From: Escherichia phage CF2
Direction: 5' to 3' (one strand)
Sequence record: KY608966
DNA length: 53,242 nt
Shown here: positions 1 to 53,242 of the stretch, one piece after another
Layout of the letters: each line of letters begins with the position of its first letter
How positions within the stretch are numbered: position 1 is the stretch's first letter
Made by a program: the position numbers and the translations under genes
Notes under the pieces: generated by a model
Told to the model about the DNA's origin: nothing
What the model saw: only the letters and a program-made list of their open reading frames with translations
Databases searched by the model: none

Positions 1-306
1 AAAAAAATTTACGCCGGCGAAAAATAATAAAAAACCGGATTGATAAATAAATCTGTAGACGTTTACACGACCTTTATATAGATGTTATAATAACTATCTA
101 AAGTCCAGCAAAGGTATTGTAATGAATATACAACAGGAAGTACAAGCTGAATTTGATTATGTTGATGGCATGTTGTATCGTAAACATAGCCACGGTAACG
201 TCAAGCAAGGCGATAAATTTGGTACCGTAGTACCAGCAGGATACATTGAAGGCTTTTTCAAAAATAAGAAGACGTCTTTGCACGTTCTTGTCTGGCAATG
301 GCACAA
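1..306. repeat. Terminal direct repeat, left copy (same as 52937..53242)
   Basis: Bases 1-306 read identically at 52937-53242. The repeat covers a promoter and the first 185 nt of the HNH gene. Confidence 0.9.
62..91 (+). promoter_or_regulatory. sigma70-type promoter TTTACA-18-TATAAT (upstream of HNH gene)
   Basis: -35 TTTACA at 62-67 and -10 TATAAT at 86-91. A second copy lies at 52998-53027. Confidence 0.6.
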
Positions 307-622
307 TGGTGAAATACCGGAAGGTTATGTAGTAGACCACAAGGACCGCAATAAACTCAATTGTAAAATTGATAACTTACGCCTTGCTACAGCTAGCCAG
401 AATCAAGCTAATCGTGGGGTTAATTATAATAGTACAACAGGCGTCAAAGGTTTGCAGGTAACAACACAGCGTGGTTATACTTATTATGCTGCTAAGATAA
501 CTGTCAACGGTAAAAGATTGAGAAAAACCTTTAAATATACGGAAGAAGGCAAAGAATTAGCTATTGCCTGGCTTCAAGAACAACGTCAAAAATTACACGG
601 AGAATTTGCTTGTGATAACTAG
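122..622 (+). CDS. HNH homing endonuclease with AP2-like DNA-binding domain
   Basis: 166 aa. HNH core 'GYVVDHKDRNKLNCKIDNLRLATASQNQAN', then an AP2-like segment 'GVKGL..YYAAKITVNGKRLRKTFKYTEEGKELA'. Confidence 0.8.
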   Translation: MNIQQEVQAEFDYVDGMLYRKHSHGNVKQGDKFGTVVPAGYIEGFFKNKKTSLHVLVWQWHNGEIPEGYVVDHKDRNKLNCKIDNLRLATASQNQANRGVNYNSTTGVKGLQVTTQRGYTYYAAKITVNGKRLRKTFKYTEEGKELAIAWLQEQRQKLHGEFACDN

Positions 623-1052
623 AGCGTCAATTAGAGCGAAAGGACAGAACTTTGAGCGCAAAATGGCTAAGAAGTTCAATAGCTCGTTTGGATTAACTGT
701 TGAGCGCAATCTTCAACAGTCTATTAATGGCGGGGATGACTTGCTGGGTGTACCGTTTTTCAGTGTTGAACTGAAGAAGCACAATACTAAGTCTATCGGA
801 ACATGGTGGAGACAGTGTGCGGCATCGGCAAAGGCTCAGAACAAGATGCCAGTGCTTATATACGAACTACCAAGAAAACAGCCTACCGTGGTGATGAATA
901 AGGCTGATGTGATTGACTGTTTTCCAAGTGGCACGACTTTTAACGAGGCATCGAACCGCCTCTTTGTGGGTCTGGTAGAATTAACATGGGAACAATTTTG
1001 CCGGGTCTACAACTATTACGTTGCGCCCGGCACTCAATATCACGTCAATTAA
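612..1052 (+). CDS. PD-(D/E)XK nuclease, Holliday-junction-resolvase-like
   Basis: 'KGQNFER' and 'GGDD..FSVELKK' (D..ExK) motifs. The frame is open from 564. GTG 612 has GGAG 10 nt upstream, but the start is uncertain (ATG 663 is an alternative). Confidence 0.5.
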   Translation: MITRASIRAKGQNFERKMAKKFNSSFGLTVERNLQQSINGGDDLLGVPFFSVELKKHNTKSIGTWWRQCAASAKAQNKMPVLIYELPRKQPTVVMNKADVIDCFPSGTTFNEASNRLFVGLVELTWEQFCRVYNYYVAPGTQYHVN

Positions 1053-1234
1053 TCTTGTTTCAGCTCGTTACAAATAACACGCTGATTTTTGGCGGGGATA
1101 ATACCAAGATTCAGTAGGGTGTATGGACTATCAGCGACGCATTGTTCAACGGTAGTCCATTCAGGTTTGGATTCAACAATTTCGTAATTGCAGTCGTGAG
1201 TTGCTATACATGTTGCCAGGATTAAGCCAATCAC
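1049..1234 (-). CDS. Small putative lipoprotein or secreted protein
   Basis: 61 aa. GTG start with GGAG 7 nt upstream. N-terminus 'MIGLILATC' resembles a signal peptide with a lipobox. The start overlaps the upstream stop as GTGA. Confidence 0.45.
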   Translation of the reverse strand: MIGLILATCIATHDCNYEIVESKPEWTTVEQCVADSPYTLLNLGIIPAKNQRVICNELKQD

Positions 1235-1410
1235 AAGTAATCTCCATCAACCAGAAACTCAAACAATTGGTTGTAAACGTTGCAACCTTTAGCGAAAGAG
1301 CTTTCAGCAGGTTTACCGTCGCGGACAATCATCATATACTCACCGCCATGGATGTCCACCCAGTATTGCATGCCACCTTTGACCGGATTACGTTGCAGAA
1401 ATTTAAACAT
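1231..1410 (-). CDS. Hypothetical small protein (59 aa, below the ORF-track cutoff)
   Basis: Manual translation gives MFKFLQRNPVKGGMQYWVDIHGGEYMMIVRDGKPAESSFAKGCNVYNQLFEFLVDGDYL. AGGAG lies upstream, and TAATG and GTGA overlaps couple it to both neighbours. Confidence 0.45.
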   Translation of the reverse strand: MFKFLQRNPVKGGMQYWVDIHGGEYMMIVRDGKPAESSFAKGCNVYNQLFEFLVDGDYL

Positions 1411-1655
1411 TATTTACTCCTGACTCCAAGTTTATTCAATAGCCACACTGTCATGTCAACCCAGGTTAACGGTACAGTTTTCGGGGGTTGATAATCCCAG
1501 CAGCTTGCAGTTCTTTGTATTTCTGCTTGGCGCCGCTCCGCTTCGCGTAATACCGCATCGTCAGAAGTGCCGGCAGAAAAAAGATCGGTAACACCAGATA
1601 AATCGCGTTGATTAACACGTCGAGCAATGTCATATAAATCATCCTTAGAAAACAT
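1410..1655 (-). CDS. Hypothetical early protein
   Basis: 81-aa ORF in the leftward operon. Confidence 0.55.
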   Translation of the reverse strand: MFSKDDLYDIARRVNQRDLSGVTDLFSAGTSDDAVLREAERRQAEIQRTASCWDYQPPKTVPLTWVDMTVWLLNKLGVRSK

Positions 1656-1770
1656 AAGCCAATACCATAAGAATTATCAGAAAGATCCCAACCAGCTTCC
1701 TCATAGCCCGACCTTCAGCATATGCAGGATTCACAACAGAATACTCAACAACATGTTTACAGCGGACCAT
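1645..1770 (-). CDS. Hypothetical 41-aa membrane peptide
   Basis: Manual translation gives MVRCKHVVEYSVVNPAYAEGRAMRKLVGIFLIILMVLAYVF. GGAGG lies 5 nt upstream and the C-terminus is hydrophobic. Confidence 0.35.
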   Translation of the reverse strand: MVRCKHVVEYSVVNPAYAEGRAMRKLVGIFLIILMVLAYVF

Positions 1771-1789
1771 AAGGCCTCCACTTGTGGGT

Positions 1790-1834
1790 TAATTCAATCA
1801 TGAGGACTTTTGGCAAATCCTCATTGTTGAATCA
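1790..1834 (-). promoter_or_regulatory. Bipartite intercistronic RNA hairpin HP0 (candidate RNase III or RNA-stability site)
   Basis: Upper stem 1800-1806/1818-1824 (atgagga/tcctcat). Lower stem aattcaa/ttgaat, separated from the upper stem by 2x2 internal loops. Confidence 0.5.
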
Positions 1835-2032
1835 CTCAATCATTATCTGTACTACTATTATACACTCTTTATTGAAGCGGGTAAACACCTTTCCACCATT
1901 GGTGCGTTTAGCTCCGGACTTTAGAGCTGACTGGCACCAGACATGCCACTCCTCAACTGTCAAGAATTTTTGCTCAGCTTTGGGTGGTAGTCCATTGGCA
2001 AGGTCTACCGTAGTAAATTTGACTAGTGGCAT
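1832..2032 (-). CDS. Hypothetical early protein
   Basis: 66 aa. ATG 2032 overlaps the upstream TGA as TGATG. Confidence 0.5.
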   Translation of the reverse strand: MPLVKFTTVDLANGLPPKAEQKFLTVEEWHVWCQSALKSGAKRTNGGKVFTRFNKECIIVVQIMIE

Positions 2033-2421
2033 CACTTGACCTCAAATTTTGACTCGTCATATTCCGGATCAGTCACGTCCCGGGTCGCACAATTTTTGAT
2101 TGCATCCCAGTAACGTTGGGCATCATCGCCATCGACATAAACTGTCCAGTGGCCGTAACCACCTTCAAATCTGTCCCAGGCTTGTTCCCAGACTTTGCCA
2201 TCTTCCAGCTTGTACCAAGTTGGACGACTGTCAAACTCGCGGATTGGATGGTACCCCATCAAAGGATTCATCAGGTCAATAATGTCTTCCCGACTAATCT
2301 CCTGGTTCTCCCACAACACCGTCATGAATTGCTCAAACTTGAAGGCGTTTGGCAGAATTTTGATGACTTCACCATCACAATATACGGTATAGGTGCCATC
2401 TTCGCATTTTGCACTGTACAT
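2032..2421 (-). CDS. Hypothetical early protein
   Basis: 129 aa from ATG 2421, preceded by 'aggagagagaaac'. The longer track start lies inside hairpin HP1. Confidence 0.65.
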   Translation of the reverse strand: MYSAKCEDGTYTVYCDGEVIKILPNAFKFEQFMTVLWENQEISREDIIDLMNPLMGYHPIREFDSRPTWYKLEDGKVWEQAWDRFEGGYGHWTVYVDGDDAQRYWDAIKNCATRDVTDPEYDESKFEVK

Positions 2422-2438
2422 GTTTCTCTCTCCTATTG

Positions 2439-2495
2439 ATATAATTTCAATCATGAACTATCACAACTTTGGATAGTTCATTGTTGAAACTATAC
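2439..2495 (-). promoter_or_regulatory. Bipartite intercistronic RNA hairpin HP1
   Basis: Perfect 10-bp upper stem 2453-2462/2472-2481. Lower 10-bp stem 2441-2450/2484-2493 contains a G.U pair only in the minus sense. Confidence 0.6.
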
Positions 2496-2663
2496 TAACT
2501 TTGTTGCGATCTGAATTGTCAGCCGGAAGTCTTCCATCAAGTTATCAAACTCTTTGGAACCGCCAACCGCATCAGATATTTGGTCTTTCACAATTTGGGC
2601 ATTTGATTCCAGTAATTCAATCAGGTGCGCCAATTCGTCTTCAGTCAATTTCAGATCTTTCAT
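2490..2663 (-). CDS. Hypothetical small acidic early protein (paralogue of 2923..3081)
   Basis: 57 aa from ATG 2663, with an ATGA overlap. N-terminus 'MKDLKLTEDELAHLIELLE' resembles 'MLKIKLTKDQAMALRDMMIELE'. Confidence 0.55.
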   Translation of the reverse strand: MKDLKLTEDELAHLIELLESNAQIVKDQISDAVGGSKEFDNLMEDFRLTIQIATKLV

Positions 2664-2917
2664 AATGCATCCACCCAAGCCATAACTTTTGCCAGTCTTA
2701 CAACGTCTTCATGGTCCCGCTCGCCATCAGAAAATTCGCTGGCGATGATACCCATAATTGACGCCAGATTCATGTTGATGATGTAGGCGTGTTGGCGCAC
2801 TTCATCAATTCCTGAATCTATCACCAGTTCCGCAAATTCTTGTGAACCTTCATCCCATTCAGCCCAATACTGCTCAGCATAAAAGTCCAGTTCTTTTTTC
2901 ATCTCAATATCAGTCAT
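2660..2917 (-). CDS. Hypothetical acidic early protein
   Basis: 85 aa, rich in Asp and Glu. GAGGAG lies 8 nt upstream. Confidence 0.6.
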   Translation of the reverse strand: MTDIEMKKELDFYAEQYWAEWDEGSQEFAELVIDSGIDEVRQHAYIINMNLASIMGIIASEFSDGERDHEDVVRLAKVMAWVDAL

Positions 2918-2922
2918 TTTGA

Positions 2923-3081
2923 TTACTCCTCAGAACCTGAAAATTTGTCGTCAATGGCTTCAACAATATAATCAAGAGTTGAAGTGTGAGAACTATCAGA
3001 AAAAGTGCCCATCTTCTCTAACTCAATCATCATATCCCGCAAGGCCATCGCCTGGTCTTTGGTCAGTTTGATTTTAAGCAT
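2923..3081 (-). CDS. Hypothetical small acidic early protein
   Basis: 52 aa from ATG 3081, preceded by 'caggagagaaac'. Confidence 0.5.
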   Translation of the reverse strand: MLKIKLTKDQAMALRDMMIELEKMGTFSDSSHTSTLDYIVEAIDDKFSGSEE

Positions 3082-3101
3082 GTTTCTCTCCTGTTGATTG
3101 T

Positions 3102-3151
3102 GAATAATTTCAATTGATGGCACTACTTGAGTGCCATCTCAAAAATTACTC
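3102..3151 (-). promoter_or_regulatory. Bipartite intercistronic RNA hairpin HP2
   Basis: Upper stem 3116-3123/3131-3138 (gatggcac/gtgccatc). Lower stem 3102-3110/3143-3151. Confidence 0.55.
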
Positions 3152-3718
3152 TTCAGTAGTTTCTTGTTCTTCAATTTCAGGTTTTTCTTCAGCTTCAGGT
3201 TTTTTGCCTGTTACTGATTTGCCGTCAGTCACTTTACCAGATTTTACATCATTACGGTAGTATGACATATATGACTGGATAACACGTTTTGCTCTAATAT
3301 CATCCGCTTCCATTCCGCAAGCTTTCATCGCATCAGCGAGTGCCAATTTGGAATCTTCTTTATCCATCAAGTTGTAATCTTTGAACACCAGATAGCAAGT
3401 ATCTTTAGTTGATGGACCAGATGACGATTTGCGAGAGCCACCAGCAGATGCTCGTGTTGTCGCAACTTTGACTTCTTCAACTTCCAGTTGGTTCAGCTCG
3501 TCAAACAAAGCCTTCACCAGCACTTCTTTAGAGTCTTTGACACTTACAGAACTTTCATCATTAAGCGACTTAATCATCTTAATGATCTGGTTATTGGCAA
3601 AGTACTGAAGACTATCCATCTGCACTACAATAGTGCCAAGACTTTCAGTAGTCAGACCAGATTTCACAGACTCGACAGAAAAAGCGGAAGTCAGGTAAAC
3701 GTAGTTGATAGTTGTCAT
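3146..3718 (-). CDS. Hypothetical early protein with acidic C-terminal tail
   Basis: 190-aa ORF with a Ser/Gly linker and an 'EEKPEIEEQETTEE' tail. Confidence 0.7.
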   Translation of the reverse strand: MTTINYVYLTSAFSVESVKSGLTTESLGTIVVQMDSLQYFANNQIIKMIKSLNDESSVSVKDSKEVLVKALFDELNQLEVEEVKVATTRASAGGSRKSSSGPSTKDTCYLVFKDYNLMDKEDSKLALADAMKACGMEADDIRAKRVIQSYMSYYRNDVKSGKVTDGKSVTGKKPEAEEKPEIEEQETTEE

Positions 3719-3766
3719 TTGATGTATCCTCGTTGATAGAATTTTTGATAGGTGTCAATCCTTGAC

Positions 3767-3820
3767 AAGTAATTCCAATCATGACAACTTTTATCAAGTT
3801 GTCATTGTTGGAAATTACTT
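3767..3820 (-). promoter_or_regulatory. Bipartite intercistronic RNA hairpin HP3
   Basis: Perfect 10-bp upper stem 3781-3790/3796-3805. Lower 12-bp stem 3767-3778/3808-3820 has one bulge. Confidence 0.6.
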
Positions 3821-4117
3821 CGCGCTTGCGTTTTCAACAGCTTGTACGACTTTCAACAAATGCCTGAAGTCATCATGATAAACTTCATTAAAGCCATCTG
3901 CCGCAAAGTTTTCGCCAATTAAGATCAGTCTTTCGCGGACCAAGTCAATCAAGAGTTTATTGTCAGTTATTTCAGCACCTGTAATAAGTTCAACAAATAA
4001 TTGCTGTACGTTATCATAACAGATGTTGCTTTCAATACACACTTGGCGCATGTCTTCAACTATTGACATGATTGTGACTTGCATTTCTACGTCAGAAGTG
4101 ATGTTATTCAGTTTCAT
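3815..4117 (-). CDS. Hypothetical acidic early protein (first gene of leftward operon)
   Basis: 100-aa ORF. Confidence 0.65.
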   Translation of the reverse strand: MKLNNITSDVEMQVTIMSIVEDMRQVCIESNICYDNVQQLFVELITGAEITDNKLLIDLVRERLILIGENFAADGFNEVYHDDFRHLLKVVQAVENASAK

Positions 4118-4131
4118 AATAGTTACCTTTG

Positions 4132-4186
4132 TATTAGTTTCCAGGCGTGACTACTGATACCAATAGTCACTGGTTGAAACTATTAC
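4132..4186 (-). promoter_or_regulatory. Bipartite RNA hairpin HP4 in the leader of the leftward operon
   Basis: Upper stem 4147-4153/4164-4170. Lower stem tattagtttcc/tgaaactatta. Confidence 0.55.
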
Positions 4187-4333
4187 TAGTGTTACTATCA
4201 ACAAGAAACATGTTACCAAATTGTTAAAGAGCGGTCTGGTACTATTCGACCAGGTAAAGTTATTATTTGCGCATCTTGACGACACGCGCCAGACAAGACG
4301 CTTGACACATTCATCATTCGTCTTGATGTAATA

Positions 4334-4362
4334 ATTATAGGCCAGTCAATCAATGTTGTACA
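4334..4362 (-). promoter_or_regulatory. Candidate leftward early promoter TGTACA-17-TATAAT
   Basis: The minus strand reads TGTACA (4357-4362), a 17-nt spacer, then TATAAT (4334-4339). Confidence 0.45.
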
Positions 4363-4476
4363 TAAAAGAATTGCAAGTTTATGCAAGTTTTTAGAAATGA
4401 TAATCACTTGCGATTGAGAGTGGTTCTCGTATGCAATTGATATAGTTTCACATGTAATTACTCAATCCAAAATGGT

Positions 4477-4530
4477 CGGCAGGGGTTATAATCACATAGG
4501 GGTGCCACTTAAAGGAGCCGGCGAAATTAT
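4477..4530. repeat. Imperfect direct repeat A1 (about 55 nt)
   Basis: 'cggcagggg..aggggtgccac..aggagccggcgaaatt' aligns with A2. The GCCGGCGAAA core also occurs at 14-23. Confidence 0.6.
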
Positions 4531-4538
4531 TTCTAAAA

Positions 4539-4562
4539 ATATAATTTCAATCTGAATTATAG
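4539..4562 (-). promoter_or_regulatory. Minimal hairpin HP5 (lower-stem consensus only)
   Basis: ataatttca-atc-tgaattat. It has the same flank consensus as HP0-HP4 but no upper stem. Confidence 0.35.
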
Positions 4563-4653
4563 ACGCTTTGTGTTATAACGGCCGAAGTAGTTCATACGGT
4601 AATTGTATCAATCGCAATAGTTACCAGGGTAATCGTTTCAATCGAAATAGGTG

Positions 4654-4716
4654 CGGCGGGGGGTAATTTCGCAGGGGTGCTACCTGCCAGGAGCCAGCGG
4701 AATTTTTTTATTTTTT
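4654..4716. repeat. Imperfect direct repeat A2, ending in a T-run
   Basis: 'cggcgggggg..aggggtgctac..aggagccagcggaattttttt'. It contains the hairpin gcagg-ggtgcta-cctgc. Confidence 0.6.
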
Positions 4717-4937
4717 GGTATTTTCTCCTTATCAGGACCAATCATCATCAGAGTAACACGGCAGGAGCTAACCTTTTGCTTATCACAATAATAAGTGAAG
4801 CCCCTCTAAAATTTTTTTATATTTTTCGGAAATTGTGTAGACACTCACTAAAAAGTGGTGTACTTTCTCTCCTCCACGCGCTATCATTAATGTGAATCAT
4901 CAAACGGCCTCACGGTCTCCTACTTGTGGGTAACATT

Positions 4938-5423
4938 ATGAAAATTGTTCAATTAGAGCCATATCCGCCTCAATTGGCTATCGTTTGCAGCGAAAAAGAG
5001 CACGAAGAGCTCCAAAAACTGATGGATTTGCCTGATTTTGGCAACTGGAATGACCGGGAAACACGTAATGCATCTACCTTTACATTCTCTCGCGTTAACT
5101 ATCCGTACCTGTTAATCGTCGTCGAACTGTACCACCCGGACGACCTGAAGTACAACACCATTTCCCACGAAGGCATTCACGTAATGTCATCGCTGATGAA
5201 CTATGTAGGGCTTAAATACGACCCAGAAAACGATGAATGGTACGCATATCAGCATGATTTCATCGTAAATGCCATTTGTAAGGCCCATGACGAGTATATA
5301 GAGCGCCAAAAAACGCCAAAAACTAAGCCAAAAATCGAAACAGGTAACCATCCTGCTATACTGCCACAAGACGTAATGAACTCGCTTTTGACTGACACTA
5401 CTGGGGACTTTTTAGGTGATTAA
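4938..5423 (+). CDS. HExxH-motif protein (putative small Zn-metallopeptidase-like)
   Basis: 'SHEGIHV' motif. ATG 4938 is the likely start, although the frame is open from GTG 4926. This is the first gene of the rightward operon. Confidence 0.6.
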   Translation: MKIVQLEPYPPQLAIVCSEKEHEELQKLMDLPDFGNWNDRETRNASTFTFSRVNYPYLLIVVELYHPDDLKYNTISHEGIHVMSSLMNYVGLKYDPENDEWYAYQHDFIVNAICKAHDEYIERQKTPKTKPKIETGNHPAILPQDVMNSLLTDTTGDFLGD

Positions 5424-6090
5424 TATAATCTTCGCAATGGGCCAAAATGGGGAATTCGGGTTGTCCCCGGAGTTTATGAAGCATCAGGTTGACTCGTGTA
5501 AGACCATGGAAGAGGTCCGTGCGCTTCCTAAATCGGGTCTACCCTGGAAATGTCCGTCAGACATGCTCTTTTTCAGGACTATGACTAATTCAGTTGCGAC
5601 AGAACCAGGCTATAATGCATATCAGCAACTACGTGGACAGTTCCCAAATGACCAGTTGCGAAACATGATAGCAGATGTAACGGTAAAAATGGTAGGGCAT
5701 AGTGTATTGTTAGCCGGTCGTAACACGTATATGACTATGAGTCTGCCTATGTCAGCCCACAGAATACTGCTGCCGGTATCTCGCCAGATTATGGCTTCAG
5801 AAGGCTACAATAATTTGGGTGAGATGGCAGCAGACCTTGAATCCAGAGGTACTGACGTCTGGATTGTAGGTGGTGCCGAATTGATACTTTCGGCCCTTGA
5901 AGAGCATGCAAAAGACTTACTCCGTATCGACAACATGTTTATCAGTACAATCAAGCAATCAGGTCCAAGTGATATTTTAATGGATCGTAGCAAATTAATG
6001 ATGTACATTGATAGCGACTTCACATATAATGATGAATATGTTGATAACAAACAAGTTCTGATACAACGGTATAGGAGTTTACACAAATGA
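5416..6090 (+). CDS. Dihydrofolate-reductase-like protein with insertions
   Basis: 'MINIIFAM', 'LPWKCPSDMLFFRTMT', 'LLAGRNTY' and 'VWIVGGAEL' parallel FolA 'MISLIAAL', 'MPWNLPADLAWFKRNT', 'VIMGRHTW' and 'MVIGGGRV'. Confidence 0.65.
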   Translation: MINIIFAMGQNGEFGLSPEFMKHQVDSCKTMEEVRALPKSGLPWKCPSDMLFFRTMTNSVATEPGYNAYQQLRGQFPNDQLRNMIADVTVKMVGHSVLLAGRNTYMTMSLPMSAHRILLPVSRQIMASEGYNNLGEMAADLESRGTDVWIVGGAELILSALEEHAKDLLRIDNMFISTIKQSGPSDILMDRSKLMMYIDSDFTYNDEYVDNKQVLIQRYRSLHK

Positions 6091-6593
6091 ACATCATAAT
6101 CGAGGGTCCCGATAATGCAGGAAAAAGTACACTTATTGAGTTCCTTAAATCTCGTACTGGCCGCAATGTTATTCATAATACTGTTGATAAGGACCCCGAA
6201 TCGGTCATGGCTAAACAGGCCAAAGAAAACGCGTTGGAAGGCGATTGCATTTATGATCGTAGCGCTGTTATATCTGAGTATATCTATTGCCTGGTTCTTC
6301 AACGTACGCCTGTCATCAATATTAATGTATCACATGTAGCAGATATGTGCGACAACGCCATCGTTATCTTTTGTATGCCGCCTGTTGAAAAGGTACTGGC
6401 AACTACAAAAGACGAAATGCCTGGTGTTGTGGAAAATCTTGAGGCGTTATACAATCAGTATGACAACCTCATTGACGAGCTGGTTATGATGAGTAAGCAG
6501 TTCTTCATCTATGACTGGACTGTTGAAGAAGACGGTCCTGAAGCAGTTCTAGAATACATCAACGAACGTATTAATAAGGAGTGGAACAAATGA
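6087..6593 (+). CDS. P-loop dNMP kinase (thymidylate-kinase-like)
   Basis: Walker A 'IEGPDNAGKST' and Tmk-like 'YDRSAVISEY'. Coupled to the upstream gene by an ATGA overlap. Confidence 0.7.
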   Translation: MNIIIEGPDNAGKSTLIEFLKSRTGRNVIHNTVDKDPESVMAKQAKENALEGDCIYDRSAVISEYIYCLVLQRTPVININVSHVADMCDNAIVIFCMPPVEKVLATTKDEMPGVVENLEALYNQYDNLIDELVMMSKQFFIYDWTVEEDGPEAVLEYINERINKEWNK

Positions 6594-7309
6594 GCCCAGT
6601 ATACAATAGCACAATTACACTGTCAGCAACCGTAGGAGACGTCAACAAGACTGTTACTGTGGGTTCAACTAACCCGAACCTGTCAGGCGAAGACCTGCTG
6701 CGCCTGGCCAAACGTGCTCTTGAAGATAACGAAGTGACTGGTACTGAAGGCGTCAGCATCGAAATTAACGTCGAAGGATGTCCGCACAGCATCAGTATTG
6801 CTACCTCTTCATTGCCGGATGATGAAACTCGTGAACAGCTGGAGACAGACAAGTTCAACGACGAGCTGGAATATCGCACTGGTGAGATGTTCAGCAATGC
6901 GTTAAACTGGTATCTGTGCAAAGCTTCAGGCTACACCGGTGCTCCTATGTCAGACCGTATGTTAGCTGATATGTCAGCACGTGAAATTGCTAAAGGCTGG
7001 GCGCATGTACAGATGCTACAGGAGCGTATCTGCAAACTGGAAAGCTGCAATAAAGATGCGTCTGAGCTTATTACTGCCTATAAGCGACAGATTAACGACC
7101 TGCAGCAACTAATGGGCAAACGCGCTGAAGAATATGAGGCTGAGATTCGTAGCCTTAACGGTACAGCTGTTGCTAACAACCGTGCTTTCAGCGAAGAGCG
7201 TAAAGCGCTTATCGCCCAGCGTGACGCTGAAAAACGTCGTGCAGACGACCTGGCAGACCGTCTCAACTTTATCCGTAAGCATATGGATGCTATGGAAGGG
7301 GTAATCTGA
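6590..7309 (+). CDS. Hypothetical protein with C-terminal coiled coil
   Basis: 239 aa from ATG 6590, with AAGGAG 8 nt upstream and an ATGA overlap. Confidence 0.6.
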   Translation: MSPVYNSTITLSATVGDVNKTVTVGSTNPNLSGEDLLRLAKRALEDNEVTGTEGVSIEINVEGCPHSISIATSSLPDDETREQLETDKFNDELEYRTGEMFSNALNWYLCKASGYTGAPMSDRMLADMSAREIAKGWAHVQMLQERICKLESCNKDASELITAYKRQINDLQQLMGKRAEEYEAEIRSLNGTAVANNRAFSEERKALIAQRDAEKRRADDLADRLNFIRKHMDAMEGVI

Positions 7310-7599
7310 TGGACCTGTTCGATATGGTCGAACATCCTGAAGTAAACAGCTTGGCGGAAGCTAAGCCTTTTAGCTGGGATGAATTCGTAGCAGGCAAACC
7401 TGCTGTAACCCACAACGGGCAGATTGCATATTACGGAGGCCATAGCGAACATCCGATGTGCACTCACCTGTACAACGCTATCACAACCATATCCGACGAA
7501 AACGTTATTAAATACGGAAAAGATGTAATGCCTTTTCTTGTAGATGAGCGCGGTTACTTCGAAGGTAAATGGTTCCCGTTTCTGGTAGAAATGGCCTAA
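7309..7599 (+). CDS. Hypothetical protein
   Basis: 96-aa ORF coupled to the upstream gene. Confidence 0.55.
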   Translation: MDLFDMVEHPEVNSLAEAKPFSWDEFVAGKPAVTHNGQIAYYGGHSEHPMCTHLYNAITTISDENVIKYGKDVMPFLVDERGYFEGKWFPFLVEMA

Positions 7600-7715
7600 A
7601 AACCGGATAAATATAAAGGCGTCTAAGCTAGTTCTTCATCTATATAAGCTACTTATTCGCCTTTCTACTGTAGACTTTCTCATCATCTCTCTAGACACTT
7701 CATTTTTATATTCTG

Positions 7716-7744
7716 TTTACTTACTTCGCGTAACTCGTTATAAT
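7716..7744 (+). promoter_or_regulatory. sigma70-type promoter TTTACT-17-TATAAT (terminase operon)
   Basis: -35 at 7716-7721 and -10 at 7739-7744. Confidence 0.65.
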
Positions 7745-7776
7745 CCCGACTATCCGGATTAACGAGGACGATACCA

Positions 7777-8067
7777 ATGGCAAAACCGAAAAAAACCCGT
7801 GAGGCAACAGAAGAGCTGTTGGCCACTATGCGACGTATCCAACTGGACCCGTTGGAAGTTATGCAACGAGCTATCATCCTTGCTGAACGTGAAGACGACT
7901 ATAAAGCAATGATGGATGGTGCGCTTGGTGTTATGCCGTACATGTATCCTAAGCTGAAAGAGTCCGTTGTTAAAGCTGACATCGACCAGAACTTGTCTGG
8001 TAACGGCGTCAACCTGAATATTACAATCGGTGACCAGAAAGTGGTAGACGTTACTGAGGAAGAGTAA
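7777..8067 (+). CDS. Putative terminase small subunit
   Basis: 96 aa with a basic N-terminus 'MAKPKKTRE', immediately upstream of the large terminase. The call rests on position. Confidence 0.5.
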   Translation: MAKPKKTREATEELLATMRRIQLDPLEVMQRAIILAEREDDYKAMMDGALGVMPYMYPKLKESVVKADIDQNLSGNGVNLNITIGDQKVVDVTEEE

Positions 8068-8070
8068 TAA

Positions 8071-9519
8071 ATGAACCTTGACTTTCACCTGCATGACAGA
8101 CAAGGTGCCGCTCTGCAGTCTCAGGCAACTGAGATTCTGTACGGTGGCGCCGCTGGTGGTGGTAAGTCTCACCTTATGCGTGTAATGTCAATTATCATGT
8201 GCTGCATGATACCTGACTTGCAGATTTACCTTTTCCGCCGAAACTATAACGACCTTACGGCTAACCACATGGTTGGCCCCACAAGTTATCCTGCCTTGCT
8301 GGATGGTATGTGCAAAGCTGGCAAGTGCAAGATTAACTACTCGAGCAACACGATTAAATTCTGGAACGGTGCGAACATCAAACTCTGTCACCTCCAGTAC
8401 GAAAAAGATATTTATACCTACCAGGGTGCGGAGATTCACGTTCTGCTGATGGATGAGCTTACTCACTTCACAGAAACGATGTACCGCTTCTTGCGTAACC
8501 GTGTCCGACTCGGTGCTCTTAAAGTCCCTGAGAACTTTTTCCGGCCACTACCACTCATCTTTTGTGGGTCAAACCCCGGTGGTGTTGGTCACAACTGGGT
8601 TAAGCGTACTTTCGTAACTGCTGCTCCTCCGATGAAAATCGTTAAGCAGGATAAACGCGAAGGCGGTATGGCTCGTCAGTACATTCCGGCTAAGATGACT
8701 GATAACCCTACGCTGATGGAAAACGACCCTGACTACGGTGACCGTCTTGAAGGTCTTGGCGACCCGGCGCTTGTTGCGGCGATGAAAGAGGGTGACTGGG
8801 ATATTGTTGCAGGTGGTGCACTAGACGACGTATGGTCAACTAAGTGCATTCTGCCGCGTATGCGTATTCCTAAAGGCTGGACTATCGAACGTTCTCTTGA
8901 CTGGGGATCTACTCACCCGTTCTCTGTTGGTATCTGGGCTATTGCAAATGGTGCCTCGCTTACAGACGACGAAGGCAATGAGTACTTTATTCCGCGTGGT
9001 TCAATTATACGTATAGCTGAATGGTATGGGTGCTCTGAAAAAGAAGCTAACAGGGGTATTAAGCTATCTGCTGCCGAAGTCGCTCAAGGTGTTCTTCGCC
9101 TACAGGAAAATCTGCAGGCTGGTGGCTGGATTCAAAGCAACGTTAATCCTGGTCCGGCAGATAGTCAGATTTATGCGTGCAAAGAAAAAGACGTTGAGAC
9201 TATCGCGAAAAAAATGGAAGACGAAGGCGTAACCTGGGTCAAGGCCGACAAGTCGCAAGGTTCGAGAATAAATGGCTTAGAGCTATTCCGTCAGCTTCTG
9301 AAAAATGTTAAGATGGACGAAACGGAAAAGCCGGGCATTTATTTCATGGAAAACTGTCCAGCAGCCATAAACACGTTGCCGGTTCTGCCGCGTGACAAGA
9401 ACAACACGGAAGATGTCGACACGAACTCTGAAGACCACGTATACGATGATTGTCGTTACATGGTGTTGCGTGGCATCAACCGTTATACTACCAAGCTCAA
9501 AATAAATATGGGACGGTAA
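8071..9519 (+). CDS. terL: Terminase large subunit
   Basis: Walker A 'GGAAGGGKSH' and Walker B 'VLLMDELTHF', with a C-terminal nuclease-type region. Confidence 0.9.
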   Translation: MNLDFHLHDRQGAALQSQATEILYGGAAGGGKSHLMRVMSIIMCCMIPDLQIYLFRRNYNDLTANHMVGPTSYPALLDGMCKAGKCKINYSSNTIKFWNGANIKLCHLQYEKDIYTYQGAEIHVLLMDELTHFTETMYRFLRNRVRLGALKVPENFFRPLPLIFCGSNPGGVGHNWVKRTFVTAAPPMKIVKQDKREGGMARQYIPAKMTDNPTLMENDPDYGDRLEGLGDPALVAAMKEGDWDIVAGGALDDVWSTKCILPRMRIPKGWTIERSLDWGSTHPFSVGIWAIANGASLTDDEGNEYFIPRGSIIRIAEWYGCSEKEANRGIKLSAAEVAQGVLRLQENLQAGGWIQSNVNPGPADSQIYACKEKDVETIAKKMEDEGVTWVKADKSQGSRINGLELFRQLLKNVKMDETEKPGIYFMENCPAAINTLPVLPRDKNNTEDVDTNSEDHVYDDCRYMVLRGINRYTTKLKINMGR

Positions 9520-9520
9520 A

Positions 9521-11083
9521 ATGTCGATAACCCCAAGCAGCACGCCGAACGTCGGATACCAGCGTCCTGAGCTGACTAAGAACGCTGGTAAGTACCGAAT
9601 GATTAAGGACTGCATCGAGGGTCAGGAAGCTGTTAAAGCACGCGGTGATTTCTACTTGCCCCGTCCTGACCCTACGAACTGCACAGAAGAAAACATGATG
9701 CGGTACAATTCGTACTTGCGTCGCGCTGTGTTCTACAACGTACTACAGCGAACTCTTTCGGGTATGACTGGTCTGGTATTCCAGCAGCAGCCTGAGATGT
9801 TGATGCCTGACGATATGGAAGTGCTGAAAGTAAATATCGACGGCGCAGGCATTGGCGCTATTCAGCAAATGCGTAAGTGCTTCAAGTCTGTTCTGGCTTT
9901 TGGTCGCGCAGGTCTGCTGACTGACTTCCCTAAAGCACGTATCGGTGAGTTTGGCGAGTCCATTGGCTTTACCCGTAAAGAGCTGATGGACGGAGATGTA
10001 CAGCCGACTGTAACGCTGTATATGCCATGGCAGATTATAAACTGGCGGGAAGAGTATCGCAATGGTAAAGTGATGCTCACTCAAGTTGTCATTTGCGAAC
10101 AGATACCGGGGGTTACTGATGGCTTTCAGCAAGACTACACACCCGTGTGGCGTCACCTTTACCTGGATGAAGAAGGCAATTGCAACCAGTCTTTGTGGGT
10201 CAATAAGGGCGACAAGAATGCGCAGAACGTCTCCGGTGGTGCGTTGTATGTCACACAAGAAAATGTTGTCTTACGCGACTCCAATGGCTTACCGTTGAAG
10301 TTTATTCCGTTCCAGTTTATTGGTTCTGAAACAAACAGCGCTGAGATTGACCCTCCGCCGATGTACGACTTAGCTGTGCTTAATATTGCACACTACCGTA
10401 ACTCTGCTGACTACGAAGAGTCATGCTTCGTAACAGGTCAACCCACAGTATGGGCGTCTGGTCTTACTGAGGCATGGGTTGAAGATGTTCTGAAGGGTGA
10501 ACTGCGACTCGGTTCGTTTGGTGGTATTCCGCTGCCGGCTAACGCCGCTGTAGGTATTATTCAGACCAACCCTAACACCCAGCCGTTTGAAGCGATGAAG
10601 CAAAAAGAAGCGCAGATGATTGCAATCGGTGCTCGACTGATTCGTGAGAATGGTAAGGTAGAACGACGCGAAGTTGAGATTAAGAATGAAGCGGCGTCTG
10701 AAGCTTCGCTTATCGTAACTGTTGCGCAGAACGTTGAAGCTGCTTATCGTAAGGCAATCGAATGGTGTGGCCTGTTCTACGGACACCATAAAGAAGAAAT
10801 TACGATTAACCTCAGCTACAACTTTATCTATAGCCAGTTGACTTATCAAGAACGTCAGCAGCTGGTTAACGAATGGATTGCCGGTGCTATCACGTTTAGT
10901 GAGATGCGTAGCAATCTTAAACAGGCTGGCATTGCTAAGCTCACCGACGAAGAAGCCAAGAAGCTAATTGATGAAGAGCTGGCTGAACGCGATGCGCGTG
11001 AGGTAGCAAAAGAAGCAGAAAAGAACGCTCAAGCAGCTAAGAACAGCGATGGGCAGGAAAATAATCCAGAAAAAACTGAATAA
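9521..11083 (+). CDS. Portal protein
   Basis: 520 aa, directly downstream of terL, with an acidic and basic C-terminal tail. Confidence 0.8.
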   Translation: MSITPSSTPNVGYQRPELTKNAGKYRMIKDCIEGQEAVKARGDFYLPRPDPTNCTEENMMRYNSYLRRAVFYNVLQRTLSGMTGLVFQQQPEMLMPDDMEVLKVNIDGAGIGAIQQMRKCFKSVLAFGRAGLLTDFPKARIGEFGESIGFTRKELMDGDVQPTVTLYMPWQIINWREEYRNGKVMLTQVVICEQIPGVTDGFQQDYTPVWRHLYLDEEGNCNQSLWVNKGDKNAQNVSGGALYVTQENVVLRDSNGLPLKFIPFQFIGSETNSAEIDPPPMYDLAVLNIAHYRNSADYEESCFVTGQPTVWASGLTEAWVEDVLKGELRLGSFGGIPLPANAAVGIIQTNPNTQPFEAMKQKEAQMIAIGARLIRENGKVERREVEIKNEAASEASLIVTVAQNVEAAYRKAIEWCGLFYGHHKEEITINLSYNFIYSQLTYQERQQLVNEWIAGAITFSEMRSNLKQAGIAKLTDEEAKKLIDEELAERDAREVAKEAEKNAQAAKNSDGQENNPEKTE

Positions 11084-11088
11084 AGCTA

Positions 11089-11117
11089 TTTACTTTCGGT
11101 TTACCTGGCTATATAAT
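11089..11117 (+). promoter_or_regulatory. sigma70-type promoter TTTACT-17-TATAAT (scaffold/capsid)
   Basis: -35 at 11089-11094 and -10 at 11112-11117. Confidence 0.65.
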
Positions 11118-11260
11118 CCTTCATGTCAACCGCGCAACAGCCGGCCACGAGAGTCTGCAGGGCTCAGTGGATTTCGGATGGCTGGCTGCGCGGTTTGACC
11201 CAAACCTGTTCGGAGCCCACTTGAGTGGATTGAGCCCCTCTCATATAGGATTGTAAAATT

Positions 11261-11974
11261 ATGGCACTTAAAACAGTTGTAACTGACCTTAACGAAGTTG
11301 ATGAAGGCTTCCGTGGCCTGTATATCAAAGACGACGCGTCCGGTGCGTTTCGTTTGGATGTTGAACCAGACGAAAAAACGCTGAAAGAATTAGAAGACCT
11401 GCGCAAAGAAAAACAGCGTATGGAGCAGCACACCAAAAAACTTCTCGAAGAGAAGAAAAAAGAAGCTGAACGTGCTCGCCTCGCTGAAGAAGAACGCGCA
11501 CGTCGTGAGCGTGATGTTGAATCTCTTGAGCGTTCAATCAAAGAGAAGCATCAGGCTGAACTTGAACAGTATACCAGTCGTCAGGCACAGCTGCAAGCAC
11601 AGCTGGAAGCGCAGATGGTTGATAACATCGCGTTGAACCTGGCTAACCAACTCTCTGACACCCCGGCATTAATTATGCCACACATCAAGGCCCGACTGCG
11701 CGCTCAGGAAATTGATGGTAAGTGGCGTACTATCGTCGTGGATGTTATGGGTAACCCGACTGCTACAACGCCAGATGAGCTAGTGGAGCATATGCGCGCT
11801 GATAAGCAGTTTGCACCTCTTGTGCGTGGAACCAAGGCTGGCGGTGGCGGTGCCAACGGCGGCGGAGCTAATCCTGGTGGGAACGGCGGTGGCGAACAGC
11901 ACACTTTCGGGGGCGGGGATGACCGCATAGCACGTGCTCGTGCTAAAATCCAAAACACACAATGGGGCAAATAA
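11261..11974 (+). CDS. Scaffolding protein
   Basis: 237 aa. Highly charged coiled coil (EEKKKEAERARLAEEE) and a Gly-rich C-terminus, lying between portal and capsid. Confidence 0.7.
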   Translation: MALKTVVTDLNEVDEGFRGLYIKDDASGAFRLDVEPDEKTLKELEDLRKEKQRMEQHTKKLLEEKKKEAERARLAEEERARRERDVESLERSIKEKHQAELEQYTSRQAQLQAQLEAQMVDNIALNLANQLSDTPALIMPHIKARLRAQEIDGKWRTIVVDVMGNPTATTPDELVEHMRADKQFAPLVRGTKAGGGGANGGGANPGGNGGGEQHTFGGGDDRIARARAKIQNTQWGK

Positions 11975-11977
11975 GTT

Positions 11978-12955
11978 ATGTCACTGTATATTTTTAACGA
12001 ACAAGTACGTTCTACCGCCACCGAACTGGTCGACCAGGACGTACAGAAGTTCAACGAAGCTTCTGCAGGTACCCTTATCCTGGGTAACCAGTACGTAATT
12101 GGTGATTACGTTGAGCAGGCAATGTGGCAGCTGGTTGACGGCATCGCTACTCGCCGTAATGCTTACGCAGGCACCAACAAAGTTGATGCACAGACTCTGG
12201 GTCAGATTCTGGACCGCTCTGTTAAAATCGACGGCCGTGTTGGTCCTCTGAACATTACCGGTACCATGATGCGTCGCATCGGTGCAGGTGATACTGAACC
12301 AGCAGCTGTTGTTGCTGCACAGGCTTCTGCTGCAATGTTCCAGGATTACCTGAACACCACTGCTGCATGTCTGGTAGCTGCTATCGGTGCAAACGCTGAT
12401 GTTGTTCTGGACGTAACTTCAGGCTCCGGTGCTGCTGCAAACATCACCATGCAGAACCTGAACAAAGTCAACGCGAAGATGGGTGACCGTTCTCAGCAGA
12501 TTCGTGCGTACATCATGCACTCTACTGCGTTCCACTCCCTCATCGACCAGGCTATCAACAATACAGAACACCTGTTCCAGATTGGTGACCTGAACGTGTA
12601 CAAAGACTTCCTGGGTCGTCGTTATGTCGTTTCCGACATCCCAGCTCTGGTTGATGGCGCCGGTGCTTCCGCTAAGTACCGCACTCTGGGTCTGACCCCG
12701 TCTGCTGCAATCGTTCAGGTCGGCGGCCTGTACGATATGGTTACCTCCGAGCAAACCGGTGGTGAAAACATCCTGCGTCAGATGCAGGGTGAATACGACT
12801 TCAACGTGTCGCTGAAAGGCTACAGCTGGGTCGGTCACAAAGCTGGTCAGTCTCCGACTGATGAAGACCTGGCTGCTCAGGCGTCCTGGTCTAAAGTTGC
12901 GACTTCCAACAAAGACACCGCTGGTGTTATGCTGCTGGCTAAGTCTGCAATCTAA
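11978..12955 (+). CDS. Major capsid protein
   Basis: 325 aa, with codon usage typical of high expression, located after the scaffold gene and followed by a strong terminator. Confidence 0.8.
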   Translation: MSLYIFNEQVRSTATELVDQDVQKFNEASAGTLILGNQYVIGDYVEQAMWQLVDGIATRRNAYAGTNKVDAQTLGQILDRSVKIDGRVGPLNITGTMMRRIGAGDTEPAAVVAAQASAAMFQDYLNTTAACLVAAIGANADVVLDVTSGSGAAANITMQNLNKVNAKMGDRSQQIRAYIMHSTAFHSLIDQAINNTEHLFQIGDLNVYKDFLGRRYVVSDIPALVDGAGASAKYRTLGLTPSAAIVQVGGLYDMVTSEQTGGENILRQMQGEYDFNVSLKGYSWVGHKAGQSPTDEDLAAQASWSKVATSNKDTAGVMLLAKSAI

Positions 12956-12977
12956 CCCACAAACGGGACTAACAAAA

Positions 12978-13005
12978 GGCGAGCTGACGAGCTCGCCTTT
13001 TTTTA
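12978..13005 (+). terminator. Rho-independent terminator after the capsid gene
   Basis: Stem ggcgagc/gctcgcc followed by T7. Confidence 0.85.
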
Positions 13006-13034
13006 TTTACACGTATAAAGTTCTGGTATATAAT
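13006..13034 (+). promoter_or_regulatory. sigma70-type promoter TTTACA-17-TATAAT
   Basis: -35 at 13006-13011 and -10 at 13029-13034. Confidence 0.65.
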
Positions 13035-13060
13035 CGGACTAAACTTGCTGGAGGCTTTCT

Positions 13061-13561
13061 ATGGCATACACACTTGTTGTGGAAGACGGTTCAATTGTTC
13101 CGGGTGCTAACTCGTATGTTAGCACTGCAGAAGTTGATGAGTTTATCACTAACGAAGGTATTCTCATTCAACCAGGAACTGACCCGTACTACCAAGCTGC
13201 CAAAGCAGCTATCCGACTTGATAACCAGTTTAACTGGCTAGGTCGTAAGGTCAGCAAAACACAGAGCATGGCTTGGCCCCGTACTGGCCTCGGTGCATGT
13301 AATGTTGACATCGCTGAGTCTGTAATTCCGCGAGAAGTTAAGCTGGCACAGCTTTATATGATGGCCAGTGTATTGAGCTACGACGGTGAAGAAGGTGTGC
13401 GTAGCGACCAGGCCTTGCGCCGTAAGAAAGTTGGTAACCTGGAGATTGAATACTTCGACTCCAAATCAGGCGTTACCGGTGCAACTGACCTTTGGACGTC
13501 AGACGTCAAGGCCATGCTCAAGCACCTTGTGGGTGCGTCCCTGAGAACGCGGAGAGTATAA
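13061..13561 (+). CDS. Head-tail connector (gp6-like adaptor)
   Basis: N-terminal 'GANSYVSTAEVDEFI' signature typical of the gp6-like connector family. Confidence 0.6.
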   Translation: MAYTLVVEDGSIVPGANSYVSTAEVDEFITNEGILIQPGTDPYYQAAKAAIRLDNQFNWLGRKVSKTQSMAWPRTGLGACNVDIAESVIPREVKLAQLYMMASVLSYDGEEGVRSDQALRRKKVGNLEIEYFDSKSGVTGATDLWTSDVKAMLKHLVGASLRTRRV

Positions 13562-14049
13562 TGATTCGCATACGCCTTGAACGTCGCGACAAACAAAAGT
13601 TCGAGTTCACCTACCGTGCCTTTAAGTCGTTTGAAGGTCAAGGCGTATCAGTAGGTGTTCATCCAGAGCACAACATACGTATAAATCCCAGGGACCGTAT
13701 AACAAACGCCGAGCTAGCAATGGTGCATGAGTACGGTCTTAACGGTCTGCCAGAACGAAGCTTTCTTCGTAGTGCTGTTGGTGGCAGGGGTAAAGGCCGA
13801 CAGGCAATAAACAAAGCTTTCCGCGATAATGTACCTGCTGTTCTCAGAGGAAGCATGACTGCGCATGAGCTTAACGACAAAATAGGTCGTATGCTTGTTG
13901 ACGCTGTTCACGACAGAATGGACAGTGACGTGCCACCTCCTAACACCGAGCTGACAGAAGAACGCAAACGCGGGCCAGGTACGCTTAGAGAATCTATGCA
14001 GTTGTATGATTCGATAGGGTACAAAGTTGGCAGAAACTGGAGGCTATAA
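13561..14049 (+). CDS. Head-tail joining protein (HK97 gp10-like)
   Basis: 162 aa from ATG 13561, with a TAATG overlap and GGAGAG upstream. The call rests on position in the neck module. Confidence 0.5.
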   Translation: MIRIRLERRDKQKFEFTYRAFKSFEGQGVSVGVHPEHNIRINPRDRITNAELAMVHEYGLNGLPERSFLRSAVGGRGKGRQAINKAFRDNVPAVLRGSMTAHELNDKIGRMLVDAVHDRMDSDVPPPNTELTEERKRGPGTLRESMQLYDSIGYKVGRNWRL

Positions 14050-14426
14050 TGCTCAAGATAACTTCGCTAATGAAGGATAAAACCTTTGTAGCATTAACAG
14101 ATGTTCTTCTCCGAAATGATTCACGCTTACCAAACGGCGACTTCGAAGACGAATATACAGCTGCAAAGTATCTGTGTAACATTCAACCTGGTGCAGCTAC
14201 TAACCAGCCTAACCTGTTGACTAAAGACGATGGCGAGCATGAGTTCCCACGTATTGCGATATACTGTGGACAAGAACTAAAGCTCGGAGACTTCGTTATA
14301 TACGAAGACCAGCCATACCGTGTATTCCGTATCGACCCATGGAGTCGTCATGGCCACTACTACGTTACAGCAATTCTCCATAAAGGACCTCAGGGAGCTC
14401 GTTCAGAAGCTTTTAACATTACCTGA
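14049..14426 (+). CDS. Hypothetical neck or tail-completion protein
   Basis: 125 aa, coupled by a TAATG overlap. Confidence 0.5.
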   Translation: MLKITSLMKDKTFVALTDVLLRNDSRLPNGDFEDEYTAAKYLCNIQPGAATNQPNLLTKDDGEHEFPRIAIYCGQELKLGDFVIYEDQPYRVFRIDPWSRHGHYYVTAILHKGPQGARSEAFNIT

Positions 14427-14877
14427 CGGTGCATGCATTATTGGTGAAGAGTCTGGTACAGTTGATGGTACGCCGTATGTTTATCTGCGTCCTGGTGATG
14501 CTTATGACTTCGGACCTCCTAGAACCAGACAAGGCTCTGACGGCTTTGAGTACGTCAGCAAGCCAATGATGACAGCTGTACGTATTACAGCTGTCGGTAA
14601 GAATGCTGCTGAGCTAATGCGTAAGCTACACATAGCGCTGGGTAGTTCACCAGCTAAGCAGTTTAACCGTTTACGGCATTATGCAATAACCAAAATATCG
14701 AAGATTGATAATGTCGGTGGTGCTATTGGTGCAGGCTATGCTCAGAAGTCAATGCTGACTGTTGATATTAGCTATGTGCATAAAGTTAAAATTGAGCAAC
14801 CGTACATCTACAAGGTTGACATCACTTGTATGGATGACAACGGTAACAAAGCGACTGGTACAGTAGAGGAACCGTAA
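14350..14877 (+). CDS. Hypothetical structural protein
   Basis: ATG 14350 has GGAG 6 nt upstream. It overlaps the upstream gene by 77 nt. Confidence 0.5.
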   Translation: MATTTLQQFSIKDLRELVQKLLTLPDGACIIGEESGTVDGTPYVYLRPGDAYDFGPPRTRQGSDGFEYVSKPMMTAVRITAVGKNAAELMRKLHIALGSSPAKQFNRLRHYAITKISKIDNVGGAIGAGYAQKSMLTVDISYVHKVKIEQPYIYKVDITCMDDNGNKATGTVEEP

Positions 14878-15500
14878 TGGCAACTGAAGTAGACCCGGAA
14901 CTGCAAGCGCAGCTGGATAAGCTAACCACTGCTGTCCAGCTCATTCATGACTTCGGTATGTCAGGCGACCCAAACATCCCTAACCCGGAAGGCGGTGTCA
15001 TACGCACACTCGAAGGCATTAACGCTGCAATCAACGAAGCTATACCAAACTTTGAAAACGCTAACGAAGCTGCTATCCAGGCGCGTGCTGCTCGTGACGC
15101 GGCTATTGCAGCCAAAGAAGCTGCAGAAACGGCAGCTGAACAGGCCACAGTAGCTTCGACGTCAGCAATCTATGAGTACGGCAACGTTGCAAGTGCAGCT
15201 ACAGTGACTATACCAGCTGCGTCTAAAACAATTGTCAGCCTTACTCTTAACCAGCCAAACACCGTAATTAATATCGGTGGTGTATCTGACCCGTCTACTG
15301 TTGCGCGTCAGATTACTATTGCTATTAAGCAAGGCACTGGTTCTAACAAGGTGACTTCTTGGGATCCAAGAATAAAATGGGCCAACAACAGGAAGCCCGT
15401 TCTGTCATTCCTTGTGGGTTACACAGATGTTGTTACGTTGCTGACCTTTGACTCAGGCGCAACTTGGATGGGTTTCTTTAACGGTGGATGGATTAAATAA
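14877..15500 (+). CDS. Hypothetical virion protein with Ala-rich coiled coil
   Basis: 207 aa. 'ANEAAIQARAARDAAIAAKEAAETAAEQA' resembles a fibre N-terminus. Confidence 0.5.
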   Translation: MATEVDPELQAQLDKLTTAVQLIHDFGMSGDPNIPNPEGGVIRTLEGINAAINEAIPNFENANEAAIQARAARDAAIAAKEAAETAAEQATVASTSAIYEYGNVASAATVTIPAASKTIVSLTLNQPNTVINIGGVSDPSTVARQITIAIKQGTGSNKVTSWDPRIKWANNRKPVLSFLVGYTDVVTLLTFDSGATWMGFFNGGWIK

Positions 15501-18457
15501 TGCACACGATGTTGCTTAAAGACGGATCAGACCATCGAGCTAATGTCGAAAGCCTTATCGAAGGTCACCACCATTTTCTTGAGCGCAATACTGGCAGAAC
15601 TGACGACGCTACGCGTCAGCACTATATCTTCAATCCAGAAGGAGTAGTGTCGAACAACCGCCATTTTATTGCACACACCATGATGGAGTATCAACCTAAC
15701 GGTGATGCTCCGTCTGAAAGTCAGTCGCTGCTAATACTCGGCGAAATTCACGCGTACCTTGCTACTAAGGAACAGCGGTACCTTGACAAAGCAATTGAGT
15801 ACTTCAATGCTTACGTCAAGTACTATTACGAGGGGGACCCAATCCCTGATACTCCTCGTCGCTGGATCGCTAACTGGCTTTGTAATGGCAAAGAGCCTGT
15901 GCTAGCCAGCTTCCCAATCAACCCTGATTCACCAACACAAGGCGGCTATAAAAATGTGCCAGTTAAATTTGTTAACGGCAAAGCACAAATCCCTCATGGT
16001 TCTCCTTTCTGGGGCGAGTACCTGGATGTTGCTACTTGGGCCCACAGGGGACACATGGCTTGGCCTGCTATTAATGGTGGTGTCCGTGTTATTAAAAATA
16101 AAGTTGACTGGGACGATATTTACAACAATTATCGCATCACTACCATGCCAGCTGACCCGTGGAATCAGTTAGCCTGGATTGACTGGCCGAGGTATCTGGG
16201 TGAACCAAGCTACACTGTGGACTGGTCAGCAGCTGAACCTCCTGTACATCTCATCGAGTATATTGTTGCATGGACCAATAACAAGATTGGTGTTCTACCT
16301 GGCAAAAACGATGAGCTATGGGGAGGCGAGATTCTTGAGACTGGACTGCCTGACTCTCGCAGAGGTGAGATTCAGCTACGTGACCATACTATCAACGGTG
16401 TGTACCTGCTTAACTATGCTGTTAAGCTTCCTGTTGAACATGGTGGTTATTTGCTTAAGCGAAATGAAGTATGGCACAACAGACCGGTAAACGTTCCATT
16501 GTACGGCGAGCTTCAACGCGGTAATGCTGCTGATGCTGAGTTGTGGTTCTGTGACTGCTGCTATATGCTGTGGCGAATTACTAACGAGCAAAAGTATTAC
16601 AACGCTTGGCAAGCTGTCCTGTTTACACTGGAGGAGTATATTGACATCGATAAACAAGACCAGTTCTTCCGACAAGACACTCACGCGTCGTCTCCGTTTA
16701 CTGATGGCATCTCTTATGATTGGTCTTATCCTGAACTGGCACAAGCTATATATTCACGTGATGAAAATGGTTATATAGTTCTACGTCAGAACGAAAAAGC
16801 TCAATCATCTCTGGAGCAGCAGGCTGTATGGTTTAAGTGTAAGCCAACAGCTAAGATACGTACAGAAGTTGGTGGCAAAGATGATGCTGGTCAGAATATC
16901 AGTGTCAAGGTGGAAATGTACATGAACCGTGAAAAGGTTGACGTCGAGCAAAACATCTATCGTTTTGTCACACAGCTACCTGCTCTTGGTGCTTCACCTG
17001 CTAACTACGACATTCCATTAAGCGATTTTGTCGCAGGTACTAAGCCAGATGGTTCTGAGTATATCTTAGCTGATATTCGTTCATCCACTGACTATGGCAA
17101 TGCCACTACTGCAGTGTCTTACCGTACTGACATACTTGACAACAGACGTGGCAACACTGTCCGTATGACAATACCGGATAGTTCGTCAGGTGCCATTATA
17201 GGCTTTTGGCTACTGGAATCTTCCCAGGCACCTTTAAACTCGCTGACGTATACTTCTACAGGTCCGTTGTGCATCAAAGTAACTGACGCGCAAGGCTGGA
17301 GTTGGGTACGTGATTTACCTGCCGCACCAGGATGGGTAACTCAGCAGATTCGCACCTGGGAGTTCAGGCTGGCGTCATACCAGGAAAACACAGGTACACC
17401 ACCAGCTAGCCCACAATTCGGCGAGATTAAGCAGTTCTCGTTTGTACTGCCTGACGGCGTTAATACGTCGACAAGTATTAGCTGGTACTGTGTGAATGAT
17501 GTTCCGCCTCGCTATAACTGGCCAATTGGTTATACGATTAAGTATCGTCTTACTTTCTCGGCTGATAACCCGTACACAGCTAGGCTTGGCGACTGTACTG
17601 TGCTGGACTATGAGAATGATAACCTTGCTTACACGCCAGGTGTTATTCCGTTCTCCAACATTTATAACCCTGATTCTAAGCAGTTCGATGGTTGGCACGG
17701 TATACCTTACCCTGGCTATCAGTATCCGTTTGTCTTTACGCATGACGATACTGCAGCAGGTACAATCAGGCTGAACAACATGGTTAACTTTTTGTACGAT
17801 TCTCAGCAATGGTACTATAAGAAGTTCGGTCAGCTAGGTCCTGGTGCATCTGCTTTTATCTGGAACCGTTGGGATAACTTTAAATACGGTGTACCTGATA
17901 CGTTTACCATGTATCACTGGGGTAATGGTAGTGCATGGTCAGGTTACCAGCCTCGTGCTTACTTCTCCGCAGCACGTGGATGGTATGAGCTAGTAAACCG
18001 TGGTAAGCCGGTTCCGAGTAAGCTTATTGCTTATGTGGATAACTGGTCAAAATGGTTGCTTGACTTCATGGAAAGGTCAGGAGGTGTGTCGCCTTCTAAC
18101 TTCCCACAAGAAGGTGTTGCTCTGCCAGTCCCTTCAGACTTCACAGGTCACATGTGCGGGCTATGGCTTGCTGGTGCAGCTATGTCAGCCCTTTGTGGGT
18201 CAACAGTATCAGGACTGGATAAGCTGATGGACATGCTTGTCAATGAGCTGGAAGACCATTACGACATAACTGGTATTCCGGGGCATGTAATGGATGGTGG
18301 TTGGTCACCAGCGTTACGCCTTGAAACTGGTTCAGGACCTGAAAGCAACGCCATGTACTATGGTTTTTACTCTGGCGAAATATTACGAGGGTTGGGCTTA
18401 TACCTGCTGTACAAAAACAAAGGGGCTAAAGCAGATATTTATGATTTAGGCCCGTAA
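15500..18457 (+). CDS. Large (985 aa) virion-associated protein of unknown function
   Basis: Uninterrupted ORF coupled by TAATG. Rich in Trp and Tyr. I recognise no catalytic motif. Confidence 0.7.
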   Translation: MHTMLLKDGSDHRANVESLIEGHHHFLERNTGRTDDATRQHYIFNPEGVVSNNRHFIAHTMMEYQPNGDAPSESQSLLILGEIHAYLATKEQRYLDKAIEYFNAYVKYYYEGDPIPDTPRRWIANWLCNGKEPVLASFPINPDSPTQGGYKNVPVKFVNGKAQIPHGSPFWGEYLDVATWAHRGHMAWPAINGGVRVIKNKVDWDDIYNNYRITTMPADPWNQLAWIDWPRYLGEPSYTVDWSAAEPPVHLIEYIVAWTNNKIGVLPGKNDELWGGEILETGLPDSRRGEIQLRDHTINGVYLLNYAVKLPVEHGGYLLKRNEVWHNRPVNVPLYGELQRGNAADAELWFCDCCYMLWRITNEQKYYNAWQAVLFTLEEYIDIDKQDQFFRQDTHASSPFTDGISYDWSYPELAQAIYSRDENGYIVLRQNEKAQSSLEQQAVWFKCKPTAKIRTEVGGKDDAGQNISVKVEMYMNREKVDVEQNIYRFVTQLPALGASPANYDIPLSDFVAGTKPDGSEYILADIRSSTDYGNATTAVSYRTDILDNRRGNTVRMTIPDSSSGAIIGFWLLESSQAPLNSLTYTSTGPLCIKVTDAQGWSWVRDLPAAPGWVTQQIRTWEFRLASYQENTGTPPASPQFGEIKQFSFVLPDGVNTSTSISWYCVNDVPPRYNWPIGYTIKYRLTFSADNPYTARLGDCTVLDYENDNLAYTPGVIPFSNIYNPDSKQFDGWHGIPYPGYQYPFVFTHDDTAAGTIRLNNMVNFLYDSQQWYYKKFGQLGPGASAFIWNRWDNFKYGVPDTFTMYHWGNGSAWSGYQPRAYFSAARGWYELVNRGKPVPSKLIAYVDNWSKWLLDFMERSGGVSPSNFPQEGVALPVPSDFTGHMCGLWLAGAAMSALCGSTVSGLDKLMDMLVNELEDHYDITGIPGHVMDGGWSPALRLETGSGPESNAMYYGFYSGEILRGLGLYLLYKNKGAKADIYDLGP

Positions 18458-18463
18458 CCACTA

Positions 18464-18492
18464 TTTACTTAACCGAGGCGCCAGCCTATAAT
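18464..18492 (+). promoter_or_regulatory. sigma70-type promoter TTTACT-17-TATAAT with its -10 inside an 8-bp GC palindrome
   Basis: -35 at 18464-18469 and -10 at 18487-18492. The palindrome gcgccagc/gctggcgc lies at 18478-18485/18495-18502. Confidence 0.65.
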
Positions 18493-18524
18493 AAGCTGGC
18501 GCACCCAATAAGAGGATTCTCCAG

Positions 18525-19163
18525 ATGGCAAATCGTACTACAGCCAACCGTCCTGTTAAAGACGCAGACCTGCGTCAAGAGTCGGTTACTCAGTTCCCGT
18601 TATCCAAGCCAACCAAGCTTGACGAGAACGGAAAATTCATTCCAACCCCAGTTACCGGTGTAACTGCTACACCTAAGGCTAAGTCAATTGCTGTTGGTGA
18701 GTTTACAACTCTGTCAGCAGCAGTAGCCCCGGTAGACGCGGACGACGTTACTGTATTGTGGGAAAGCAATGCGCCTGACAAAGCCACTGTTGATGGTTCA
18801 GGTCGTGTTCAGGGTATTAAAGTTGGTTCAGCAACTATTACTGCTAAATCCAAGCTTGACCCTTCCAAAACCGATACTGTAGCAATTACGGTAACTGCTC
18901 CGCCTGTAGCCGTCACTGGTGTTACGTTAGCGCCTAAGTCGCCAAGTGTTGTAGTAGGCTCTACTGTACAGCTGACTGCAACTGTACTGCCTGCTGGCGC
19001 TACTAACAAAGCTGTTACCTACGAATCAAACGACCAGGCTAAAGCTACCGTTAGTGCAACTGGTCTGGTTACCGGTAAAGCAGCTGGTGTCGTCACCATC
19101 ACTGTCAAAACAGCTGATGGCAGCTTCACTGACACCGCGTCAGTAACTGTTACTGCTGAGTAA
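18525..19163 (+). CDS. Ig-like (Big_2) domain protein, two domains
   Basis: 'VTGVTATPKAKSIAVGEFTTLSAAVAP..TVLWESN..ATVDGSGRV' and a second copy of the same pattern. Confidence 0.75.
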   Translation: MANRTTANRPVKDADLRQESVTQFPLSKPTKLDENGKFIPTPVTGVTATPKAKSIAVGEFTTLSAAVAPVDADDVTVLWESNAPDKATVDGSGRVQGIKVGSATITAKSKLDPSKTDTVAITVTAPPVAVTGVTLAPKSPSVVVGSTVQLTATVLPAGATNKAVTYESNDQAKATVSATGLVTGKAAGVVTITVKTADGSFTDTASVTVTAE

Positions 19164-19174
19164 GGAGCTGATTG

Positions 19175-21304
19175 ATGTCGCTTCCACTTAATGAGGTTGT
19201 CGACGTCCAGTTCAGTAAGAGCAACGGGGGTAAAGGTTTTACCCCCAATGTTCCGCTGGAAGGTATAATGCTTTCCAACTACGAGTACTCAATCGTCGCG
19301 GGTGATGACCCTGTTCAGCTAGTTGTGCGTTACATTCCAACCAACGCTACTGAGCGTGGTATGGCATGGAAATCTAGCGACCCGGACGTTATCACTGTTG
19401 ATGAGCTCGGATTTGTGAAGCCACTGGCGGAAGGTGTTGCATACGTGACTGGTACGTCTGTTGACGGCGGTTATACAGTACGGGCAAAGTTTAACATTGC
19501 TCGGGCACCTATCCTTGTTGAATCTGTTACAGTGTCTCCCACAAGTGTGACACTTGAAGAGGGCAAGACTCAACGCCTGACATACACCTATTTACCTGCT
19601 AACGCAGATAATCCTGATTTCTACTGGATTTCAGATGATGAGTCTGTTGCTGTCGTTAGCGACAACGGGCTTGTCACTGCCATTGGAGATGGCGAAACAA
19701 CTGTAAACGTACAGTACGGTGTTGACAGCTCTATATTCGATAGCTGTACAGTAACTGTTATTCCTCCTGTTGTGCACGTTACAGGAGTCGAGTTTCTTAC
19801 TCAGTCACCTCTTAACGTTAATATCGGAAGCACAGCTGGTACTAGTATTCGTATATCGCCAGAAGATGCCACTGACAAAACAGTGACATACGAAAGCAAT
19901 GCACCTACTATAGCAACTGTGGACACTGACGGAAATGTTACTGGTATTGTAGCTGGTAATGCCACTGTTACTGTTAAGACGAATGACGGTGATAAGACTG
20001 ACACTCTTGACATTATAGTCAGGGTGCCTGCTGTAAATGTTACCGGTGTAAGTATTGACGAAGGCGATACAGCTTCCATGGAAGTTGGTGACACTCTTCA
20101 GCTACATGCCACTGTGACTCCTGAAAATGCTACTGACCCATCTGTTGTATGGAGTGCTCCTGTATCAGAAGTTGCGTCTGTTACTGAAGCTGGTTTGGTA
20201 ACCGCTAACGCTGCAGGCTTAATTGATGTTACTGTTATCACTAATGACGGGAACTTTACAGATAGAATCGAGGTTAAAGTTACAGACCCTAGCATCGCAG
20301 TTACGGATGTTGCATGGGCTCCTGACTCTCCGACTAAAGTAAGCGCTGGCCATCAGGTGCAGACTAAAATTGTTATAACACCTGACAACGCAACCAATAA
20401 AAAAGTCAGTTACAATAGCTCAAATCCTGACGCTGTTACTGTTGACACTAACGGAGTTATATACGGTCAATCTCCTGGAACTTCGACTATTACAGTTACA
20501 ACAGACGACGGTGGACTTGAGGCTTCATTTGTAGCTACTTGCACGGAGGTGGCTGTTATTACACCAGATGGTCTTGGTGGTATCCCAATTGGTGGTACTC
20601 AGCAGCTCACTTATACTGTTAGTCCGTCTGACGCTGAGCTGACTAATATTCGTTATGAGTCTGCTGACCCAGCTATTGCAACTGTTGATTCGTCTGGCGT
20701 TGTAACTGGTGTTGCTAGCGGCGGATGTAACATCTGGATTTACGCAACTAGCAATGGCGCTGACATTAGTGCAGCCACTTGGGCACAAATCTCTGAGAAG
20801 GTACAGGTATATCCTCAGTACGCCGAATGGCTTGTGGGTAACACCAAACAGCTTGATGTTGAGATTTATCCGTCGGACTCTAAGAGCGTTACCGTTACTT
20901 ATGAATCGTCAAATGACGCTATCATTAGTATAGATGCAAATGGTTTGATGACTGCTAAGTCTGAAGGTTCAGCAACTATTACTGCTAACGTTGTGATGAA
21001 CGGTGTTGCTGCGTCTGGTACAACATCTCCTTACGTGTCTGAGCTTTCTGTTACTACTGATTCGCTGCCTGCACTTACTGTTGGCAACACGCAGCAGCTG
21101 GTTGTAACTGTTAGACCTGAATACGCTAAGACAGACCCAGGCTATAACATTCAGTATACAACTACAGACGATACTGTCGCTACTGTAAGTACTACCGGTG
21201 TTATTACTGGCGTTGGTAACGGTGGATGTCGTATTGGTGCCACAGTAACTGTGAGAAATGCTACAGCGTCGGACAGCTCTTATCAGTCCGTCGATGCAGC
21301 ATAA
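19175..21304 (+). CDS. Ig-like (Big_2) repeat protein, about 8 tandem domains
   Basis: Eight units of roughly 85-90 aa of the form 'VTGV..VG.T.QL.ATV.P.NAT...V.Y.S....ATVD..G.VTG...G.ATITV'. ATG 19175 follows AAGGAG. Confidence 0.8.
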   Translation: MSLPLNEVVDVQFSKSNGGKGFTPNVPLEGIMLSNYEYSIVAGDDPVQLVVRYIPTNATERGMAWKSSDPDVITVDELGFVKPLAEGVAYVTGTSVDGGYTVRAKFNIARAPILVESVTVSPTSVTLEEGKTQRLTYTYLPANADNPDFYWISDDESVAVVSDNGLVTAIGDGETTVNVQYGVDSSIFDSCTVTVIPPVVHVTGVEFLTQSPLNVNIGSTAGTSIRISPEDATDKTVTYESNAPTIATVDTDGNVTGIVAGNATVTVKTNDGDKTDTLDIIVRVPAVNVTGVSIDEGDTASMEVGDTLQLHATVTPENATDPSVVWSAPVSEVASVTEAGLVTANAAGLIDVTVITNDGNFTDRIEVKVTDPSIAVTDVAWAPDSPTKVSAGHQVQTKIVITPDNATNKKVSYNSSNPDAVTVDTNGVIYGQSPGTSTITVTTDDGGLEASFVATCTEVAVITPDGLGGIPIGGTQQLTYTVSPSDAELTNIRYESADPAIATVDSSGVVTGVASGGCNIWIYATSNGADISAATWAQISEKVQVYPQYAEWLVGNTKQLDVEIYPSDSKSVTVTYESSNDAIISIDANGLMTAKSEGSATITANVVMNGVAASGTTSPYVSELSVTTDSLPALTVGNTQQLVVTVRPEYAKTDPGYNIQYTTTDDTVATVSTTGVITGVGNGGCRIGATVTVRNATASDSSYQSVDAA

Positions 21305-21329
21305 AAATTAATTAACTTTGCACTGGCCA

Positions 21330-21358
21330 TTTACTTGGTTAAACTTACTGAGTATAAT
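21330..21358 (+). promoter_or_regulatory. sigma70-type promoter TTTACT-17-TATAAT (tail operon)
   Basis: -35 at 21330-21335 and -10 at 21353-21358. Confidence 0.65.
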
Positions 21359-21390
21359 GGCCGGAAAGTCCACCCAAGAGGTAAACAAAA

Positions 21391-22530
21391 ATGCCGTTGA
21401 ATGTAAACCAGATTGTAAACGTTCAACTGAACAACACTCCAACTGGTATCAGCAAAGGTGACTTCGGTAAGCTGGCTCTTTTAACTCAGGACCCTGGCAC
21501 TGCTTTTCCTGACAGCGACAACGGACACTATGTTGAAATCGGCAGCTACTCTGAAGCCGAGTCTTATTGGGGTACTGGTTCAGTTGTACTTGGCGCGCTG
21601 AAGATTTTCTTTGCACAATCTCCGCGTCCTCGTTCAGTAGTTATCGCCTCATGGAGCAACACCTCTACTCTGGATGCGGCTATTAAAGCATTCAACGATG
21701 TGTATCCTGACTGGTATGTTCTGCGTCCGCTTCCGCCTACTGGCGAGCTGTCTGACGATGACATCAGTTTGCTGGCGTCAACTGTTGCTGCTTACGATAA
21801 AAAACGTTGCAGCTACACTACCACTAAAGCAACTCATATTGAAAACAGCGACTCCAACCCGATTAAAGTTCTGGCTGGTAAAGGCTACAACAATATGTGG
21901 CTTCAGTACGATAAGAACAACCAACACTATGCAGACATTTCTGCTATGGCGCGTGCTCTGTCTGTTAACTTCTCTGGTAACCGCACTACGATTACCATGA
22001 AGTTCAAACAAGAGCCTGGTATTACACCGAACAACACTTTAACGCTCACTGAAGCTAACAAGTGTAAAGCGCTGGGTATTAACTGGTACACCTACTACAG
22101 CACCTTTGCTATGCTTGCAGAAGGTACTGTCCTCGGTACGTCCAAGCCGCCGCGCTTCTGGGATGAAGTACATGGTCTCGACTGGTTCTGTAACGCTGTC
22201 CAGACTTATGTCTTCAACTCAATCGCTACGTCACCCACGAAGGTGCCGCAGACGAACAAAGGTCACGAGCGCCTTACCGGTGCTGCAGCTGTTGCTTGTC
22301 AGCAGGCTGTCGACAACGGCTTGGTTGCACCTGGTATCTGGTACGGTGATGAGTTTGGTACACTGTCTTATGGTGACCGACTCGAAACAGGTTTCTACAT
22401 CTACATCCCTGACGTAGATGACCAGCCTCTGGATGAGCGTGAAGCTCGTCAGGCCGTTGTAATGCAAATCGCGATTAAGCTGGCTGGTGCAATCCACTCC
22501 AGCGACATCCTGATTAACTTCACTCGCTAA
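21391..22530 (+). CDS. Putative tail sheath protein
   Basis: 379 aa with its own promoter. It is followed by tube, frameshifted chaperone, tape measure and a contractile-type baseplate. The call rests on synteny. Confidence 0.6.
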   Translation: MPLNVNQIVNVQLNNTPTGISKGDFGKLALLTQDPGTAFPDSDNGHYVEIGSYSEAESYWGTGSVVLGALKIFFAQSPRPRSVVIASWSNTSTLDAAIKAFNDVYPDWYVLRPLPPTGELSDDDISLLASTVAAYDKKRCSYTTTKATHIENSDSNPIKVLAGKGYNNMWLQYDKNNQHYADISAMARALSVNFSGNRTTITMKFKQEPGITPNNTLTLTEANKCKALGINWYTYYSTFAMLAEGTVLGTSKPPRFWDEVHGLDWFCNAVQTYVFNSIATSPTKVPQTNKGHERLTGAAAVACQQAVDNGLVAPGIWYGDEFGTLSYGDRLETGFYIYIPDVDDQPLDEREARQAVVMQIAIKLAGAIHSSDILINFTR

Positions 22531-22541
22531 GGAGCAGATCA

Positions 22542-22973
22542 ATGATCATCGATTCTTCTGAATGCGTGTTGAGCCTGAATGGTGTTCAGCTGTCCGACTG
22601 GGCAGACGGTGCCGATGTCATTGACGTGCAATGGGTGGACCCGGCTTCCACCTATCTTGCAGGTGCAGATGGCAATGGCATTCAGATTATGAACCCGTCC
22701 AAAGCCATTAAGCTAACTATCAAGGTTAAGCAAAATGGTCCGGATGCCAAATGGCTTAACGACCAGTACAACCTGCAGCGTAACAACATTCGTGGATTCG
22801 TCCCGTTTGTGCTGCAAGCCAAAGACCTGCTAAACCAGGATTTGGCATGGGGTAAAAAAGGTTACTTTACCGATGGTTCCCCGTGGACTCGCGGTAACGG
22901 CCATAACCCGACTACCTTCGCTATTGTGTTCCACCAAGGTGGTATGCAGTTGACTGAAGGCTTTGACCAGTAA
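22542..22973 (+). CDS. Putative tail tube protein
   Basis: 143 aa, between the sheath and chaperone genes. Confidence 0.55.
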   Translation: MIIDSSECVLSLNGVQLSDWADGADVIDVQWVDPASTYLAGADGNGIQIMNPSKAIKLTIKVKQNGPDAKWLNDQYNLQRNNIRGFVPFVLQAKDLLNQDLAWGKKGYFTDGSPWTRGNGHNPTTFAIVFHQGGMQLTEGFDQ

Positions 22974-22991
22974 CAATAGAGGAAAGCACAA

Positions 22992-23420
22992 ATGACTGAG
23001 CCCAAATCATTTGACATCGACGACGTAACGTACAACATGACACTCGCAAACGCGCTACAAGCCTGGACAGTTCTGAAAAAAGCAGGTAAGCTGTTCAAAG
23101 GCATTGGCAACGCGGACATTGTGGGTAAAGACGGCAAAGTGGACGGTAAGAAAGCAATGCTGGTCCTGTTGGACGCTGTTCTGGAGAACGCAGGTTCTGA
23201 CGAGATGACAGCTATTGAGGAACTAATCTTCCGCAATACTGTTGTTGTAGTTGATGGCAAACCGCGTAAGCTGTCTGACTGTAAAGACCAACACTTCAAC
23301 GCACATCGTAGCCATATCTTCGGTGTGCTCAAGGAGGGATTGGTGTATCAGTTCGCGGATTTTTTCAAAGGGAATGGCCTGTCAGGTCTAGCGGGTCTAG
23401 CCACGCCCTTGACGAAATAA
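22992..23420 (+). CDS. Tail assembly chaperone (G-like, zero-frame product)
   Basis: 142 aa, directly upstream of the tape measure gene, and containing the slippery heptamer. Confidence 0.65.
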   Translation: MTEPKSFDIDDVTYNMTLANALQAWTVLKKAGKLFKGIGNADIVGKDGKVDGKKAMLVLLDAVLENAGSDEMTAIEELIFRNTVVVVDGKPRKLSDCKDQHFNAHRSHIFGVLKEGLVYQFADFFKGNGLSGLAGLATPLTK

Positions 23421-23602
23421 AACGCAAGCAACAGTCAGGGACGCAAGAAACTGACTGGTTCGTTTGGCTTCCTATTCTCAAGGGTCATGTGACCCTTGCA
23501 GAATTAAAGTCGTCATACAGCTTGTGTGATTTGTGCGACCTGCATATTGCTATTCTGGACTATGCCGAGTTAGAGGAAATCCATGGCGACCATAATCGAT
23601 AG
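22992..23602 (+). CDS. Tail assembly chaperone, -1 frameshift isoform (GT-like, about 203 aa)
   Basis: T_TTT_TTC at 23360-23366 is in the X_XXY_YYZ phase. The -1 frame stays open to TAG 23600-23602 and encodes '..DWFVWLPILKGHVTLAELKSSYSLCDLCDLHIAILDYAELEE'. Confidence 0.55.
23360..23366 (+). promoter_or_regulatory. Candidate -1 programmed ribosomal frameshift site
   Basis: Heptamer TTTTTTC in the correct phase of the chaperone ORF. Confidence 0.55.
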
Positions 23603-25265
23603 CTTTCTGGTAACGCTTGAGAGTAAAGCTGATAGTTCTGGCTTTGACCTCTTCGACCAGCTGTCCCGCCGTTTTGTGATTACCCTCGGCGATGTGATCA
23701 ATCTTGCTGAGCGTGCCGCTGGTGCGCTTGGTAAGATGTTTGCGCCTGCGTTAGAGGCTGACGTACTCGCCGCCAAGATTAAAGGCTTCGGCTACGACGT
23801 TGAGTCGACGTGGAAAACGCTGATGGATATGTCTCTGCAAATGGGTACACCATTCCAGGAGGCACTAGACGGCTTTACTAAACTTAAATCGTATGGCGTT
23901 GACCCGTTAAACGGTTCGCTACAAATGCTCAAAACAATCACTGCTGCAACAGGCGGTGATTTGGCACGTACCATTGTTGCGTATGGCCAGGCGTCTGCGA
24001 TGGGTTCATTGCAGGGCCAGGAAAAGAACCAGTTCATTAACGCCGGTGTTGACATCTGGGGCGCATTGTCCCGCTACACTGGTAAGAAGCTTGGCGAGCT
24101 TCAGGATATGATGCGGCAGAAGCAAATCACTGCCGACATACTGACTAGCGCGCTCAAACAAGAAGCCGAGCGTTTAAAACCAATTGCCCACGAAGTGTCT
24201 CAGACACTCAAAGCGCAGTTAACTAACCTGAGCACAATTTGGTATGCTGCTCGTTCTAAGATTGCCCAGACCAGAGTATGGGATGAGGTAACTAAAGGTG
24301 CGATAGGTATGGTTAAGTCACTCACAGCAGTGCTTAACGATACCACACTTACTGCGGCATTTAAAAAGTTCGACGAAGTTGTATTCAATACAATTGAAAA
24401 CGTAAAACGACTTATCTACGTTATCGGGGATAACTTCCCGTTAATGGTTGCGATAACCTCATACGCACTGCTGTCACTTATTCCCGTGCTGGCGGCGCTT
24501 ATTCCCTGGCTAGCTAAGGTCGGCAACGCCTTTGTGGGTTTAGCTACCAAAATGCTTATGAATCCGCTCACGTGGTTCGCACTGGCTATCGGCACAGTTG
24601 TTGCTGTACTCACTGACCTCGATGACGCTCTGGCAGGACGTGAGACAGTTGTTAAGTGGTCAAAAGATGTTGTAGCCGCATGGGGAATTGTCAAGCAGTA
24701 TATCGTAGTTATTGCAGACTTTATTCTGTCAATATTTGACGGTCGCTTATGGAACAAACTCGGTAACTGGTGGCAAGGTTTCCTTGTTGAAGTTAAGCAA
24801 GGCATAGAGCAGATAAAGCTTTGGTTGTCTGAAGCACTTTACCAGCTGCCTGGTGGTAAGTTCCTGATGGCGTTGTTTGGTAAGCTCGATTCTACACTGG
24901 GCTTTGCTGGCAACAAACTTGTGGCAGGCGCTGAAGCTACTGCTAATGCTGTATCACCTACAACTGAACGGGGCGGAAGCTTCTGGCGTAGGGCACTCAA
25001 CTGGTCTATGCGTAACTTCAACCCTATTACAGGGGAGATGACAGCTGGAGGCCAGGCTATGCAGTCAGCTATAAATACAGCTAAGCAAAACCAACAACAG
25101 AACGCAACTGTTATCCATCAGGACAATAGCGTTAAAGTTGATGCTACTATTACCGGTGTACAAAACCCACAAGAAGTAGGTCGTGAGGTCAACGACCAGG
25201 TCAAACAGGCGCAGAAAGAGAATGCTACTGTAAGGGCTAACAACAAAACGGCGGTAACACAATGA
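23583..25265 (+). CDS. Tape measure protein
   Basis: 560 aa with central hydrophobic segments ('LMVAITSYALLSLIPVLAALIPWLA'), located after the chaperone. Confidence 0.8.
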   Translation: MATIIDSFLVTLESKADSSGFDLFDQLSRRFVITLGDVINLAERAAGALGKMFAPALEADVLAAKIKGFGYDVESTWKTLMDMSLQMGTPFQEALDGFTKLKSYGVDPLNGSLQMLKTITAATGGDLARTIVAYGQASAMGSLQGQEKNQFINAGVDIWGALSRYTGKKLGELQDMMRQKQITADILTSALKQEAERLKPIAHEVSQTLKAQLTNLSTIWYAARSKIAQTRVWDEVTKGAIGMVKSLTAVLNDTTLTAAFKKFDEVVFNTIENVKRLIYVIGDNFPLMVAITSYALLSLIPVLAALIPWLAKVGNAFVGLATKMLMNPLTWFALAIGTVVAVLTDLDDALAGRETVVKWSKDVVAAWGIVKQYIVVIADFILSIFDGRLWNKLGNWWQGFLVEVKQGIEQIKLWLSEALYQLPGGKFLMALFGKLDSTLGFAGNKLVAGAEATANAVSPTTERGGSFWRRALNWSMRNFNPITGEMTAGGQAMQSAINTAKQNQQQNATVIHQDNSVKVDATITGVQNPQEVGREVNDQVKQAQKENATVRANNKTAVTQ

Positions 25266-26158
25266 GTGACATCTTTGCTGGAATTACTGATGCTGCCAAC
25301 GACTTGTACCAAGATGCCCGTGACAGACTCATGGGCGACGGTACAACCACCTTACGCTTCCGCAACTGCGGAGGCATTAAGATGGATGCTGTCACTAACG
25401 AAGAACATCAGTCTGACCTTGACATCGCTGACAACGAACTTGAGTCCGGGGCTAAGGCTTCGGACCATGCCGCTGTACAACCGAAAGTTATTACAGTCAC
25501 TGGCGTGGTAGTTGGTTATATCGACGAGTCAATTCAAGAGTCAACAATTAAGGATGTAACCGGTCTACGGTCTATGGATTTCTTGGATGATATTCAGCTT
25601 CCACAGGTAGTGTCTACTGTCCTCGAAGGAACAAGGGACTTTGCTGTTAACAAGCTAGTCTCATTCATAGACTGGGGCGGTTTAGACGCCACCATTTCAC
25701 GCTCTTTAGTTCCATGGCTTCCTGACTTTAGTATAGCTGAACAACTTAAGTCTTCGGACAACATGAGGATTGAACAGGTATACCGTACACTGCTGGATTT
25801 ACAGAAAAACGTTATTTACTGTGACGTTGATACTGGTATCTTCAAGTATACGAATATGCTTTTGAAGTCTGTTCGTGTTGTGCAGGAGAAAGATGGTTCA
25901 GCTACGTTTACCCTTACGTTCCGTGAAGTCATTGAAGTACCGATTGTAGTTACAAACGCTGTAGCCGCTAAGTCGACAGGTCGCCCTGCTAATAACGGCA
26001 CTAAGAAAAGCGGACGTGCACAAGGTCAGGGTGATGCCACCAGTAAGAAGGACATAAACACAACTACACCGATTAGCGAGAAACGTGTAAACGATAACCG
26101 CGGTTTTGGTGTAACGCTCGGTGACATGTTTGGTTTTAACTTACGAGGCATATTCTGA
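25262..26158 (+). CDS. Tail or baseplate protein (DNA-circulation-protein-like position)
   Basis: 298 aa, coupled by an ATGA overlap, between the tape measure and hub genes. Confidence 0.45.
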   Translation: MSDIFAGITDAANDLYQDARDRLMGDGTTTLRFRNCGGIKMDAVTNEEHQSDLDIADNELESGAKASDHAAVQPKVITVTGVVVGYIDESIQESTIKDVTGLRSMDFLDDIQLPQVVSTVLEGTRDFAVNKLVSFIDWGGLDATISRSLVPWLPDFSIAEQLKSSDNMRIEQVYRTLLDLQKNVIYCDVDTGIFKYTNMLLKSVRVVQEKDGSATFTLTFREVIEVPIVVTNAVAAKSTGRPANNGTKKSGRAQGQGDATSKKDINTTTPISEKRVNDNRGFGVTLGDMFGFNLRGIF

Positions 26159-26550
26159 TGATATTTACCACAACTGCTTTCCTTGACATTATAGGTAATG
26201 ATGGTTCTGGTATTTACGACTTGGAACCTACCTCCGAAGGTAAGCAATCAATATCAATTTCTATCGCTGGATATACGTATAACATTGAGTTGTACTATAA
26301 CACGGTAGGTCAGCTCTGGCAGGCTACAGTGACTGACATATCAAGTAATGCTGTACTTTGTTCCAGTTATGCTTTACAATATGGGCGTATTGCTTTTGGT
26401 AACTGGGACACGCGTATAGCGTTGCTGGTAAGTGACAAATCCTCCAGCCGCATCGGTCCTATGACTACAGATGACATGGGAGGACGTTGCAGTGTCTACA
26501 TCGTCGACAAAACAGCCTACCCGTCAGTTTGGCCGCGCGTTAAAGCTTGA
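26158..26550 (+). CDS. Hypothetical baseplate or tail protein
   Basis: 130-aa coupled ORF. Confidence 0.45.
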   Translation: MIFTTTAFLDIIGNDGSGIYDLEPTSEGKQSISISIAGYTYNIELYYNTVGQLWQATVTDISSNAVLCSSYALQYGRIAFGNWDTRIALLVSDKSSSRIGPMTTDDMGGRCSVYIVDKTAYPSVWPRVKA

Positions 26551-27451
26551 GGTCAGCAACGGTAAAGATGAAGGCATAATCATCTCAAATCTTCGTGTTA
26601 CCTTTGACATTCAAAAGGGTAACACGAAGCATCCAAATAAAGCGACAATCACAGTGTTCAACTTGACTGAATCCAACCGTTATAAGTTGGCGTCAGGTAC
26701 CTGGGATTACGTCCGCCTCTCTGTGGGTTACGGTCTTGACAACATAGTTTATCGCTTGATATTCGAAGGCGATATTACTCGCGCTAATGACCAACGAAAC
26801 GGCCTTGATATTCAGACTGTTCTCGAATGTGGCGATGCCCGTAAGTCTTACAACGATGGCTTTGTTAATACGACGCTGGCCGCTGGCTCTACGTATGACA
26901 GTGTTGTTGACGTTTGCCTGGCTAGTATACCAAACGTTGAAGAAGGGTACGTCTGCCTTGACAGCAACAAACCAGCTTTCCTGAGAGCACGTACTCTGTT
27001 CGGACAAACGCACAGCATACTCGACCAGGTTGCTGCTGCCAACAAGGCTACCTGGTCTATACAAGACAATAAACTCAATATCATTCCTAACGACTCTGTT
27101 ACTGACTACGACGTTGTTGTGCTGTCAGAATCGTCTGGTATGATTGGTGCTCCTCGCGGCACAGACAAAGGTCTTGAGGTTACTTGCAACCTGAATCCTT
27201 CTCTGGCCATCGGTGGTCTTGTACAAGTAAATTCTATGTTTACACAGTACAACGGACAGTATAAAATCGACACTATAAGATTTCGGGGTGACAATAAACC
27301 GAAAGGACCGTGGCGTGCTGACTTGACGGTTCTCGGTGGACAGTTTGCTAAGAAAGTTCGTCGACTCAAGAAGCCACGCAAACTGTCGAAGATTGAGTAC
27401 GACTATGTTACTGAACCCGGTGTTGACCATACAGTAGGCGGAGGTAGCTGA
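26471..27451 (+). CDS. Baseplate hub protein (Mu gpP / P2 gpD-like position)
   Basis: About 320 aa. An alternative start is GTG 26492, with GGAGG 8 nt upstream. Confidence 0.5.
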   Translation: MTWEDVAVSTSSTKQPTRQFGRALKLEVSNGKDEGIIISNLRVTFDIQKGNTKHPNKATITVFNLTESNRYKLASGTWDYVRLSVGYGLDNIVYRLIFEGDITRANDQRNGLDIQTVLECGDARKSYNDGFVNTTLAAGSTYDSVVDVCLASIPNVEEGYVCLDSNKPAFLRARTLFGQTHSILDQVAAANKATWSIQDNKLNIIPNDSVTDYDVVVLSESSGMIGAPRGTDKGLEVTCNLNPSLAIGGLVQVNSMFTQYNGQYKIDTIRFRGDNKPKGPWRADLTVLGGQFAKKVRRLKKPRKLSKIEYDYVTEPGVDHTVGGGS

Positions 27452-28098
27452 TGTCAGCTATTGACTATAATACAGCAACACTTGATGAGGCAATTGAGGC
27501 TGCACTGTTTGCTGCAATGATTGGTAAGCGCCACTGTTTACCTGGCCGCATAGTATCGTTTAACAGCAACCTACAGACTGTTGTTGTTGAACCTATGGTC
27601 AGTGCTGAAAACGAAGATGGTTCAATGAGACCGCTACCACCAGCAGCTGATGTTCCTTTGTTCCAGCTAGGCGGTGGTGATTTTGTTATAACGCTTGAAC
27701 CAAAGAAAGGCGACCCGTGCTTACTTCTTGTTGCTGACAGATGTATTGACGTATGGTATGAGCTGGCTGAAAACGCTATACCAGGTGACTTCCGACAGAA
27801 CGACCTGTCAGACTGCTTCTGTCTTGTGGGCTTCAGACCTAAGCCTCTGAAGATAACAAACTGGATGGAAGGTGTAACTATCCGTAAGGTTGACGGAAGT
27901 CACTATATCAATATTAATAATGCTGGCAAGGTATCGATAAAGGCTACAGCAGTGGACTTGCTTGATACACCAACACTTAATGCACCAAACACAGAAGCCA
28001 AGTTTAAAGAAGTTGACATTGGCGGCGTTAAGATGTCCAAACACAGACACCAAGAAAACGGTGACGGTGGCGGTATTACTAATGGCCCGCAAAACTAG
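27451..28098 (+). CDS. Baseplate central spike (gpV / gp138-like)
   Basis: 'CLPGRIVSFNSNLQTVVVEPMV' OB-fold-type N-terminus and a Gly-rich C-terminal tip 'HQENGDGGGITNG'. Confidence 0.6.
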   Translation: MSAIDYNTATLDEAIEAALFAAMIGKRHCLPGRIVSFNSNLQTVVVEPMVSAENEDGSMRPLPPAADVPLFQLGGGDFVITLEPKKGDPCLLLVADRCIDVWYELAENAIPGDFRQNDLSDCFCLVGFRPKPLKITNWMEGVTIRKVDGSHYININNAGKVSIKATAVDLLDTPTLNAPNTEAKFKEVDIGGVKMSKHRHQENGDGGGITNGPQN

Positions 28099-28108
28099 GT
28101 AACCCACA

Positions 28109-28480
28109 ATGCGAACTAGACGACTCGATTCAAACTGGGACTGGAATTTTGGGCGTGGCAGACTTGACTACGCCGATACGTCTGAGTCCATTGAACAACG
28201 CATCGTGCAGATACTCCGCTGTTATACTATGGACTGGGTACATGACCTGGACTATGGCATTGACTGGTTCGGACTAATGGAGAAGCCTGTTCGATGGGCT
28301 GACCTGGAGGCTGCAATCAAGACAGCAATACTTGCGGAGTATGGAGTTAGTTCTATCGAGAGCTTTACCCTAAGCTTCGACCCTGACTCACGTCACGCTG
28401 TTTATTCGGTTGAGGTTAATGATATTTACCACAACACAACCTCTATTAACAGAAGTATTAATTTAACCGGAGAAAACTGA
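28109..28480 (+). CDS. Baseplate wedge protein (gp25 / gpW-like)
   Basis: 123 aa, 'SIEQRIVQILRCYTMDWVHDLDYGIDW'. Confidence 0.55.
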   Translation: MRTRRLDSNWDWNFGRGRLDYADTSESIEQRIVQILRCYTMDWVHDLDYGIDWFGLMEKPVRWADLEAAIKTAILAEYGVSSIESFTLSFDPDSRHAVYSVEVNDIYHNTTSINRSINLTGEN

Positions 28481-29652
28481 TGGGCTCTGTAACTAGCACA
28501 GGCTATGTTCCCGTCAAGCTCGACGACTGGATCAGCAGATTCGAAACGCTTTTCCGTCGGGTGTATGGCGCGGATATTGATTTGTCAGCTAAGTCTGCTG
28601 ACGGACAAATGGTTGGTATTCTGGCGCAGATGTTTGCAGACCAGGACGAGCAAGTTGCAATTCTGTTTTCTATGCTTGACCCTAACCAGGCATCTGGTGT
28701 ATACGTAGACCAGTTCCTTGCCTACGTAGCGCTTCAGCGTAAAGGCGAGATGTCAACGCTGTTGACCAGGGTTAAGATTGAAGGTGACCGTAACACTATT
28801 ATACGTACTCCTTACTATGTAACTGACAGCTCGAATAACGTGTACCAGCTTAACTCCACTGTTGCGCTGGATGATAACGGTGTAGTCGAAACAAGCTTCA
28901 GTTCTGTTAAGACTGGCCGCTTTGTCGTACTTGCAAACGATGAGCTTAAACCACAGACCATCGTTTCTGGTGTGCGTAAAGTTACCAACATGCAAGTGTC
29001 GTCTGGCGGTGCGTCCACTGAGCTTGACTCTGAGGCTATAGACCGTGCGTATAACTCTTACGGCAAACCTGGCACGAACAGCTTAGACGGTATTGTTGCT
29101 GAGATTCGTCAGATGACTGATGTTATCGCTTGTAACGGTTACGAGAACGAAGAAGATACTCGGGACCCGTTAACTGGCTTACCTCCTCACAGTATGCAGA
29201 TTGTTGTGGATGGTGGTTCGCCTGCTGCTATTGCTGACTGTATCTTCCGTCGTAAGACTAATGGCTGTAAGCAGATTGGCACTGTGTCTTATCAGATTAC
29301 GGATAAGTCAGGTACACAGCGCACAATGAAATGGAGTCAGCCTACTTATGTTGAGGCTTATGCTTCACTTGTTGTAGCCCGTAAGGAACTGTTTACCGAC
29401 GTTTCCGAGGAACTTATTAAGAATGCTATTCTGTCCAAGGTATACAATATCGGTGAAGAGGTATCAACCTATGAACTTGGCCAGCTGATTCAAGAAGCGA
29501 ATGGCGTAAGCCCCAACTTCTACATCAAAACTTTCTTTGTGGGTAAATCAGCTAATCCGTCGACAGATACGATTCTGCGTATCACTGCTCTTGAGCGTGC
29601 AATATTCACTGCAGACCGTATCACTATTGCAGTGGTGAATGCTGATGGCTGA
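28480..29652 (+). CDS. Baseplate J-like protein
   Basis: 390 aa, immediately after the gp25-like gene. Confidence 0.6.
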   Translation: MGSVTSTGYVPVKLDDWISRFETLFRRVYGADIDLSAKSADGQMVGILAQMFADQDEQVAILFSMLDPNQASGVYVDQFLAYVALQRKGEMSTLLTRVKIEGDRNTIIRTPYYVTDSSNNVYQLNSTVALDDNGVVETSFSSVKTGRFVVLANDELKPQTIVSGVRKVTNMQVSSGGASTELDSEAIDRAYNSYGKPGTNSLDGIVAEIRQMTDVIACNGYENEEDTRDPLTGLPPHSMQIVVDGGSPAAIADCIFRRKTNGCKQIGTVSYQITDKSGTQRTMKWSQPTYVEAYASLVVARKELFTDVSEELIKNAILSKVYNIGEEVSTYELGQLIQEANGVSPNFYIKTFFVGKSANPSTDTILRITALERAIFTADRITIAVVNADG

Positions 29653-30298
29653 ATATCATAAACTACTTATTCAACAGTACGCTGATAAGCCAAAAGCTGT
29701 TGCAACTATTAAGGGCTTCGATGATGCAATTCAGGGTATCTGGGACGGCGCCCAACAAGTTGTTGATAGCCTTAATATCGATAAAGCTTTCGGTAAAGGT
29801 CTTGATAATGTTGCAGCCCGCGTCGGCGCATCTCGTGTTCTCAAGAAAGGCGTAGACCGTAAGTTCTTCGGCTTTACCAACAAAGTACCAGATGTGCTTG
29901 GCTTCGGTGGTTCGTCTGGTAATAAAGGTGGCCCGTTCTATCGCTACGGTGCATCAGTATGGGACCCGGTAATTCTTGACGACATTGACCTGCGTACTTA
30001 CATCAAGATGAAAATCTGGAAGAACATGCAAGACGGTACTATGCCGTATCTAATTGACTTCCTGATTGAATTCTTCGGAATGAATAACTTCGTTATAACT
30101 GACAACGAAGATATGACAATGACTCTGGAGATATACAGTACTCTGACACCACTTAAGCAAGTGCTGATTCAGAACTACGATATACTTCCGCGCCCCACAG
30201 GGGTAAAGATTGAACTTAACACGAGCGTTGACGTTACGGATAGTCTGTACCGTTACGCTACTGTAAACTTACCAGCACAGGTGAATGTATATGGCTGA
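29639..30298 (+). CDS. Baseplate/tail protein (gpI / Mu gp48-like position)
   Basis: 219 aa, between the J-like and fibre genes. Confidence 0.5.
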   Translation: MLMAEYHKLLIQQYADKPKAVATIKGFDDAIQGIWDGAQQVVDSLNIDKAFGKGLDNVAARVGASRVLKKGVDRKFFGFTNKVPDVLGFGGSSGNKGGPFYRYGASVWDPVILDDIDLRTYIKMKIWKNMQDGTMPYLIDFLIEFFGMNNFVITDNEDMTMTLEIYSTLTPLKQVLIQNYDILPRPTGVKIELNTSVDVTDSLYRYATVNLPAQVNVYG

Positions 30299-31625
30299 TG
30301 TACAAACAAGACCCGACAACGACATCTTCGCCAGCTCCGCGGGTACTGGTGAACTGCTGCCGTTCGGTGACCTTGCTCGTGGCTGGGGTGCAACCCTTGG
30401 CTACTCGGAAGGTATTCCTCCGATGGAGTGGTTTAACTTTATCGGTAACCGTACTGACAAAGGTATCCACTACATCCTTCAGCAGGGTGTTGATATATGG
30501 GTAGAAACTGAGACCTACCCGGTTGGTGCACTGGTTAAAGTTAACGCCGACAATATGCTGTACCGTTGTCTGGTGCAGAACATTAATATGCCACCGTCTG
30601 CTAACCCTACTCAGTGGCGCCCTGTTCTCGACCTGACTGCGGCAACTGCTGCAGCACGACAGGTTGGTAAAGCCTCTGGTAACGTAATCCAGGTCGGTGC
30701 ATTTGGGCTAGGTGGCAACGCTGAGGTAGTTACTAATGCTAACAGCATTGTAAACGACGGTATCTACCAGCTTCCAGCGTCAGGTACTGGCGGACCTACT
30801 AACGGCGTTGAGACTGAGATTCTGCATATCAACTGGGATGCGAAAAACGCTTCACAGTGGGGACGCACCAAGGGTAAGCGCGTAATAGCCATGCGCGAGA
30901 AGGTTAATAATACCTGGGGCGGATGGTCATACTCTTACGGGCCTGATAATAAACCTACGGCATCTGAGCTGGGCATTAACCAGGACTTCATCCCTATGGA
31001 TGGTTCTGACTCAATCCGCGGCAACTTAGGTACTGTAGGCTGGTTACATATTGCACGTACTACTTCCGACTTGCTACGTGCTGCTAACTCCGCCGGTGTA
31101 GGTACTGTTGAGTATTCTGGTAACATCGCAGGCGGTACTGCTGTTCAGGAGTTGCTGACTTCAGTTTCTGTAGCGGCTAACAGTAATGTTGTCACTGCTG
31201 CTCGCTGGGGATCTGTGCCTATGTCGCACATCCAGCACATCCTTGTGGCTGGCGGTGCTACACAGATTAACATGGCAGTATGTCGCCCTGGTGGTATTGC
31301 CGACCGCCGTACAGTAGCTTTGCAGGTGGATGGCCTTAACAGCCGAGTAACTACCACAAATAGCTTTATTTTATGTGAGAATGGTGTTAGAGTATATTCA
31401 CCTAACAACCCGCAGCCTATCGATACTTCAGCCGGTAACGTTCGGGGTATTCGACTTGGCGCTCGTATTGCTGCTGGTGTATCCGAGTCAACGTTCTACC
31501 CTGGGCATGTAATGACTGGCTGGCGCTTCGGCAATAAGAAAGAGCTGCGCGGTGGTACATACTGGTCAGCGCCGTTACAGTATTATATCAACGGCACTTG
31601 GATTAACGTAAGCAACGTATCGTAA
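30285..31625 (+). CDS. Tail fibre protein
   Basis: Fibre-type N-terminus 'LARGWGATLGYSEGIPPMEWFNFIGNRTDKGIHYILQQGV..W'. The start is ATG 30285 or 30291. Confidence 0.75.
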   Translation: MYMADVQTRPDNDIFASSAGTGELLPFGDLARGWGATLGYSEGIPPMEWFNFIGNRTDKGIHYILQQGVDIWVETETYPVGALVKVNADNMLYRCLVQNINMPPSANPTQWRPVLDLTAATAAARQVGKASGNVIQVGAFGLGGNAEVVTNANSIVNDGIYQLPASGTGGPTNGVETEILHINWDAKNASQWGRTKGKRVIAMREKVNNTWGGWSYSYGPDNKPTASELGINQDFIPMDGSDSIRGNLGTVGWLHIARTTSDLLRAANSAGVGTVEYSGNIAGGTAVQELLTSVSVAANSNVVTAARWGSVPMSHIQHILVAGGATQINMAVCRPGGIADRRTVALQVDGLNSRVTTTNSFILCENGVRVYSPNNPQPIDTSAGNVRGIRLGARIAAGVSESTFYPGHVMTGWRFGNKKELRGGTYWSAPLQYYINGTWINVSNVS

Positions 31626-31634
31626 AGGTTTATT

Positions 31635-32177
31635 ATGACTAAGCATAAGGTGTTCCGTAACTTTACCATGTACCATCCTGAGGTAACAGAAGAGAACGAG
31701 AACATTGTAAATGCTGGTGCAATCTTCCTCAAGGACGAGGAAGGTCGCGACTGGTACAATCTCGCAAAAGAGTTCGCTATCAAATACGAAGGCGCAACGT
31801 TCTTGCAGGTAGATAAGAACGGAGTTGTAATTGCCGCACATACCGACCCGACTATGTTCCATCCTGTGGGCTGCGATATGGTAGTAACATACGACCCGCC
31901 TTTCAACATCTTCGAGACTGTTGGCGAATGGCTGTTCGACGGTAAAGAGTTTACGCTTAACGCACCAATGATGAAGGAGATTGCTCGTGAGCGTAAAGAA
32001 CAAGCTCTGTCCATCGCTTCGTCCAAAGTCAGTGTTTTACGCGACACAGTTGATAGTGGCAATGCTACCGATGAAGAAAAAGAGCTATTTGCTAAATGGC
32101 GTGATTACAGGATTGCTGTCAATCGTCTTGACATTAACCTTGGTTCCGCTATGGTTGTTCCACCTATGCCGGAGTAA
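31635..32177 (+). CDS. Tail fibre assembly protein (Tfa) 1
   Basis: C-terminus 'WRDYRIAVNRLDINLGSAMVVPPMPE' is typical of Tfa chaperones. Confidence 0.7.
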   Translation: MTKHKVFRNFTMYHPEVTEENENIVNAGAIFLKDEEGRDWYNLAKEFAIKYEGATFLQVDKNGVVIAAHTDPTMFHPVGCDMVVTYDPPFNIFETVGEWLFDGKEFTLNAPMMKEIARERKEQALSIASSKVSVLRDTVDSGNATDEEKELFAKWRDYRIAVNRLDINLGSAMVVPPMPE

Positions 32178-32180
32178 ACC

Positions 32181-32684
32181 ATGCAACTGTCATTTTTCAA
32201 CTTTACAGAATACAACCCACAAAGGACGGCGGAGACACTTCCGCTGATTAAGCAAGGCGTTGTATTCATCAAGGATAACAACGGTAATGACTGGCGCAAG
32301 CTGGCTAAAGAGCTGGCTAAGAATAAAGAGCTGGTTCATTACATTGTTGTGGACAAGTACAATGCTGTTGCCGCGTATGCTAACGATCCTACGCTACTGT
32401 TTCCTGTTAATTGCGATTTGCATATTGTTGAGTCTGTCCCTGTTGCTAAGTTTGCGGATTGCTATTACGAATGGTCGTACGTTAATGGCAAGTTTGTTAA
32501 GCACTCTGAACTGCAGAAGGTGATTGCAGAAGAACGCCTGCAGGAAGAACAGGCTTGGGTTGAAGGACAACTCGACACTGAAGAAGATGAGGAACGTATT
32601 ATCGCTCTCCATAAATTCCGTGCCGATTTGTTGCTGCTTGTTATGTCAGATGCGCCGCATATCGACTGGCCTGTACGACCGTAA
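32181..32684 (+). CDS. Tail fibre assembly protein (Tfa) 2, paralogue
   Basis: Collinear similarity to Tfa 1. C-terminus 'FRADLLLLVMSDAPHIDWPVRP'. Confidence 0.7.
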   Translation: MQLSFFNFTEYNPQRTAETLPLIKQGVVFIKDNNGNDWRKLAKELAKNKELVHYIVVDKYNAVAAYANDPTLLFPVNCDLHIVESVPVAKFADCYYEWSYVNGKFVKHSELQKVIAEERLQEEQAWVEGQLDTEEDEERIIALHKFRADLLLLVMSDAPHIDWPVRP

Positions 32685-32691
32685 CTAATTG

Positions 32692-32731
32692 CTACCAGCA
32701 AGCTTGTGCAGTTGCTGGTAGTGTTTCTTTT
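32692..32731 (+). terminator. Rho-independent terminator after the fibre module
   Basis: 10-bp stem ctaccagcaa/ttgctggtag followed by 'tgtttctttt'. Confidence 0.75.
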
Positions 32732-32752
32732 ACGCTTGAGTCGTGCTATAAT
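32723..32752 (+). promoter_or_regulatory. Extended -10 promoter (TGcTATAAT) for the lysis cassette
   Basis: TATAAT at 32747-32752 with TG at 32744-32745. The -35 element is weak. Confidence 0.5.
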
Positions 32753-32786
32753 CCACTCTGGGTATACAATAAACCGGAGATATGGG

Positions 32787-33047
32787 ATGTTTGACTACAA
32801 CGACAAGTCTTCCCTTATTGGCCAGTTTGTGGCTTGGGTAACAATAACAGTAAGTACTTTATCACTAAGTGATTGGGGTACTCTTATCGGTATACTCAGT
32901 TCCTTGGTGATGCTGATTGTTGTTACGTATAACCAAACACGGCGAACCAAAATTATGTCGGATTATTACAATCGTAAGAAGCCGATAGAGGATGAAGTCG
33001 CATCTAAAGAAGAGGTGTTGCGTGAGTCTGAAATCAGCAGCGACTAA
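32787..33047 (+). CDS. Holin (two transmembrane domains)
   Basis: 86 aa from ATG 32787. TMDs are 'LIGQFVAWVTITVSTLSL' and 'WGTLIGILSSLVMLIVVTY', and the C-terminus is charged. Confidence 0.65.
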   Translation: MFDYNDKSSLIGQFVAWVTITVSTLSLSDWGTLIGILSSLVMLIVVTYNQTRRTKIMSDYYNRKKPIEDEVASKEEVLRESEISSD

Positions 33048-33567
33048 AGGAGGTTGCAGCGTGCTCGCTATCATCGGGCTTGTTCTGTCGATGACAAGTA
33101 CGCATGTACGTACTAATAAAGAAGGCCTTGAAATAATCGGTAATGCAGAAGGTTGTATGCGCAACCCGTATGTATGCCCTACTGGCTATTTAACAGTTGG
33201 CATTGGTAGCCGCATCTACAGCGATGAGCCCGCTGTACGGCGCGAAGGCTTGACAGACCAGGAGATTGCTGACCGCTGGGTCAAGAATATTCAAGAGGCC
33301 GAAAAATGTGTTAATGACTGGTTCCACGGTAAAGATATGAACACGAACCAGTTCAGTGCCATGACCTCTATGGTATTTAACCATGGTTGCACTAGACTCC
33401 GTAAGAACAAGGATGGTTCACCTACCAAAATATATACTGCTGCTCGTAAACAAAACTGGACTGAAATGTGTAACCGCATAACGGACTGGGATATGGGTGG
33501 TAAGTACAGGGGCTTGACAATACGTAAGCAAAAGGAAAAAGCGCTATGTCTAAAACCGGTGCAATAA
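33022..33567 (+). CDS. lyz: SAR endolysin, P1 Lyz-type lysozyme
   Basis: 'KGGCSVLAIIGLVLS' SAR domain followed by 'VRTNKEGLEIIGNAEGCMRNPYVCPTGYLTVGIG'. This closely matches P1 Lyz as I recall it ('VRTNQAGLELIGNAEGCRRDPYMCPAGVWTDGIG'). GTG 33022 is preferred over ATG 32992. Confidence 0.85.
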   Translation: MSLKSAATKGGCSVLAIIGLVLSMTSTHVRTNKEGLEIIGNAEGCMRNPYVCPTGYLTVGIGSRIYSDEPAVRREGLTDQEIADRWVKNIQEAEKCVNDWFHGKDMNTNQFSAMTSMVFNHGCTRLRKNKDGSPTKIYTAARKQNWTEMCNRITDWDMGGKYRGLTIRKQKEKALCLKPVQ

Positions 33568-33875
33568 TTGCAGTTATTCTCGGCCTCGCCATTGTGTTCC
33601 TGTCTTTGTGGGTACGTGAGCTGAAAGGCGATATTACCGACCGCGACGGTATAATCAAACAGCTTAACAAGACTAATGGCGAGTTGTCTGCTGCTAATCA
33701 AACGCTGATTAATTCTGTAAAGGATGAACGTGAGGCCTCAGCCAAACGCGCCAGTAAGATAGCTGAACTTGAACAACAACTGCGTGATAAGAAGGGTAAA
33801 TATGACGAAGCGACAAAATATGATTCGTGCGCTAATACCGTTGCTCCTTCTGCCGTTCTTGAACTCATGCGCTGA
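33546..33875 (+). CDS. i-spanin (Rz-like)
   Basis: N-terminal TMD 'GAIIAVILGLAIVFLSLWV' followed by a coiled-coil periplasmic domain. Confidence 0.75.
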   Translation: MSKTGAIIAVILGLAIVFLSLWVRELKGDITDRDGIIKQLNKTNGELSAANQTLINSVKDEREASAKRASKIAELEQQLRDKKGKYDEATKYDSCANTVAPSAVLELMR

Positions 33876-34077
33876 TAAGCCTGAAGTTGTTTATGTTGAC
33901 AGGGTAGTCAAGGTTTATCCGCCTGGTGCGTACCTGGTTAAATGCCATAAGCCTGAATTAACAGGTAACACCTGGAAGGCAATAGGTCAGTTAGCTATTG
34001 AACGTGGAACAGCTCTTGATGATTGTGCAGACAAGATGGACAGCATAATTAACTGGAGTAACAAAGGGGCCGAGTGA
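33802..34077 (+). CDS. o-spanin (Rz1-like lipoprotein), overlapping architecture
   Basis: Starts inside the i-spanin gene in another frame and extends beyond it. Signal and lipobox 'MIRALIPLLLLPFLNSC'. Confidence 0.7.
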   Translation: MTKRQNMIRALIPLLLLPFLNSCADKPEVVYVDRVVKVYPPGAYLVKCHKPELTGNTWKAIGQLAIERGTALDDCADKMDSIINWSNKGAE

Positions 34078-34093
34078 TGGCCCCTTTATTTAT
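34065..34093. terminator. Bidirectional terminator between convergent late (+) and replication (-) units
   Basis: Stem ggggcc/ggcccc (34066-34071/34079-34084), flanked by an A-run and a T-run. Confidence 0.7.
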
Positions 34094-34317
34094 TAGCGTT
34101 TTCCTTTCAGCTCGTTATACTGCGCACATGCAGCACACAGCACTGTACCGGGTAAAAGCTGACGTCGTTTTTCTTCAATGTCTTCCCCACACTGGTAGCA
34201 CGTCAGCGGGCTTACTCCGGTGTATCTTACTCTGTTCGATAGTGCTGCGTCCCGGGCAACTTGTTCAGCTTCAGAAGCCATATCAGTAATGTCCGATGTG
34301 CGCATAGTCTCAATCAT
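34093..34317 (-). CDS. TraR/DksA-family C4 zinc-finger protein
   Basis: 'CYQCGEDIEEKRRQLLPGTVLCAACAQ'. Confidence 0.8.
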   Translation of the reverse strand: MIETMRTSDITDMASEAEQVARDAALSNRVRYTGVSPLTCYQCGEDIEEKRRQLLPGTVLCAACAQYNELKGKR

Positions 34318-34592
34318 TATTTTCCCTCTTCTTCACAATACAGGGTTTCTAATTCATCGCATAGCTGTTGCGTCCAGTAATCATCCTCGCCACGTATCTG
34401 GAAGCACAGCACAGGAATATCCTGTCGTAAAATATCGCTCTTGTAAATCTTTTTGGCAACAGCTTCTGGTTCTTCCTGGAATATCTTCATAAACCAGTCC
34501 AGTCCTGACGTACAGCCTGAGGCGTCTAGTATCTCCTTCGCCCTTAACTTAAGCGTTTCATCTGCCTCATACTCTAAACCTATCTTAGACAT
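34317..34592 (-). CDS. Hypothetical protein
   Basis: 91-aa ORF with a TAATG overlap to the downstream gene. Confidence 0.55.
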   Translation of the reverse strand: MSKIGLEYEADETLKLRAKEILDASGCTSGLDWFMKIFQEEPEAVAKKIYKSDILRQDIPVLCFQIRGEDDYWTQQLCDELETLYCEEEGK

Positions 34593-34607
34593 ATTATAGA
34601 CCTTTAA

Positions 34608-36575
34608 TTAGTGTGCCTCTGCCCAGTTACTTTCTATCTTAGCATCAGTAAGAACAGGCACACGAAGCGGTAACACAGTTTCCATGACCCGTACGAAATC
34701 ATAGAATCCATCTTCTGCTTGCTTACCAGACGGTAGAGAGAAGTTAAGCTCATCGTGTACAGTCAGGCGAGGTACGCCAATAACGTCAAAGTAACCGTCT
34801 TCATACCCTTTCAGCATTGCAGACTTCATCTGGTCTGCTGACGACCCTTGCAGCACTCGGTTGATTGCCTTGTGGGTGTCTGCCAGTTTAATGTTCGGAC
34901 CGTACTCCTGACGTGCTTCTTCAAATGGCAAAGGCATCTTACCGAATCCACCACGCTTTGGAACCCATTTGTTGAACCATGTCTTCCGGCCCATAAAGGT
35001 TTCTACGTACCCCTGGCTATAACATAAATCTTCATAATGCTTCATGGTAGCACCAATGAATGGTGCACCCTGATGATACGCTTTCAGAACAGGTTCCGCT
35101 TCTTCAGGCGTCATTGCTAACTTACGGGCAAGAGCATTAAGCATCATGCCATACAACAAACCAAAGTTAATGGTCTTAGCCGGTTTACGCTCTATAACGT
35201 GACCTGAGGCTTCCTTGATAATATCGACCATAACATTGTGGTAATCTGCTTCCGGGTTAGCCGCGAAAATTGCTCGTAACTCATCAGCGCCCGGGCCGAC
35301 TGCAAAATGCGCCATGAATCGATATTCAATTTGGGCGTAGTCTGCTGATCCCCATCGGTGTCCGACATCCGGTACGAAACAAGCACGAAGGAGTGGTCCC
35401 AGTATTTTGTGTCGAGACGGTATATTCTGCAGATTAGGGTCAGATGAGCTAAACCGACCACTAACGGTTCCACCGTCATCACCGCGCATTTGATGGAATT
35501 GACCGTGAAGGAAGCCATTTGTATTCATCCCCAATATATAGCCACGAATAAACGTGGACTGGATTTTCTCATAAGACTTAATCTCAGACACCAGTTCCGC
35601 GAACGGATGGTGCAAGCCTGCTAAGAAGTCTGCCGTAAACGACGGATTGCCCGCCGCTGTTCTGAAGTACTCCAGACCTAAATGGTCAAATGCAAGAGCT
35701 AAGTCCGGACCTGAGTTAACGTTAATGTTAAAGCCAATCTGGTCTTTAATCTGCTGGTGCATTTTCCTTATTTCAGCGCTAAGCGTATCATCCGCTTCTT
35801 TTGCCTTGTCAAGGTCAACACGCACACCCGCAAAACGCATCTTAAGCATTAATGGAATGAGCTTGCACTCCATATAGAATACGTCTGTTAAACACCAGCG
35901 ACTTAACAAAGGCCACTGGGCTTTGATAATGTGTATTGGTAAGTCGGCGTCAGATTCAGCATAGTAACCCACAAGACGAGGAGGTGTTTTGTAGATGTAC
36001 TTTCTGGCTTCACCTGTTGGCTTACAGCCATAAGCATCTGAAATCCATTGGTACATCTCGGCTGAGTCTTTACCTTCGCCTACATACTTTCGTCCAAGTC
36101 CTTCAAGTGCAACACGCGCGCCTGGGTCAAGTAATGCTTCCGCGAATTGTACATCCATGCACAATCCTTTAACTTCCACGCCTTCTGCTGCAAGCCAGCC
36201 CAAGTCATATGTGATGTTAGCACCGACTTTAACTTGGTTAGGTCGCGAGAGTTCGAGCCGAAGCCAACCAAGTACTTCCTCAGCTGGAAGGTTATCCTCT
36301 TCGCCGAGCTCGTGTCTGATTGGGTAGTAAGCTTTGAAGCCGTTGTCCGTAGCGATACTAACTCCAACGATATGACCCTCCCTCCTGGCCCAACCACTAC
36401 CATTTGTATCCATCCCTGGGTCGTATGTTTCACAATCAAGACCGATAATCTTTGCAGAAGACAAGTCCGGGTAATGCGCGCGCGGCCGCCATCCAGTATC
36501 CCTGACGTACGGTATAGGACGGTTGATAGGTTTAACATTCTTTGCACCTTCGAAGCTATCGAATAAAAAGCTCAT
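34608..36575 (-). CDS. Family A DNA polymerase with 3'-5' exonuclease domain
   Basis: Exo I 'IGLDCETYD', motif A 'ADYAQIEYRFMAH', motif B 'KTINFGLLYGM' and motif C 'TVHDEL'. Confidence 0.92.
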   Translation of the reverse strand: MSFLFDSFEGAKNVKPINRPIPYVRDTGWRPRAHYPDLSSAKIIGLDCETYDPGMDTNGSGWARREGHIVGVSIATDNGFKAYYPIRHELGEEDNLPAEEVLGWLRLELSRPNQVKVGANITYDLGWLAAEGVEVKGLCMDVQFAEALLDPGARVALEGLGRKYVGEGKDSAEMYQWISDAYGCKPTGEARKYIYKTPPRLVGYYAESDADLPIHIIKAQWPLLSRWCLTDVFYMECKLIPLMLKMRFAGVRVDLDKAKEADDTLSAEIRKMHQQIKDQIGFNINVNSGPDLALAFDHLGLEYFRTAAGNPSFTADFLAGLHHPFAELVSEIKSYEKIQSTFIRGYILGMNTNGFLHGQFHQMRGDDGGTVSGRFSSSDPNLQNIPSRHKILGPLLRACFVPDVGHRWGSADYAQIEYRFMAHFAVGPGADELRAIFAANPEADYHNVMVDIIKEASGHVIERKPAKTINFGLLYGMMLNALARKLAMTPEEAEPVLKAYHQGAPFIGATMKHYEDLCYSQGYVETFMGRKTWFNKWVPKRGGFGKMPLPFEEARQEYGPNIKLADTHKAINRVLQGSSADQMKSAMLKGYEDGYFDVIGVPRLTVHDELNFSLPSGKQAEDGFYDFVRVMETVLPLRVPVLTDAKIESNWAEAH

Positions 36576-37570
36576 CAGTCCCCTCTCACATACGCAATTA
36601 CAACTGTACGAGTTGAGTTTTCCATTTTGAGCGCCTGACTACCCAGTCCTATTCTTTCCATGCCTTTAGCCAGTTTACTCATCTGACTAATAACACAGTT
36701 GAACGGTTTACTAAACTTAGTCGACTGGAACTTAATGTCGACGGACATCTTTGGAATAATCTTATCTGGTAAGTCTGCCTTTGCAGTTGACTCGCCTGTT
36801 ATCTCCAGAATAGCCTGACCTTCGTCGTACCCAGTAAGCTGGTCCATGACTTCCAGGAACTCAGGAGTGATGGCCTGCATATCCATTTCCATATTGAAGA
36901 ACTTCGATACGTCTGGCCATTTGGCTGCTAGTACCGGAGCATCCATCTGTACACCATCCGCAAAGCCGAAGAACATCTGGCCGCGGGCGTAACCTACACT
37001 TGTGGGTTCCATCTTCAGCTTAACCAGAGCCTCAAGCATTGGTTTGGCTATGGCACATTCAAATTCAAAATCTACATTCAACTTCTCGCGTATCATATAC
37101 TTACCGTTAGTTGCGTAAGCATAACCATCGCGCAGAAGTAAAGATGTTGCCCATATCTGCGGTGCTTCGTTAGGTACCCACTTGGCTAAGGCGGTTAATA
37201 CCGGGAGTAATTCGCCATGTGCTGAATACCAGTTGTTAACTGTAGCAAGCGGCGGTAATGGTTCATTAAGCGCTTGCATTCTTGTTTTAAGTACGCCTGC
37301 TGTGACTGTGAGGTTTCCAGCGGCTGTAATGTTAAAAGTAATCTGTTCAGTTCTTGCCGCATTAACGGCCTTACGAAATGATTCAGCATCCACTTGCAGG
37401 TCTGGGAATCCTTTACATGGCGCTCGTAGTAATACGTTCTTGTAGTATGAATGGATTGTTTCGTTTGCAATCCATATTTTACCCATAAGACCGCTATCAG
37501 TATACTTGATGGGACGAGCTTGTTGAACGGCAGTCTGTATTTGTTTGGTGTCATAGTTAAACTTGCTCAT
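36575..37570 (-). CDS. Putative sliding-clamp (DnaN/beta-like) protein
   Basis: 331 aa. By-eye collinearity with E. coli beta: 'ATNGKYM' with 'ATDGHRL', 'KWPDVSKFF' with 'RFPDYRRVL', and a similar N-terminus and C-terminal strand. Stop and start overlap the polymerase gene. Confidence 0.4.
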   Translation of the reverse strand: MSKFNYDTKQIQTAVQQARPIKYTDSGLMGKIWIANETIHSYYKNVLLRAPCKGFPDLQVDAESFRKAVNAARTEQITFNITAAGNLTVTAGVLKTRMQALNEPLPPLATVNNWYSAHGELLPVLTALAKWVPNEAPQIWATSLLLRDGYAYATNGKYMIREKLNVDFEFECAIAKPMLEALVKLKMEPTSVGYARGQMFFGFADGVQMDAPVLAAKWPDVSKFFNMEMDMQAITPEFLEVMDQLTGYDEGQAILEITGESTAKADLPDKIIPKMSVDIKFQSTKFSKPFNCVISQMSKLAKGMERIGLGSQALKMENSTRTVVIAYVRGD

Positions 37571-37593
37571 AATATAACGGGGCCGAAGCCCCG
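37571..37593 (-). terminator. cUUCGg-tetraloop hairpin (attenuator or RNA stabiliser)
   Basis: The minus sense reads cggggc-UUCG-gccccg followed by 'ttatatt'. The U-tract is weak. Confidence 0.45.
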
Positions 37594-37600
37594 CTCCATC

Positions 37601-38485
37601 TTATACGGCCATTTGGAGTTTGATGTTCGGCATTGGTTTGTACTTCTCAACCATTGGCGCAACATCGGCAGGAGTGAAGTCAAATACTGACACGTCGTAA
37701 ATCGCGTTAATGTCAGGACGGCCTTCAAAGTTAGTGTCCAGGGTAGAATCAGAATTGCTTACGATACGTTGCAGGAAAATCTTTGCCGCGTCGATATGAT
37801 TCTGATAGATGTGATAATCACCCAGCGTAACAGTCATGTCGCCAACACCAGTGCCCAGCTCAGCAGCAATGGTAATCTGCAACATCTGATGAAGCAGGAT
37901 GTCATGTGGCAGACCAAGGATAACGTCCGCACTACGCATATGGAACATCAGCTCTAATTCATTACGGTTGTTAATGAACAGCTGAAAACCATGGTAACAA
38001 GGCGGAAGGGCCATGGCGTCCATCTCTTGTGGGTTCCATGCCGTAATGTATGCCCGGCGGTCAGTAGGCTTAACCTTCAACGTTTCAATAACGTCTTTAA
38101 GCTGGTTAGTAAGAACACCATTCTTATAGAAAGGCTTAACCCATTGTACGCCGTATACAGGACCTAAGTCACGGTTGTCTGGTGTACCCCAACGTTTGTT
38201 TGCGTCTTGCAGGTTACCTTCCCACCAGTTGCAGCCAAAGCCTTTGAGCGTGTCGACGTTTGAAATGCCGTTTATAAAGCAATAGAGCTCAGCAGCAACA
38301 GCTTTGATGTTAACAGGTTTAAACACAGGCACCATCAGTTTGTTGTCGTTGAAAGCCAGCTTAAATGCTGTACCAAAACAACGGCGGGTACCAACACCTG
38401 TACGGTCTACAACATCCTCACCTTTACGCAGGATAAAAGAAATGATGTCGCTGTAAAGAGAATCGATAGTGCTGTATGTTTTCAT
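37601..38485 (-). CDS. Thymidylate-synthase-family enzyme with Asp at the ThyA Asn177 position (predicted dCMP-specific methylase or hydroxymethylase)
   Basis: 'DLGPVYGVQW', 'DRRAYITAWN', catalytic 'ALPPCY' and 'GDYHIYQNH' are ThyA-like. 'HMRSADVILGLPHD' aligns without gaps to ThyA 'YQRSCDVFLGLPFN' and T4 gp42 'NMRSNDVVFGFRND'. Confidence 0.75.
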   Translation of the reverse strand: MKTYSTIDSLYSDIISFILRKGEDVVDRTGVGTRRCFGTAFKLAFNDNKLMVPVFKPVNIKAVAAELYCFINGISNVDTLKGFGCNWWEGNLQDANKRWGTPDNRDLGPVYGVQWVKPFYKNGVLTNQLKDVIETLKVKPTDRRAYITAWNPQEMDAMALPPCYHGFQLFINNRNELELMFHMRSADVILGLPHDILLHQMLQITIAAELGTGVGDMTVTLGDYHIYQNHIDAAKIFLQRIVSNSDSTLDTNFEGRPDINAIYDVSVFDFTPADVAPMVEKYKPMPNIKLQMAV

Positions 38486-39078
38486 TAAAACAGTTCCTTT
38501 TGAGCCGGGTTAACGTGTGCGTCGATGATTGCCTGGATGTCAGGTGCTTTCCATCCCTCAGGCTTAACAATATCCTGACCGGACTTATGCTTGCTGTTGC
38601 TTGCATCAGGCTTAGCGCGTTCTTTCGCCATGTTAGCAGCCTGTACCGCATCCCATGCTGCGTCAAGTGGCCAGTTGTTGTTTGCACACCAGGTAATCAG
38701 GTGGATAATTAACTGGGCCAGACGGTCGCAATGAGTGTCTTCAGTATCCTTAACGTATACAATAAGGCCATCAGCATCGAAACGGTCCATAAATCCGCAT
38801 GGCGTAGTTAACAGAATCGGATACTCAAATTCGTTGGTGAACCATGCGGTCTGGTCATACAGGTATAACGTACCTGCAGCAATGTAAATTAAATCTACAA
38901 TACCGTCTAAGAAGCCAGCTTTGTCGCCGTCCTTCTTAGCTTGTTTAATTTCTTCCATCTCCTCAATAAGACGGTCGTAACGAAGCTTGAACTCAGGTTT
39001 ACCGCCTTGACTAACAGGCTTGAGGTCAAACTTCTCATGAAAAGCGGTAACGCCTGCAGCAATTTTACTGAATCGCAT
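38485..39078 (-). CDS. MazG-like nucleotide pyrophosphohydrolase
   Basis: 'RLIEEMEEIKQA..FLDGIVDLIYIAAG' (the EExxE...D..D pattern). AAGGAG lies 7 nt upstream. Confidence 0.65.
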   Translation of the reverse strand: MRFSKIAAGVTAFHEKFDLKPVSQGGKPEFKLRYDRLIEEMEEIKQAKKDGDKAGFLDGIVDLIYIAAGTLYLYDQTAWFTNEFEYPILLTTPCGFMDRFDADGLIVYVKDTEDTHCDRLAQLIIHLITWCANNNWPLDAAWDAVQAANMAKERAKPDASNSKHKSGQDIVKPEGWKAPDIQAIIDAHVNPAQKELF

Positions 39079-39463
39079 TTCGTAACTCCTTACAAACAGT
39101 TTCGATAAACTTACGTTTAATTTCTGTAGACCAGATAATATGACGAGCCTGTTCTAAAGTGTCCCAACGTTCTTTACCCACAGGAAAGGGAACAATGAAA
39201 AGGCCGGTACGGGATATGCGCTTGATAAACGGGAATTTACAGCGCATGGTTGTTTCAAACTTGATAAAGTTTGTTTGCACATCGCGTGTAAACTTGACCT
39301 TATCAAATTCATGTTCAAGAGTTTGAGCAATGTTGCATACTTCCTGGAAAGAAGATGCAGGCAAGTAATCTTCGCGGCCGACGGTGTTCACGTAGTCGAT
39401 TTGGCCTTCTAGCCGAAGTATCCAAATCCTGTAATAAGCTTCAGCAACACGTTGTAGGTTCAT
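39065..39463 (-). CDS. Hypothetical protein
   Basis: 132-aa ORF, first gene downstream of the promoter at 39490-39518. Confidence 0.55.
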   Translation of the reverse strand: MNLQRVAEAYYRIWILRLEGQIDYVNTVGREDYLPASSFQEVCNIAQTLEHEFDKVKFTRDVQTNFIKFETTMRCKFPFIKRISRTGLFIVPFPVGKERWDTLEQARHIIWSTEIKRKFIETVCKELRNAIQ

Positions 39464-39489
39464 TGTATCTCTCCTCTAAAAGATAACTT

Positions 39490-39518
39490 ATTATACCACA
39501 TCACTCTCTAGTGGTAAA
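39490..39518 (-). promoter_or_regulatory. sigma70-type promoter TTTACC-17-(TGg)TATAAT
   Basis: The minus strand reads 'gctTTTACCactagagagtgatgTGgTATAAT'. Confidence 0.7.
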
Positions 39519-39537
39519 GCACTTTTTACGCTTCTGG

Positions 39538-39573
39538 TAAAAATAAAAAGGACCAGCGTTAACTGGTCCTTTT
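39538..39573 (-). terminator. Strong rho-independent terminator ending the structured RNA locus (bidirectional shape)
   Basis: Stem aggaccag/ctggtcct (39549-39556/39563-39570). The minus-sense downstream run is 'tttttattttt'. Confidence 0.85.
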
Positions 39574-39832
39574 GGCAGGGTGGCGTAAGGAGATACAAGG
39601 CATCGTAACTATGCAACCAGGCAGCGCATATGAGATTGGCCAAAAGATTTACCATTTTAATCCCCGCGACGAGACGAAAAGGAGGTGTCATCTAGTAGCC
39701 AATCACATATGCGTTACTTGCTGTGTGCTCTCACCGCGGAAAGTATAGAGCGTTGCACTTATCACACCGATGGAGTGGCAAAAGCACACAGCAAGTACAA
39801 CCTTAGTTGTGGTGTCTTAGCACCTGAGTTAT

Positions 39833-39841
39833 TGTGGATAA
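39833..39841 (-). other. Perfect DnaA-box consensus TTATCCACA (single copy)
   Basis: The plus strand reads tgtggataa at 39833-39841, inside the small hairpin gttat/ataac. Confidence 0.3.
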
Positions 39842-39956
39842 CCTGCACCCGACGGGTGTCAAAAAGATACGCCAAAACACCACAACTAAAATTGTGACCG
39901 CCGTCTACACCAGGCGCCTGGGGTCAAGGTAGCGAGCCAATACCCTTTTCAGCGTC

Positions 39957-39973
39957 GGAGGAATCGAACCTCA
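39957..39973 (-). other. tRNA T-arm-like hairpin (GAGG-TTCGATT-CCTC)
   Basis: The minus strand reads 'gaGGTTCGATTCCtc'. No 7-bp acceptor stem can be formed around it. Confidence 0.5.
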
Positions 39974-40007
39974 CACATCACGGCTTTTACCAAATCTCGG
40001 TCAGCGA

Positions 40008-40022
40008 GCAGAATTGAACTGC
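40008..40022 (-). other. Second T-arm-like hairpin (GCAG-TTCAATT-CTGC)
   Basis: 4-bp stem with a 7-nt TTCAATT loop, 49 nt upstream of the first T-arm-like hairpin. Confidence 0.4.
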
Positions 40023-40101
40023 ATTCACTGGACACCCTCACTGTTTCAACACACCAGGCTTAATTGATTGTTGATAAGAAGAGAGATGTAAGGATGTCCA
40101 T

Positions 40102-40129
40102 TGAATGCACCTCCGTAGAGGTGCGTTCA
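40102..40129 (-). promoter_or_regulatory. Stable hairpin with cUACGg tetraloop just after the 40141 stop
   Basis: gcacctc-tacg-gaggtgc in the minus sense, extended by tgaa/ttca. There is no U-run. Confidence 0.45.
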
Positions 40130-40140
40130 GATCAGCGCTA

Positions 40141-40608
40141 TTATTCAGCAACTTCTTCGTTGTCGCCTTCGATCGCGCCAGCCAGTTTAGCAGCTTCAGC
40201 TTTAGCAGCTTCTGCTTTCTGGCGAGCTTTTTCAGCTTTCTCTTCAGCTTTGCGAATCTGCTCAGCAGCTTTCGCTTCGGCTTTTTCAGCTTTGATGCGA
40301 GCACGCTCTTCAGCTTTACGCTGTTTTTCAGCGGCTTTAGCAGCATCGCGTTCTGCTTTAGCGGTATCAACACGCTTAGCCAGAACTTTACCAGTGGCTT
40401 TACGCCAGTAGGTCAGCTGGGAAGAAACAGTACCACGGGACATTTCGGTAGTGGCAACAACTTCGTCCATAACGTCAGAGCTGGACTTGCCTTCTTCATG
40501 GGCTTTATCAGCCAGGTCCCATACGTAACGTGCGCCAGTACCAGCTGCCGGATACAGTACGCCGTTAACTTCTTCTTTACCAGTTACAAAAGTCAGTTTC
40601 TCACTCAT
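40141..40608 (-). CDS. Putative DNA-binding protein with Ala/Lys/Glu-rich (histone H1 / KfrA-like) tail
   Basis: 155 aa from ATG 40608; the upstream ATG 40668 lies inside the promoter. The tail reads 'AKAERDAAKAAEKQRKAEERARIKAEKAEAKAAEQIRKAEEKAEKARQKAEAAKAEAAK'. Confidence 0.55.
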   Translation of the reverse strand: MSEKLTFVTGKEEVNGVLYPAAGTGARYVWDLADKAHEEGKSSSDVMDEVVATTEMSRGTVSSQLTYWRKATGKVLAKRVDTAKAERDAAKAAEKQRKAEERARIKAEKAEAKAAEQIRKAEEKAEKARQKAEAAKAEAAKLAGAIEGDNEEVAE

Positions 40609-40656
40609 AATTTTTTCCTCGTCTACAGGGCTTAATGTTTGTTCGTTACGTGAGTT

Positions 40657-40685
40657 AATATACGTCATTTAAAAGAGTGTGTAAA
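40657..40685 (-). promoter_or_regulatory. sigma70-type promoter TTTACA-17-TATATT
   Basis: The minus strand reads 'gtgTTTACAcactcttttaaatgacgTATATT'. Confidence 0.6.
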
Positions 40686-40714
40686 CACCTTTTTTAAACT
40701 TTTTTCATTAGTGT

Positions 40715-40936
40715 CTAGAAAGGCACATCATAGTCAAAAAGTTTACATCCGGAAGACAGGACTGCCGGCGGTGGTGTTTTGCCTCCGGATAACAGGCAAC
40801 CTCCTGCCTGAAAACTACGGCAGTTTGCACAGCTCATATCCTGCAAGTATATAATAAGCTGTCGGCGAACATGCCGTGGTAAAGCTTTAGCCTGGGTTGC
40901 TACCCGTTCAAATAGTTCTCTGTCATCGAGCGCCAT
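40715..40936 (-). CDS. Hypothetical Cys-containing small protein
   Basis: 73 aa with 'CANCRSFQAGGC..GC'. Overlaps the helicase gene end by 14 nt. Confidence 0.5.
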   Translation of the reverse strand: MALDDRELFERVATQAKALPRHVRRQLIIYLQDMSCANCRSFQAGGCLLSGGKTPPPAVLSSGCKLFDYDVPF

Positions 40937-42593
40937 AGCCGTTTCCCCAGTCGTAGTTCATGATTTGTGGGTAGGGTCGTTTAATCCATACCTTGATGCG
41001 CTTAGGAATAGCCAGCTCACCCTTACGGCGGATAAACTCATCGCATGTTTCAGGCGGTTCTGTTCCTGCAGCATTACGCCACCAGGCGTCTGCCATTTGC
41101 TTAGCATTACCATGGGCCTCTATATTTACCCATGTTGTATACACTTCCAGGTTTGAGTAGTACACAACCTTTATACTGTCAGGTCGTCCCTGCTTCTGGA
41201 ATAAAGAATAGTTTACCAGCGTAACATCTTTATCCACAACACGAAGCTGACCGTTAGTCATTACCTCTTCTTCTGATGAAGTGAAGGCAATAGCAGGTCC
41301 GTTAACTGTAAACTCAAACTCATGCCCGCACATCGGATATACACCATTCTCGTCTGGCGTACTTCCTTTAGCCGGATGCTTACACGTACGAGCAGCATAG
41401 CCACTTACCTGGTGACAGATAGGACACTCTTTACCGCCAGGTGTTTTCTCTGACCGTTTCTTTTTCTTCTTACCAAGACGTGGCGGAACAGCCGGGTCGT
41501 CAATAGGTCCAAGGTCAATGGTGTTAGACGTGAAGTCCATAACAAGACAGTCATGCTTGCCAGGCGCTGTACGTAATCCTCGACCGAGTATCTGCACCCA
41601 CAAAGCAACAGACGTGGACGGGCGCAAGATGCCGAGCATATCAATTTCAGGATAGTCAAATCCTGTCGTCAATACGCTTACGTTTACACAGACCCGTGCT
41701 CGTCCGCTTGTAAACTCTTCCAGTGCGGCTTCACGTTCTTTCTTTGTAAGACCGCCATGCACAACTACAGTCTGCCAACCTCGCAGATTAAACTCGTCTG
41801 CTATGTTGTGGGCGTGCTCAACACTTGTGGCAAATACAAGAACGTGGTTCCTGTCTTTACCGTAGTGCATCATCTCACGAATAGCCGCGACTGTTATACT
41901 ATGTTGGTTGGCTACCTTCTCAAGCTCTGACGGTATGTAGTCACCCATCCTTTCACCAACATTACTGGTGTCAATCTTGGTTAACACTTTCTTGTTGACC
42001 AGGCGTGACAGGAAGCCTTCATTTACCAACCTGGTGAATGCGTCAGGTGTTGTAAGGTCATAGCATATGTCGGTAAATATACCACAGTCCAGCAAGTGAC
42101 CACCTGCAAGGCGATATGGAGTTGCTGTGAGTCCTGTTACCTTTACCTTAGGATTAAGCTCTTTGAAGTGAGCAATAACCTTACGGTATGTTGTTTCAGA
42201 CTTCTCAGGAACAAGATGGGCTTCGTCAATGAATATAAGATTAAACTTACCTGCTTCTTCCAGGTTCTTAATAATTGACTGTACCGATGCTACAACGATA
42301 CGGCCTGAAAAGTCTTTATGTCCTGCACCTGAAGAGTAGATTGATACTGGTGCTTGTGGCCAGTGACGAACAATTGCTTTGGCGTCTTGTTCAACCAGCT
42401 CCTTGACGTGAGTCAGTATAAGAATACGCTGACGGGGATAGCTGGTAAGAATATCCTTCATCAGCATACCAAGCACAGGTGATTTGCCTGAACCTGTTGG
42501 CATGACAATAAGTGGGTTACCACTATAAGAATTGAAGTACGACCACCAAGCTGTGACCGCTTCTTGTTGATACCAGCGAGCTTCAAAAGCCAT
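40923..42593 (-). CDS. SF2 DEAD/DEAH-box DNA helicase with C-terminal zinc ribbon
   Basis: Motif I 'MPTGSGKS', motif II 'FIDEAHLV', motif III 'GLTATPYR' and 'CPICHQ..CKHP'. Confidence 0.85.
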   Translation of the reverse strand: MAFEARWYQQEAVTAWWSYFNSYSGNPLIVMPTGSGKSPVLGMLMKDILTSYPRQRILILTHVKELVEQDAKAIVRHWPQAPVSIYSSGAGHKDFSGRIVVASVQSIIKNLEEAGKFNLIFIDEAHLVPEKSETTYRKVIAHFKELNPKVKVTGLTATPYRLAGGHLLDCGIFTDICYDLTTPDAFTRLVNEGFLSRLVNKKVLTKIDTSNVGERMGDYIPSELEKVANQHSITVAAIREMMHYGKDRNHVLVFATSVEHAHNIADEFNLRGWQTVVVHGGLTKKEREAALEEFTSGRARVCVNVSVLTTGFDYPEIDMLGILRPSTSVALWVQILGRGLRTAPGKHDCLVMDFTSNTIDLGPIDDPAVPPRLGKKKKKRSEKTPGGKECPICHQVSGYAARTCKHPAKGSTPDENGVYPMCGHEFEFTVNGPAIAFTSSEEEVMTNGQLRVVDKDVTLVNYSLFQKQGRPDSIKVVYYSNLEVYTTWVNIEAHGNAKQMADAWWRNAAGTEPPETCDEFIRRKGELAIPKRIKVWIKRPYPQIMNYDWGNGYGAR

Positions 42594-42619
42594 TTAACGT
42601 CTCCTCATTAACTTCATAT

Positions 42620-42648
42620 ATTATACCACTTCCTTGTGGTGATGTATA
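42620..42648 (-). promoter_or_regulatory. sigma70-type promoter TATACA-17-(TGg)TATAAT
   Basis: The minus strand reads 'agTATACAtcaccacaaggaagTGgTATAAT'. Confidence 0.6.
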
Positions 42649-42651
42649 CTT

Positions 42652-43529
42652 TTATTTTAAGGAAAGTTTAACGGGCTCCTCATCCTGTGGGAAGACATCA
42701 GCAGGGCGATACTCATCGCAAGCCGCTAATTGCTCTTCGATTGTTTCGAGCTCTTTCTGGTGCTTGTTGCAATACCACACTTTGCCCTGAAGCGGTTTAC
42801 TGTAATGGCAGGTTCTGCAGTTCCTGTCGGGCATTGCTCCTTTGTGGCACAAGTGGTGGTACTCACACATTCCTGGCTTGCACTCCCACCAGATAGGCGA
42901 TTCAGAAATCTTCGGCATATCCAAACCAGATTCCGCATATACAACAGCCTCCGCTTTACTCAGTTGTATGTCGCTTTCCAGTAAGTCAATCTCGACCACT
43001 TCAAAATACATCTCGTCGGTGTTCTTGTTGATTGCAATATACACAGCTTGGTTCAGCTTAAGCTTCCGCATGTATACCTGCATCTGGGCGTAGTGTACCG
43101 GCTTACTTGCTTTAACAGACTTGAGCTTGACTAACTCTTTAAACGACTTATCGCCATGCGTCTTGAATTCAGCAAGTGCCCATACGCCTTTGTATTTGAT
43201 CACACAGTCACAAGACCCAGAGAAAATGCCATTGAATTCATGTATGCGCCATTGCTTACCAGTCTTAGGATTGACGTCCAGCACTTCGTCACATACGGAA
43301 CGAAGCCATTTTATAATTCTGCTTTCTTCAAGGTTACCGCGTTCAAACAGACGAAGTTGCTTAGCTGTAAACTTCTCCTTGAACGACCAATGCAGAACGT
43401 GCCAAAGATAGCGATAGCAGTTGTGTCCTATCTGCGATGCTCCAAGATGCCCGCGTCGTTCTTCTCTTTCGTGGGCTTCGACTATCTTGATGTCAATACG
43501 TTTCTGCAGGTCGTCAAACGGACTGGACA
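42652..43529 (-). CDS. PD-(D/E)XK exonuclease, Cas4/YqaJ-like with Cys cluster
   Basis: 292 aa from ATG 43529, with GAGGAG upstream. Contains 'GASQIGHNCYRYLW', 'CDCV..ALAEFKTH' (D..ExK) and C-terminal 'CKPGMCEYHHLC..CRTC'. Confidence 0.7.
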
Positions 43530-43999
43530 TTGTTAAACTCCTCAACACTGAATTCATCGTACACAATATTATGTGCCCACAAATGAGCGACGGCATTTGC
43601 CATGCTATCCTTCCATTTGGATTGTGAAGCTGTATGTGCCAATGCAACTACACGTACCAGGTTAAGGTTGGCTATCAGCATGTCAGCACAATGTTCGCAC
43701 GGCGGGTAGGTTATGTAGATGGTAACAGGGCCTAAAGAAGGAGTGTCTAACTCACTCCTTATGTTAGCTAAGGTGTTTATCTCGCTATGAATAGTTAGAG
43801 CGTTCTTGAGGCTATTAGGCACTATTCTTATAGAGTCTAACTGCGTAGGCAGACCGTTATATCCAGTGGAAATAATACGCTTGTTCTGGTCCACAAGAAC
43901 GCTACCGACTTGACGTTTCGGGTCCTTCGACCAGCTTGCAACTTCACAAGCTATGCGCATAAACCGCCTGTCCCACTTGTCCATCTTCTTCTTTTGCAT
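43514..43999 (-). CDS. dCMP deaminase (zinc cytidine/deoxycytidylate deaminase fold)
   Basis: 'HSEINTLAN' (HxE) and 'PCEHCADML' (PCxxC). Confidence 0.85.
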   Translation of the reverse strand: MQKKKMDKWDRRFMRIACEVASWSKDPKRQVGSVLVDQNKRIISTGYNGLPTQLDSIRIVPNSLKNALTIHSEINTLANIRSELDTPSLGPVTIYITYPPCEHCADMLIANLNLVRVVALAHTASQSKWKDSMANAVAHLWAHNIVYDEFSVEEFNNVQSV

Positions 44000-44013
44000 G
44001 GTAGTCTCCGTAT

Positions 44014-44040
44014 ACGAAAATAGGGGCCGAAGCCCCTATT
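44014..44040 (-). terminator. cUUCGg-tetraloop terminator after the SSB-like gene
   Basis: The minus sense reads ataggggc-UUCG-gcccctat followed by 'tttcg'. Confidence 0.6.
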
Positions 44041-44060
44041 GAATATCTACTCGGCAGGGA

Positions 44061-44606
44061 TTATTCTTCCCAAGGAGCTGCTGCACCGTCATCAGCACCA
44101 GGTGCCGTTGCAGTAGCACTCGCCTTCGTTGAAGTACCCGCACCTGCACCTACTTTCTTCGTCGTCGATGCAGTTGCTTGAGAATGACCACCTACTGCAG
44201 TAGTTGCTTCAGTTGACGCTTTGTATTCGCGAATATCGTTCTGCGGGTCATACTCACCAGTCTTGTCAACACGAACACCGACTTTACCAGCTACGATACG
44301 GTTTTCCAGCAGATCAGTAGAAGTCAGTTCGACAATACCCAGTGCACGACACAGCGCAGACAGTTTGCGATGACCGATTTCAACAGCTTGTGCATTAGGG
44401 TTGGAGTAGGTAATCATGTCAAATACAACACGGTTAGCGAACTCACCTTCCTGCACTTTCAGACGCAGGGACAGGTAAGAACCAGTGCCTGCTTTAGTCG
44501 GCTTCAGCTCAACCTCTTCAATCATGAAGTTGTACCAGCCTTTCGGGATCGGGTCAAAAGACTGTTGCGGTTCGACGGTAGAGCTGTTGAAGTTTAATTC
44601 AGCCAT
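44061..44606 (-). CDS. DUF669-type single-stranded-DNA-binding-like protein
   Basis: 181 aa with a low-complexity Ala/Thr/Gly linker and an acidic tip 'APWEE'. Adjacent to the Sak4-like ATPase. Confidence 0.55.
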   Translation of the reverse strand: MAELNFNSSTVEPQQSFDPIPKGWYNFMIEEVELKPTKAGTGSYLSLRLKVQEGEFANRVVFDMITYSNPNAQAVEIGHRKLSALCRALGIVELTSTDLLENRIVAGKVGVRVDKTGEYDPQNDIREYKASTEATTAVGGHSQATASTTKKVGAGAGTSTKASATATAPGADDGAAAPWEE

Positions 44607-44678
44607 TGTTTGGTATCCTGTTTAAGTTTAATTTAATTTCGTTTAACGCTTTACCGGCAGCGTTCGGCCGTGATGCTT

Positions 44679-44708
44679 ATTATACGCCACTTTTTATCAT
44701 GGCGTAAA
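44679..44708 (-). promoter_or_regulatory. sigma70-type promoter TTTACG-18-TATAAT
   Basis: The minus strand reads 'gtgTTTACGccatgataaaaagtggcgTATAAT'. Confidence 0.6.
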
Positions 44709-44713
44709 CACTT

Positions 44714-45598
44714 TTATTCGCTGGTTCCTTTCTCAGCTTGAGCGGCTTTCTTCGCCATCCAAGCTTGGTGCTTCTCTTTCGATTCGTCTGAACCGATTTT
44801 AGTAAGCTGCACGTTCGGGTCTTCGTTCTGCATCTGTTCTGCAGCTCGACCTGTCAGAAGCAGGTAACTGTCTGACTCCGGATGGTAGTACCACAGCTGG
44901 TAAGGATGATAGCCTTGTAGCTTATCATAAATCCAACCAAGATCTGCAGGTTCACGTGCATCCAGCTCACGACCTGGTGCGTTACGGCACTTAGCTTCCC
45001 ATTGGTAGTCAGGCTGGGTCTGGATGTAGCGCTCGCTGTTACCGTTGGCGTCAGGCGCAGTCATACGTAAAGCAAGCACCGCATCCATCAGGTACGGCAA
45101 CTGCTTAGGTAGCTGTTGGCCAGGCATAAGAGGTGAGTACAGCATTGCACCAGTAACCTCGTCCTTGTTCTTCTCAAGCTTGCACAAGTATGCAACGCTG
45201 AAAGGCAGGTCACGGAACTGACGCATGATGTACATCATCTTGTCGTTGGTGTTACCATACGCCTGTCGTTTGTCATTAACCTGCGACTTCTCATAGTCCA
45301 GACAAACTTCAGCCACATCTGACAGCGAATCGAAAATCAGATGTTCATACTTCTGCGCATCCTTACTTTCGGTAAGCCATTTGTACAACGCCAGAATGTC
45401 GTTGAACGTATTGATTGGTGTAGAGTCGATGTCAGCATCTGCAATCGACATCAAACCGCCTTCAGCGTTAATAACAAGAACCTTATCGTGAGGCAAGGTC
45501 TTAGCCAGGCTGGTTTTACCAACACCTGATGCGCCGTAAATAGCGACCTTAGGTCGCTTATTTTCTACGGCTTGTTTAGTAGATACAATCTGAACCAT
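44714..45598 (-). CDS. Sak4-like / AAA_24 RecA-fold ATPase (recombination)
   Basis: Walker A 'IYGASGVGKTSLA' and Walker B 'HLIFDSLS'. Confidence 0.7.
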   Translation of the reverse strand: MVQIVSTKQAVENKRPKVAIYGASGVGKTSLAKTLPHDKVLVINAEGGLMSIADADIDSTPINTFNDILALYKWLTESKDAQKYEHLIFDSLSDVAEVCLDYEKSQVNDKRQAYGNTNDKMMYIMRQFRDLPFSVAYLCKLEKNKDEVTGAMLYSPLMPGQQLPKQLPYLMDAVLALRMTAPDANGNSERYIQTQPDYQWEAKCRNAPGRELDAREPADLGWIYDKLQGYHPYQLWYYHPESDSYLLLTGRAAEQMQNEDPNVQLTKIGSDESKEKHQAWMAKKAAQAEKGTSE

Positions 45599-45828
45599 TA
45601 GTGATAGTCCTCATAAAGTGATTCTTCATCGCAGTACATACGATAAAGAGCTTCTTCGGCTTCTTCCAGGGTGTCAAACTCCTCGCCACAGACGGAGTAT
45701 TTTGTGGGTTCATCGAATGACTCGACGATGTGCCAGTCATGATGAATACCGTATGTCCACAAGTCGCAGTCGTCTTTTGCAACAAGCTTACGTGTGGAAC
45801 GAAATTGTGCTAGAGTATTGATGCTCAT
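45598..45828 (-). CDS. Hypothetical protein
   Basis: 76 aa from ATG 45828, with AGGAG upstream. The longer track start would include the promoter. Confidence 0.5.
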   Translation of the reverse strand: MSINTLAQFRSTRKLVAKDDCDLWTYGIHHDWHIVESFDEPTKYSVCGEEFDTLEEAEEALYRMYCDEESLYEDYH

Positions 45829-45855
45829 ATTCTCTCTCCTCATGTGTATAGATGT

Positions 45856-45885
45856 ATTATACACCACTTACATGGGGTAAGTACA
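45856..45885 (-). promoter_or_regulatory. sigma70-type promoter TGTACT-18-TATAAT
   Basis: The minus strand reads 'gtagTGTACTtaccccatgtaagtggtgTATAAT'. Confidence 0.5.
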
Positions 45886-45888
45886 CTA

Positions 45889-46335
45889 CTATTTTACACT
45901 AACAGCTTGACACGATAGCCGCGACAAACCGAGGTTGGCTATGACGCCATCGAGCAATACTCCTGCATGTTCTTCGTTGTATGCTTCTACCCACAAAGGG
46001 ATGGTGACGCCCTTCAGATGGTCGCTATACACGTTGAACCTATATACCTGTTTGTGTGCTTTGTCAACACGTACAACAGTAAGGTTACCATCTTCGTAAG
46101 GAGGAAGCTCAACGCCTTTCTTACTCCAGAAGTTACGGAACTCAGCACTATTAACAATGCCGTGTACAACACGTTCTGTAAGCTCTGTTTTGAGGTCAGC
46201 ACGTGCCTTTGTACTGATAAAGAAACGACAAGAGAAGAAAGCATTGACGTTTAACACATCAACCGCGTACACAACGTTATGCTCTTCAGCAGTTGGTGCT
46301 TTATAAACAATATATTTAGTTTTGAACAGGTCCAT
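45889..46335 (-). CDS. Hypothetical protein
   Basis: 148 aa from ATG 46335, with GGAGAG 5 nt upstream. Confidence 0.55.
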   Translation of the reverse strand: MDLFKTKYIVYKAPTAEEHNVVYAVDVLNVNAFFSCRFFISTKARADLKTELTERVVHGIVNSAEFRNFWSKKGVELPPYEDGNLTVVRVDKAHKQVYRFNVYSDHLKGVTIPLWVEAYNEEHAGVLLDGVIANLGLSRLSCQAVSVK

Positions 46336-46383
46336 AGTACTCTCCAGGGAGGAAGACTGGCGGGCTTGCACCCGCCTAAGTTA

Positions 46384-47289
46384 TTACAGCAGTTCTGCTT
46401 TCAGGGCAGCGATACCATCAAGCAATGCTTTGATGTCCGGATTAGACGCTGCCAGGTCTGCAACAACAGACTGGCGACGACGTTCCAGCTCTTTCTCAAC
46501 TTCCAGGTCGAGGCGTGCTGACGCTTCACGCAGTAAGTCTTCAACCTGCTGACGACGCTGATACTTGTTAAAGTCAGGCACATCAACCAGCCATTTGAGA
46601 GTTGCAGTGTTGTAGCCAGAAGTATTGGCTGCACTTACAGACACAACATCAACAAGCTTGGTACCGTTAAGCTCCGGATAATTAACATTGCGAACGTCAA
46701 CAACAGCTTTGTCACCTACACTTACTTTGCCGATGTACTTGTAAGTGTACACACGACCATTCGGTTCAAACTTAACACCTACAAACTTCAGTTTGTCGTC
46801 AGCAATAACTTCTTCCTCAACTTTGAAGCTGATTGCAGTGTTCTTGACAGGTGCAGCCGCTTTGAGCTTAGCAACCATGTACTGTTCGGAATGAGACGGA
46901 CGGCACAGACGGAAGACGTCTTCATTGTAGGTCAGCCAGTTACCGGTCTCATCCACGCATGCAATCTGATTAGTGCCATCCAGTGAACGAACACCAGGGC
47001 GATTCTTCTCAACACGATACAGCTTACCTTCTTTCAGGTTAGCGTAAGAACGGCGAGCGATACCCCAGTTGTGTTTTTCAGATTCGTACTTAGCGAAACG
47101 ATCAACGCTGAAGTTCTGCTTCAGACCACGGTCGTCAATTACCCATAAGTTATCGTAAGCACCGCCGAAAGAACCCAGGTTGGCATACACTTTGCCCTGC
47201 GTCAACAGGGAAGTGTTTCCCTCGTCAACACAGATAACAAAACCCAGAGCTTCGTGTGCTTTACCGCTGCGGTCAAATACTGTAGTCAT
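46384..47289 (-). CDS. Hypothetical protein with internal repeats and C-terminal coiled coil
   Basis: 301 aa with recurring 'GK(V/L)Y..' beta-rich units. Confidence 0.6.
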   Translation of the reverse strand: MTTVFDRSGKAHEALGFVICVDEGNTSLLTQGKVYANLGSFGGAYDNLWVIDDRGLKQNFSVDRFAKYESEKHNWGIARRSYANLKEGKLYRVEKNRPGVRSLDGTNQIACVDETGNWLTYNEDVFRLCRPSHSEQYMVAKLKAAAPVKNTAISFKVEEEVIADDKLKFVGVKFEPNGRVYTYKYIGKVSVGDKAVVDVRNVNYPELNGTKLVDVVSVSAANTSGYNTATLKWLVDVPDFNKYQRRQQVEDLLREASARLDLEVEKELERRRQSVVADLAASNPDIKALLDGIAALKAELL

Positions 47290-47371
47290 TTCTTGTTTCC
47301 TTGTATACCAGTTTGATTGTATGCCAGAGTTATTCCCTGCGCATGTGCTTTATTGCTTAACCGTTAAAGAC

Positions 47372-47400
47372 ATTATATCATTAGTGAGTGGTGACGTACA
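47372..47400 (-). promoter_or_regulatory. sigma70-type promoter TGTACG-17-TATAAT
   Basis: The minus strand reads 'gtgTGTACGtcaccactcactaatgaTATAAT'. Confidence 0.55.
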
Positions 47401-47403
47401 CAC

Positions 47404-47694
47404 TTATTTTAAGGCAGAAGTGCAAATAGCATCACACAAACAATAATGAGCACGGTCGTAGTCTTCAAACAAGAACACTTCGCCATTGGCGACAACTTCA
47501 TTACTGTTGACCTGCAGGCTAATACCTGAATGCAGAAGCACATCCATAGCCTGGTCCTTATTCTTGTACGGGTCCCAAATAAGCTGGAAGCCTGACCCAC
47601 AAAGGAGACATCCCTTGAGCTCCGGAAGAGTTGACTCCTTCACAGTCACATTACAAATCTTAGCCAGTTTAGCACGAGAATCGAGAGTACTCAT
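47404..47694 (-). CDS. Hypothetical protein
   Basis: 96-aa ORF with an ATGA overlap to the upstream gene. Confidence 0.55.
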   Translation of the reverse strand: MSTLDSRAKLAKICNVTVKESTLPELKGCLLCGSGFQLIWDPYKNKDQAMDVLLHSGISLQVNSNEVVANGEVFLFEDYDRAHYCLCDAICTSALK

Positions 47695-47981
47695 TTACGT
47701 TTACCTTTACGTTTGTGTAGCGGAGTATATGTTTTCTTTGACACGCCAAACATGGCCGCATATGTACCGACTTCTTTCTTTGTTGGCTTATCCACAATCT
47801 CGTCAATCACGATTAAGTCATGGTTGATATTGCGAAAGACTTCAGCCGCTCTTTTCTCAACAGGAGTAAAGTCAATAACCAGCTCTTTGCCTATCAGGCT
47901 TTCTTTGAACTTGTCAAACAGCCATTTGTCTCGCGGACCAGGATTGCCCATAAACATAACACGCATCTGCTTATTGTCCAT
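47691..47981 (-). CDS. Hypothetical protein with basic C-terminus
   Basis: 96-aa ORF ending '..HKRKGKRK'. Confidence 0.5.
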   Translation of the reverse strand: MDNKQMRVMFMGNPGPRDKWLFDKFKESLIGKELVIDFTPVEKRAAEVFRNINHDLIVIDEIVDKPTKKEVGTYAAMFGVSKKTYTPLHKRKGKRK

Positions 47982-48049
47982 GGATGATATACCCCGTTAT
48001 TTGTGTTGCCAGGTACAAGCCGTATACCACACACCCAACGAGTATGGCA

Positions 48050-48388
48050 TCAAGAATCAGATGAGCTATCTTCACGTTTGACCTCCGGAAGTAATGAGTT
48101 ATCAACCTTGATCAGTACGTTACGGCTGTTAACCACTTCCAGGCTGGTGCCATCCTTTTTGTGGGTTACACGAATAAATGCAACACCCTCAGCCTGTGCC
48201 TGCTCGATAGCTTTATCCAGCACAACATTATCCTGTACCATATGGCGTACGCGAGGAAGGATATTGCAAAGAGGTTCCATCTCATCCATTCCTGCAGTAC
48301 GCATGACTGACTTGAGAATGCCAAGATGATGCTTATAACGGTCTTCAAGATTATACTTCTTGCTGTTATGCTTTAGTTCTGATGCCAT
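48050..48388 (-). CDS. Hypothetical protein
   Basis: 112 aa from ATG 48388, with GGAG 6 nt upstream. Confidence 0.55.
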   Translation of the reverse strand: MASELKHNSKKYNLEDRYKHHLGILKSVMRTAGMDEMEPLCNILPRVRHMVQDNVVLDKAIEQAQAEGVAFIRVTHKKDGTSLEVVNSRNVLIKVDNSLLPEVKREDSSSDS

Positions 48389-48396
48389 GTAAGTCT

Positions 48397-48427
48397 CCAA
48401 AAGTTAAGGGGCTTGAGCTAAGCCCCG
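48397..48427 (-). terminator. Rho-independent terminator or attenuator
   Basis: Stem ggggctt/aagcccc (48408-48414/48420-48426). The minus-sense tail is 'ttaactttt'. Confidence 0.5.
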
Positions 48428-48432
48428 TTTAA

Positions 48433-48882
48433 TTACTCGGCTTCTTCCGTAGCTGCCGGGGTGAATGTTACAGTCGGAATACCAGGCGAGGTCTTCACAA
48501 CAGGGTCGACGATAGCCAGTTGTTCTGGTGTCAGGTTACGGTATGCAGTAACTGACATTTCATATTTGGTTTTAAACAGCTTGGCAACAACAGTCTTCGG
48601 TAACTTCTTCATTACGTCAGGCACAAGCTTCTGGTCTAGTGAGCGGTTAACCTTCTGCTCAACCTTGAGTTTACCAGGTACGCCATGCAGGCTAAACTCA
48701 ACCGTTTGTGTACCTTCTTTACCACGATTGATAATCATGTCACGTTCAAGACGTGCTTTAATGGTCCGGCGCAACGTCTCCTGGTCAGCTTTCGCTTGTG
48801 CCATCCAGCGGTTCAGATTCGCCAGCTTGTCGTACAGCTGTTCCGTGTCCATCGATTCCAGTTCTTGTGGGTTCAATGCCAT
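48433..48882 (-). CDS. Hypothetical protein (coiled-coil N-terminus)
   Basis: 149 aa from ATG 48882, with GAGGA upstream. Confidence 0.55.
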   Translation of the reverse strand: MALNPQELESMDTEQLYDKLANLNRWMAQAKADQETLRRTIKARLERDMIINRGKEGTQTVEFSLHGVPGKLKVEQKVNRSLDQKLVPDVMKKLPKTVVAKLFKTKYEMSVTAYRNLTPEQLAIVDPVVKTSPGIPTVTFTPAATEEAE

Positions 48883-49153
48883 CAGTTGTTTCCTCAGGTT
48901 GCATGTGCATAGTTGCACCAATTAGTAGACAATAGTTATTGAACATTGTACGTAGTGCCTGGCCCGCAACAATATCCGTTATGTCTATTATACCACTTTT
49001 AGTGGTGACGCGTAAAGCTTTTTCTTTCTTTGTTTTTTCCACGAATGCAATGCTGATGATTTCTTCCGCATGAATTACGTGGATAGTACCTGCAAACTCA
49101 CCAGTCTTAGCTGGTGCCTGGTACACTAACGACATAGACGGTTGGTTACTCAC
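48785..49153 (-). CDS. Hypothetical protein (3' part overlaps a promoter and the next gene)
   Basis: GTG 49153 has AGGAG 7 nt upstream. It overlaps 48433..48882 by 98 nt, so the true extent is uncertain. Confidence 0.35.
   Translation of the reverse strand: MSNQPSMSLVYQAPAKTGEFAGTIHVIHAEEIISIAFVEKTKKEKALRVTTKSGIIDITDIVAGQALRTMFNNYCLLIGATMHMQPEETTDGIEPTRTGIDGHGTAVRQAGESEPLDGTSES
48987..49016 (-). promoter_or_regulatory. sigma70-type promoter TTTACG-18-(TGg)TATAAT
   Basis: The minus strand reads 'gcTTTACGcgtcaccactaaaagTGgTATAAT'. Confidence 0.6.
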
Positions 49154-49163
49154 TTAATTACTC

Positions 49164-49601
49164 CTATTTATATAAGTCCATCCAGTTACGATACTCATCA
49201 TAGAACCGGTCAAACTCGTTTTTGGTGAGTGCAATAGCAACACCATTTACCAGATGCATGGTTCTTGTTTTGATGTTGACATACATGACGTTGCTGTACG
49301 GGAACAAGCTACCGTCATTGTCAGTGAAGTAAGTCGGTGTAATATGAAGCGCATCGCGCAATGCAACCAGCGCTTCAACAGCTTCTGCATGACCGTCACG
49401 GCGGAATGTCATACAAGGCGGTGCACCGTCTTCGTCCTGGGTACCGCGCAAAGTAAGGTACACAGTTTCAGCAACATCATTGTGTACGACTACGCTGATG
49501 TCAACGATGTCACTGGTACGGAAAGTAACAAAGTGCTGTACAATTACCTGTTCGTCGGTATTAGGACTGACGCCCTGAAAGGTCTTGAGTGTGTGAAACA
49601 T
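49164..49601 (-). CDS. Hypothetical protein (first gene of the leftward replication-side unit)
   Basis: 145 aa from ATG 49601, with AAGGAG 8 nt upstream. Confidence 0.6.
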   Translation of the reverse strand: MFHTLKTFQGVSPNTDEQVIVQHFVTFRTSDIVDISVVVHNDVAETVYLTLRGTQDEDGAPPCMTFRRDGHAEAVEALVALRDALHITPTYFTDNDGSLFPYSNVMYVNIKTRTMHLVNGVAIALTKNEFDRFYDEYRNWMDLYK

Positions 49602-49632
49602 TGGTTGTATCTCCTTAACAGAATGTAAGTCT

Positions 49633-49661
49633 ATTATGTATATAAAGGAGGGGAAAGTAAA
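49633..49661 (-). promoter_or_regulatory. sigma70-type promoter TTTACT-17-CATAAT
   Basis: The minus strand reads 'ctaTTTACTttcccctcctttatataCATAAT'. It is divergent from the promoter at 49695. Confidence 0.55.
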
Positions 49662-49694
49662 TAGATATAAATGTATAAAATACATAAAAGTCTA

Positions 49695-49724
49695 TTTACT
49701 CTGGTTTAATAACGTGTATATAAT
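49695..49724 (+). promoter_or_regulatory. sigma70-type promoter TTTACT-18-TATAAT
   Basis: -35 at 49695-49700 and -10 at 49719-49724. Confidence 0.6.
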
Positions 49725-49754
49725 GAGAGCCTCACAAACAAGAGGAGAGACTCA

Positions 49755-50087
49755 ATGATAAAGCCAAAACTGTTGCGGCATATTCGCAACGGTATTAAGC
49801 TACTCGCCGAAGGCAATGAATATGCCTGCAAGCAACGCGGTATTACAAAAGTCGGCCTGTTCAATAAAGAGTTACCGACTCGCTACTTTACCAAATCACC
49901 ATTAACACTCGTACCTGCAGCGGAGTATTATAAAGACCCCGAAGCAGCTCGGGCTAAAATCAAGGAAGGTCTTGACCGACTTGTAGAGGAAGGCTATTTG
50001 ACAGTACGTCAACACACTGAATCATCTTATTACTACAAGCCAACTTCTAAGGTAACCAGCAATGACAATGACGAGTCAGCCGAGTGA
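49755..50087 (+). CDS. Hypothetical protein (possible winged-helix DNA binder)
   Basis: 110 aa with an AGAGGAGAGA RBS, directly upstream of the primase-helicase gene. Confidence 0.55.
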   Translation: MIKPKLLRHIRNGIKLLAEGNEYACKQRGITKVGLFNKELPTRYFTKSPLTLVPAAEYYKDPEAARAKIKEGLDRLVEEGYLTVRQHTESSYYYKPTSKVTSNDNDESAE

Positions 50088-52596
50088 TATTCTCGGTCTG
50101 AAATACTTTAAGCCAGAAGGGATTCCACAAGTCTTCAAAGATATGAAGCGCTGGGCTATTTTTGAGCTGACGTACGAAGACGAGACTCTCGAAGTTCAAT
50201 CCAAACCTAAGAAACCTGCAAGAGCGCCATCAGGCCGTTCCTTCAGCACAACAGTGCCTGAAGAGTGGATGACTTTCGACGACGCCCTGACACGTTGTAT
50301 CCGCAATCGTGAAATGAAGATTAAAGCTGTACAGGGTAACATCACCTTTGTGCCGGCTTTGATTGTTCCTCGCCAGTGGTACTTTGTTGACCTGGACAAC
50401 CATGAAGATAATCCAGACATTGAAGCTACCCACAAAGCGATAATTGAGGGTACCCGTGGTGCTTATGCAGAGACGTCAATCTCTGGCAAAGGTCAACACA
50501 TCGCAATCCCTTTACCCTGGACCGCAGCAACATCTAAAGAGAAAGACGACCAGCTGGACATCAAAATCCAGAAGGCTGAGATGTTCCTGGTAATGACAGG
50601 CAATGTGTTGAGTGAGTTCAATGCTAATCCTGTTTCAGCCCGTGAATGGCATGCAGCAATTGAGAAGTTCTTTCTTGAATCAAGCGCACCTGATATTGAT
50701 GTTGAGTTTGAGCAAGACGAAGACCGTGGCGAAGAGTATGACAAAGAGCTGTACGAACAGTTAGCCGACAATACTCGCTGGGCCTTAGAACACTATCTGA
50801 ATGAACATGCACCAGACGGTGTTGGTGTGAGTAATGACGGTTCCGAACGTTTAAGCCGCATACTCAAAGACTTGCTTCGTGTAACCCGTAACTATGAAGT
50901 TACACAACGCATCTTCATGGCCAGCAAAGCTGCAGCATACGAAGGTCGCAGACCAAGCCGACACAACTTGTCTGTTGACAAGTACCACCAGTGGTTCAGC
51001 CGTGTTGGTAAGACTGTGCTGAAAGAGATGCAACGTGACGGCTTATTCGTTAAGACCAAGTTTGCTCTTGACATCAACAAAGAGTTAGCCAAGAATTCAG
51101 GTGTCTCCCTGGCTGAGAACGTTGAGTTCAAGGTCAACGACGACATTCTGCCTTCTGATGTATTCGTCAGGACGGCTCCGTCCGGGTTTAAACGGCTTAT
51201 TGCTGAGATACAGGATAACATATCTCCGGCTAACAGGGTTAACGACTATGCAATCGGCACAGCTCTTAACATACTGAGCAACTGCGCCGGTCGCAAGTAT
51301 GTTTGTCCAGTAGGCGGTCATGCTAACTTCCTGGTAACCAACATCATTCTTGTGGGTGGTTCATCAATCGGTAAATCCCTGTATACCGAAATGTTCCCAC
51401 AAATCCAGGCAAGTGTGCCAGACACATCGCCTATCAGCCTTAACCGTATCCCAAGGGAACAGACTTTTGCAACCAGGACGTTTGCTGAACTGATGTCCAA
51501 CCCGTCATACCATTCAGTCCAGTTGTTCTACCCTGAATTTGGTCTGGCTTTAGGTTCAGGCTTACGCATGAATCCTAACAACCCGGACAACTTTCAGAAA
51601 GCTCTGATGGACGCTTCAACCAAGCGTAAGGTTGGCGGTATACTGACAGGTATCAAACGTGCTAATGCTGACAATGATGTCAAGACAGTAAGCGAACCGT
51701 GTTACTCTATCCTGGGTGACTCCACTCAAGAGCTTATCCTTGACAACACCCGGAAGCAAGACTTCTCAAGTGGCTTTTTGCCCCGCTTCCTGTTCATCCC
51801 GAACTACGAACGAGCGGAGTTTGCCAAACCTGAGAAGGTAGGACGTCGCCAGCAGATTCGCCGTACGTCCTTTTCAAAGGAGCTGATTGAGAAGCTGGAA
51901 GCAATCGCTTATGTGAATGCTATCCCGCCTAACGGTAAACTAAGGCACGACCCGATTCCTATTTACGATGAGTCGGACGATGATGACTTCCTGTACGAGT
52001 ACCAGTGCAATATTAATGACATGCGCCAGTATTACAGGGACAACGAAGTAGCATCTGCCTTTGTGGGCCGAATGGGTGAGTATGTATTCAATATAGCAGC
52101 ACTGATTGGCTTACTCGACAACTGGGATGCTCCTGTAATGACCAGGGACAACATCGAATGGGCTTACAAATACGTTCTTCGTTGTATAACCGCCTGGGTC
52201 AATAACACAAGCAGAATAGTCGCACCTCCGACTACCAACGCTGAAGTAGTTGACGGCTTCCTCAAAGTCTACAGGGACATTTTGGCCCTTTACGCCAAAA
52301 GCGGATGGAACGGTATTGTTAAGCATTATCCTGAGGGTGTTGTGAGAAGTATTCGAGAAGAACACCTCCAGATGAATGGTTTAAGCATATATGCTATTCG
52401 TCAATCTTTAAGCTGGTTTAAATCAAATTATGGTTTTAATATCACGGCTAATAATAAAGTCATTGACGGAATGCTACAGGACATGATTGACCAGGACTAT
52501 TTAGCGGTTCAAATATATAAGCCCACAAGAGGCCGAACTGCTAACATTTACTGCCTGACAGAGCGAGGATATGACACTGCTAAGAAACTAAAATAA
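50062..52596 (+). CDS. Bifunctional AEP primase-polymerase / D5-like SF3 helicase
   Basis: AEP motifs 'YFVDLDNHED' and 'ETSISGKGQHI'. Walker A 'VGGSSIGKS' lies in the C-terminal half. Confidence 0.8.
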   Translation: MTMTSQPSDILGLKYFKPEGIPQVFKDMKRWAIFELTYEDETLEVQSKPKKPARAPSGRSFSTTVPEEWMTFDDALTRCIRNREMKIKAVQGNITFVPALIVPRQWYFVDLDNHEDNPDIEATHKAIIEGTRGAYAETSISGKGQHIAIPLPWTAATSKEKDDQLDIKIQKAEMFLVMTGNVLSEFNANPVSAREWHAAIEKFFLESSAPDIDVEFEQDEDRGEEYDKELYEQLADNTRWALEHYLNEHAPDGVGVSNDGSERLSRILKDLLRVTRNYEVTQRIFMASKAAAYEGRRPSRHNLSVDKYHQWFSRVGKTVLKEMQRDGLFVKTKFALDINKELAKNSGVSLAENVEFKVNDDILPSDVFVRTAPSGFKRLIAEIQDNISPANRVNDYAIGTALNILSNCAGRKYVCPVGGHANFLVTNIILVGGSSIGKSLYTEMFPQIQASVPDTSPISLNRIPREQTFATRTFAELMSNPSYHSVQLFYPEFGLALGSGLRMNPNNPDNFQKALMDASTKRKVGGILTGIKRANADNDVKTVSEPCYSILGDSTQELILDNTRKQDFSSGFLPRFLFIPNYERAEFAKPEKVGRRQQIRRTSFSKELIEKLEAIAYVNAIPPNGKLRHDPIPIYDESDDDDFLYEYQCNINDMRQYYRDNEVASAFVGRMGEYVFNIAALIGLLDNWDAPVMTRDNIEWAYKYVLRCITAWVNNTSRIVAPPTTNAEVVDGFLKVYRDILALYAKSGWNGIVKHYPEGVVRSIREEHLQMNGLSIYAIRQSLSWFKSNYGFNITANNKVIDGMLQDMIDQDYLAVQIYKPTRGRTANIYCLTERGYDTAKKLK

Positions 52597-52607
52597 GTAA
52601 GTAAATC

Positions 52608-52650
52608 AAGGGCTTGGGTAATTGTAAAAATCCTAAGCCCTTATTTTTTA
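52608..52650 (+). terminator. Rho-independent terminator after the primase-helicase gene
   Basis: 11-bp stem aagggcttggg/cctaagccctt followed by 'attttttaa'. Confidence 0.75.
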
Positions 52651-52690
52651 AGCTTATTTTACAAACTGATTAATATTTAAACTATAATTA

Positions 52691-52750
52691 AATATATGGG
52701 CTATAAGAGTATGATTTTATTACTCTTTTACTAACCATAATATATGGGCT
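52691..52750. repeat. Direct 12-mer repeat AATATATGGGCT x2 (48-bp spacing) flanking the hairpin aagagta/tactctt
   Basis: Copies lie at 52691-52702 and 52739-52750. Confidence 0.7.
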
Positions 52751-52764
52751 CCTTATAAAAGATT

Positions 52765-52809
52765 AAGGGGGTAAAAAAGGGGGATACAAGACCCGGATAA
52801 AAGGGGGTA
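52765..52809. repeat. Iteron-like AAGGGGG(T/A) x3, spaced 12 and 24 bp
   Basis: Copies begin at 52765, 52777 and 52801. A CCGGATAAA motif lies between them. Confidence 0.65.
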
Positions 52810-52817
52810 TATATTTA

Positions 52818-52840
52818 TTTATTATTATTATTATTATTAT
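52818..52840. repeat. (ATT)n microsatellite in an AT-rich tract
   Basis: 'attattattattattattat'. Confidence 0.8.
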
Positions 52841-52936
52841 ATATTATTAATTATATTAGAAGTAATAAAAACAGCTACTTAGAGGCGTCTATATGTATGA
52901 TCCGGTTTATCTCTTTATTAATATCAGAACCGGATG

Positions 52937-53242
52937 AAAAAAAAATTTACGCCGGCGAAAAATAATAAAAAACCGGATTGATAAATAAATCTGTAGACGT
53001 TTACACGACCTTTATATAGATGTTATAATAACTATCTAAAGTCCAGCAAAGGTATTGTAATGAATATACAACAGGAAGTACAAGCTGAATTTGATTATGT
53101 TGATGGCATGTTGTATCGTAAACATAGCCACGGTAACGTCAAGCAAGGCGATAAATTTGGTACCGTAGTACCAGCAGGATACATTGAAGGCTTTTTCAAA
53201 AATAAGAAGACGTCTTTGCACGTTCTTGTCTGGCAATGGCAC
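52937..53242. repeat. Terminal direct repeat, right copy
   Basis: Identical to 1-306. The window ends inside the duplicated HNH ORF. Confidence 0.9.

Follow-up and report, generated by a model that had tools for sequence, protein, structure and literature searches.

The window, that is the whole 53,242-nucleotide stretch analysed here, is the complete 53-kb genome of a BP63-like (Rosemountvirus) Salmonella/E. coli phage, with an identity of about 97% to Salmonella phage BP63. Sites with the structure T.TAC.-N16-18-TATAAT were found 16 times in the unique genome, versus 0.39 ± 0.59 expected from 200 dinucleotide shuffles; TATAAT as such occurs 46 times. The promoter sites are located directly 5' of genes and in the same orientation as these genes (Table 1), and the orthologous positions hold the same sites, with diverged spacers, in five to six lineages belonging to at least three genera. 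The relatives compared were Loughboroughvirus ZCSE2/SE4, Erwinia phage SOI901, KM/KE25/fHy-Eco03 and one metagenomic UViG. Much of this is already annotated or proposed for relatives: in the BP63 record, seven of the sites (62, 13006, 18464, 44679, 42620, 40657 and 39490) carry the label of a sigma-70-like promoter. Literature searches on this phage group turned up neither mapped transcription starts nor expression kinetics.

A preliminary description of this DNA had announced seventeen host-type promoters, for which it gave 15 coordinates. These coordinates and their strands proved right: at every site a T(T/G/A)TAC-type -35 is followed, after a spacer of 17-18 bp, by TATAAT (by CATAAT at 49633). 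The genes downstream are those it had named: HNH_3, terminase, scaffold, adaptor, Ig protein, sheath and primase and, on the replication side, helicase, SSB, Sak4-like protein and the polymerase block. Four sites had been overlooked, 40685-40657(-), 1885-1857(-), 6002-6030(+) and 4859-4887(+), and our count is about 19. The assignment to the host sigma-70 type is supported.

Table 1. Putative promoters and the TraR-like gene of the window. Log-odds are in bits, positive values indicating class A and negative values class B.
Site	Coordinates	Strand	Class	Elements	Log-odds	Genes downstream and remarks
62	62..91	+	A-like	gTTTACA-18-TATAAT, TGn, A/T-rich discriminator	+9.8	HNH (122-622), RusA (621-1052); about 60 bp from genome/DTR left end, second copy at 53000-53029; kept in 5 relatives with TACAAT and adjoining GTAGAC (TAGAC in fHy-Eco03)
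1857	1857..1885	-	ambiguous	gtgTTTACC-17-TATAAT	-1.8	inside small leftward gene block; ortholog in ZCSE2
4334	4334..4362	-	ambiguous	TGTACA-17-TATAAT; no A-tract, TA before -35	-0.4	leftward small-gene operon, probably pre-early/early; -10 is TATTAT in ZCSE2, CATAAT in SOI901
4859	4859..4887	+	A-like	AAAAAGTGG TGTACT-17-TATCAT taat	+4.9	DHFR-like/thymidylate kinase block (4939-7599; DHFR_1 match, thymidylate kinase per BP63 annotation); kept in BP63, ZCSE2, SOI901
6002	6002..6030	+	ambiguous	TGTACA-17-TATAAT		within DHFR-like ORF, just 5' of thymidylate kinase gene
7716	7716..7744	+	B	ctgTTTACT-17-TATAAT CCCGAC	-23	96-aa ORF, terminase large subunit, portal; orthologs in SE4, SOI901, KM
11089	11089..11117	+	B	CTATTTACT-17-TATAAT CCTTCA		scaffold, major head protein; orthologs in relatives
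13006	13006..13034	+	B	TTATTTACA-17-TATAAT CGGACT		adaptor/neck/tail genes; directly 3' of terminator 12974-13001
18464	18464..18492	+	B	CTATTTACT-17-TATAAT		Ig-domain protein, major tail protein; -10 in loop of conserved hairpin, arms 18478-18485 / 18495-18502
21330	21330..21358	+	B	CCATTTACT-17-TATAAT GGCCGG		sheath, downstream tail genes; orthologs in relatives; flanked by inverted repeat CTGGCCA (21323-21329) / TGGCCGG (21358-21364)
TraR/DksA-family protein	34093..34317	-				74 aa; last gene of leftward replication block
39490	39490..39518	-	A	CGTAAAAAGTGC TTTACC-17-(TGg)TATAAT AAGTTA		nucleotide genes, DNA polymerase, TraR-like gene; 3' of terminator 39573-39546; dyad TACCAC/GTGGTA in this lineage only
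40657	40657..40685	-	A	AAAAAAGGTG TTTACA-17-TATATT AACTCA	+13.9	155-aa gene (40142-40609); kept in 5 relatives
42620	42620..42648	-	A	TTAAAATAAAAG TATACA-17-(TGg)TATAAT ATATGA		helicase; dyad ACCAC/GTGGT (42640-42625)
44679	44679..44708	-	A	CGAATAAAAGTG TTTACG-18-TATAAT AAGCAT		SSB, dCMP deaminase, Cas4-like exonuclease; dyad TACGCCA/TGGCGTA (44706-44683), p = 0.004
45856	45856..45885	-	A	GTAAAATAGTAG TGTACT-18-TATAAT ACATCT		small ORF, Sak4-like ATPase; dyad ACTTAC/GTAAGT (45882-45866), p = 0.03
47372	47372..47400	-	A	TTAAAATAAGTG TGTACG-17-(TGa)TATAAT		301-aa gene; TCACCAC but no dyad (p = 0.95)
48987	48987..49016	-	A	GAAAGAAAAAGC TTTACG-18-(TGg)TATAAT AGACAT		DUF7173 gene; dyad ACCACT/AGTGGT (49006-48992), p = 0.025
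49633	49633..49661	-	B-like	CTATTTACT-17-CATAAT	-9.0 (held out)	first gene (49164-49601) of leftward replication block; CATAAT kept in all lineages
49695	49695..49724	+	B	CTATTTACT-18-TATAAT GAGAGC	-14.4 (held out)	110-aa ORF, primase; right-hand half of divergent pair

ZCSE2 and SE4 share the site at 6002, but it falls inside coding sequence; it is possibly an internal promoter, of uncertain status. The TraR-like ORF noticed earlier is real. Its product has the family features described in PMC9239242 (DxxDxA at D9-A14, RR51-52, and C40/C43/C61/C64) and matches Pfam PF01258 (6e-10), the PDB TraR entry 6n57_M (1.3e-6) and TIGR02419 (4.7e-14). Pfam, PHROGs and NCBIfam detected neither a sigma factor nor a phage RNA polymerase in the uncharacterised ORFs tested; the preliminary description, too, had recognised none. 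More than 30 small ORFs carry no assigned function and could hide a regulator.

Two promoter classes

As judged from the sequences, the division into two promoter classes made by the preliminary description is real, but its markers need redefining. The exact ATTTACT-type pattern that it took to define class B is present at only four sites (0 expected), the -35 regions being GTTTACA at 62, GTTTACT at 7716 and ATTTACA at 13006, and in the relatives the same promoters have TTTACA or TGTACA; ATTTACT, tCACCAC and AAGTGG are lineage-specific. The promoters of class A are better described by an A-rich stretch, from about -48 to -39, that resembles a proximal UP element, a G at -36 beside T(T/G)TAC, TATAAT, in many cases TGn, and a discriminator rich in A/T. 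They are located 5' of units for DNA metabolism, replication and recombination, on either strand. In class B, (C)TA stands ahead of TTTAC(T/A), the -10 is TATAAT and the discriminator is G/C-rich, with neither the UP-like tract nor TGn; this class is found 5' of the five morphogenesis units and at the divergent pair at 49.6 kb.

With ortholog groups as the unit, these features differ between the classes (p = 0.004-0.008), also when the window is left out. The upstream A count per group is 5.0-7.4 in class A versus 0.8-4.8 in class B (p = 0.004; 0.009 without the window), the discriminator G+C is 1.3-2.4 versus 3.0-5.4 (p = 0.008), and TGn is present in three of six class A groups and in none of the five class B groups. 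Base composition is not the cause, since the two blocks are similar in GC content (47.4% and 46.0%) and, relative to their own block, the discriminators are enriched in G/C in class B (p = 0.005) and depleted in it in class A (p = 0.004). A classifier using the flanks only assigned 10 of 11 held-out ortholog groups correctly in a leave-one-group-out design; the exception, called A, was the scaffold promoter at 11089, the least typical class B member with its A-rich upstream region. Naive unsupervised clustering of the promoter flanks did not recover the classes. Among promoters outside the training set, those at 40657, 4859 and 62 scored as A and those at 49695 and 49633 as B, while 1857, 4334 and 6002 are ambiguous.

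The classes had been said to track gene orientation and function, with class A confined to the minus strand. The conserved class A-like promoter at 4859(+) shows that class follows function and not strand. The correspondence with function holds in 11 of 11 defining ortholog groups (morphogenesis versus DNA metabolism) but is imperfect, as class B promoters also serve the primase unit and the gene that opens the replication block. The site at 62, formerly placed in class B, is A-like; the conserved promoter at 4334, formerly placed in class A, is ambiguous.

Inverted repeats in the promoters

The CCAC..GTGG dyad attributed to class A spacers is present at three sites, the other class A sites having different dyads or none. 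Tentatively, we consider that the promoter-embedded inverted repeats, including the hairpin of the Ig-protein promoter, may be selected nucleic-acid hairpins. In read-through RNA they could act in processing or stability; in DNA, cruciform or single-stranded states could tie promoter activity to supercoiling or replication. The stem at 42620 has 94% of cells paired and two pairs changed on both sides, with a covariation score matched in 3 of 500 shuffles. That at 18464 (-15.7 kcal/mol) has 100% of cells paired in five lineages and 2-4 compensatory pairs, again with 3 of 500 shuffles; however, only five to six lineages are available, and such shuffle outcomes are expected in 5-25% of unconstrained trees. 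At 42620, 45856 and 44679 the native 5' and 3' halves form longer stems than inter-lineage chimeras do, although 45856 shows register shifts and no compensatory pair. Three class A groups lack a conserved dyad, G-T wobble reveals no strand bias, and the stems, with a length of just 5-8 bp, are no terminators. The same pattern could also arise without function, through template-switch correction of quasi-palindromes.

Proposed regulation of the two classes

Recruitment of RNA polymerase and stability of the open complex are set by alpha-CTD/UP, sigma region 3/TGn and the discriminator. Since the classes differ in exactly these elements, we infer that class A promoters would be strong, immediately active and robust, and that at class B promoters open complexes would be less stable, with a greater sensitivity to modulators binding in the RNA polymerase secondary channel, to supercoiling and to NTP levels. 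The explanation that we favour, at a probability of roughly 0.55 taken as a whole, is that the elements are genuine promoters of the host sigma-70 RNA polymerase, about 19 in all, with two cross-genus architectures that would differ in regulation. Class B promoters, having perfect -10 hexamers and optimal spacing, may nevertheless form stable complexes despite their G/C-rich discriminators.

The classes could instead tune expression level and not timing, with every promoter firing as soon as infection begins and the TraR-like protein acting on host promoters only. Both classes do have perfect or near-perfect -10 hexamers with 17-18 bp spacers, and the primase and the first replication-block gene, which class B promoters drive, are unlikely to be late. 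The weak effect of lambda Orf73 on lambda promoters, beside its main action on host ribosomal ones, also speaks for this reading. We regard this as improbable in view of the match between class and gene function described above and the conservation of the split across genera. Furthermore, structural proteins are usually required in larger amounts, yet their promoters have neither UP nor TGn.

Somewhat less probable still is that class B is not autonomous and that a phage factor (an activator, a sigma-appropriation pair or an anti-sigma) switches the late genes on through the extended (C)TA-TTTAC(T/A) or nearby CTGG/CCAG and TAGAC motifs. The sequence CTATTTAC occurs seven times versus 1.9 expected, four of them at class B promoters, and the (C)TA before the -35 is kept across lineages. 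CCAG/CTGG is found near five of six class B groups and hardly ever beside class A promoters, and TAGAC near promoters on the promoter strand nine times versus 1.6 expected, being conserved at 62, the terminase promoter (P_term) and 40657; but these k-mer contrasts are uncorrected for multiple testing and may reflect G/C-richness only. The many small ORFs of unassigned function leave room for such a factor, although Pfam, PHROGs and NCBIfam revealed no DNA-binding, sigma or anti-sigma domain in the ORFs tested. On paper, the optimally spaced, near-consensus sigma-70 elements of class B need no activator, and the -35 elements of the relatives are nearer to the sigma-70 consensus.

It is very improbable that the CCAC..GTGG dyad is an operator through which a dimeric phage repressor or activator co-regulates class A, as the preliminary description had raised: inverted repeats are enriched in the window's class A spacers (four sites with p = 0.004-0.03; all class B values >0.26), TCACCAC lies at the same place in three spacers with only eight copies in the genome, and AGTGGNNTATAAT was observed twice versus 0.03 expected, but the arms are unlike among promoters (ACCAC(T), TACGCCA, ACTTAC, TACCAC), their spacing varies from 3 to 11 nt, 3-4 of 9 class A sites lack a dyad, the CCAC/GTGG sequence is not kept in relatives, and no candidate DNA-binding protein was found. 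At 42620 the arms change compensatorily around a constant ATGGAA loop (ACCAC/GTGGT, TATCAC/GTGATA, CGCGC/GCGCG). Such differences in sequence and spacing, together with the covariation of this one dyad between genera, argue against a shared operator; the spacer dyads are promoter-specific inverted repeats.

For the two sigma-70 architectures, both promoter activity and early or late use are what we infer from their elements, and known systems suggest how they might be regulated. DksA/ppGpp activates promoters with A/T-rich discriminators and inhibits those with G/C-rich ones, and TraR homologs act according to promoter kinetics; these rules predict inhibition of G/C-discriminator promoters, that is class B, and not late activation. 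The phage protein, whose gene would be the distal one of an operon with a class A promoter, is likened here to TraR and to lambda Orf73, which mainly inhibits host ribosomal promoters and has little effect on lambda's own lytic promoters. By this analogy its most likely effect would be to shut off those host promoters of the rRNA type that have G/C-rich discriminators; if active on phage promoters at all, it would act against class B, leave class A untouched or favour it, and then delay or tune late transcription and not switch it on. Class A itself resembles the early promoters of T4, which have a UP/-35/TGn/-10 layout with GTTTAC, the same type of -35.

Promoter map and conservation

A search for the pattern T.TAC.-N16-18-TATAAT yielded 16 sites in the unique genome, compared with 0.39 ± 0.59 expected (maximum 3) from 200 dinucleotide-preserving shuffles, and the exact sequence ATTTACT-N17/18-TATAAT was found at four sites where none was expected. 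The genome includes 46 TATAAT hexamers, one third of which are accompanied by a −35 of the T.TAC. type. The preliminary description announced seventeen host-type promoters and listed 15 coordinates, all of which have the −35 sequence T(T/G/A)TAC(N), a spacer of 17-18 bp and TATAAT (CATAAT at 49633), on the strand and ahead of the gene assigned to them. The sites that it missed are included in the table, where promoters are named by the letter P followed by their window coordinate. The −10 hexamer is TATAAT at 16 sites and CATAAT, TATATT or TATCAT at three further sites, while the −35 agrees with TTGACA at 4-5 of 6 positions, TTGACA itself being present at none. The spacer is 17 or 18 bp at every site, and the sites lie upstream of genes with which they share orientation. 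Nucleotides 1-304 of the window are identical to 52939-53242; therefore the window represents one 52,938-bp genome plus a 304-bp overlap, P62 is the same sequence as the site at 53000, and counting the latter doubles it.

Predicted promoters and gene blocks of phage CF2 (window positions). Gene order was taken from the BP63 annotation and from our own ORF and domain checks.
Feature	Position	Strand or direction	Description	Annotated in BP63
P62	62/53000	+	HNH unit	yes
P1857	1885-1857	−	missed previously	
P4334	4334	−	early operon	
P4859	4859-4887	+	missed previously; AAAAAGTGG TGTACT-17-TATCAT	
P6002	6002-6030	+	missed previously; within coding region	
P7716 (P_term)	7716	+	terminase unit	
P11089 (P_scaf)	11089	+	scaffold unit	
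P13006	13006	+	neck unit	yes
P18464 (P_Ig)	18464	+	Ig-protein unit	yes
P21330	21330	+	sheath unit	
P39490	39490	−	replication block	yes
P40657	40685-40657	−	missed previously; TTTACA-17-TATATT	yes
P42620	42620	−	helicase	yes
P44679	44679	−	SSB	yes
P45856	45856	−	Sak4	
P47372	47372	−	replication block	
P48987	48987	−	replication block	
P49633	49633	−	divergent pair with P49695	
P49695	49695	+	primase unit	
HNH/RusA unit	left end	rightward		
Small unknown genes	1049-4117	leftward		
Non-coding region	4118-4938		800 bp	
DHFR-like/thymidylate kinase block	after the non-coding region	rightward		
Morphogenesis and lysis genes	7.7-34 kb	rightward		
Replication, recombination and nucleotide block	49.6 to 34.1 kb	leftward	TraR-like gene last	
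Primase unit	last in gene order	rightward		

The first 25 kb of the window matched 63 phage records, the best of which, at about 97% identity over about 97% of the query, were the Salmonella and Escherichia phages of the genus Rosemountvirus BP63, vB_SenM_PA13076, swi3 and SD350. BP63 shows 98.2% identity in its alignment to 4112-52819. Conservation was judged on a set of relatives with about 70-73% DNA identity to the window where alignable, consisting of the Loughboroughvirus phages ZCSE2 and SE4, Erwinia phage SOI901, Salmonella phages vB_SE1_KM and KE25, Escherichia phage fHy-Eco03 and a metagenomic contig; SPHG1 was left out as it appears rearranged or misassembled. The same pattern search found promoters at orthologous positions in every one of these relatives. 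The hexamers and some flanking positions are kept while the spacers diverge, and P62, P4334, P4859, P40657 and P49633 are conserved too, with a slightly weaker −10 in some lineages. This pattern gives good support, by comparison between genomes, to the view that the sites are functional. An IMG/VR search with the helicase for distant relatives added one lineage, the metagenomic genome L015; its other matches were phages at 23-47% identity, and those inspected came from high-GC hosts and had no comparable promoters. A search based on Sak4 returned known isolates only.

An additional strict promoter-like site, TTTAC[AT]-18-TATAAT aactc, is present in the thymidylate synthase region of SOI901 (L005, 3228), KM (L010, 30818), fHy-Eco03 (L011, 30199) and the metagenomic genome (L015, 10672), and has degenerated to TTTACA-16-TATCCT at window 38430-38457.

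Seven of the sites are annotated in the BP63 RefSeq record (NC_031250) as "similar to TTGACA(N15-18)TATAAT". For the Loughboroughvirus S144, 18 host-type promoters have been predicted, no phage RNA polymerase was found, and a DksA-type protein was proposed to direct later genes (PMC7432712). As a consequence the general picture in the preliminary description is not new. Neither the BP63 record nor the S144 paper includes sequence classes, a contrast in UP element and discriminator, or a cross-genus comparison of orthologous promoters, and as far as we found in the literature searched, which gave no transcription start site or transcriptome data for Rosemountvirus or Loughboroughvirus, the split into two classes is new.

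Two promoter classes

Judged from the comparison of sequences, CF2 has conserved σ70-type promoters of two architectures, class A ahead of DNA-metabolism genes and class B ahead of morphogenesis genes. The original observation holds for the most part and is far from what chance would give; the idea of two classes survives in revised form, and the strand rule and the operator that came with it fall. The classes could not be kept as first defined. T(T/G)TAC at −35 is common to both. The sequence ATTTACT, given as the mark of class B, is GTTTACA in P62, GTTTACT in P7716 and ATTTACA in P13006, and relatives read TTTACA or TGTACA. The tCACCAC and AAGTGG elements ascribed to class A give way in relatives to TTATCAC, CATACCAC, AGTGA, ATGG, GGGG and others.

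What separates the classes was assessed using the orthologous promoter group as the unit, with six groups from the replication block and five from the morphogenesis block. The number of A residues in the 10 nucleotides at about −48 to −39 was 5.0-7.4 in all six class A groups and 0.8-4.8 in class B (Mann-Whitney p = 0.004; p = 0.009 without the window). The discriminator, the six nucleotides after the −10, had a G+C count of 1.3-2.4 in class A; the class B range, 3.0-5.4, does not overlap with this (p = 0.008). Compared with random hexamers of their own block, class B discriminators are enriched in G/C (p = 0.005) and those of class A depleted (p = 0.004), and base composition is not the cause because the two blocks have 47.4% and 46.0% GC. 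The TGn motif is consistent in three of six class A groups and in none of the five of class B. Four of the six class A groups have G at −36, the remaining two having C or T preceded by G; the class A consensus reads aAaAaAg..G TtTAC. In class B, positions −38 to −36 usually read (C)TA, and CTATTTAC and CTGG are associated with that class.

A log-odds classifier that used flanking positions only, the hexamers being left out, assigned 10 of 11 ortholog groups correctly in leave-one-group-out trials, failing with the scaffold promoter. Outside the training set it placed P40657, P4859 and P62 in class A and P49695 and P49633 in class B, with P1857, P4334 and P6002 ambiguous. Unsupervised hierarchical clustering of the promoter flanks did not recover the classes, which differ in tendencies of composition and position rather than by two sharp motifs.

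The classes had been said to track both orientation and function, with class A only on the minus strand. P4859, on the plus strand, has the A-tract, the G before the −35 and the A/T-rich discriminator, is kept in BP63, ZCSE2 and SOI901, and precedes the rightward DHFR-like/thymidylate kinase block; P62, also on the plus strand, scores as A-like. Class A is thus not a minus-strand feature. Class goes with function, DNA metabolism versus morphogenesis, although imperfectly, because the two divergent class B promoters at 49.6 kb serve the primase unit and the gene that opens the replication block.

The pentamer TAGAC is rare in this genome (59 copies), and nine of them are on the promoter strand between −60 and +90 relative to a −35, against 1.6 expected; examples are found at 55-60, 4837-4842, 7670-7675, 7692-7696 and 40621-40626. 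The copy adjoining the P62 −35 is kept in all lineages (GTAGAC in five of six), and those upstream of P_term and P40657 are conserved too. Genome-wide, neither TGTAGAC nor TCACCAC is enriched, and only their positions stand out.

The TraR-like protein and the search for regulators

The proposal of a TraR/DksA-like protein encoded at 34093-34317 on the minus strand is well founded. The 74-amino acid product matches Pfam zf-dskA_traR (6e-10), PDB TraR (1.3e-6) and the TIGR02419 TraR family (4.7e-14; 52.7 bits, below the curated cut-off of 59.7). It has a DxxDxA motif in the N-terminal helix (D9-I-T-D12-M-A14), a C4 zinc finger (C40, C43, C61 and C64) and, in the alignment with TraR, RR51-52 as equivalents of R48/R49. 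The motif, the RR pair and the four cysteines are features important for TraR homologs (PMC9239242). With these and its TraR-like length the protein resembles the TraR/lambda Orf73 family, and like P2 Orf82 it is encoded in an early/replication operon. It differs from TraR in that DxxDxA begins at residue 9, the motif of TraR beginning at residue 3.

As had been noted, no phage RNA polymerase or sigma factor was recognized: about 30 uncharacterized ORFs gave no match to a sigma factor, RNA polymerase, anti-sigma factor or DNA-binding protein in Pfam, PHROGs or NCBIfam, and a PDB sequence search with an uncharacterized 301-amino acid protein gave no match. A cryptic regulator among these ORFs is possible, and one alternative explanation of the program is that a phage factor not recognizable by its domains serves the class B promoters. 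The "putative sigma factor" of ZCSE2 (L003, 11447-12337) was considered and rejected as a misannotation, since its ortholog in the window (44714-45598) is a Sak4-like AAA_24 ATPase. The ZCSE2 primase is likewise mislabelled, as "anaerobic NTP reductase small subunit".

Proposed mechanism

UP elements, TGn and the discriminator set the recruitment of RNA polymerase and the stability of the open complex. On this basis class A would comprise strong, robust early or middle promoters, and class B, with plain −35 and −10 elements and a G/C-rich discriminator, would respond more strongly to secondary-channel factors, to supercoiling and to the level of NTPs. Discriminators tend to be A/T-rich in promoters that DksA/ppGpp activates and G/C-rich in those that it inhibits. 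TraR and its homologs in phages work on their own, by promoter kinetics, and lambda Orf73 chiefly inhibits host ribosomal promoters, lambda promoters being barely affected. By analogy the TraR-like protein should mainly shut down host rRNA-type promoters and, if it acts on phage promoters, would disfavor class B. This direction would be the opposite of the role of late activator proposed for the S144 protein and implied in the preliminary description. Alternatively, the two classes may tune the level of expression rather than its timing. Prediction of kinetic behavior from promoter sequence is still difficult.

Rosemountvirus and Loughboroughvirus phages are widely isolated candidates for biocontrol and therapy. 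The analysis provides them with a conserved promoter map, a contrast between DNA-metabolism and morphogenesis promoters (UP-like tract, TGn and discriminator) and a testable prediction of which class the TraR-like protein affects and whether it favors or disfavors that class. Confirmation would make CF2 a natural example of a phage that orders its genes by promoter kinetics and a secondary-channel factor instead of a sigma factor or an activator. The advance is incremental because T4, T5 and lambda have made the principle familiar and the BP63 record includes seven of the sites, about a third of the map; its value lies in the testable hypothesis of kinetic classes and in the unexplained inverted repeats within promoters.

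Inverted repeats inside promoters

Five class A promoters of the window include an inverted repeat of 5-7 bp in the spacer, and at four of the five it exceeds shuffles of the spacer alone (p = 0.004-0.03), while the seven class B sites scanned, which did not include P49633, gave p > 0.26. The enrichment of dyads in class A spacers is real. The dyad had been proposed as a shared operator. The arms differ between promoters (ACCACT/AGTGGT, ACTTAC/GTAAGT, TACGCCA/TGGCGTA, ACCAC/GTGGT and TACCAC/GTGGTA), the loops measure 3, 5, 6, 10 and 11 nucleotides, and P47372, P40657, P4859 and P1857 have no dyad, all of which argues against it.

At P42620 a 6-bp stem and the loop ATGGAA are kept across lineages while the arms change from ACCAC/GTGGT to TATCAC/GTGATA or CGCGC/GCGCG; 94% of cells are paired, two pairs changed on both sides, and the covariation score was equalled in 3 of 500 shuffles. 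The stem of the SSB promoter is kept with little change, those of the Sak4 promoter are kept with shifts in register and no clean compensatory pair, and three class A groups have dyads in some lineages only. The class B promoter P_Ig has a conserved 8-bp G/C-rich stem formed by 18478-18485 and 18495-18502 (GCGCCAGC ... GCTGGCGC) with the −10 TATAAT in the 9-nucleotide loop. This stem is 100% paired in five lineages, with compensatory changes in KM, fHy-Eco03 and SOI901, and the hairpin is not a terminator. With five to six lineages, the covariation of the promoter stems is suggestive, not proof. A hairpin in the sense-strand RNA, first read from G-T wobbles at P44679, P45856 and P_Ig, was rejected when the two strands were compared systematically and no bias appeared (stem gain 32 on the sense and 43 on the antisense strand); since there is no consistent preference, folding of DNA and of RNA cannot be told apart.

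The repeats fit promoter-specific structures or the maintenance of quasi-palindromes better than one operator. That the class A spacer stems and the P_Ig −10 stem are structure switches, which with class-specific discriminators and the TraR-like protein would gate host RNA polymerase by DNA state (supercoiling, replication) or RNA read-through, is an unlikely reading to which we would give about one chance in ten; if true, it would provide a temporal program without a phage sigma factor or classical activator.

The whole sheath promoter is bracketed by the inverted repeat CTGGCCA/TGGCCGG (21323-21364), which is perfect over 7-8 bp in SOI901, KM and fHy-Eco03, its sequence being conserved without covariation. 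The 5′ leader of the SSB gene (44607-44678, minus strand; cacggccgaacgctgccggtaaagcgttaaac) shows conservation across genera and includes segments able to form stems; a role as translational operator is possible, for which T4 gene 32 is the comparison case.

Genome ends and non-coding regions

The fHy-Eco03 genome has 3,699-bp direct terminal repeats (L011, 46302-50000), identified by PhageTerm, that include RusA and small leftward genes (PMC8145870), with the ortholog of P62 situated about 45 bp within the repeat. The corresponding block of CF2, about 1-4400, which includes the HNH/RusA unit, the small genes, P62 and P1857 and presumably also P4334, is probably terminally repeated and, by analogy, may enter the cell ahead of all other DNA; T5 is the comparison case for such an entry. 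The order of gene expression could then be set by DNA entry from the terminal repeat, a further alternative to promoter kinetics. Between P62 and RusA, the HNH_3 endonuclease gene (122-622) is absent in BP63 and looks like a homing-endonuclease insertion.

The non-coding region includes direct repeats of about 55 nucleotides (4477-4532 and 4654-4708), a 30-nucleotide tandem pair (4583-4642) and an imperfect 38-nucleotide palindrome (4119-4198), and parts of it are kept in ZCSE2 and SOI901. Directly upstream of the leftward P4334, the block 4364-4447 shows very high conservation across three genera and includes two copies of GCAAGT (4373-4378 and 4383-4388) and the inverted ACTTGC (4406-4411); its possible functions are those of a regulator site, an origin or a repeat-boundary site. 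The convergent late and replication blocks have a strong bidirectional terminator hairpin (34063-34087) between them, and terminator-promoter pairs are found at 12974-13034 (plus strand) and 39573-39490 (minus strand). SOI901 has tRNA-Gln and tRNA-Pro (L005, 5192-5352) at the place that in the window is taken by 450 bp poor in coding sequence (39700-40140); tRNA and Rfam scans of the window gave no match. The BP63 gp73 ORF (window 48786-49154) overlaps gp72 by about 100 nucleotides and has P48987 inside it; the call may be spurious or its start wrong.

Comparison with known systems

Hairpin-dependent promoters are known in the early promoters of the N4 virion RNA polymerase and in single-strand promoters such as F Frpo. 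They share with the CF2 sites inverted repeats that overlap the promoter core, but the latter have full double-stranded −35 and −10 σ70 elements, their stems are short and promoter-specific, and no virion RNA polymerase is encoded. The E. coli DksA/ppGpp promoter classes are paralleled by the G/C-rich discriminators of class B (inhibited type) and the A/T-rich ones of class A (activated type), although the phage promoters, unlike those for rRNA and amino-acid biosynthesis, have a consensus −10 and optimal spacers. T4 early promoters, which combine UP, −35 (GTTTAC), TGn and −10 elements, resemble class A in the A-rich upstream tract, the G at −36 next to T(T/G)TAC, and TATAAT; use by unmodified host Eσ70 ahead of pre-replicative genes would be a further likeness, read for class A from sequence alone. 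CF2 is unrelated to T4, has a 53-kb genome and showed no homologs of Alt, MotA, AsiA or gp55; TGn, though frequent, is present at only about half of the class A sites, and several of these sites include spacer inverted repeats, of which the T4 descriptions consulted make no mention.

Follow-up and report, generated by a model that had tools for sequence, protein, structure and literature searches.

A strand-specific array of TTGTGGG(T) in a BP63-like phage genome: probable priming sites of the phage's own primase

The genome studied here is that of a BP63-like (Rosemountvirus) myovirus, a Salmonella/E. coli phage, and it carries regularly spaced copies of the word TTGTGGG(T) on each strand. 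The likeliest role of the word is as a start signal for the primase that the phage encodes, in which case the genome appears to set where lagging-strand fragments begin; the sites are probably lineage-specific, extended priming sites in arrays of Okazaki scale. "The window" below is the whole 53,242-nucleotide stretch of DNA analyzed. Enrichment, conservation, per-strand regularity, lineage-specific variants, primase family assignment, and co-occurrence were computed here; GTG/GTGG recognition and the initiation geometry are taken from the literature, in which we found no prior description of lineage-specific priming-site arrays.

Results

By exact search, the window holds 31 copies of TTGTGGGT (21 on + and 10 on −; Table 1), which ranks first among its 8-mers. 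The initial annotation, made by reading the sequence, had listed the same 31 sites with one start misplaced (37010 for 37000); its near matches were likewise correct except for 27834 (actually 27824) and two omissions, 18756(+) and 18103(−). The functional core of the word is the 7-mer TTGTGGG, found 43 times (25 on + and 18 on −) against ~3.8 expected and followed by T at 31 sites, C at 6, A at 5, and G at 1. A pyrimidine precedes 28 of the 31 TTGTGGGT sites, and in the window clade and RF1 the 5' flank is pyrimidine-rich and G-poor over ~9 nt. The window's first 305 bases recur at its end; since no site lies within this overlap, the counts are not inflated.

Expected numbers of TTGTGGGT were 1.95 ± 1.4 (maximum, 6) in dinucleotide shuffles, 1.4 to 4.5 under Markov models of order 0 to 4 (orders 5 and 6 are uninformative in 53 kb because they absorb the motif's own subwords), and 6.9 ± 1.7 (maximum, 12) after synonymous codon shuffling within genes, a figure that includes 4 noncoding sites that the shuffle cannot change. 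The excess noted from the sequence thus survives all three kinds of null, and the accompanying statement that coding cannot explain it holds with 31 copies observed against 6.9. Every one of the six frames contains sites, of which 16 are sense, 11 antisense, and 4 intergenic or on a gene boundary; site orientation is unrelated to transcription. Copies of TGTGG outside the arrays are depleted in array genomes: 10 of the 13 had order-2 observed/expected ratios of ≤0.85 for stray copies, and the ratio for TGTGG was ≥0.92 in each of 9 control genomes.

Table 1. Sites found by exact search of the window, and replication-associated genes
Feature	Position	Strand	Remarks
TTGTGGGT	964..971	+	RusA-like gene, sense; kept in ZCSE2/SOI901 alignments
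TTGTGGGT	1782..1789	+	Intergenic
TTGTGGG only	2310..2316	−	Next base A
TTGTGGGT	4924..4931	+	Gene boundary
TTGTGGGT	7408..7415	−	
TTGTGGG only	8278..8284	−	
TTGTGGGT	8562..8569	+	Terminase large subunit gene
TTGTGGGT	10193..10200	+	Portal gene
TTGTGGGT	12955..12962	−	Major head gene end/spacer
TTGTGGGT	13527..13534	+	
TTGTGGGT	15412..15419	+	
TTGTGGG only	17410..17416	−	
TTGTGGG only	18103..18109	−	Absent from initial annotation
TTGTGGGT	18193..18200	+	
TTGTGGG only	18756..18762	+	Absent from initial annotation
TTGTGGG only	19538..19544	−	
TTGTGGGT	20832..20839	+	
TTGTGGGT	23119..23126	+	
TTGTGGGT	24532..24539	+	Tape measure gene
TTGTGGGT	25165..25172	−	
TTGTGGG only	27824..27830	+	Initially 27834
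TTGTGGGT	28102..28109	−	Spacer/gene boundary
TTGTGGGT	29537..29544	+	
TTGTGGGT	32215..32222	−	
TTGTGGGT	33606..33613	+	
TTGTGGGT	34870..34877	+	DNA polymerase gene, antisense
TTGTGGGT	35967..35974	−	DNA polymerase gene, sense
TTGTGGGT	37000..37007	+	Clamp gene; initially 37010
TTGTGGGT	38027..38034	+	ThyA gene, antisense
TTGTGGGT	40965..40972	+	
TTGTGGGT	41596..41603	−	
TTGTGGG only	41806..41812	+	
TTGTGGG only	43576..43582	−	
TTGTGGGT	45702..45709	+	
TTGTGGGT	45989..45996	−	
TTGTGGGT	47595..47602	−	
TTGTGGGT	48159..48166	+	
TTGTGGGT	48865..48872	+	
TTGTGGGT	50428..50435	−	Primase gene, antisense
TTGTGGGT	51350..51357	+	Primase gene, sense
TTGTGGG only	51396..51402	−	
TTGTGGG only	52061..52067	+	
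TTGTGGG only	52522..52528	−	
Family-A DNA polymerase	34608..36575	−	phrog_947 match for 34608..37570 polymerase/clamp entry
Sliding-clamp-like processivity factor	36575..37570	−	
RadD-like SF2 helicase	40923..42593		
Cas4/RecB-like exonuclease	42652..43647		
Primase, 844 aa	50062..52596	+	Proposed reader of the sites

Spacing is fairly even and strand bias not strong, as the initial annotation had described: the gap CV of the combined set is 0.58, where randomly placed sites would give ~0.97 (P, ~0.0005), and gaps reach at most 4106 bp. Taken by strand, the window's TTGTGGG sites have mean gaps of 2.1 kb (+) and 3.0 kb (−) and gap CVs of 0.50 and 0.57; per-strand gap CVs of the arrays in VpKK5, Paracoccus R3, and FtMidnight are as low as 0.24 to 0.34. 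A strand-relabeling test gave P values of ≤0.03 in 8 of 8 genomes, and a strand shift test was nonsignificant in five genomes and gave P values of ~0.05 to 0.06 in three; the arrays of the two strands are mostly independent of each other. Signals were weaker in Stenotrophomonas and POR1, with per-strand regularity nonsignificant or only partly significant. Regular spacing on each strand, together with independence between strands, suggests that whatever acts on the sites reads a single strand.

Individual sites are conserved in relatives well beyond their own flanks. All 7 bases are kept at 21 of 31 orthologous sites in ZCSE2 (5.2 predicted from the flanks), 12 of 18 in fHy-Eco03 (2.8), and 10 of 20 in SOI901 (2.5), and site density is upheld through turnover. 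The host, by the other comparison proposed in the initial annotation, shows no enrichment, with 2 copies of the word in 200 kb of E. coli K-12 and 54 of Chi.

In lineages with the primase, polymerase, and clamp, the top-ranked words were TTGTGGGT, CTTGTGGG, TGTGGYCA, TGTGGTCA, CTGTGGCA, TGTGGWCA, TGTGGCA, and TGTGGGCA; a T-GTGG core is common to those of every tested lineage with this replisome. Three E. coli phage lineages have three different words (9g, TGTGGTCA; FtMidnight, TGTGGGCA). Lambda showed nothing comparable among its words, and the ranking in T7 gave only its known promoter. TTGTGGG matches the primase cluster of the window, ZCSE2, and SOI901, and TGTGG-N-CA matches that of VpKK5, Steno, Paracoccus, and 9g, whose members are only 25 to 42% identical; TTGTGGG is also common to three very divergent primases (window versus SOI901, 44%; RF1, ~28 to 30%). 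All 14 genomes encoding a full-length family primase together with a separate polymerase and clamp had arrays, and none of the other 7 did; 9NA encodes its own polymerase and a related AEP N terminus, yet has no array.

The window primase has an N-terminal AEP prim-pol domain, a helix-bundle domain (HBD; ~residues 255 to 330), and a C-terminal DUF3987/SF3-like helicase. It matches phrog_3022 ("DNA primase"), with a weak DUF3987 match, and aligns with the NrS-1 polymerase group by hhalign (probability, 99.9%; E value, 3e-31; residues 20 to 816) across the AEP motifs, HBD, and P-loop. Its HBD block, conserved no better than the remaining protein, aligns with that of the VpKK5 orthologue, which matches Pfam PF22763 (NrS-1 HBD). 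Judged by these profile matches, the protein is an NrS-1-type AEP/helix-bundle/helicase enzyme.

Discussion

Four hypotheses had been offered in the initial annotation, none of them singled out. The one favored here is the AEP primase-helicase, given the NrS-1-type enzyme, the T-GTGG geometry, and the strand-specific, Okazaki-like spacing. TTGTGGG(T) words would be preferred initiation signals of this NrS-1/pRN1-type primase. The HBD would bind GTGG(G,T) within the word on the single-stranded template, the T immediately 5' of GTGG would template the first primer nucleotide, A, and the primer would next be copied from the pyrimidine-rich 5' flank, making it purine-rich (5'-AAR...), before extension by the phage's family-A polymerase and clamp. 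Because the word would be read on one strand, each strand would have a separate array, and so a start site would be available at every Okazaki-sized interval on whichever strand is the lagging-strand template. Selection would hold sites in place, fill long gaps, and purge stray core copies, each phage lineage having extended the common T-GTGG core differently; as host DNA is nearly site-free, little priming would take place outside phage DNA. We infer both a dependence of this primase on the extended word and a use of the sites as Okazaki starts in vivo. Counting against the model are the sharing of TTGTGGG by three very divergent primases, an HBD block that stands out no more than its surroundings in conservation, the missing array of 9NA, and the weaker signals of Stenotrophomonas and POR1. 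SF3-like helicases track the leading-strand template, which leaves the access of the fused primase to the lagging-strand template unexplained.

The sites may instead serve another strand-specific replisome signal, such as loading, pausing, or restart of the primase-helicase hexamer or the timing of clamp loading or polymerase recycling; this reading and the priming model differ only in which step is site dependent. It is supported by the same evidence of single-strand reading and of association with primase, polymerase, and clamp, and the NrS-1 authors speculate that GTG sites are replication-restart sites (PMC8718748), but we consider it unlikely, as initiation proper gives the simplest account of the invariant T on the 5' side of GTGG and of the bias in the primer-side flank. 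Slightly less likely again is a Chi-like role within the phage's own recombination system, whereby the RadD-like SF2 helicase and Cas4/RecB-like exonuclease would read the word on single-stranded DNA and end resection would be halted or modulated there, sparing phage DNA for Sak4-mediated recombination while site-free host DNA is degraded. The statistics are Chi-like (a short asymmetric word, strongly over-represented, occurring in all frames, and missing from the "other" genome), end protection would be served as well by strand-specific arrays free of long gaps, and the helicase, Cas4-like nuclease, DUF669 SSB, and Sak4 occur in every array-bearing genome. The distributions of primase and Cas4 exonuclease coincide, the two being nearly always together in a public phage collection (410 and 411 records), so their separation rests on only two genomes, one a prophage. 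These two, the lytic Pseudoalteromonas phage H40/1 and the Moraxella prophage Mcat18, encode, among genomes outside the clade, the nearest Cas4 homologues (~44%) plus helicase and SSB, in a helicase-Cas4-SSB(-Sak4) module without the primase/polymerase/clamp replisome, and neither has an enriched word or an array. A resection signal also leaves unaccounted for a core that is the GTGG site of HBD primases, the invariant 5' T, and the pyrimidine-rich 5' flank, and we know of no SF2 RadD-like helicase with a separate Cas4-like nuclease that reads a Chi-like sequence.

Targets of a site-specific nicking or base-modifying enzyme, comparable to the nicks of T5, phiKMV, and phage tf or to sequence-specific hypermodification, would also be asymmetric, strand-specific, and genome-wide, and the window encodes pyrimidine-metabolism enzymes (ThyA, MazG-like, dCMP deaminase, DHFR-like, and Tmk-like) and relatives carry 7-deazaguanine cassettes. 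This explanation seems very improbable: arrays occur with and without the cassette and with differing nucleotide-metabolism genes, no nickase or methyltransferase is common to all array genomes, and enrichment, even spacing, and purging elsewhere would have no obvious reason. The faintest prospect is duplex-DNA sites bound by a phage protein of architectural or regulatory function, by a host protein, or by host RecBCD (as Chi). Many dispersed copies would suit such binding, the 40141-40668 product (given as 40141-40608 in the initial annotation) is partly conserved across lineages, and the word somewhat resembles the reverse complement of a DnaA box (TGTGGATAA). That product, however, has no match to a recognizable DNA-binding family, and it fits poorly with regularity that belongs to each strand and is absent as a property of the combined set, as well as with orientation independent of transcription. 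The word is nearly absent from host DNA and differs among phages of one host, which, with its rarity beside Chi in E. coli, also speaks against the earlier suggestion of protection from the host nuclease; the window, with 5 copies, shows no enrichment of E. coli Chi itself, and the site has G where the DnaA box needs an invariant T/A pair.

The priming reading can be set beside two characterized enzymes. The HBD of NrS-1 prim-pol recognizes template 5'-GTGG/GTGA, with GTG essential, and synthesis starts at the base next to it on the 5' side, the authors stressing flexibility (PMC8718748); for pRN1, priming requires a GTG directly 3' of the start site, on 5'-C-T-G-T-G-C-T, and its HBD makes contacts over ~7 nt (PMC13469122). 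For known HBD primases GTG(G) is sufficient, whereas the 7- to 9-nt requirement proposed here is without precedent; the T-GTGG core of the arrays matches the recognition and initiation geometry of both NrS-1 and pRN1.

Word counts and enrichment

The 8-mer TTGTGGGT occurs 31 times in the window (21 copies on the + strand and 10 on the − strand) and is its highest-ranked 8-mer. Expected counts were 1.95 from dinucleotide shuffles, 1.4 to 4.5 from Markov models of orders 0 to 4, and 6.9 ± 1.7 from shuffling of synonymous codons inside genes, the last figure including 4 noncoding sites that shuffling cannot alter; the excess reported in the initial annotation is real against each of these nulls. 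Markov orders 5 and 6 were uninformative as a null, with the word's own subwords dominating a 53-kb sequence. The core 7-mer, TTGTGGG, has 43 copies (about 3.8 expected), preceded by a pyrimidine and followed by T (31), C (6), A (5), or G (1); past the 8-mer, the next position shows no conservation (T, 14; A, 8; C, 5; G, 4). Sites of the 8-mer occupy all six reading frames as well as spacers, as had been read from the sequence, with 16 sense, 11 antisense, and only 4 of the 31 noncoding. The positions first listed are correct apart from two typographical errors (37010, which is 37000, and 27834, which is 27824), and two TTGTGGG sites had been missed.

Other words mildly over-represented in the window were AGTGTCTA/TAGACACT (6 versus 0.55) and TCTCTCCTC (4 versus 0.08), and the related phage BP63 also has GAGTATAT (10 versus 1.3); all of these may be promoter or regulatory elements.

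Spacing on each strand

The spacing, initially described as fairly even, is more regular than chance placement: the coefficient of variation (CV) of gaps between the 31 sites was 0.58, against about 0.97 at random (P about 0.0005). Taken by strand, the core array comprises 25 sites on the + strand (mean gap, 2.1 kb; maximum, 4.1 kb; CV, 0.50) and 18 on the − strand (mean gap, 3.0 kb; maximum, 5.6 kb; CV, 0.57). The per-strand regularity of these 43 sites was lost when strand labels were permuted (P < 0.001), and shifting one strand's sites against those of the other left the combined regularity unchanged. Strand relabeling gave P ≤ 0.03 in 8 of 8 genomes tested, with the strands mostly independent. 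Regularity within each of two mutually independent arrays argues for a word read on a single strand, with one array per strand, by a machine that would travel on, or work from, single-stranded DNA.

The arrays are unequal (25/18 in the window, 25/14 in FtMidnight, 16/10 in Paracoccus R3, 10/17 in Kopi, and 15/22 in VpKK5), the denser one lying on the sense strand of most genes. By site tally, the + excess in the window holds in plus-strand and minus-strand gene blocks alike. The difference in density could reflect the predominant fork direction.

Conservation and host comparison

Four 50-kb pieces of the E. coli K-12 genome (200 kb) held 2 copies of the word in total, against 54 of Chi (GCTGGTGG), so the word is not enriched in the host sequence covered. 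An excess of TTGTGGG is present in relatives that span different genera, namely BP63, ZCSE2, fHy-Eco03, SOI901, and RF1, the last with a polymerase 70% identical and a different virion module. Among sites with alignable flanks (about 75 to 77% identity), all 7 bases are kept at 21 of 31 in ZCSE2 (5.2 expected), 12 of 18 in fHy-Eco03 (2.8 expected), and 10 of 20 in SOI901 (2.5 expected). Many of the relatives' sites sit at new positions and therefore turn over while density is kept. The word is a property of the phage, not of the host, and is under selection.

The “partial genome” record of RF1 carries the halves of its primase gene at 85 to 1398 and 43965 to 44933, on opposite strands and at opposite ends, which points to misassembly of the deposited sequence or to a segment inverted in it.

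Lineage-specific words

The unbiased k-mer ranking used for the window was also run on distant phages with a common replication module. Their highest-ranked words differ between lineages and all contain TGTGG, and GTGG is invariant in the highest-ranked word of every array-bearing lineage. Three lineages infecting E. coli use three different words, which excludes a host factor.

Over-represented words and per-strand spacing in array-bearing phages (copies of TTGTGGG are for at most 50 kb; CVs are those of the extreme cases)
Phage	Word	Observed	Expected	Per-strand gap CV	Remark
BP63	TTGTGGG	39
ZCSE2	TTGTGGG	35
fHy-Eco03	TTGTGGG	34
Erwinia SOI901	TTGTGGG	39
Erwinia RF1	TTGTGGG	33
Vibrio VpKK5	TGTGGYCA	37	about 3	0.24 and 0.32
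E. coli 9g	TGTGGTCA(A)	30	2.1
Synechococcus Ssp-JY38	CCCCTGTGGCA (CTGTGGCA)	30	2.3
Paracoccus R3	TGTGGGCA	26	0.65	0.29 and 0.31
Pseudomonas Kopi	TGTGGGCA	18	0.24
E. coli FtMidnight	TGTGGGCA	16	0.66	0.37 and 0.34
Pseudomonas POR1	TGTGGCA	29	6.8		weaker signal
Stenotrophomonas phage	TGTGGWCA	21	about 2.5		weaker signal

The lambda control gave nothing comparable in the ranking, and T7 yielded its own promoter only, with no primase-type word emerging. The bare 5-mer TGTGG was enriched in none of the genomes examined; outside array sites, its order-2 observed/expected ratio was at most 0.85 in 10 of 13 array genomes (0.37 in VpKK5), and it was at least 0.92 in 9 of 9 controls. Second over-represented words were seen in Paracoccus R3 (GGGCCAGC/GGCTGGCCC; 15 versus 0.56), in the Stenotrophomonas phage (GGGGATAGG; 8 versus 0.25), and in Kopi and FtMidnight (TAGTGTGGG; 4 to 5 versus 0.01).

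Genome and gene layout

The window comes from a BP63-like myovirus (Rosemountvirus) infecting Salmonella and E. coli; about 40 deposited genomes match it at 95 to 99% identity, and phage brunost encodes the same DNA polymerase (100% identity). Gene layout was taken from the BP63 annotation and open reading frame calls on the window.

Features of the window
Feature	Coordinates	Direction or location
Small early genes	up to about 4.4 kb	leftward
Structural and lysis block	4.7–34 kb	rightward
Replication block (family-A polymerase, clamp, ThyA, MazG-like, RadD-like SF2 helicase, Cas4-like exonuclease, dCMP deaminase, DUF669 SSB, Sak4)	34–49.7 kb	leftward
Pyrimidine-metabolism genes (ThyA, MazG-like pyrophosphohydrolase, dCMP deaminase, DHFR-like, thymidylate-kinase-like)	37601–39463, 43514–43999, 5416–6593
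Primase gene (844 aa)	50062–52596	rightward
Very AT-rich noncoding stretch	52597–53242 and 1–560	between primase and RusA genes
Terminator-like inverted repeat	52589–52661	at AT-rich stretch
12-nt direct repeat AATATATGGGCT	52691 and 52739	in AT-rich stretch
(ATT)n runs	about 52809–52838	in AT-rich stretch
Identical ends (305 bases)	1–305 and 52938–53242

The ends are identical either because a genome assembled as a circle kept an overlap or because they belong to the terminal repeat, and the unique length is 52,937 bases. In the relative fHy-Eco03, annotated with direct terminal repeats of 3.7 kb, the repeat starts at the location of the AT-rich stretch, which is for this reason a candidate replication origin and/or genome terminus. 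The slot beside the clamp gene holds ThyA and MazG in the window and a 7-deazaguanine (DpdA/QueCDE/FolE) cassette in syntenic Queuovirinae-type relatives (VpKK5, 9g, Ssp-JY38, and the Stenotrophomonas phage).

GATC is strongly depleted in the window (29 sites versus about 208 expected) and numbers 2 to 24 per 50 kb in BP63, ZCSE2, fHy-Eco03, SOI901, and RF1, with no depletion in 9g (157) or VpKK5 (349); this suggests that the clade avoids Dam/MutH or a restriction system specific for GATC. Record PP583539.1, named “Listeria phage 220426122051,” shares about 97% identity with this group of Salmonella and E. coli phages, probably through a wrong host label or a contaminated sample.

Primase as the proposed reader

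The 844-aa protein matches DNA primase in PHROGs, and its family was assigned by profile-profile comparison because Pfam and NCBIfam gave only a weak DUF3987 match. The hhalign alignment of the window-clade primase profile with the NrS-1 polymerase group (probability, 99.9%; E, 3e-31; residues 20 to 816) spans the DxD and sGxGxH motifs of the archaeo-eukaryotic primase (AEP) domain, the helix-bundle domain (HBD) block, and the helicase P-loop. The VpKK5 orthologue matches Pfam PF22763 (NrS-1 HBD) above the cutoff, followed by DUF3987. A homologue search with the primase N terminus yielded a single trivial match, a PDB sequence search with the window primase gave no match, and its single-sequence AlphaFold model was uninformative (pLDDT, 31).

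The NrS-1 prim-pol reads 5'-GTGG-3' or 5'-GTGA-3' on the template through its HBD, with GTG essential, also recognizes 5'-TTTGGTTA-3', and initiates at the first base 5' of the recognized motif; its authors emphasize the flexibility of recognition (PMC8718748). ORF904 of pRN1 primes only where GTG sits immediately 3' of the start site, and in its structure, with template 5'-C-T-G-T-G-C-T, the HBD contacts span about 7 nt (PMC13469122). The invariant T-GTGG of the phage words has this same geometry, and the variable 3' extension (G-T, Y-C-A, G-C-A, or C-A) falls where the pRN1 HBD also contacts the template. In every lineage a T adjoins GTGG on its 5' side and would template an initiating A, and the 9-nt 5' flank, which would serve as the primer's template, is pyrimidine rich and G poor in the window clade and RF1.

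The primases of TTGTGGG phages (window, ZCSE2, and SOI901) form one cluster, 44 to 88% identical to each other and at most 21% to others, and those of TGTGG-N-CA phages (VpKK5, Stenotrophomonas, Paracoccus, and 9g) form another (25 to 42% mutual identity), so that, as judged from sequence identity, word type tracks primase cluster. TTGTGGG is common to primases only 28 to 44% identical, in which the HBD is no specially conserved part.

The arrays are probably priming sites of the phage AEP-HBD primase, which would read TTGTGGG(T) sites and start primers there as a dedicated lagging-strand primase working for another polymerase. Of the four hypotheses in the initial annotation, this one is best supported, by the homologous enzyme class, the T-GTGG geometry, and the per-strand arrays. 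More tentatively, and with some doubt on our part, the words may form a “private priming code,” in which each lineage's primase would start efficiently only at its own 7- to 9-nt word, one every 2 to 3 kb per strand; Okazaki starts would be hard-wired, lagging-strand synthesis would serve the phage only and neither host DNA nor coinfecting relatives, and the HBD code (residues versus 3' extension) would be legible from genomes.

Alternative readers of the word

A phage-encoded Chi-like system, in which the helicase and Cas4-like nuclease would read the word, was a serious rival because the primase (410 records) and the Cas4-like exonuclease (411 records) have near-identical distributions in the phage collection. 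Two genomes break this linkage: the lytic Pseudoalteromonas phage H40/1 (helicase, closest Cas4 homologue, DUF669 SSB, and a distant prim-pol, without separate polymerase or clamp) and the Moraxella prophage Mcat18 (helicase, Cas4, SSB, and Sak4, without primase). Both thus have the helicase and nuclease, yet neither has an enriched word, which counts against this rival. Arrays were present in all 14 genomes that combine a full-length family member of the primase with a polymerase and clamp of their own and in none of the 7 others, as expected if the AEP enzyme is a dedicated lagging-strand primase for another polymerase. Less probably, the word would serve a related replisome role, as a site of helicase loading or restart instead of the primer start itself. 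The host Chi (RecBCD/AddAB) proposed initially is not supported, with 2 copies of the word against 54 of Chi in the K-12 sequence and different words in phages of the same host; nor is a duplex-binding phage protein, also proposed, since regularity per strand argues against an orientation-blind duplex binder. A target of base modification or of site-specific nicking like that in T5, phiKMV, and tf finds no nickase gene common to all array genomes, and a 7-deazaguanine/DpdA target was rejected because arrays also occur in phages lacking that cassette. A DnaA box was rejected because the word departs from the invariant T of that box and is absent from the host, as was a DNA uptake sequence (USS/DUS), a word hyperabundant in the genome of a naturally competent host, since the E. 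coli DNA covered shows no enrichment and each word belongs to a phage lineage, with diverse hosts.

In NrS-1, the prim-pol serves as the replicase, and a separate family-A polymerase and a clamp are both missing. The sole extended word of NrS-1, AAGTGTAACC, has 11 copies on both strands, all within about 300 bp (17062 to 17370) directly downstream of the primase-polymerase gene. This cluster looks like the NrS-1 phage origin; the reverse complement of the word, GGTTACACTT, overlaps the published 5'-TTTGGTTA-3', and the cluster may explain the biochemical finding of that 8-mer. In temperate phi105 and in Salmonella phage 9NA, only the AEP N terminus is related, and no array was found. 9NA was uninformative as a test of the primase in another context, its highest-ranked k-mers arising from coding sequence repeated in tandem, in gp10 (3185 to 3430; GCT rich, Ala/Tyr/Asp) and in the gene for the Gp2.5-like SSB (40362 to 40542; seven units of 30 bp).

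Significance

Literature searches with TTGTGGGT/ACCCACAA, TGTGGTCA/TGACCACA, and TGTGGGCA/TGCCCACA found no more than PCR primers and eukaryotic motifs unrelated to these words, one on primase recognition, over-representation, and Okazaki fragments brought up no such arrays, and the titles and abstracts of the Rosemountvirus papers listed gave no indication of the motif. That primases have recognition sites, and that HBD primases are specific for GTG(G), is already established; for long, lineage-specific, selected sites in per-strand arrays at Okazaki scale across many phage genera, we could not find a description in the literature searched. Primase sites are usually seen as 3-nt signals, and because these occur everywhere by chance, the Okazaki start is treated as stochastic.

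If the priming reading is correct, a large, widespread group of phages (Rosemountvirus, Loughboroughvirus, Queuovirinae, Septimatrevirus, and relatives, with hosts from E. coli to cyanobacteria) would do the opposite, with long, lineage-specific start signals spaced like a ruler on each strand. The group would offer a natural, re-engineerable system in which sequence sets Okazaki fragment position and length, a primase specificity predictable from sequence alone, a way into DNA reading by the HBD, and a candidate means of copying self and not host DNA. Recoding or engineering of therapeutic phages of these genera would be constrained because synonymous changes could destroy sites. A private code, if real, would be readable across roughly 400 sequenced phages with this primase.

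Comparison with known systems

Stoperators of cluster A mycobacteriophages (L5 gp71) are duplex repressor sites of temperate phages, oriented with transcription and mostly intergenic. They resemble the window array in having two to three dozen copies of a short asymmetric site across a phage genome, but the window sites are mostly intragenic and show no tie to the direction of transcription, and a repressor site of this type was rejected on the tally of sense, antisense, and noncoding sites. Chi is a property of the host genome, read by a host enzyme (RecBCD/AddAB). Like the phage words, it is a short, asymmetric, over-represented word in all frames, read on one strand by a translocating machine and marking “own” DNA; unlike it, the phage word is absent from the host, varies among phages of one host, and is missing where the helicase-nuclease module occurs alone.

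The T7 gp4 primase recognizes 5'-GTC-3' (strong sites, GGGTC/TGGTC), and other DnaG/TOPRIM primases also use trinucleotides. T7 sites are template signals for lagging-strand primer starts, the role proposed here for the phage words, with a cryptic, recognized, uncopied part, but the zinc-finger/TOPRIM fold is unrelated and the 3- to 5-nt signal occurs by chance every few hundred bases; a site of this type was rejected for the window, where the primase is AEP type and the base after the 8-mer varies. To our knowledge, known HBD primases need only 3 to 4 nt. ORF904 of pRN1 has a Y-T-GTG-N-N template, with T at the first-nucleotide position, and an HBD footprint of about 7 nt, in agreement with the phage words in size and layout, but it is an archaeal plasmid enzyme that requires the trinucleotide only and for which genome-wide site arrays are undescribed (PMC13469122, PMC2965215). 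The NrS-1 sites share with the phage words a homologous AEP-HBD-helicase enzyme and a GTGG core; in NrS-1, the start lies immediately 5' of the core, and recognition is attributed to the HBD. The window-type words differ from the NrS-1 sites in being 7 to 9 nt long, lineage specific, arrayed genome-wide on each strand, and under purifying selection, whereas in the NrS-1 genome the extended word is confined to about 300 bp by the primase gene.

Follow-up and report, generated by a model that had tools for sequence, protein, structure and literature searches.

The early transcript that the host RNA polymerase makes of bacteriophage T7 carries a family of related hairpins (R0.3, R0.5, R1, R1.1, and R1.3), of which a single one stands in the leader and the others lie between cistrons, and cleavage of these sites by RNase III has been proven. 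A similar arrangement is said to exist in the large virulent Bacillus phage SP82, in which a few conserved hairpins reportedly segment the early polycistronic transcript; from work of Panganiban and Whiteley in 1983, Bs-RNase III is said to cut its early-mRNA processing sites. Hairpins between cistrons can also act as mRNA stabilizers, as do REP in malEFG and the hairpins of the puf operon, which are able to set differing segment stabilities. At the DNA level, each promoter-less cassette of an integron has at its 3′ end an attC site, an imperfect palindrome in which the outer stem is conserved, a spacer is unpaired, and the apex varies; attC sites fold on the bottom strand and share the inverse core consensus RYYYAAC. 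In T4-type phages, a repeated junction composed of upstream stop codon, stem-loop, Shine-Dalgarno (SD) sequence, and start codon characterizes the PeSL cassettes, which are concentrated among ORFans and mark the boundaries of insertion, deletion, and replacement between close relatives (Arbiol et al., 2010, PMC2839356; Comeau et al., 2014, PMC4122927).

Five hairpins in the leftward operon of Escherichia phage CF2, HP0-HP4, are real structured RNA elements acting at the RNA level, and the conserved "stop-hairpin-SD" junctions that they form are, judged from genome alignments, the joints where gene cassettes have been exchanged among related phages by replacement, insertion, and transposition. 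We will compare this locus with the systems above, and weigh what the hairpins may do in the early message.

The leftward operon and its five hairpins

The window analyzed, 53,242 nucleotides (KY608966), is the complete genome of a Rosemountvirus, a BP63-like Salmonella/E. coli myovirus. Its operon appears to be a leftward polycistronic mRNA that the host RNA polymerase would start at about 4330, where a candidate sigma-70 promoter identified by consensus match (4334..4362, minus strand, TGTACA-17-TATAAT) agrees with the consensus at 10 of 12 positions and has a similar sequence in S144; one related, fully annotated genome contains neither a phage RNA polymerase nor a ribonuclease. A candidate internal promoter of the extended -10 type (1857..1885, minus strand, TTTACC-17-TG-n-TATAAT), the sequence of which is kept in S144, lies in the 66-aa gene just upstream of HP0. 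Judging from the single relative fHy-Eco03, the terminal repeat probably includes the operon, which seems to be expressed early; no transcriptome was found among the papers surveyed that mention Rosemountvirus. Its small ORFan proteins are probably early host-takeover proteins, and an 81-aa ORF (1410-1655) falls within a stretch aligning to the fHy-Eco03 region that contains gp05, the product of which is toxic to E. coli (PMC8145870).

Five cassettes follow one another on the minus strand. The leader contains HP4 (4132..4186, minus strand), preceding the first gene, with an upper helix of 10 bp, a 5x5 internal loop, and a lower helix of 7+3 bp; the Shine-Dalgarno/AUG region of that gene is paired in an outer stem that spans about 4200 to 4117 (-31 kcal/mol with this stem included, z -6.0). 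Cassette 1 (3815..4117) consists of a 100-aa ORFan without PHROG or Pfam match, and is followed by HP3 (3767..3820, minus strand; -25.7 kcal/mol, z -6.1), in which a CA/GA 2x2 loop sits on the lower stem TTCCAA/TTGGAA that includes the TAA stop codon (3817-3815). Cassette 2 (3146..3718) encodes a 190-aa protein (phrog_9997) of a narrow family, with 25 clusters at an identity of at least 55%, and ends in the diverged member HP2 (3102..3151, minus strand; -22.5 kcal/mol, z -6.4), having an upper helix of 9 bp, a 3x4 internal loop (UGA/AAUU), and a 10-bp lower helix with the TAA stop (3148-3146) inside. Three small, tightly packed or overlapping genes (52, 85, and 57 aa) make up cassette 3 (2490..3081), with no hairpin between them; after the 57-aa gene comes HP1 (2439..2495, minus strand; -25.8 kcal/mol, z -8.5), a CA/GA hairpin with a 10-bp upper helix and a 12-bp lower helix that takes in the TAG stop (2492-2490) and has two G.U pairs. 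HP0 (1790..1834, minus strand; -20.6 kcal/mol, z -5.7), likewise with a CA/GA loop and a 10-bp upper helix, follows the 66-aa gene that overlaps a 129-aa gene in cassette 4 (1832..2421), the TGA stop (1834-1832) lying within the lower stem, and cassette 5 (1049..1770), with four small genes including the 81-aa ORF, comes last.

These folds were computed on the minus strand as RNA with z taken from 200 shuffles per element, and for each of the five 0/200 shuffles fold as well, confirming the elements and coordinates that an earlier note on this DNA had given (z -5.7 to -8.5). The upper stems quoted there are also correct, most of them reaching 9-10 bp when G.U pairs are counted, so that the window hairpins run from a 9-10 bp upper helix through a loop to a 10-12 bp lower helix. 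The shared CA...GA consensus that it described holds for HP0, HP1, and HP3 but not for the larger loops of HP2 and HP4, and the proposed overlap with stop codons holds for HP0-HP3 but not for HP4, upstream of which there is only TAATAG and no convincing gene. A sixth, minimal copy proposed at 4539..4562 (minus strand) had to be rejected as a family member, as no hairpin forms there (-1.7 kcal/mol, z +0.47) and no model matches it; it shares the 12-mer GATTGAAATTAT with HP1, and its core TTTCAATC belongs to a set of iteron-like repeats in the control region 4400-4720.

Thus the leader has a single hairpin, the other four separate gene groups, and no hairpin occurs between overlapping genes. An AU-rich spacer and a Shine-Dalgarno sequence lie directly 3′ of the elements, 14-20 nt downstream (48 nt for HP3), the latter being mostly unpaired for HP1, HP2, and HP3 (predicted P unpaired 0.57-0.68). 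Stable intergenic stem-loops could act as intrinsic terminators or attenuators between early genes; this is extremely unlikely here, given that no U-tract follows any of the hairpins, a terminator scan found none at these sites, and the stems are AU-rich and interrupted. Consistent promoters are lacking from the hairpin sites as well.

Covariation, strand sense, and relatives

In the alignment of 24 model matches, 96.9% of cells pair, compared to 27-49% when the partner is slid, and both sides have changed in 8 of the 17 pairs. The covariation score is 0.496 vs. 0.148 for shuffled alignments and was reached by 0/500 shuffles, upholding the compensatory variation that had been read from the window copies. 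Four covarying pairs were found at the orthologous site of HP4 in seven phages, and the HP2 orthologue in S144 has an upper stem that is wholly different yet complementary (GACCTCT/AGAGGTC). The strand asymmetry noticed earlier was confirmed as well: each of HP0-HP4 is more stable in the mRNA sense than as its complement, and of 34 family members, 29 fold better in the mRNA sense (-4.0 kcal/mol on average), which has 54 G.U pairs where the complement has 27.

Two covariance models were built, the first from 3 copies and the second from 24, and in the whole 53-kb window their matches are confined to the hairpins of the leftward operon: model R2 scores 69.3 bits for HP3, 66.7 for HP0, 59.5 for HP1, and 28.7 for HP4 (E 1.7e-4), while HP2 is matched by neither model. 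There was no match in 46 kb of a related genome, among unrelated viral contigs totaling 915 kb and chosen beforehand for the flank motifs no score exceeded 26.4 bits, and Rfam had no match for the hairpins. The search of related phages suggested in the earlier note found the pairing conserved, with 32 distinct hairpins carrying a 2x2 loop in 14 related genomes (CA/GA in 29, CA/AA in 3), built from 18 upper and 6 lower stem sequences. Their upper helix measures 9-11 bp in 29/32, and the third pair from the loop is G-C in 28/31 upper helices and C-G in 21/31 lower helices. In yarpen and JEP7, where the 2x2 loop is lost, it shrinks to a 1x1 mismatch at the same place, and about 100 nt at HP4 are nearly invariant between Rosemountvirus and Loughboroughvirus.

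Elements working as DNA, either as palindromic operators, stoperator-like repressor sites, or attC-like folded single-strand recombination sites, would be very hard to reconcile with these data, and we consider this most improbable. They are imperfect palindromes with ATTTCAA/TTGAAAT halves, and like attC they stand at the 3′ end of promoter-less cassettes and combine an outer stem that is conserved with an unpaired spacer and an apex that varies; the 5′ arm TTTCAAC even fits the attC inverse core at 6/7 positions, and the array of ORFs and hairpins superficially resembles an integron cassette array. However, the operator that had been suggested on these halves is disfavored because relatives carry five other complementary sequence pairs instead, and spacing varies. 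Moreover, the sense strand folds better, in contrast to the bottom-strand folding of attC; neither an integrase nor a repressor is annotated in one related genome; homology spans hairpin, SD, and ATG rather than running up to a crossover point in the 3′ arm, so that exchange boundaries lie outside that arm; and the genome shows no enrichment of TTTCAATC (3 found vs. 2.0 expected).

The loop itself raises the question of a protein that reads it. With the loop sequence and closing pairs invariant while both helices vary, the core A-CA-R...Y-GA-U could be bound or cut by a sequence-specific RNA-binding protein, encoded by a phage ORFan or by the host, that represses, activates, or processes early messages in the manner of T4 RegA/RegB or Csy4-type hairpin endonucleases. 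Confinement of the family to one operon, every protein of which is without known function, would suit such a factor. Yet viable phages carry altered loops (TC/GA, TC/GC, and CA/TT in yarpen and JEP7), those of HP2 and HP4 differ too, and neither the operon proteins that were tested nor the annotation of the related genome revealed a domain for RNA binding or nuclease activity, leaving this explanation improbable.

Cassette exchange at the hairpin junctions

Comparison with JEP7 and SE13 places 6/6 homology breakpoints within hairpin junctions. The first gene (100 aa) has been swapped exactly from ATG to stop for unrelated genes in relatives, and at HP3 the homology to relatives with another upstream gene starts from the stop codon. 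In KE26, KM, SOI901, and fHy-Eco03, the 190-aa gene and HP2 were transposed together, whereas SE13, S144, and SE4 have an extra gene and an extra hairpin inserted at the 5′ edge of HP0. The JEP7 hairpin is chimeric, its lower stem being that of HP3 and its upper stem HP0-like.

Such junctions recall the PeSLs, which carry a strong sigma-70 promoter and a G/C-rich stem-loop as terminator; here neither a consistent -35/-10 nor terminator features are found, and the conserved two-tier geometry is not seen in PeSLs. It may be asked whether the elements are mainly recombination joints, possibly extruded DNA hairpins, amounting to a promoter-less analogue of the T4 PeSL in which any RNA role is secondary and cassettes pass from one co-infecting phage to another or from one terminal repeat to the other. 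The coincidence of breakpoints with junctions, the JEP7 chimera, the 11-nt stretch of the 5′ arm (query 1824-1834, present in both alignment pieces) that aligns at both ends of the extra gene and hairpin of SE13, and the PeSL precedent (PMC2839356) speak for it. But recombination requires sequence identity and not intramolecular pairing, it leaves the compensatory changes, the mRNA-sense G.U bias, and the fixed helix length unexplained, and intergenic sites may just be where rearrangements survive; as the main function it is thus quite unlikely.

A more serious alternative, though still an unlikely one, is that the hairpins remain uncut and passive, blocking 3′-to-5′ exonucleases after cleavage elsewhere and insulating the next ribosome-binding site. 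With the upstream coding 3′ end locked in the hairpin and unable to pair with the next ribosome-binding site, translation of each cassette would become independent of its context, and this insulation would account for swapped-in unrelated ORFs still being expressed. The hairpins are stable and sense-specific, occur between gene groups only, and leave just outside the lower stem an SD that is mostly unpaired in the predictions for HP1, HP2, and HP3. REP and puf stabilizers resemble them as stable intercistronic hairpins that set differing segment stabilities, but lack a conserved internal loop and a helix-length ruler, and none stands in a leader. A passive barrier could do without conservation of the internal-loop sequence and without an upper helix fixed at 10 ± 1 bp, one uninterrupted stem would be more stable, and HP4 in the 5′ leader has nothing upstream needing protection.

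A possible T7-like role in early mRNA processing

For the RNase III of E. coli, the idealized substrate is a 22-bp, twofold-symmetric helix (PMC3867540) in which about 11 bp separate the distal box from the cut; where there are loops or mismatches, the enzyme is restricted to one strand, leaving 3′ hairpins (PMC3867540, PMC1540722). The predicted hairpin geometry (10 ± 1 bp, defect, 10-12 bp) matches this substrate. Since a helix of two turns whose dyad carries a defect resembles both the RNase III substrate and the T7 sites, T7-like processing with 3′ stabilization of early mRNA is our best guess, held tentatively and at somewhat less than an even chance.

Folding the five T7 early sites, at coordinates that we take to be those of Dunn and Studier (1983), gives an upper helix of 9-13 bp (9-10 bp in 4/5), a defect, and a lower helix. 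In both families, a helix defect thus separates the lower helix from an upper one of about 10 bp, and the leader has one hairpin while the others lie between cistrons of an early transcript that is made by the host polymerase, here presumably so. T7 R1.1 has UAUGAUUGA at the place of UCAUGAUUGA in the CF2-family hairpins, and AUGAUUGA on the 3′ strand is common to R1.1 and the CA/GA hairpins. For the T7-like RNase III signal that the earlier note favored, RNA sense, covariation, geometry, and position therefore agree, while homology and loop size do not: the T7 early region gives no R2 match and shows no detectable homology, and its loops of about 4x5 are larger than the mostly 2x2 (CA/GA) loops here, where double-strand cuts might remove the protective hairpin. 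The settings differ as well, CF2 being a 53-kb myovirus without its own RNA polymerase, as judged from the annotation of the related genome, and RNase III cleavage, proven for T7, being putative here, from sequence and predicted fold. From what is reported of SP82, the likeness is in arrangement, while host, enzyme specificity, and sequence all differ.

Further points stand against RNase III. Position 2 of the proximal box, where G-C or C-G strongly inhibits binding of the E. coli enzyme (PMC1540722), would be occupied by the conserved third-pair G-C if the cut falls at the loop-helix junction. The hairpins also differ from in vivo E. coli double-cleavage sites, which favor two paired, G/C-containing positions between the cuts (PMC6212723). 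That the loop is kept in sequence, beyond its mere presence, hints that something other than RNase III may read it in a sequence-specific way, and the stop codons, unlike in T7, lie inside the lower stems, so that terminating ribosomes would melt the structure. With a cut two nucleotides further 3′, the third-pair G-C would no longer conflict with RNase III.

In T7-like processing, host RNase III would bind the two-turn helix and cleave it either at the defect or beside it, chiefly on the 3′ side. The upper hairpin would stay on the upstream message as a 3′ block against exonucleases, and the downstream message would acquire a short unstructured leader, GAUUGAAAUUAU...AGGAG; a cut at HP4 would also free the ribosome-binding site of the first gene from the outer stem. 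By such cuts at the hairpins, the operon would be divided into units that are independently stable and translatable, as in the T7 early region.

Setting and anatomy of the hairpins

The window holds a Rosemountvirus genome in full; this BP63-like virulent myovirus infects Salmonella and E. coli. Matches were obtained with 61 phage records, and phage rivia has 96% identity across 92% of the first 8 kb. The ends of the window are identical, positions 1-300 recurring at 52939-53238 (100% over at least 300 nt, at a spacing of 52,938), which shows that the record was assembled as a circular or permuted sequence of 52,938 bp, with an overlap of about 300 nt (about 304) that is not the biological terminal repeat. 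The hairpins lie in a leftward run of small genes (1049-4117), and a control region at 4190-4925 feeds both this run and a rightward operon. Searches of PHROGs and Pfam returned no function for the proteins of the leftward operon, and the family of the 190-aa protein (gene at 3146..3718, phrog_9997) is narrow, its 25 clusters being too few to reach beyond this phage group. In the relative fHy-Eco03 the equivalent operon is inside an annotated 3.7-kb terminal repeat; this repeat comprises 11 predicted genes, and the toxicity of fHy-Eco03 Gp05 to E. coli has been demonstrated (PMC8145870). Positions 639-1758 of the window align with the fHy-Eco03 gp05 region, and the stretch aligning at 78% holds an 81-aa ORF (1410-1655, minus strand) without PHROG or Pfam match. 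Because of this comparison we infer that the leftward operon is an early host-takeover operon within the terminal repeat, and its transcript and timing are likewise presumed. A related phage genome, KE24 (46 kb), carries by its annotation neither a phage RNA polymerase nor a ribonuclease, so that host enzymes must act on such a transcript. At the left end of the window, an HNH_3 endonuclease gene (ORF 122-622, plus strand, Pfam E 2.8e-20) occupies a 560-bp segment at 69-629 that is missing in the closest relatives, rivia, JEP7, SE13 and yarpen, which align over 1-68 and then from 630; a homing endonuclease has probably inserted here, immediately upstream of a PDDEXK/RusA-like gene.

Five two-tier hairpins were located on the minus strand, HP0 (1790-1834), HP1 (2439-2495), HP2 (3102-3151), HP3 (3767-3820) and HP4 (4132-4186), which are the strongest short-range inverted repeats found by a repeat finder in the first 8 kb. 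As minus-sense RNA, the mRNA orientation, they fold at -20.6 to -31 kcal/mol with z from -5.7 to -8.5, and none of 200 shuffles folds as well. The upper helix has 9-10 bp and the lower one, bulged now and then, 10-12 bp, and an internal loop separates the two; this loop is 2x2 (5'-CA/GA-3') in HP0, HP1 and HP3, 3x4 in HP2 and 5x5 in HP4. An earlier note had listed five elements under one consensus and a sixth, minimal copy; the five hairpins are where it put them, and its consensus describes HP0, HP1 and HP3 and misses HP2 and HP4 with their deviant loops. Its sixth, lower-stem-only copy (4539-4562) does not fold (z +0.47), matches no model and is not a family member. The distance from hairpin to next start codon is 14-20 nt, or 48 nt for HP3, and HP4 is a leader copy, located 3' of a sigma-70-like promoter that a scan matched at 4362-4334. 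Genes without an intervening hairpin are overlapping or tightly packed, and the placement of the hairpins thus splits the operon into five gene groups. The 48-nt spacer after HP3 (3741-3768, minus strand, ahead of the 190-aa gene) contains CTTGTCAAGGATTGACA, identical in four of five aligned phages and with one substitution on each side in yarpen; a small hairpin lies there, as does a weak promoter-like match, TTGTCA-16-AAAAAT.

The divergent control region at 4400-4720 carries a set of iteron-like repeats, to which TTTCAATC, the core of the rejected sixth copy, belongs. Among them are two tandem copies of a 30-nt unit (4583-4612 and 4613-4642), two pairs of motifs spaced by about 176 nt (CGGCAGGGGTTA and AGGAGCCGGCGAAATTATTT) and TCAATCG(C/A)AA sites in both orientations. 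No significant RNA fold was found in 4400-4720 on either strand, and the inner end of the terminal repeat is expected near 4700 from the alignment with fHy-Eco03; candidate roles for the repeats are those of origin, packaging site and repeat-boundary signal.

Covariation and specificity of the family

Homologous operons were compared from S144 and SE4 (Loughboroughvirus, about 75% identity), KE26, KM, Erwinia phage SOI901 and fHy-Eco03, the close relatives JEP7, SE13 and yarpen, and four metagenomic contigs found via the 190-aa protein, and the pairing is kept in the homologous phages. The compensatory variation first read from the upper stems of one genome reappears between genomes, orthologous sites bearing wholly different yet complementary stems: the upper stem of HP2 is GATGGCAC/GTGCCATC in the window vs GACCTCT/AGAGGTC in S144, the hairpin 5' of the 190-aa gene has ATGCGGTA/TACCGCAT in KM vs AAGTCCTTGC/GTGAGGACTT in SOI901, and the leader hairpin shows four doubly changed pairs among seven phages. 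In a model-based alignment 96.9% of cells hold standard pairs, a share that drops to 27-49% once the 3' partners are displaced by 1-3 columns, and both sides have changed in 8 of 17 pairs. The covariation score is 0.496 vs 0.148 for shuffled alignments and was reached in none of 500 shuffles, a count that is not a probability as the sequences are related.

A descriptor scan of the sense strand of 14 genomes recovered 32 distinct two-tier hairpins with a 2x2 loop (29 CA/GA, three CA/AA), which combine 18 upper arms with six lower arms (TTCAA, TCCAA, ATTAA, TTTTA, CTTAA and GTTAA, the complement present each time) around an invariant core, A-CA-R...Y-GA-U. Their upper helix measures 8, 9, 10, 11 and 12 bp in 1, 7, 15, 7 and 2 cases, that is 9-11 bp in 29 of the 32. 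Altered loops occur in yarpen and JEP7 (TC/GA, TC/GC and CA/TT), and a 1x1 mismatch stays at that level. Hairpins at the HP0, HP1 and HP3 positions of these two phages repeatedly show one and the same loop change, CA to TC in its 5' strand; the arms thereby become more perfectly complementary, which suggests gene conversion between copies or between the arms of one palindrome.

The mRNA sense is the stabler in 29 of 34 members, by a mean of -4.0 kcal/mol, with a slight bias since the intervals were chosen in that sense, and G.U pairs number 54 in the mRNA sense vs 27 in the complement; folding is thus strand-specific. Together, strand-specific folding and covariation indicate that selection has acted on a structure of the RNA, or at the least of that one strand, rather than of duplex DNA. 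The palindromic half-sites that the earlier note offered as protein operators are not kept across the family, the six lower-stem sequences pairing equally well, and TTTCAATC is not enriched in the genome; a simple operator or stoperator is excluded, as no one DNA sequence is common to all copies.

MAFFT alignments of the hairpins misplaced the variable stems, and a first covariance model was therefore seeded with three gap-free copies and then iterated. In the window it matched HP0, HP3, HP1 and HP4 and no other site. A second model, R2, trained on 24 sense-strand matches from ten genomes, returned the identical four sites with filters off (69, 67, 60 and 29 bits), and gave no match beyond the operon in the 46 kb of KE24. 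IMG/VR DNA-pattern scans supplied a demanding negative control: in 915 kb of unrelated viral contigs preselected for the flank motifs, nothing scored above 26.4 bits apart from SE13 and ZCSE2, each present there as a contig; almost all of the matches listed by the exact and gapped pattern scans (at least 120) were chance occurrences in AT-rich contigs. Generic scans are permissive, a two-tier descriptor giving 49 matches genome-wide and an energy filter 115 minus-strand hairpins. HP2 was matched by neither model in the whole window, and it is a diverged family member. Rfam gave no match in the whole window at gathering thresholds, and in 1000-5000 two chance-level matches (E 0.33 and 0.42), neither on a hairpin. 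The motif is unmentioned in the two papers on this phage group that were examined for hairpin terms. The hairpins are a new, undescribed RNA structural family limited to Rosemountvirus, Loughboroughvirus and their relatives.

Cassette exchange at the hairpin junctions

Comparison between genomes shows that their mosaic is joined at the hairpin junctions. With JEP7 and SE13 as partners (88-93% identity in aligned pieces), all six internal homology breakpoints fall inside hairpin junctions (3821/4114, 1834/1824 and 3819/4115). Between HP4 and HP3 three unrelated genes are found among the aligned phages: homology on the HP4 side runs through the Shine-Dalgarno sequence (SD) up to the ATG and is lost right after the start codon, and on the HP3 side it returns at the stop codon that lies within HP3. 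An additional gene with its own hairpin, of the ATTAA-CA...GA-TTAAT type, sits at the 5' edge of HP0 in SE13, S144 and SE4, and in SE13 each end of the insert shows an alignment to one 11-nt piece of the 5' arm. KE26, KM, SOI901 and fHy-Eco03 carry the 190-aa gene with an HP2-type hairpin elsewhere in the operon, and JEP7 has a chimeric hairpin whose lower stem is that of HP3 and whose upper stem is HP0-like. The junctions may promote recombination or may be the places where it is tolerated.

Such an arrangement resembles the promoter-early stem-loop (PeSL) of T4-type phages, in which stop codon, promoter, stem-loop, SD and start codon follow one another at indel boundaries (PMC2839356, PMC4122927). 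The stem-loops of the CF2 family likewise sit between an upstream stop and a downstream SD and start, and coincide with indel or replacement boundaries between relatives; however, they are without the promoter and terminator that define a PeSL. A scan shows no consistent -35/-10 of the PeSL type in the hairpins, with weak 9/12 matches at HP3 and HP4 only, that of HP4 ending on the start codon. An intrinsic terminator is rejected as well, as a scan finds none at the five sites and the hairpins, with 3' flanks such as AUUAUAUC and AUUAUUCA, have no U-tract. In the GenBank record of S144 (MT663719), predicted 'promoter' features at 2479-2497 and 4113-4153 coincide with hairpins of the family and are probably false calls of the promoter-prediction software. 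A scan matched a sigma-70-like promoter, TTTACC-17-TATAAT with a TG-extended -10, at 1857-1885 on the minus strand, inside a 66-aa gene just upstream of HP0, and S144 has kept this sequence; should the promoter be active, HP0 would serve as a leader hairpin too. The possibility of mini-ORFs within the hairpins was likewise weighed and discarded.

The array is also reminiscent of integron attC sites, as ORFs alternate with imperfect palindromes in which the outer stem is conserved, the apex varies and a spacer is left unpaired. An attC identity is rejected, since the annotation of the 46 kb of KE24 names neither an integron integrase nor a tyrosine recombinase, the sense strand folds better, and conservation spans hairpin, SD and ATG with no break inside the 3' arm. 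A bolder scheme, which we regard as very unlikely, makes the CA/GA hairpin the label of a private phage system, in which an ORFan of the operon would be a sequence-specific endonuclease or binder of the hairpin, resembling Csy4 in its logic, combined with cassette capture. The ORFan protein would process and time the host-takeover messages, and the labelled junctions would drive capture of cassettes in the terminal repeat, as an integrase-free, RNA-punctuated counterpart of the integron array.

Proposed RNA processing and its rivals

The hairpins are best classed with known intercistronic processing or stability signals, with a PeSL-like evolution. We tentatively favour cutting by RNase III at or beside the internal loop, at somewhat less than an even chance, because of the two-helix geometry with a central defect, a layout like that of T7 and the reliance on host enzymes; the T7-like RNase III interpretation of the earlier note is reasonable but unproven. 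Five T7 early sites were folded with the coordinates and cut positions attributed to Dunn and Studier. All show the order upper helix, defect, lower helix, and in every one the cut falls on the 3' side of the defect. Four of them (R0.3, R0.5, R1 and R1.1) have an upper helix of 9-10 bp; that of R1.3 is about 13 bp, and a single mismatch forms its defect. Three sites have an ACUC/UAUGA internal loop as their defect. T7 also has a leader site before the first gene and others between cistrons, and R1.1 reads ...UAU^GAUUGA... where the CF2-type hairpins read ...UCAUGAUUGA.... However, the internal loops of the hairpins are smaller than those of T7, and there is no homology by R2, which found no match in the T7 early region (400-7000); just the 8-mer AUGAUUGA is common to the family and R1.1.

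The idealised E. coli RNase III substrate is 22 bp long (PMC3867540), with twofold symmetry about the cleavage sites and a distal box some 11 bp away from the cut, and loops, bulges or mismatches confine the enzyme to one strand, the leftover 3' hairpin then shielding the upstream RNA (PMC3867540, PMC1540722). The hairpin family offers two stacked helices, each of some 10 bp and together about two helical turns (20-22 bp), with an internal loop or mismatch between them. The third pair from the loop is G-C in 28 of 31 upper helices, and a G-C at position 2 of the proximal box is a strong antideterminant of RNase III binding (PMC1540722); a cut at UCAU^GA would put the conserved G-C at that position, and a cut at GA^UU would put it outside the box. 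In vivo double-cleavage sites of E. coli favour paired G/C positions between the cuts (PMC6212723), which speaks against the model. By RNase III cutting the upstream units would each acquire a 3' hairpin, and the downstream units a short AU-rich leader with a strong SD. A passive role as stabiliser or insulator is also possible, if unlikely. Recognition of the conserved loop sequence by a protein specific to it is a further alternative to RNase III, and such a specific RNA-binding protein is decidedly unlikely; other alternatives are given less weight.

At HP4, cleavage by RNase III could in addition unmask the ribosome-binding site of the first gene. The SD and AUG of this gene are predicted to pair with an upstream segment in an outer stem, in both sequence types (UGAUAGU...ACUAUUA in the window, CUCUGUG...CACAGGAG in KE26-like phages). 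RNAalifold recovered the two inner tiers of the leader hairpin and not the outer stem, because the SD-pairing stem is unalignable between the two types. The predicted SD accessibility is 0.40 for the first gene vs 0.48-0.68 for the others, a small gap, and since it is only modestly lower the unmasking is speculative.

If the hairpins are processing sites, for RNase III or another enzyme, they would provide synthetic operons with a compact natural 'stop-hairpin-RBS' insulator built on a 10 + 10 bp ruler. The phage group is widely isolated for biocontrol of Salmonella and E. coli, and with processing at these sites the paradigm of early-message cutting known from T7 would reach unrelated 53-kb myoviruses. 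Whatever the mechanism, the junctions account for the ORF-precise exchange of host-takeover ORFans in these phages, and annotators could use the covariance model or the motif A-CA-R...Y-GA-U as a marker of cassette boundaries.

Follow-up and report, generated by a model that had tools for sequence, protein, structure and literature searches.

A DnaN-type sliding-clamp homologue of Escherichia phage CF2 and a candidate clamp-binding peptide at the N-terminus of the adjoining family-A DNA polymerase

Escherichia phage CF2 encodes a beta clamp of its own which, in the reading that we consider likely, tethers the adjoining DNA polymerase by way of a short peptide at the polymerase N-terminus. In the window, the 53,242-nt stretch of sequence record KY608966 that was analysed, the gene for this 331-aa beta-type (DnaN-like) sliding-clamp homologue lies on the minus strand (36575..37570) and is followed on the same strand by the gene for a 655-aa family-A DNA polymerase with a 3'-5' exonuclease domain (34608..36575). 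The clamp gene is assigned from its ORF, PHROG 947, sequence profiles, an AF2 model and Foldseek, and the polymerase gene from Pfam and an AF2 model. The identification of the clamp is itself already known from GenBank, PHROGs and published surveys. The genome is 98.7% identical to that of Salmonella phage BP63 (Rosemountvirus), where, as in dozens of GenBank Rosemountvirus records, this gene bears the annotation 'DNA polymerase beta subunit' or 'processivity factor'. The clamp family comprises 2325 cluster representatives at 50% identity. Kazlauskas & Venclovas list PolIII-beta homologues in phage 73, BcepGomr, 0305phi8-36, Ma-LMM01 and RSL1 (PMC3201878); phage homologues including that of BcepGomr thus already stand in published surveys, in which under half of the viral clamps are accompanied by loaders (PMC3201878, PMC4889955). 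The BcepGomr clamp is a member of the same family as the CF2 clamp. An earlier note on this DNA had called a dedicated clamp without a recognizable loader, beside a family-A polymerase, an unusual replisome design, a view that does not survive the dozens of annotated Rosemountvirus records, PHROG 947, the 2325 representatives and the published loader-less viral clamps. For the family, and for Rosemountvirus and Queuovirinae clamps, the searched literature yielded annotations only and no experiments. Some deposited relatives carry a truncated or split clamp gene (214 aa in SPHG1, fragments in rivia and vB_SenM-1), which could reflect either a dispensable gene or sequencing error.

The clamp ORF starts with ATG, and its translation is identical to the segments quoted in the earlier note. 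As a single sequence, the protein matches neither a Pfam family nor a PDB entry (phmmer); therefore, profiles were needed. PHROG 947, 'DNA polymerase processivity factor', matches the protein with an E-value of 1.8e-46. A profile built from 12 sequences of the clamp family reaches PDB beta clamps at E 0.006, and with 127 sequences the top 18 PDB matches are all bacterial beta clamps, the best at E 8.8e-12. The family HMM also matches E. coli DnaN (E 3.6e-13), and 9 of the 127 members match PF02767. The AF2 model (pLDDT 89.7, pTM 0.82) repeats a strand-helix-strand pattern three times. Running Foldseek on a predicted model, as the earlier note had suggested, does return three beta-clamp domains: the model superposes over its full length on B. 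subtilis and E. coli beta with a TM-score of 0.80 and E 1e-19, and the alignments to beta clamps span 364-383 columns with TM-scores of 0.75-0.81 at only 10-14% identity. Since the profiles match beta clamps exclusively and the superposition is full-length, it is virtually certain that the product has the DnaN-type three-domain clamp fold. A PCNA or T4 gp45-type clamp, with two domains per chain in a trimer, was rejected on the three domains of the model and on top PDB matches that are all beta clamps. The collinearity with E. coli beta that had been drawn by eye is borne out in part. Three blocks reappear when profiles are aligned with solved beta clamps and with E. coli DnaN, namely VDAESFRKAV...NLTVTAG, YAYATNGKYMI with RTVATDGHRLA, and KWPDVSKFF with GRFPDYRRVL, and the N- and C-terminal pairings are recovered only through the full-length structural superposition. 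Thr154 and Trp218-Pro219, which are among the most conserved residues of the family, align with Thr172 and Phe241-Pro242 of E. coli beta, residues that we take to line the client-peptide cleft in solved structures.

The polymerase is matched by DNA_pol_A (E 5e-63), in agreement with the family-A partner named in the earlier note, and by DNA_pol_A_exo1, the 3'-5' exonuclease (E 7e-8); its AF2 model has a pLDDT of 90.1. The two genes overlap, as had been claimed. Read along the mRNA, the junction is GGG GAC TGA / ATG AGC, so that one base is common to the clamp stop codon (36577..36575) and the polymerase ATG (36575..36573), giving TGATG at 36573..36577 (minus strand). The final codons of the clamp gene (...V R G D stop) contain the Shine-Dalgarno-like GAGAGGGG (36580..36587, minus strand), the putative ribosome-binding site of the polymerase gene as judged from the sequence. 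Of 93 related loci, 89 have the polymerase gene downstream of the clamp gene and in the same orientation, the other four being cut off. A TGATG-like overlap or a gap of at most 60 nt separates the pair in 62 of the 89 loci, and in 41 the clamp stop and polymerase start overlap. The same clamp-then-polymerase order was found in four further lineages that were checked. Depending on the locus, the polymerase belongs to family A or to an unrelated family B, the latter assigned from PDB profile matches that are B-family polymerases in 15 of 15 cases and showing no similarity to the CF2 family-A polymerase (34608..36575). The clamp is thus probably the processivity partner of the adjoining polymerase. 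A role chiefly outside polymerization, as a platform for phage factors (compare T4 gp45 in late transcription, or phage Mu with host beta) or as a decoy sequestering the host loader or clamp-binding proteins, would suit the general use of clamps as tool-belts. The use of clamps by phages for late transcription is documented (PMC2988020, PMC12867686), and the MazG-like protein of the same operon ends in QKELF, a canonical-looking clamp motif that hints at more than one client. This role is nevertheless very improbable, as a polymerase gene of either family accompanies the clamp gene in every informative locus, the clamp gene lies in an early replication and nucleotide operon, and the invariant terminal motif sits on the polymerase and on no other protein.

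The earlier note had suggested a search of the polymerase C-terminus for a clamp-binding motif. That end (...ESNWAEAH) does not look clamp-binding, so the C-terminal site was abandoned, and a regular-expression search for a canonical QL[SD]LF-like motif in the polymerase (34608..36575) found none. The candidate lies instead at the extreme N-terminus, where codons 36534..36575 (minus strand) specify residues 1-14, MSFLFDSFEGAKNV, a putative clamp-binding peptide on a flexible tail. These residues are the sole segment of the polymerase model with a pLDDT below 50 and are predicted to be disordered, and MSFLFD is invariant within the clade despite the low model confidence. It stands in the same register as the G-[LFM]-F-W-x-D of all the other clamp-linked polymerases, and no version departs further from the consensus than the SFLFD of Rosemountvirus. 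R-x-D-x-x-G-[LFM]-F-W-x-D or its shortened LF[WD] form occurs in 74 of 74 unique N-termini of clamp-linked polymerases (16 of family A and 58 of family B). An HMM of the N-terminal 48 residues of the PolA proteins matches all 57 PolB-type N-termini (best E 2.8e-16), a score due in part to the choice of these sequences by a regular expression for the motif; the PolA HMM outside these 48 residues has no match in the PolB-type proteins (best E 0.75). In the closest PolA relatives whose whole genomes were checked and lack a clamp, M6 and CN1, the same N-terminal position holds QPPLF and QFPLF, respectively. We find it somewhat likely that the N-terminal peptide is a clamp-binding motif through which the polymerase binds the clamp. 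An alternative of low probability is that the peptide binds another partner (the primase-helicase, SSB or Sak4) and that the polymerase meets the clamp elsewhere or never. The contact with the clamp is deduced from the pattern of conservation, and in other replisomes short acidic or aromatic tails do serve to contact SSB and helicase. Against such a partner, the motif occurs together with the clamp in 100% of the examined loci and accompanies it across two unrelated polymerase families, the nearest clamp-less relatives have the canonical beta-binding QxxLF in its place, and known clamp-binding motifs share its LF core. In the searched papers we found no description of a portable N-terminal motif of this kind or of loader-less operation.

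As the earlier note had stated, no clamp loader is recognizable. Searches of the early and replication ORFs with Pfam and PHROGs return none, and the only matches of a Walker-A scan are a kinase, the terminase, Sak4, the primase-helicase and a C-terminal match in a 190-aa ORF without a Pfam family. With the Pan1 loader as query, 1.26 Mb of related loci give no match; as a positive control, Pan1_65 matches DNA_pol3_delta2 at E 8.8e-23. The Sak4/AAA_24 protein (44714..45598) was considered as a cryptic loader and set aside, as it matches the ssDNA-annealing/RecA-like family and not the clamp-loader AAA+ proteins. Thus, the clamp must reach DNA either with the help of the host gamma-complex or with no dedicated loader at all, and with an identity of only 10-14% to bacterial clamps, loading by the host gamma-complex is not obvious. 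A loader would be unneeded by a processivity subunit that has the clamp fold yet remains open, like herpesvirus UL42 or UL44, binds DNA directly through a basic face and forms a stable 1:1 holoenzyme with the polymerase. This mode has been proposed for loader-less viral clamps (PMC3201878), and it agrees with the lack of a loader in the genome and related loci, with the TGATG coupling, which suggests roughly equimolar synthesis of clamp and polymerase, and with the pI of 7.6 calculated for the CF2 clamp, which is above that of typical cellular ring clamps. However, the family as a whole is acidic, with a median pI of 5.7 (68% of members below 6 and only 10% above 7; E. coli DnaN, 5.25), which by the criterion of PMC3201878 points to a ring. 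Among the close Rosemount- and Loughborough-type relatives, clamp pI values run from 5.8 to 7.7 and show no consistent move towards the basic, and the model matches the beta-monomer half-ring across all three domains. We therefore regard an open subunit as unlikely and lean slightly towards a closed ring that needs loading.

The clamp gene is part of an early replication and nucleotide operon. Upstream in the same transcription unit are genes for a 132-aa protein, the MazG-like pyrophosphohydrolase and a thymidylate synthase (37601..39463, minus strand; Pfam and PHROGs), preceded by a promoter-like site (39518..39490, minus strand) that was found by a scan and is annotated as a promoter in BP63. 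The leftward operon is closed by an inverted-repeat terminator (34063..34087; terminator scan), at which the BP63 annotation places rho-independent terminators, one on either strand. The 30 nt between thyA and the clamp gene contain GGAG followed by a CGGGGC-UUCG-GCCCCG hairpin (37578..37597, minus strand), 8 nt upstream of the clamp start codon; the RNA of this region folds at -19.1 kcal/mol, with a z-score of only -1.55. A terminator function for this hairpin was rejected, given the weak z-score and no call by the terminator scan. Separately, one gene of the window is Cas4-like.

In the mechanism that we propose, the clamp and the family-A polymerase would be made from one mRNA, probably by coupled translation. 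The clamp, with three domains per chain, would tether the phage polymerase to DNA, and the flexible N-terminal peptide (S-F-L-F-D here, G-[LFM]-F-W-x-D mostly) would dock in the hydrophobic cleft between domains II and III of the clamp, in the manner of bacterial clamp-binding motifs. Loading would fall to the host gamma-complex or need no dedicated loader, and a 53-kb phage would thereby have its own processive replicase. The dimeric ring, the contact between peptide and pocket, the stimulation of processivity and the loading route are what we infer from fold, conservation and gene order. More tentatively, at slightly less than even odds, the CF2 clamp may represent a large, loader-less family of phage beta clamps that recognizes a portable N-terminal module exchanged between the unrelated family-A and family-B polymerases; the clamp-less sisters with QxxLF would use host beta instead. 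If true, phages would have switched in evolution between a hijacked clamp and one that they encode themselves. A clamp family that is widespread in phages and lacks loaders bears on how clamps gain access to DNA without a dedicated ATPase, and a single short N-terminal peptide seems to plug a polymerase of either family into the clamp. If confirmed, the arrangement would offer a compact clamp-peptide-polymerase system for engineering processive PolA enzymes and a natural experiment on the swapping of host and own clamps.

Finally, we compared the phage system with known clamps. The bacterial beta clamp (DnaN; E. coli 2POL and B. subtilis 4TR6) and the phage clamp have in common the three-domain fold over the full chain (TM-score 0.80), profile-level homology, the equivalents of Thr172 and Phe241-Pro242, a hydrophobic C-terminal tail and an acidic family pI. 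However, the phage clamp is ~35 residues shorter, diverged to 10-14% identity and beyond Pfam recognition; its partner belongs to family A or family B and not to family C, and no cognate loader is encoded. Bacterial clients carry QL[SD]LF, whereas the phage polymerases carry G-[LFM]-F-W-x-D or SFLFD at the N-terminus. The phage homologues of PMC3201878, with BcepGomr in the same family, pose the same puzzle of clamps without loaders; that work looked for C-terminal motifs and includes neither the N-terminal polymerase motif nor the exchange of A- and B-family polymerases. Ma-LMM01, RSL1 and Pan1 have a gamma-like loader subunit, unlike CF2. In the T4/RB69 pair of gp45 and gp43, the polymerase likewise captures a phage clamp through a short hydrophobic peptide at one of its termini, and the RB69 polymerase tail, ...SLFDMFDF, resembles MSFLFDSFEG; gp45 differs in being a two-domain trimer with the dedicated gp44/62 loader, a C-terminal motif and family-B polymerases only. 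E. coli Hda carries its clamp-binding motif, QL[SP]LPL, likewise at the extreme N-terminus of the client, although Hda is a regulatory AAA+ protein and not a polymerase. In T7 gp5-thioredoxin and HSV UL30-UL42, an accessory subunit confers loader-free processivity on a viral polymerase; thioredoxin has no clamp fold, and UL42 is monomeric and basic and contacts DNA directly.

We identify the product of the gene at 36575..37570 (minus strand, 331 aa), with a translation identical to that quoted in the earlier note, as a three-domain sliding clamp of the DnaN type. The single sequence matches no Pfam family and no PDB chain. A 12-sequence profile matches two beta clamps (E = 0.006 and 0.11), an exhaustive profile search collects 2325 cluster representatives of ~320 aa each, and with a 127-sequence profile the best 18 PDB chains are all beta sliding clamps (top E = 8.8e-12). 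Pfam DNA_pol3_beta_2 is matched by nine of the 127 family members, and E. coli DnaN (366 aa) matches the family HMM with E = 3.6e-13. The AlphaFold2 model (pLDDT 89.7, pTM 0.82) contains the clamp motif three times; searching the PDB with it by Foldseek, as the earlier note had proposed, returns the beta clamps of B. subtilis, E. coli, H. pylori and others (E about 1e-19), with full-length superpositions at TM 0.75–0.81 and an identity of only 10–14%. The BFVD matches include many phage proteins that carry the name beta clamp. The two-domain gp45/PCNA type is rejected on the threefold motif and the PDB matches.

The region belongs to the genus Rosemountvirus: it shares 98.7% identity with Salmonella phage BP63, and 80% or more of its length is spanned by 56 phage records, most of them 95–99% identical. 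Rosemountvirus records label the gene 'DNA polymerase beta subunit' or 'DNA polymerase processivity factor', and the protein matches PHROG 947 'DNA polymerase processivity factor' (E = 1.8e-46); the identification is thus already public, and as a member of a large family of phage beta clamps the gene is known and annotated. The observation and core interpretation of the earlier note stand, but not its view of the design as unusual; nor is the design unrecognized. Our literature search found no experiments on family members. One Rosemountvirus genome, PP583539.1 (98% identical), is deposited as 'Listeria phage', a likely mislabel. Split or shortened versions of the clamp gene occur in phages rivia, vB_SenM-1 and SPHG1 (186+150 aa, 105 aa and 214 aa); these are due to sequencing error or hint at dispensability.

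Downstream of the clamp lies PolA, a polymerase of family A that also contains a 3'-5' exonuclease domain (34608..36575; Pfam DNA_pol_A, E = 5e-63). The overlap described earlier is present: the clamp stop and polymerase ATG share one base in TGATG (mRNA ...GUG AGA GGG GAC UGA / AUG AGC), and the final clamp codons contain a Shine–Dalgarno-like GAGAGGGG, read from the sequence. The leftward operon runs from a promoter-like site (39518..39490, an annotated promoter in BP63) through a 132-aa protein, a MazG-like pyrophosphohydrolase, thymidylate synthase, the clamp, PolA and two small ORFs to an inverted-repeat terminator (34063..34087, annotated on both strands in BP63). Farther upstream are a DEAD/ResIII helicase, a Cas4-like exonuclease, dCMP deaminase, a DUF669 SSB-like protein, a Sak4/AAA_24 ATPase and, in divergent orientation, the primase–helicase. 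In the 30-nt gap after thyA, GGAG and, after it, a CGGGGC-UUCG-GCCCCG hairpin (37578..37597, minus strand) lie 8 nt 5' of the clamp ATG; the hairpin has a fold z-score of only -1.55 and no call in the terminator scan, and it may draw a distant Shine–Dalgarno near the start codon or serve as a processing/attenuation signal. The MazG-like protein (38485..39078, minus strand) ends in NPAQKELF-COOH (codons about 38488..38502), and the resemblance of QKELF to the canonical beta-clamp-binding pentapeptide suggests a putative second clamp client. Loughboroughvirus homologues end in QLELL or QMELL, and more distant relatives do not keep the pentapeptide. A 73-aa Cys-rich protein (40715..40936, minus strand), overlapping the helicase start, ends in KLFDYDVPF, and relatives keep a C-terminal F[DE]Y.[VI]PF. 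In Queuovirinae-type phages (loci L012-L015, L096, L098) the clamp–polymerase pair lies directly 3' of a 7-deazaguanine DNA-modification cluster (queC/D/E, folE, tgt/DpdA-like), the place that thyA and MazG occupy in the window.

We collected 93 loci with a family clamp. A polymerase gene lies 3' on the same strand in 89, and the other four are truncated; stop and start overlap in 41 loci, 21 more have a gap of at most 60 nt, and larger gaps hold an intervening gene, for example a GIY-YIG-like ORF in locus L107. In Seuratvirus, Nipunavirus, BcepGomr and most metagenomic loci the partner is PHROG 1252 instead of family A. No Pfam family matches this partner, BLASTP finds no similarity between it and the window PolA, and among PDB chains its profile matches only B-family polymerases (Pol alpha, E. 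coli Pol II, S. solfataricus PolB1; E about 1e-4); therefore, one clamp family serves two unrelated polymerase families. In function, the clamp is most probably the processivity subunit of the polymerase encoded next to it.

Without exception, the polymerases of these loci start with a common peptide, M(x)R-x-D-[AS]-x-G-[LFM]-F-W-x-D-x-P, in full or shortened form; the 74 unique N-termini that show it comprise 16 of PolA and 58 of the PolB type. An HMM of the N-terminal 48 aa of PolA matches all 57 PolB-type N-termini (best E = 2.8e-16, a value inflated by the selection of these sequences on the motif), and that of the remaining ~620 aa matches none (best E = 0.75). Across 120 PolA homologues of 49–99% identity the motif decays stepwise (MGLFWDE, MSLFWD, MTLFWLP, MNNLFDW, MLFDDF), reaching MSFLFD[SDGE]F in Rosemountvirus and Loughboroughvirus; the common core is LF, then W/F/D, then an acidic residue, and S-F-L-F-D-S of the window PolA aligns without gaps to G-M-F-W-E-D of Vibrio phage 033B. 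All four checked lineages with a shortened motif carry a family clamp just 5' (E = 1e-58 to 1e-67). In the AlphaFold2 model of the window PolA (pLDDT 90.1) only residues 1–14 fall below pLDDT 50, with order from near residue 21; an invariant yet disordered tail of this kind characterizes short linear binding motifs. The earlier note had pointed to the polymerase C-terminus, where no such motif is found; the candidate peptide is N-terminal. On the clamp side, T154 and W218-P219, among the most conserved family residues, align to E. coli T172 and F241-P242, which line the peptide cleft in solved complexes, and many relatives end in GMRL (MPMRL in E. coli), consistent with a client pocket that may be retained. 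A second N-terminal element, PPxPxxxW.xPxYLPxLxxA, is common to A- and B-family partners (loci L012-L014, L016-L095); in the window PolA it is RPIPYVRDTGWRPRAHYPDLSSA, well ordered in the model. Since clamp-less PolAs carry it too, it may be structural.

The earlier claim that the genome has no recognizable clamp loader holds. Pfam and PHROGs find no clamp-loader AAA+ protein among the early and replication ORFs, and a Walker-A scan of all ORFs returns dTMP kinase, terminase, Sak4, primase–helicase and a single match at the C-terminus of a 190-aa ORF without a Pfam family; a relative with pharokka-style annotation lists none. As a positive control, a gene of the distantly related Pseudanabaena phage Pan1, which has PolA and a clamp of the family (E = 5.5e-25), matches DNA_pol3_delta2 (E = 8.8e-23), so a loader is detectable by the method; with this gene as query, neither the window nor 1.26 Mb of related loci yields a match. 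Pan1 (L099) encodes the clamp, an epsilon-like exonuclease (RNase_T) and the clamp-loader-type AAA+ gene within 17072..23009, and its polymerase starts with MVGLINGLFDVV. According to published surveys, loaders accompany fewer than half of the viral clamps; for the others these surveys propose either recruitment of the host loader or a non-ring mode in which a basic clamp binds DNA directly (PMC3201878, PMC4889955). The window clamp, with a pI of 7.6, would fit the non-ring mode, but the family looks ring-like by the published pI criterion (median 5.7, 68% below 6; E. coli beta 5.25). We thus loosely favour a ring, loaded by the host complex, spontaneously or with help from the polymerase.

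The nearest clamp-less PolA relatives are in Pseudomonas phage M6 (L097/L102) and Bordetella phage CN1 (L101/L103), whose whole genomes give no clamp above noise with the family HMM at maximum sensitivity. Their PolAs lack G-[LFM]-F-W and carry MSYLQPPLF (M6) and MQFPLF (CN1) at the equivalent place. The PolA of phage DSL-LC04 (L100), clamp-less within the about 42 of 61.5 kb checked, starts (VKT)MSLFP. We found no published description of a portable N-terminal clamp-binding-like module common to A- and B-family polymerases, of the canonical QxxLF that apparently takes its place where relatives lack the clamp or of putative loader-less operation of this clamp family, all of which we infer from comparative data. 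The PolA clade, we infer, generally uses an N-terminal clamp-binding motif, which would bind the phage clamp where one is encoded and the host clamp where it is absent. The bacterial beta-binding consensus is QL[SD]LF; the Q-x-x-L-F pentapeptide of M6 and CN1 is like it, and the N-termini of these two polymerases and that of DSL-LC04 look like canonical host beta-clamp-binding motifs, which suggests recruitment of the host clamp.
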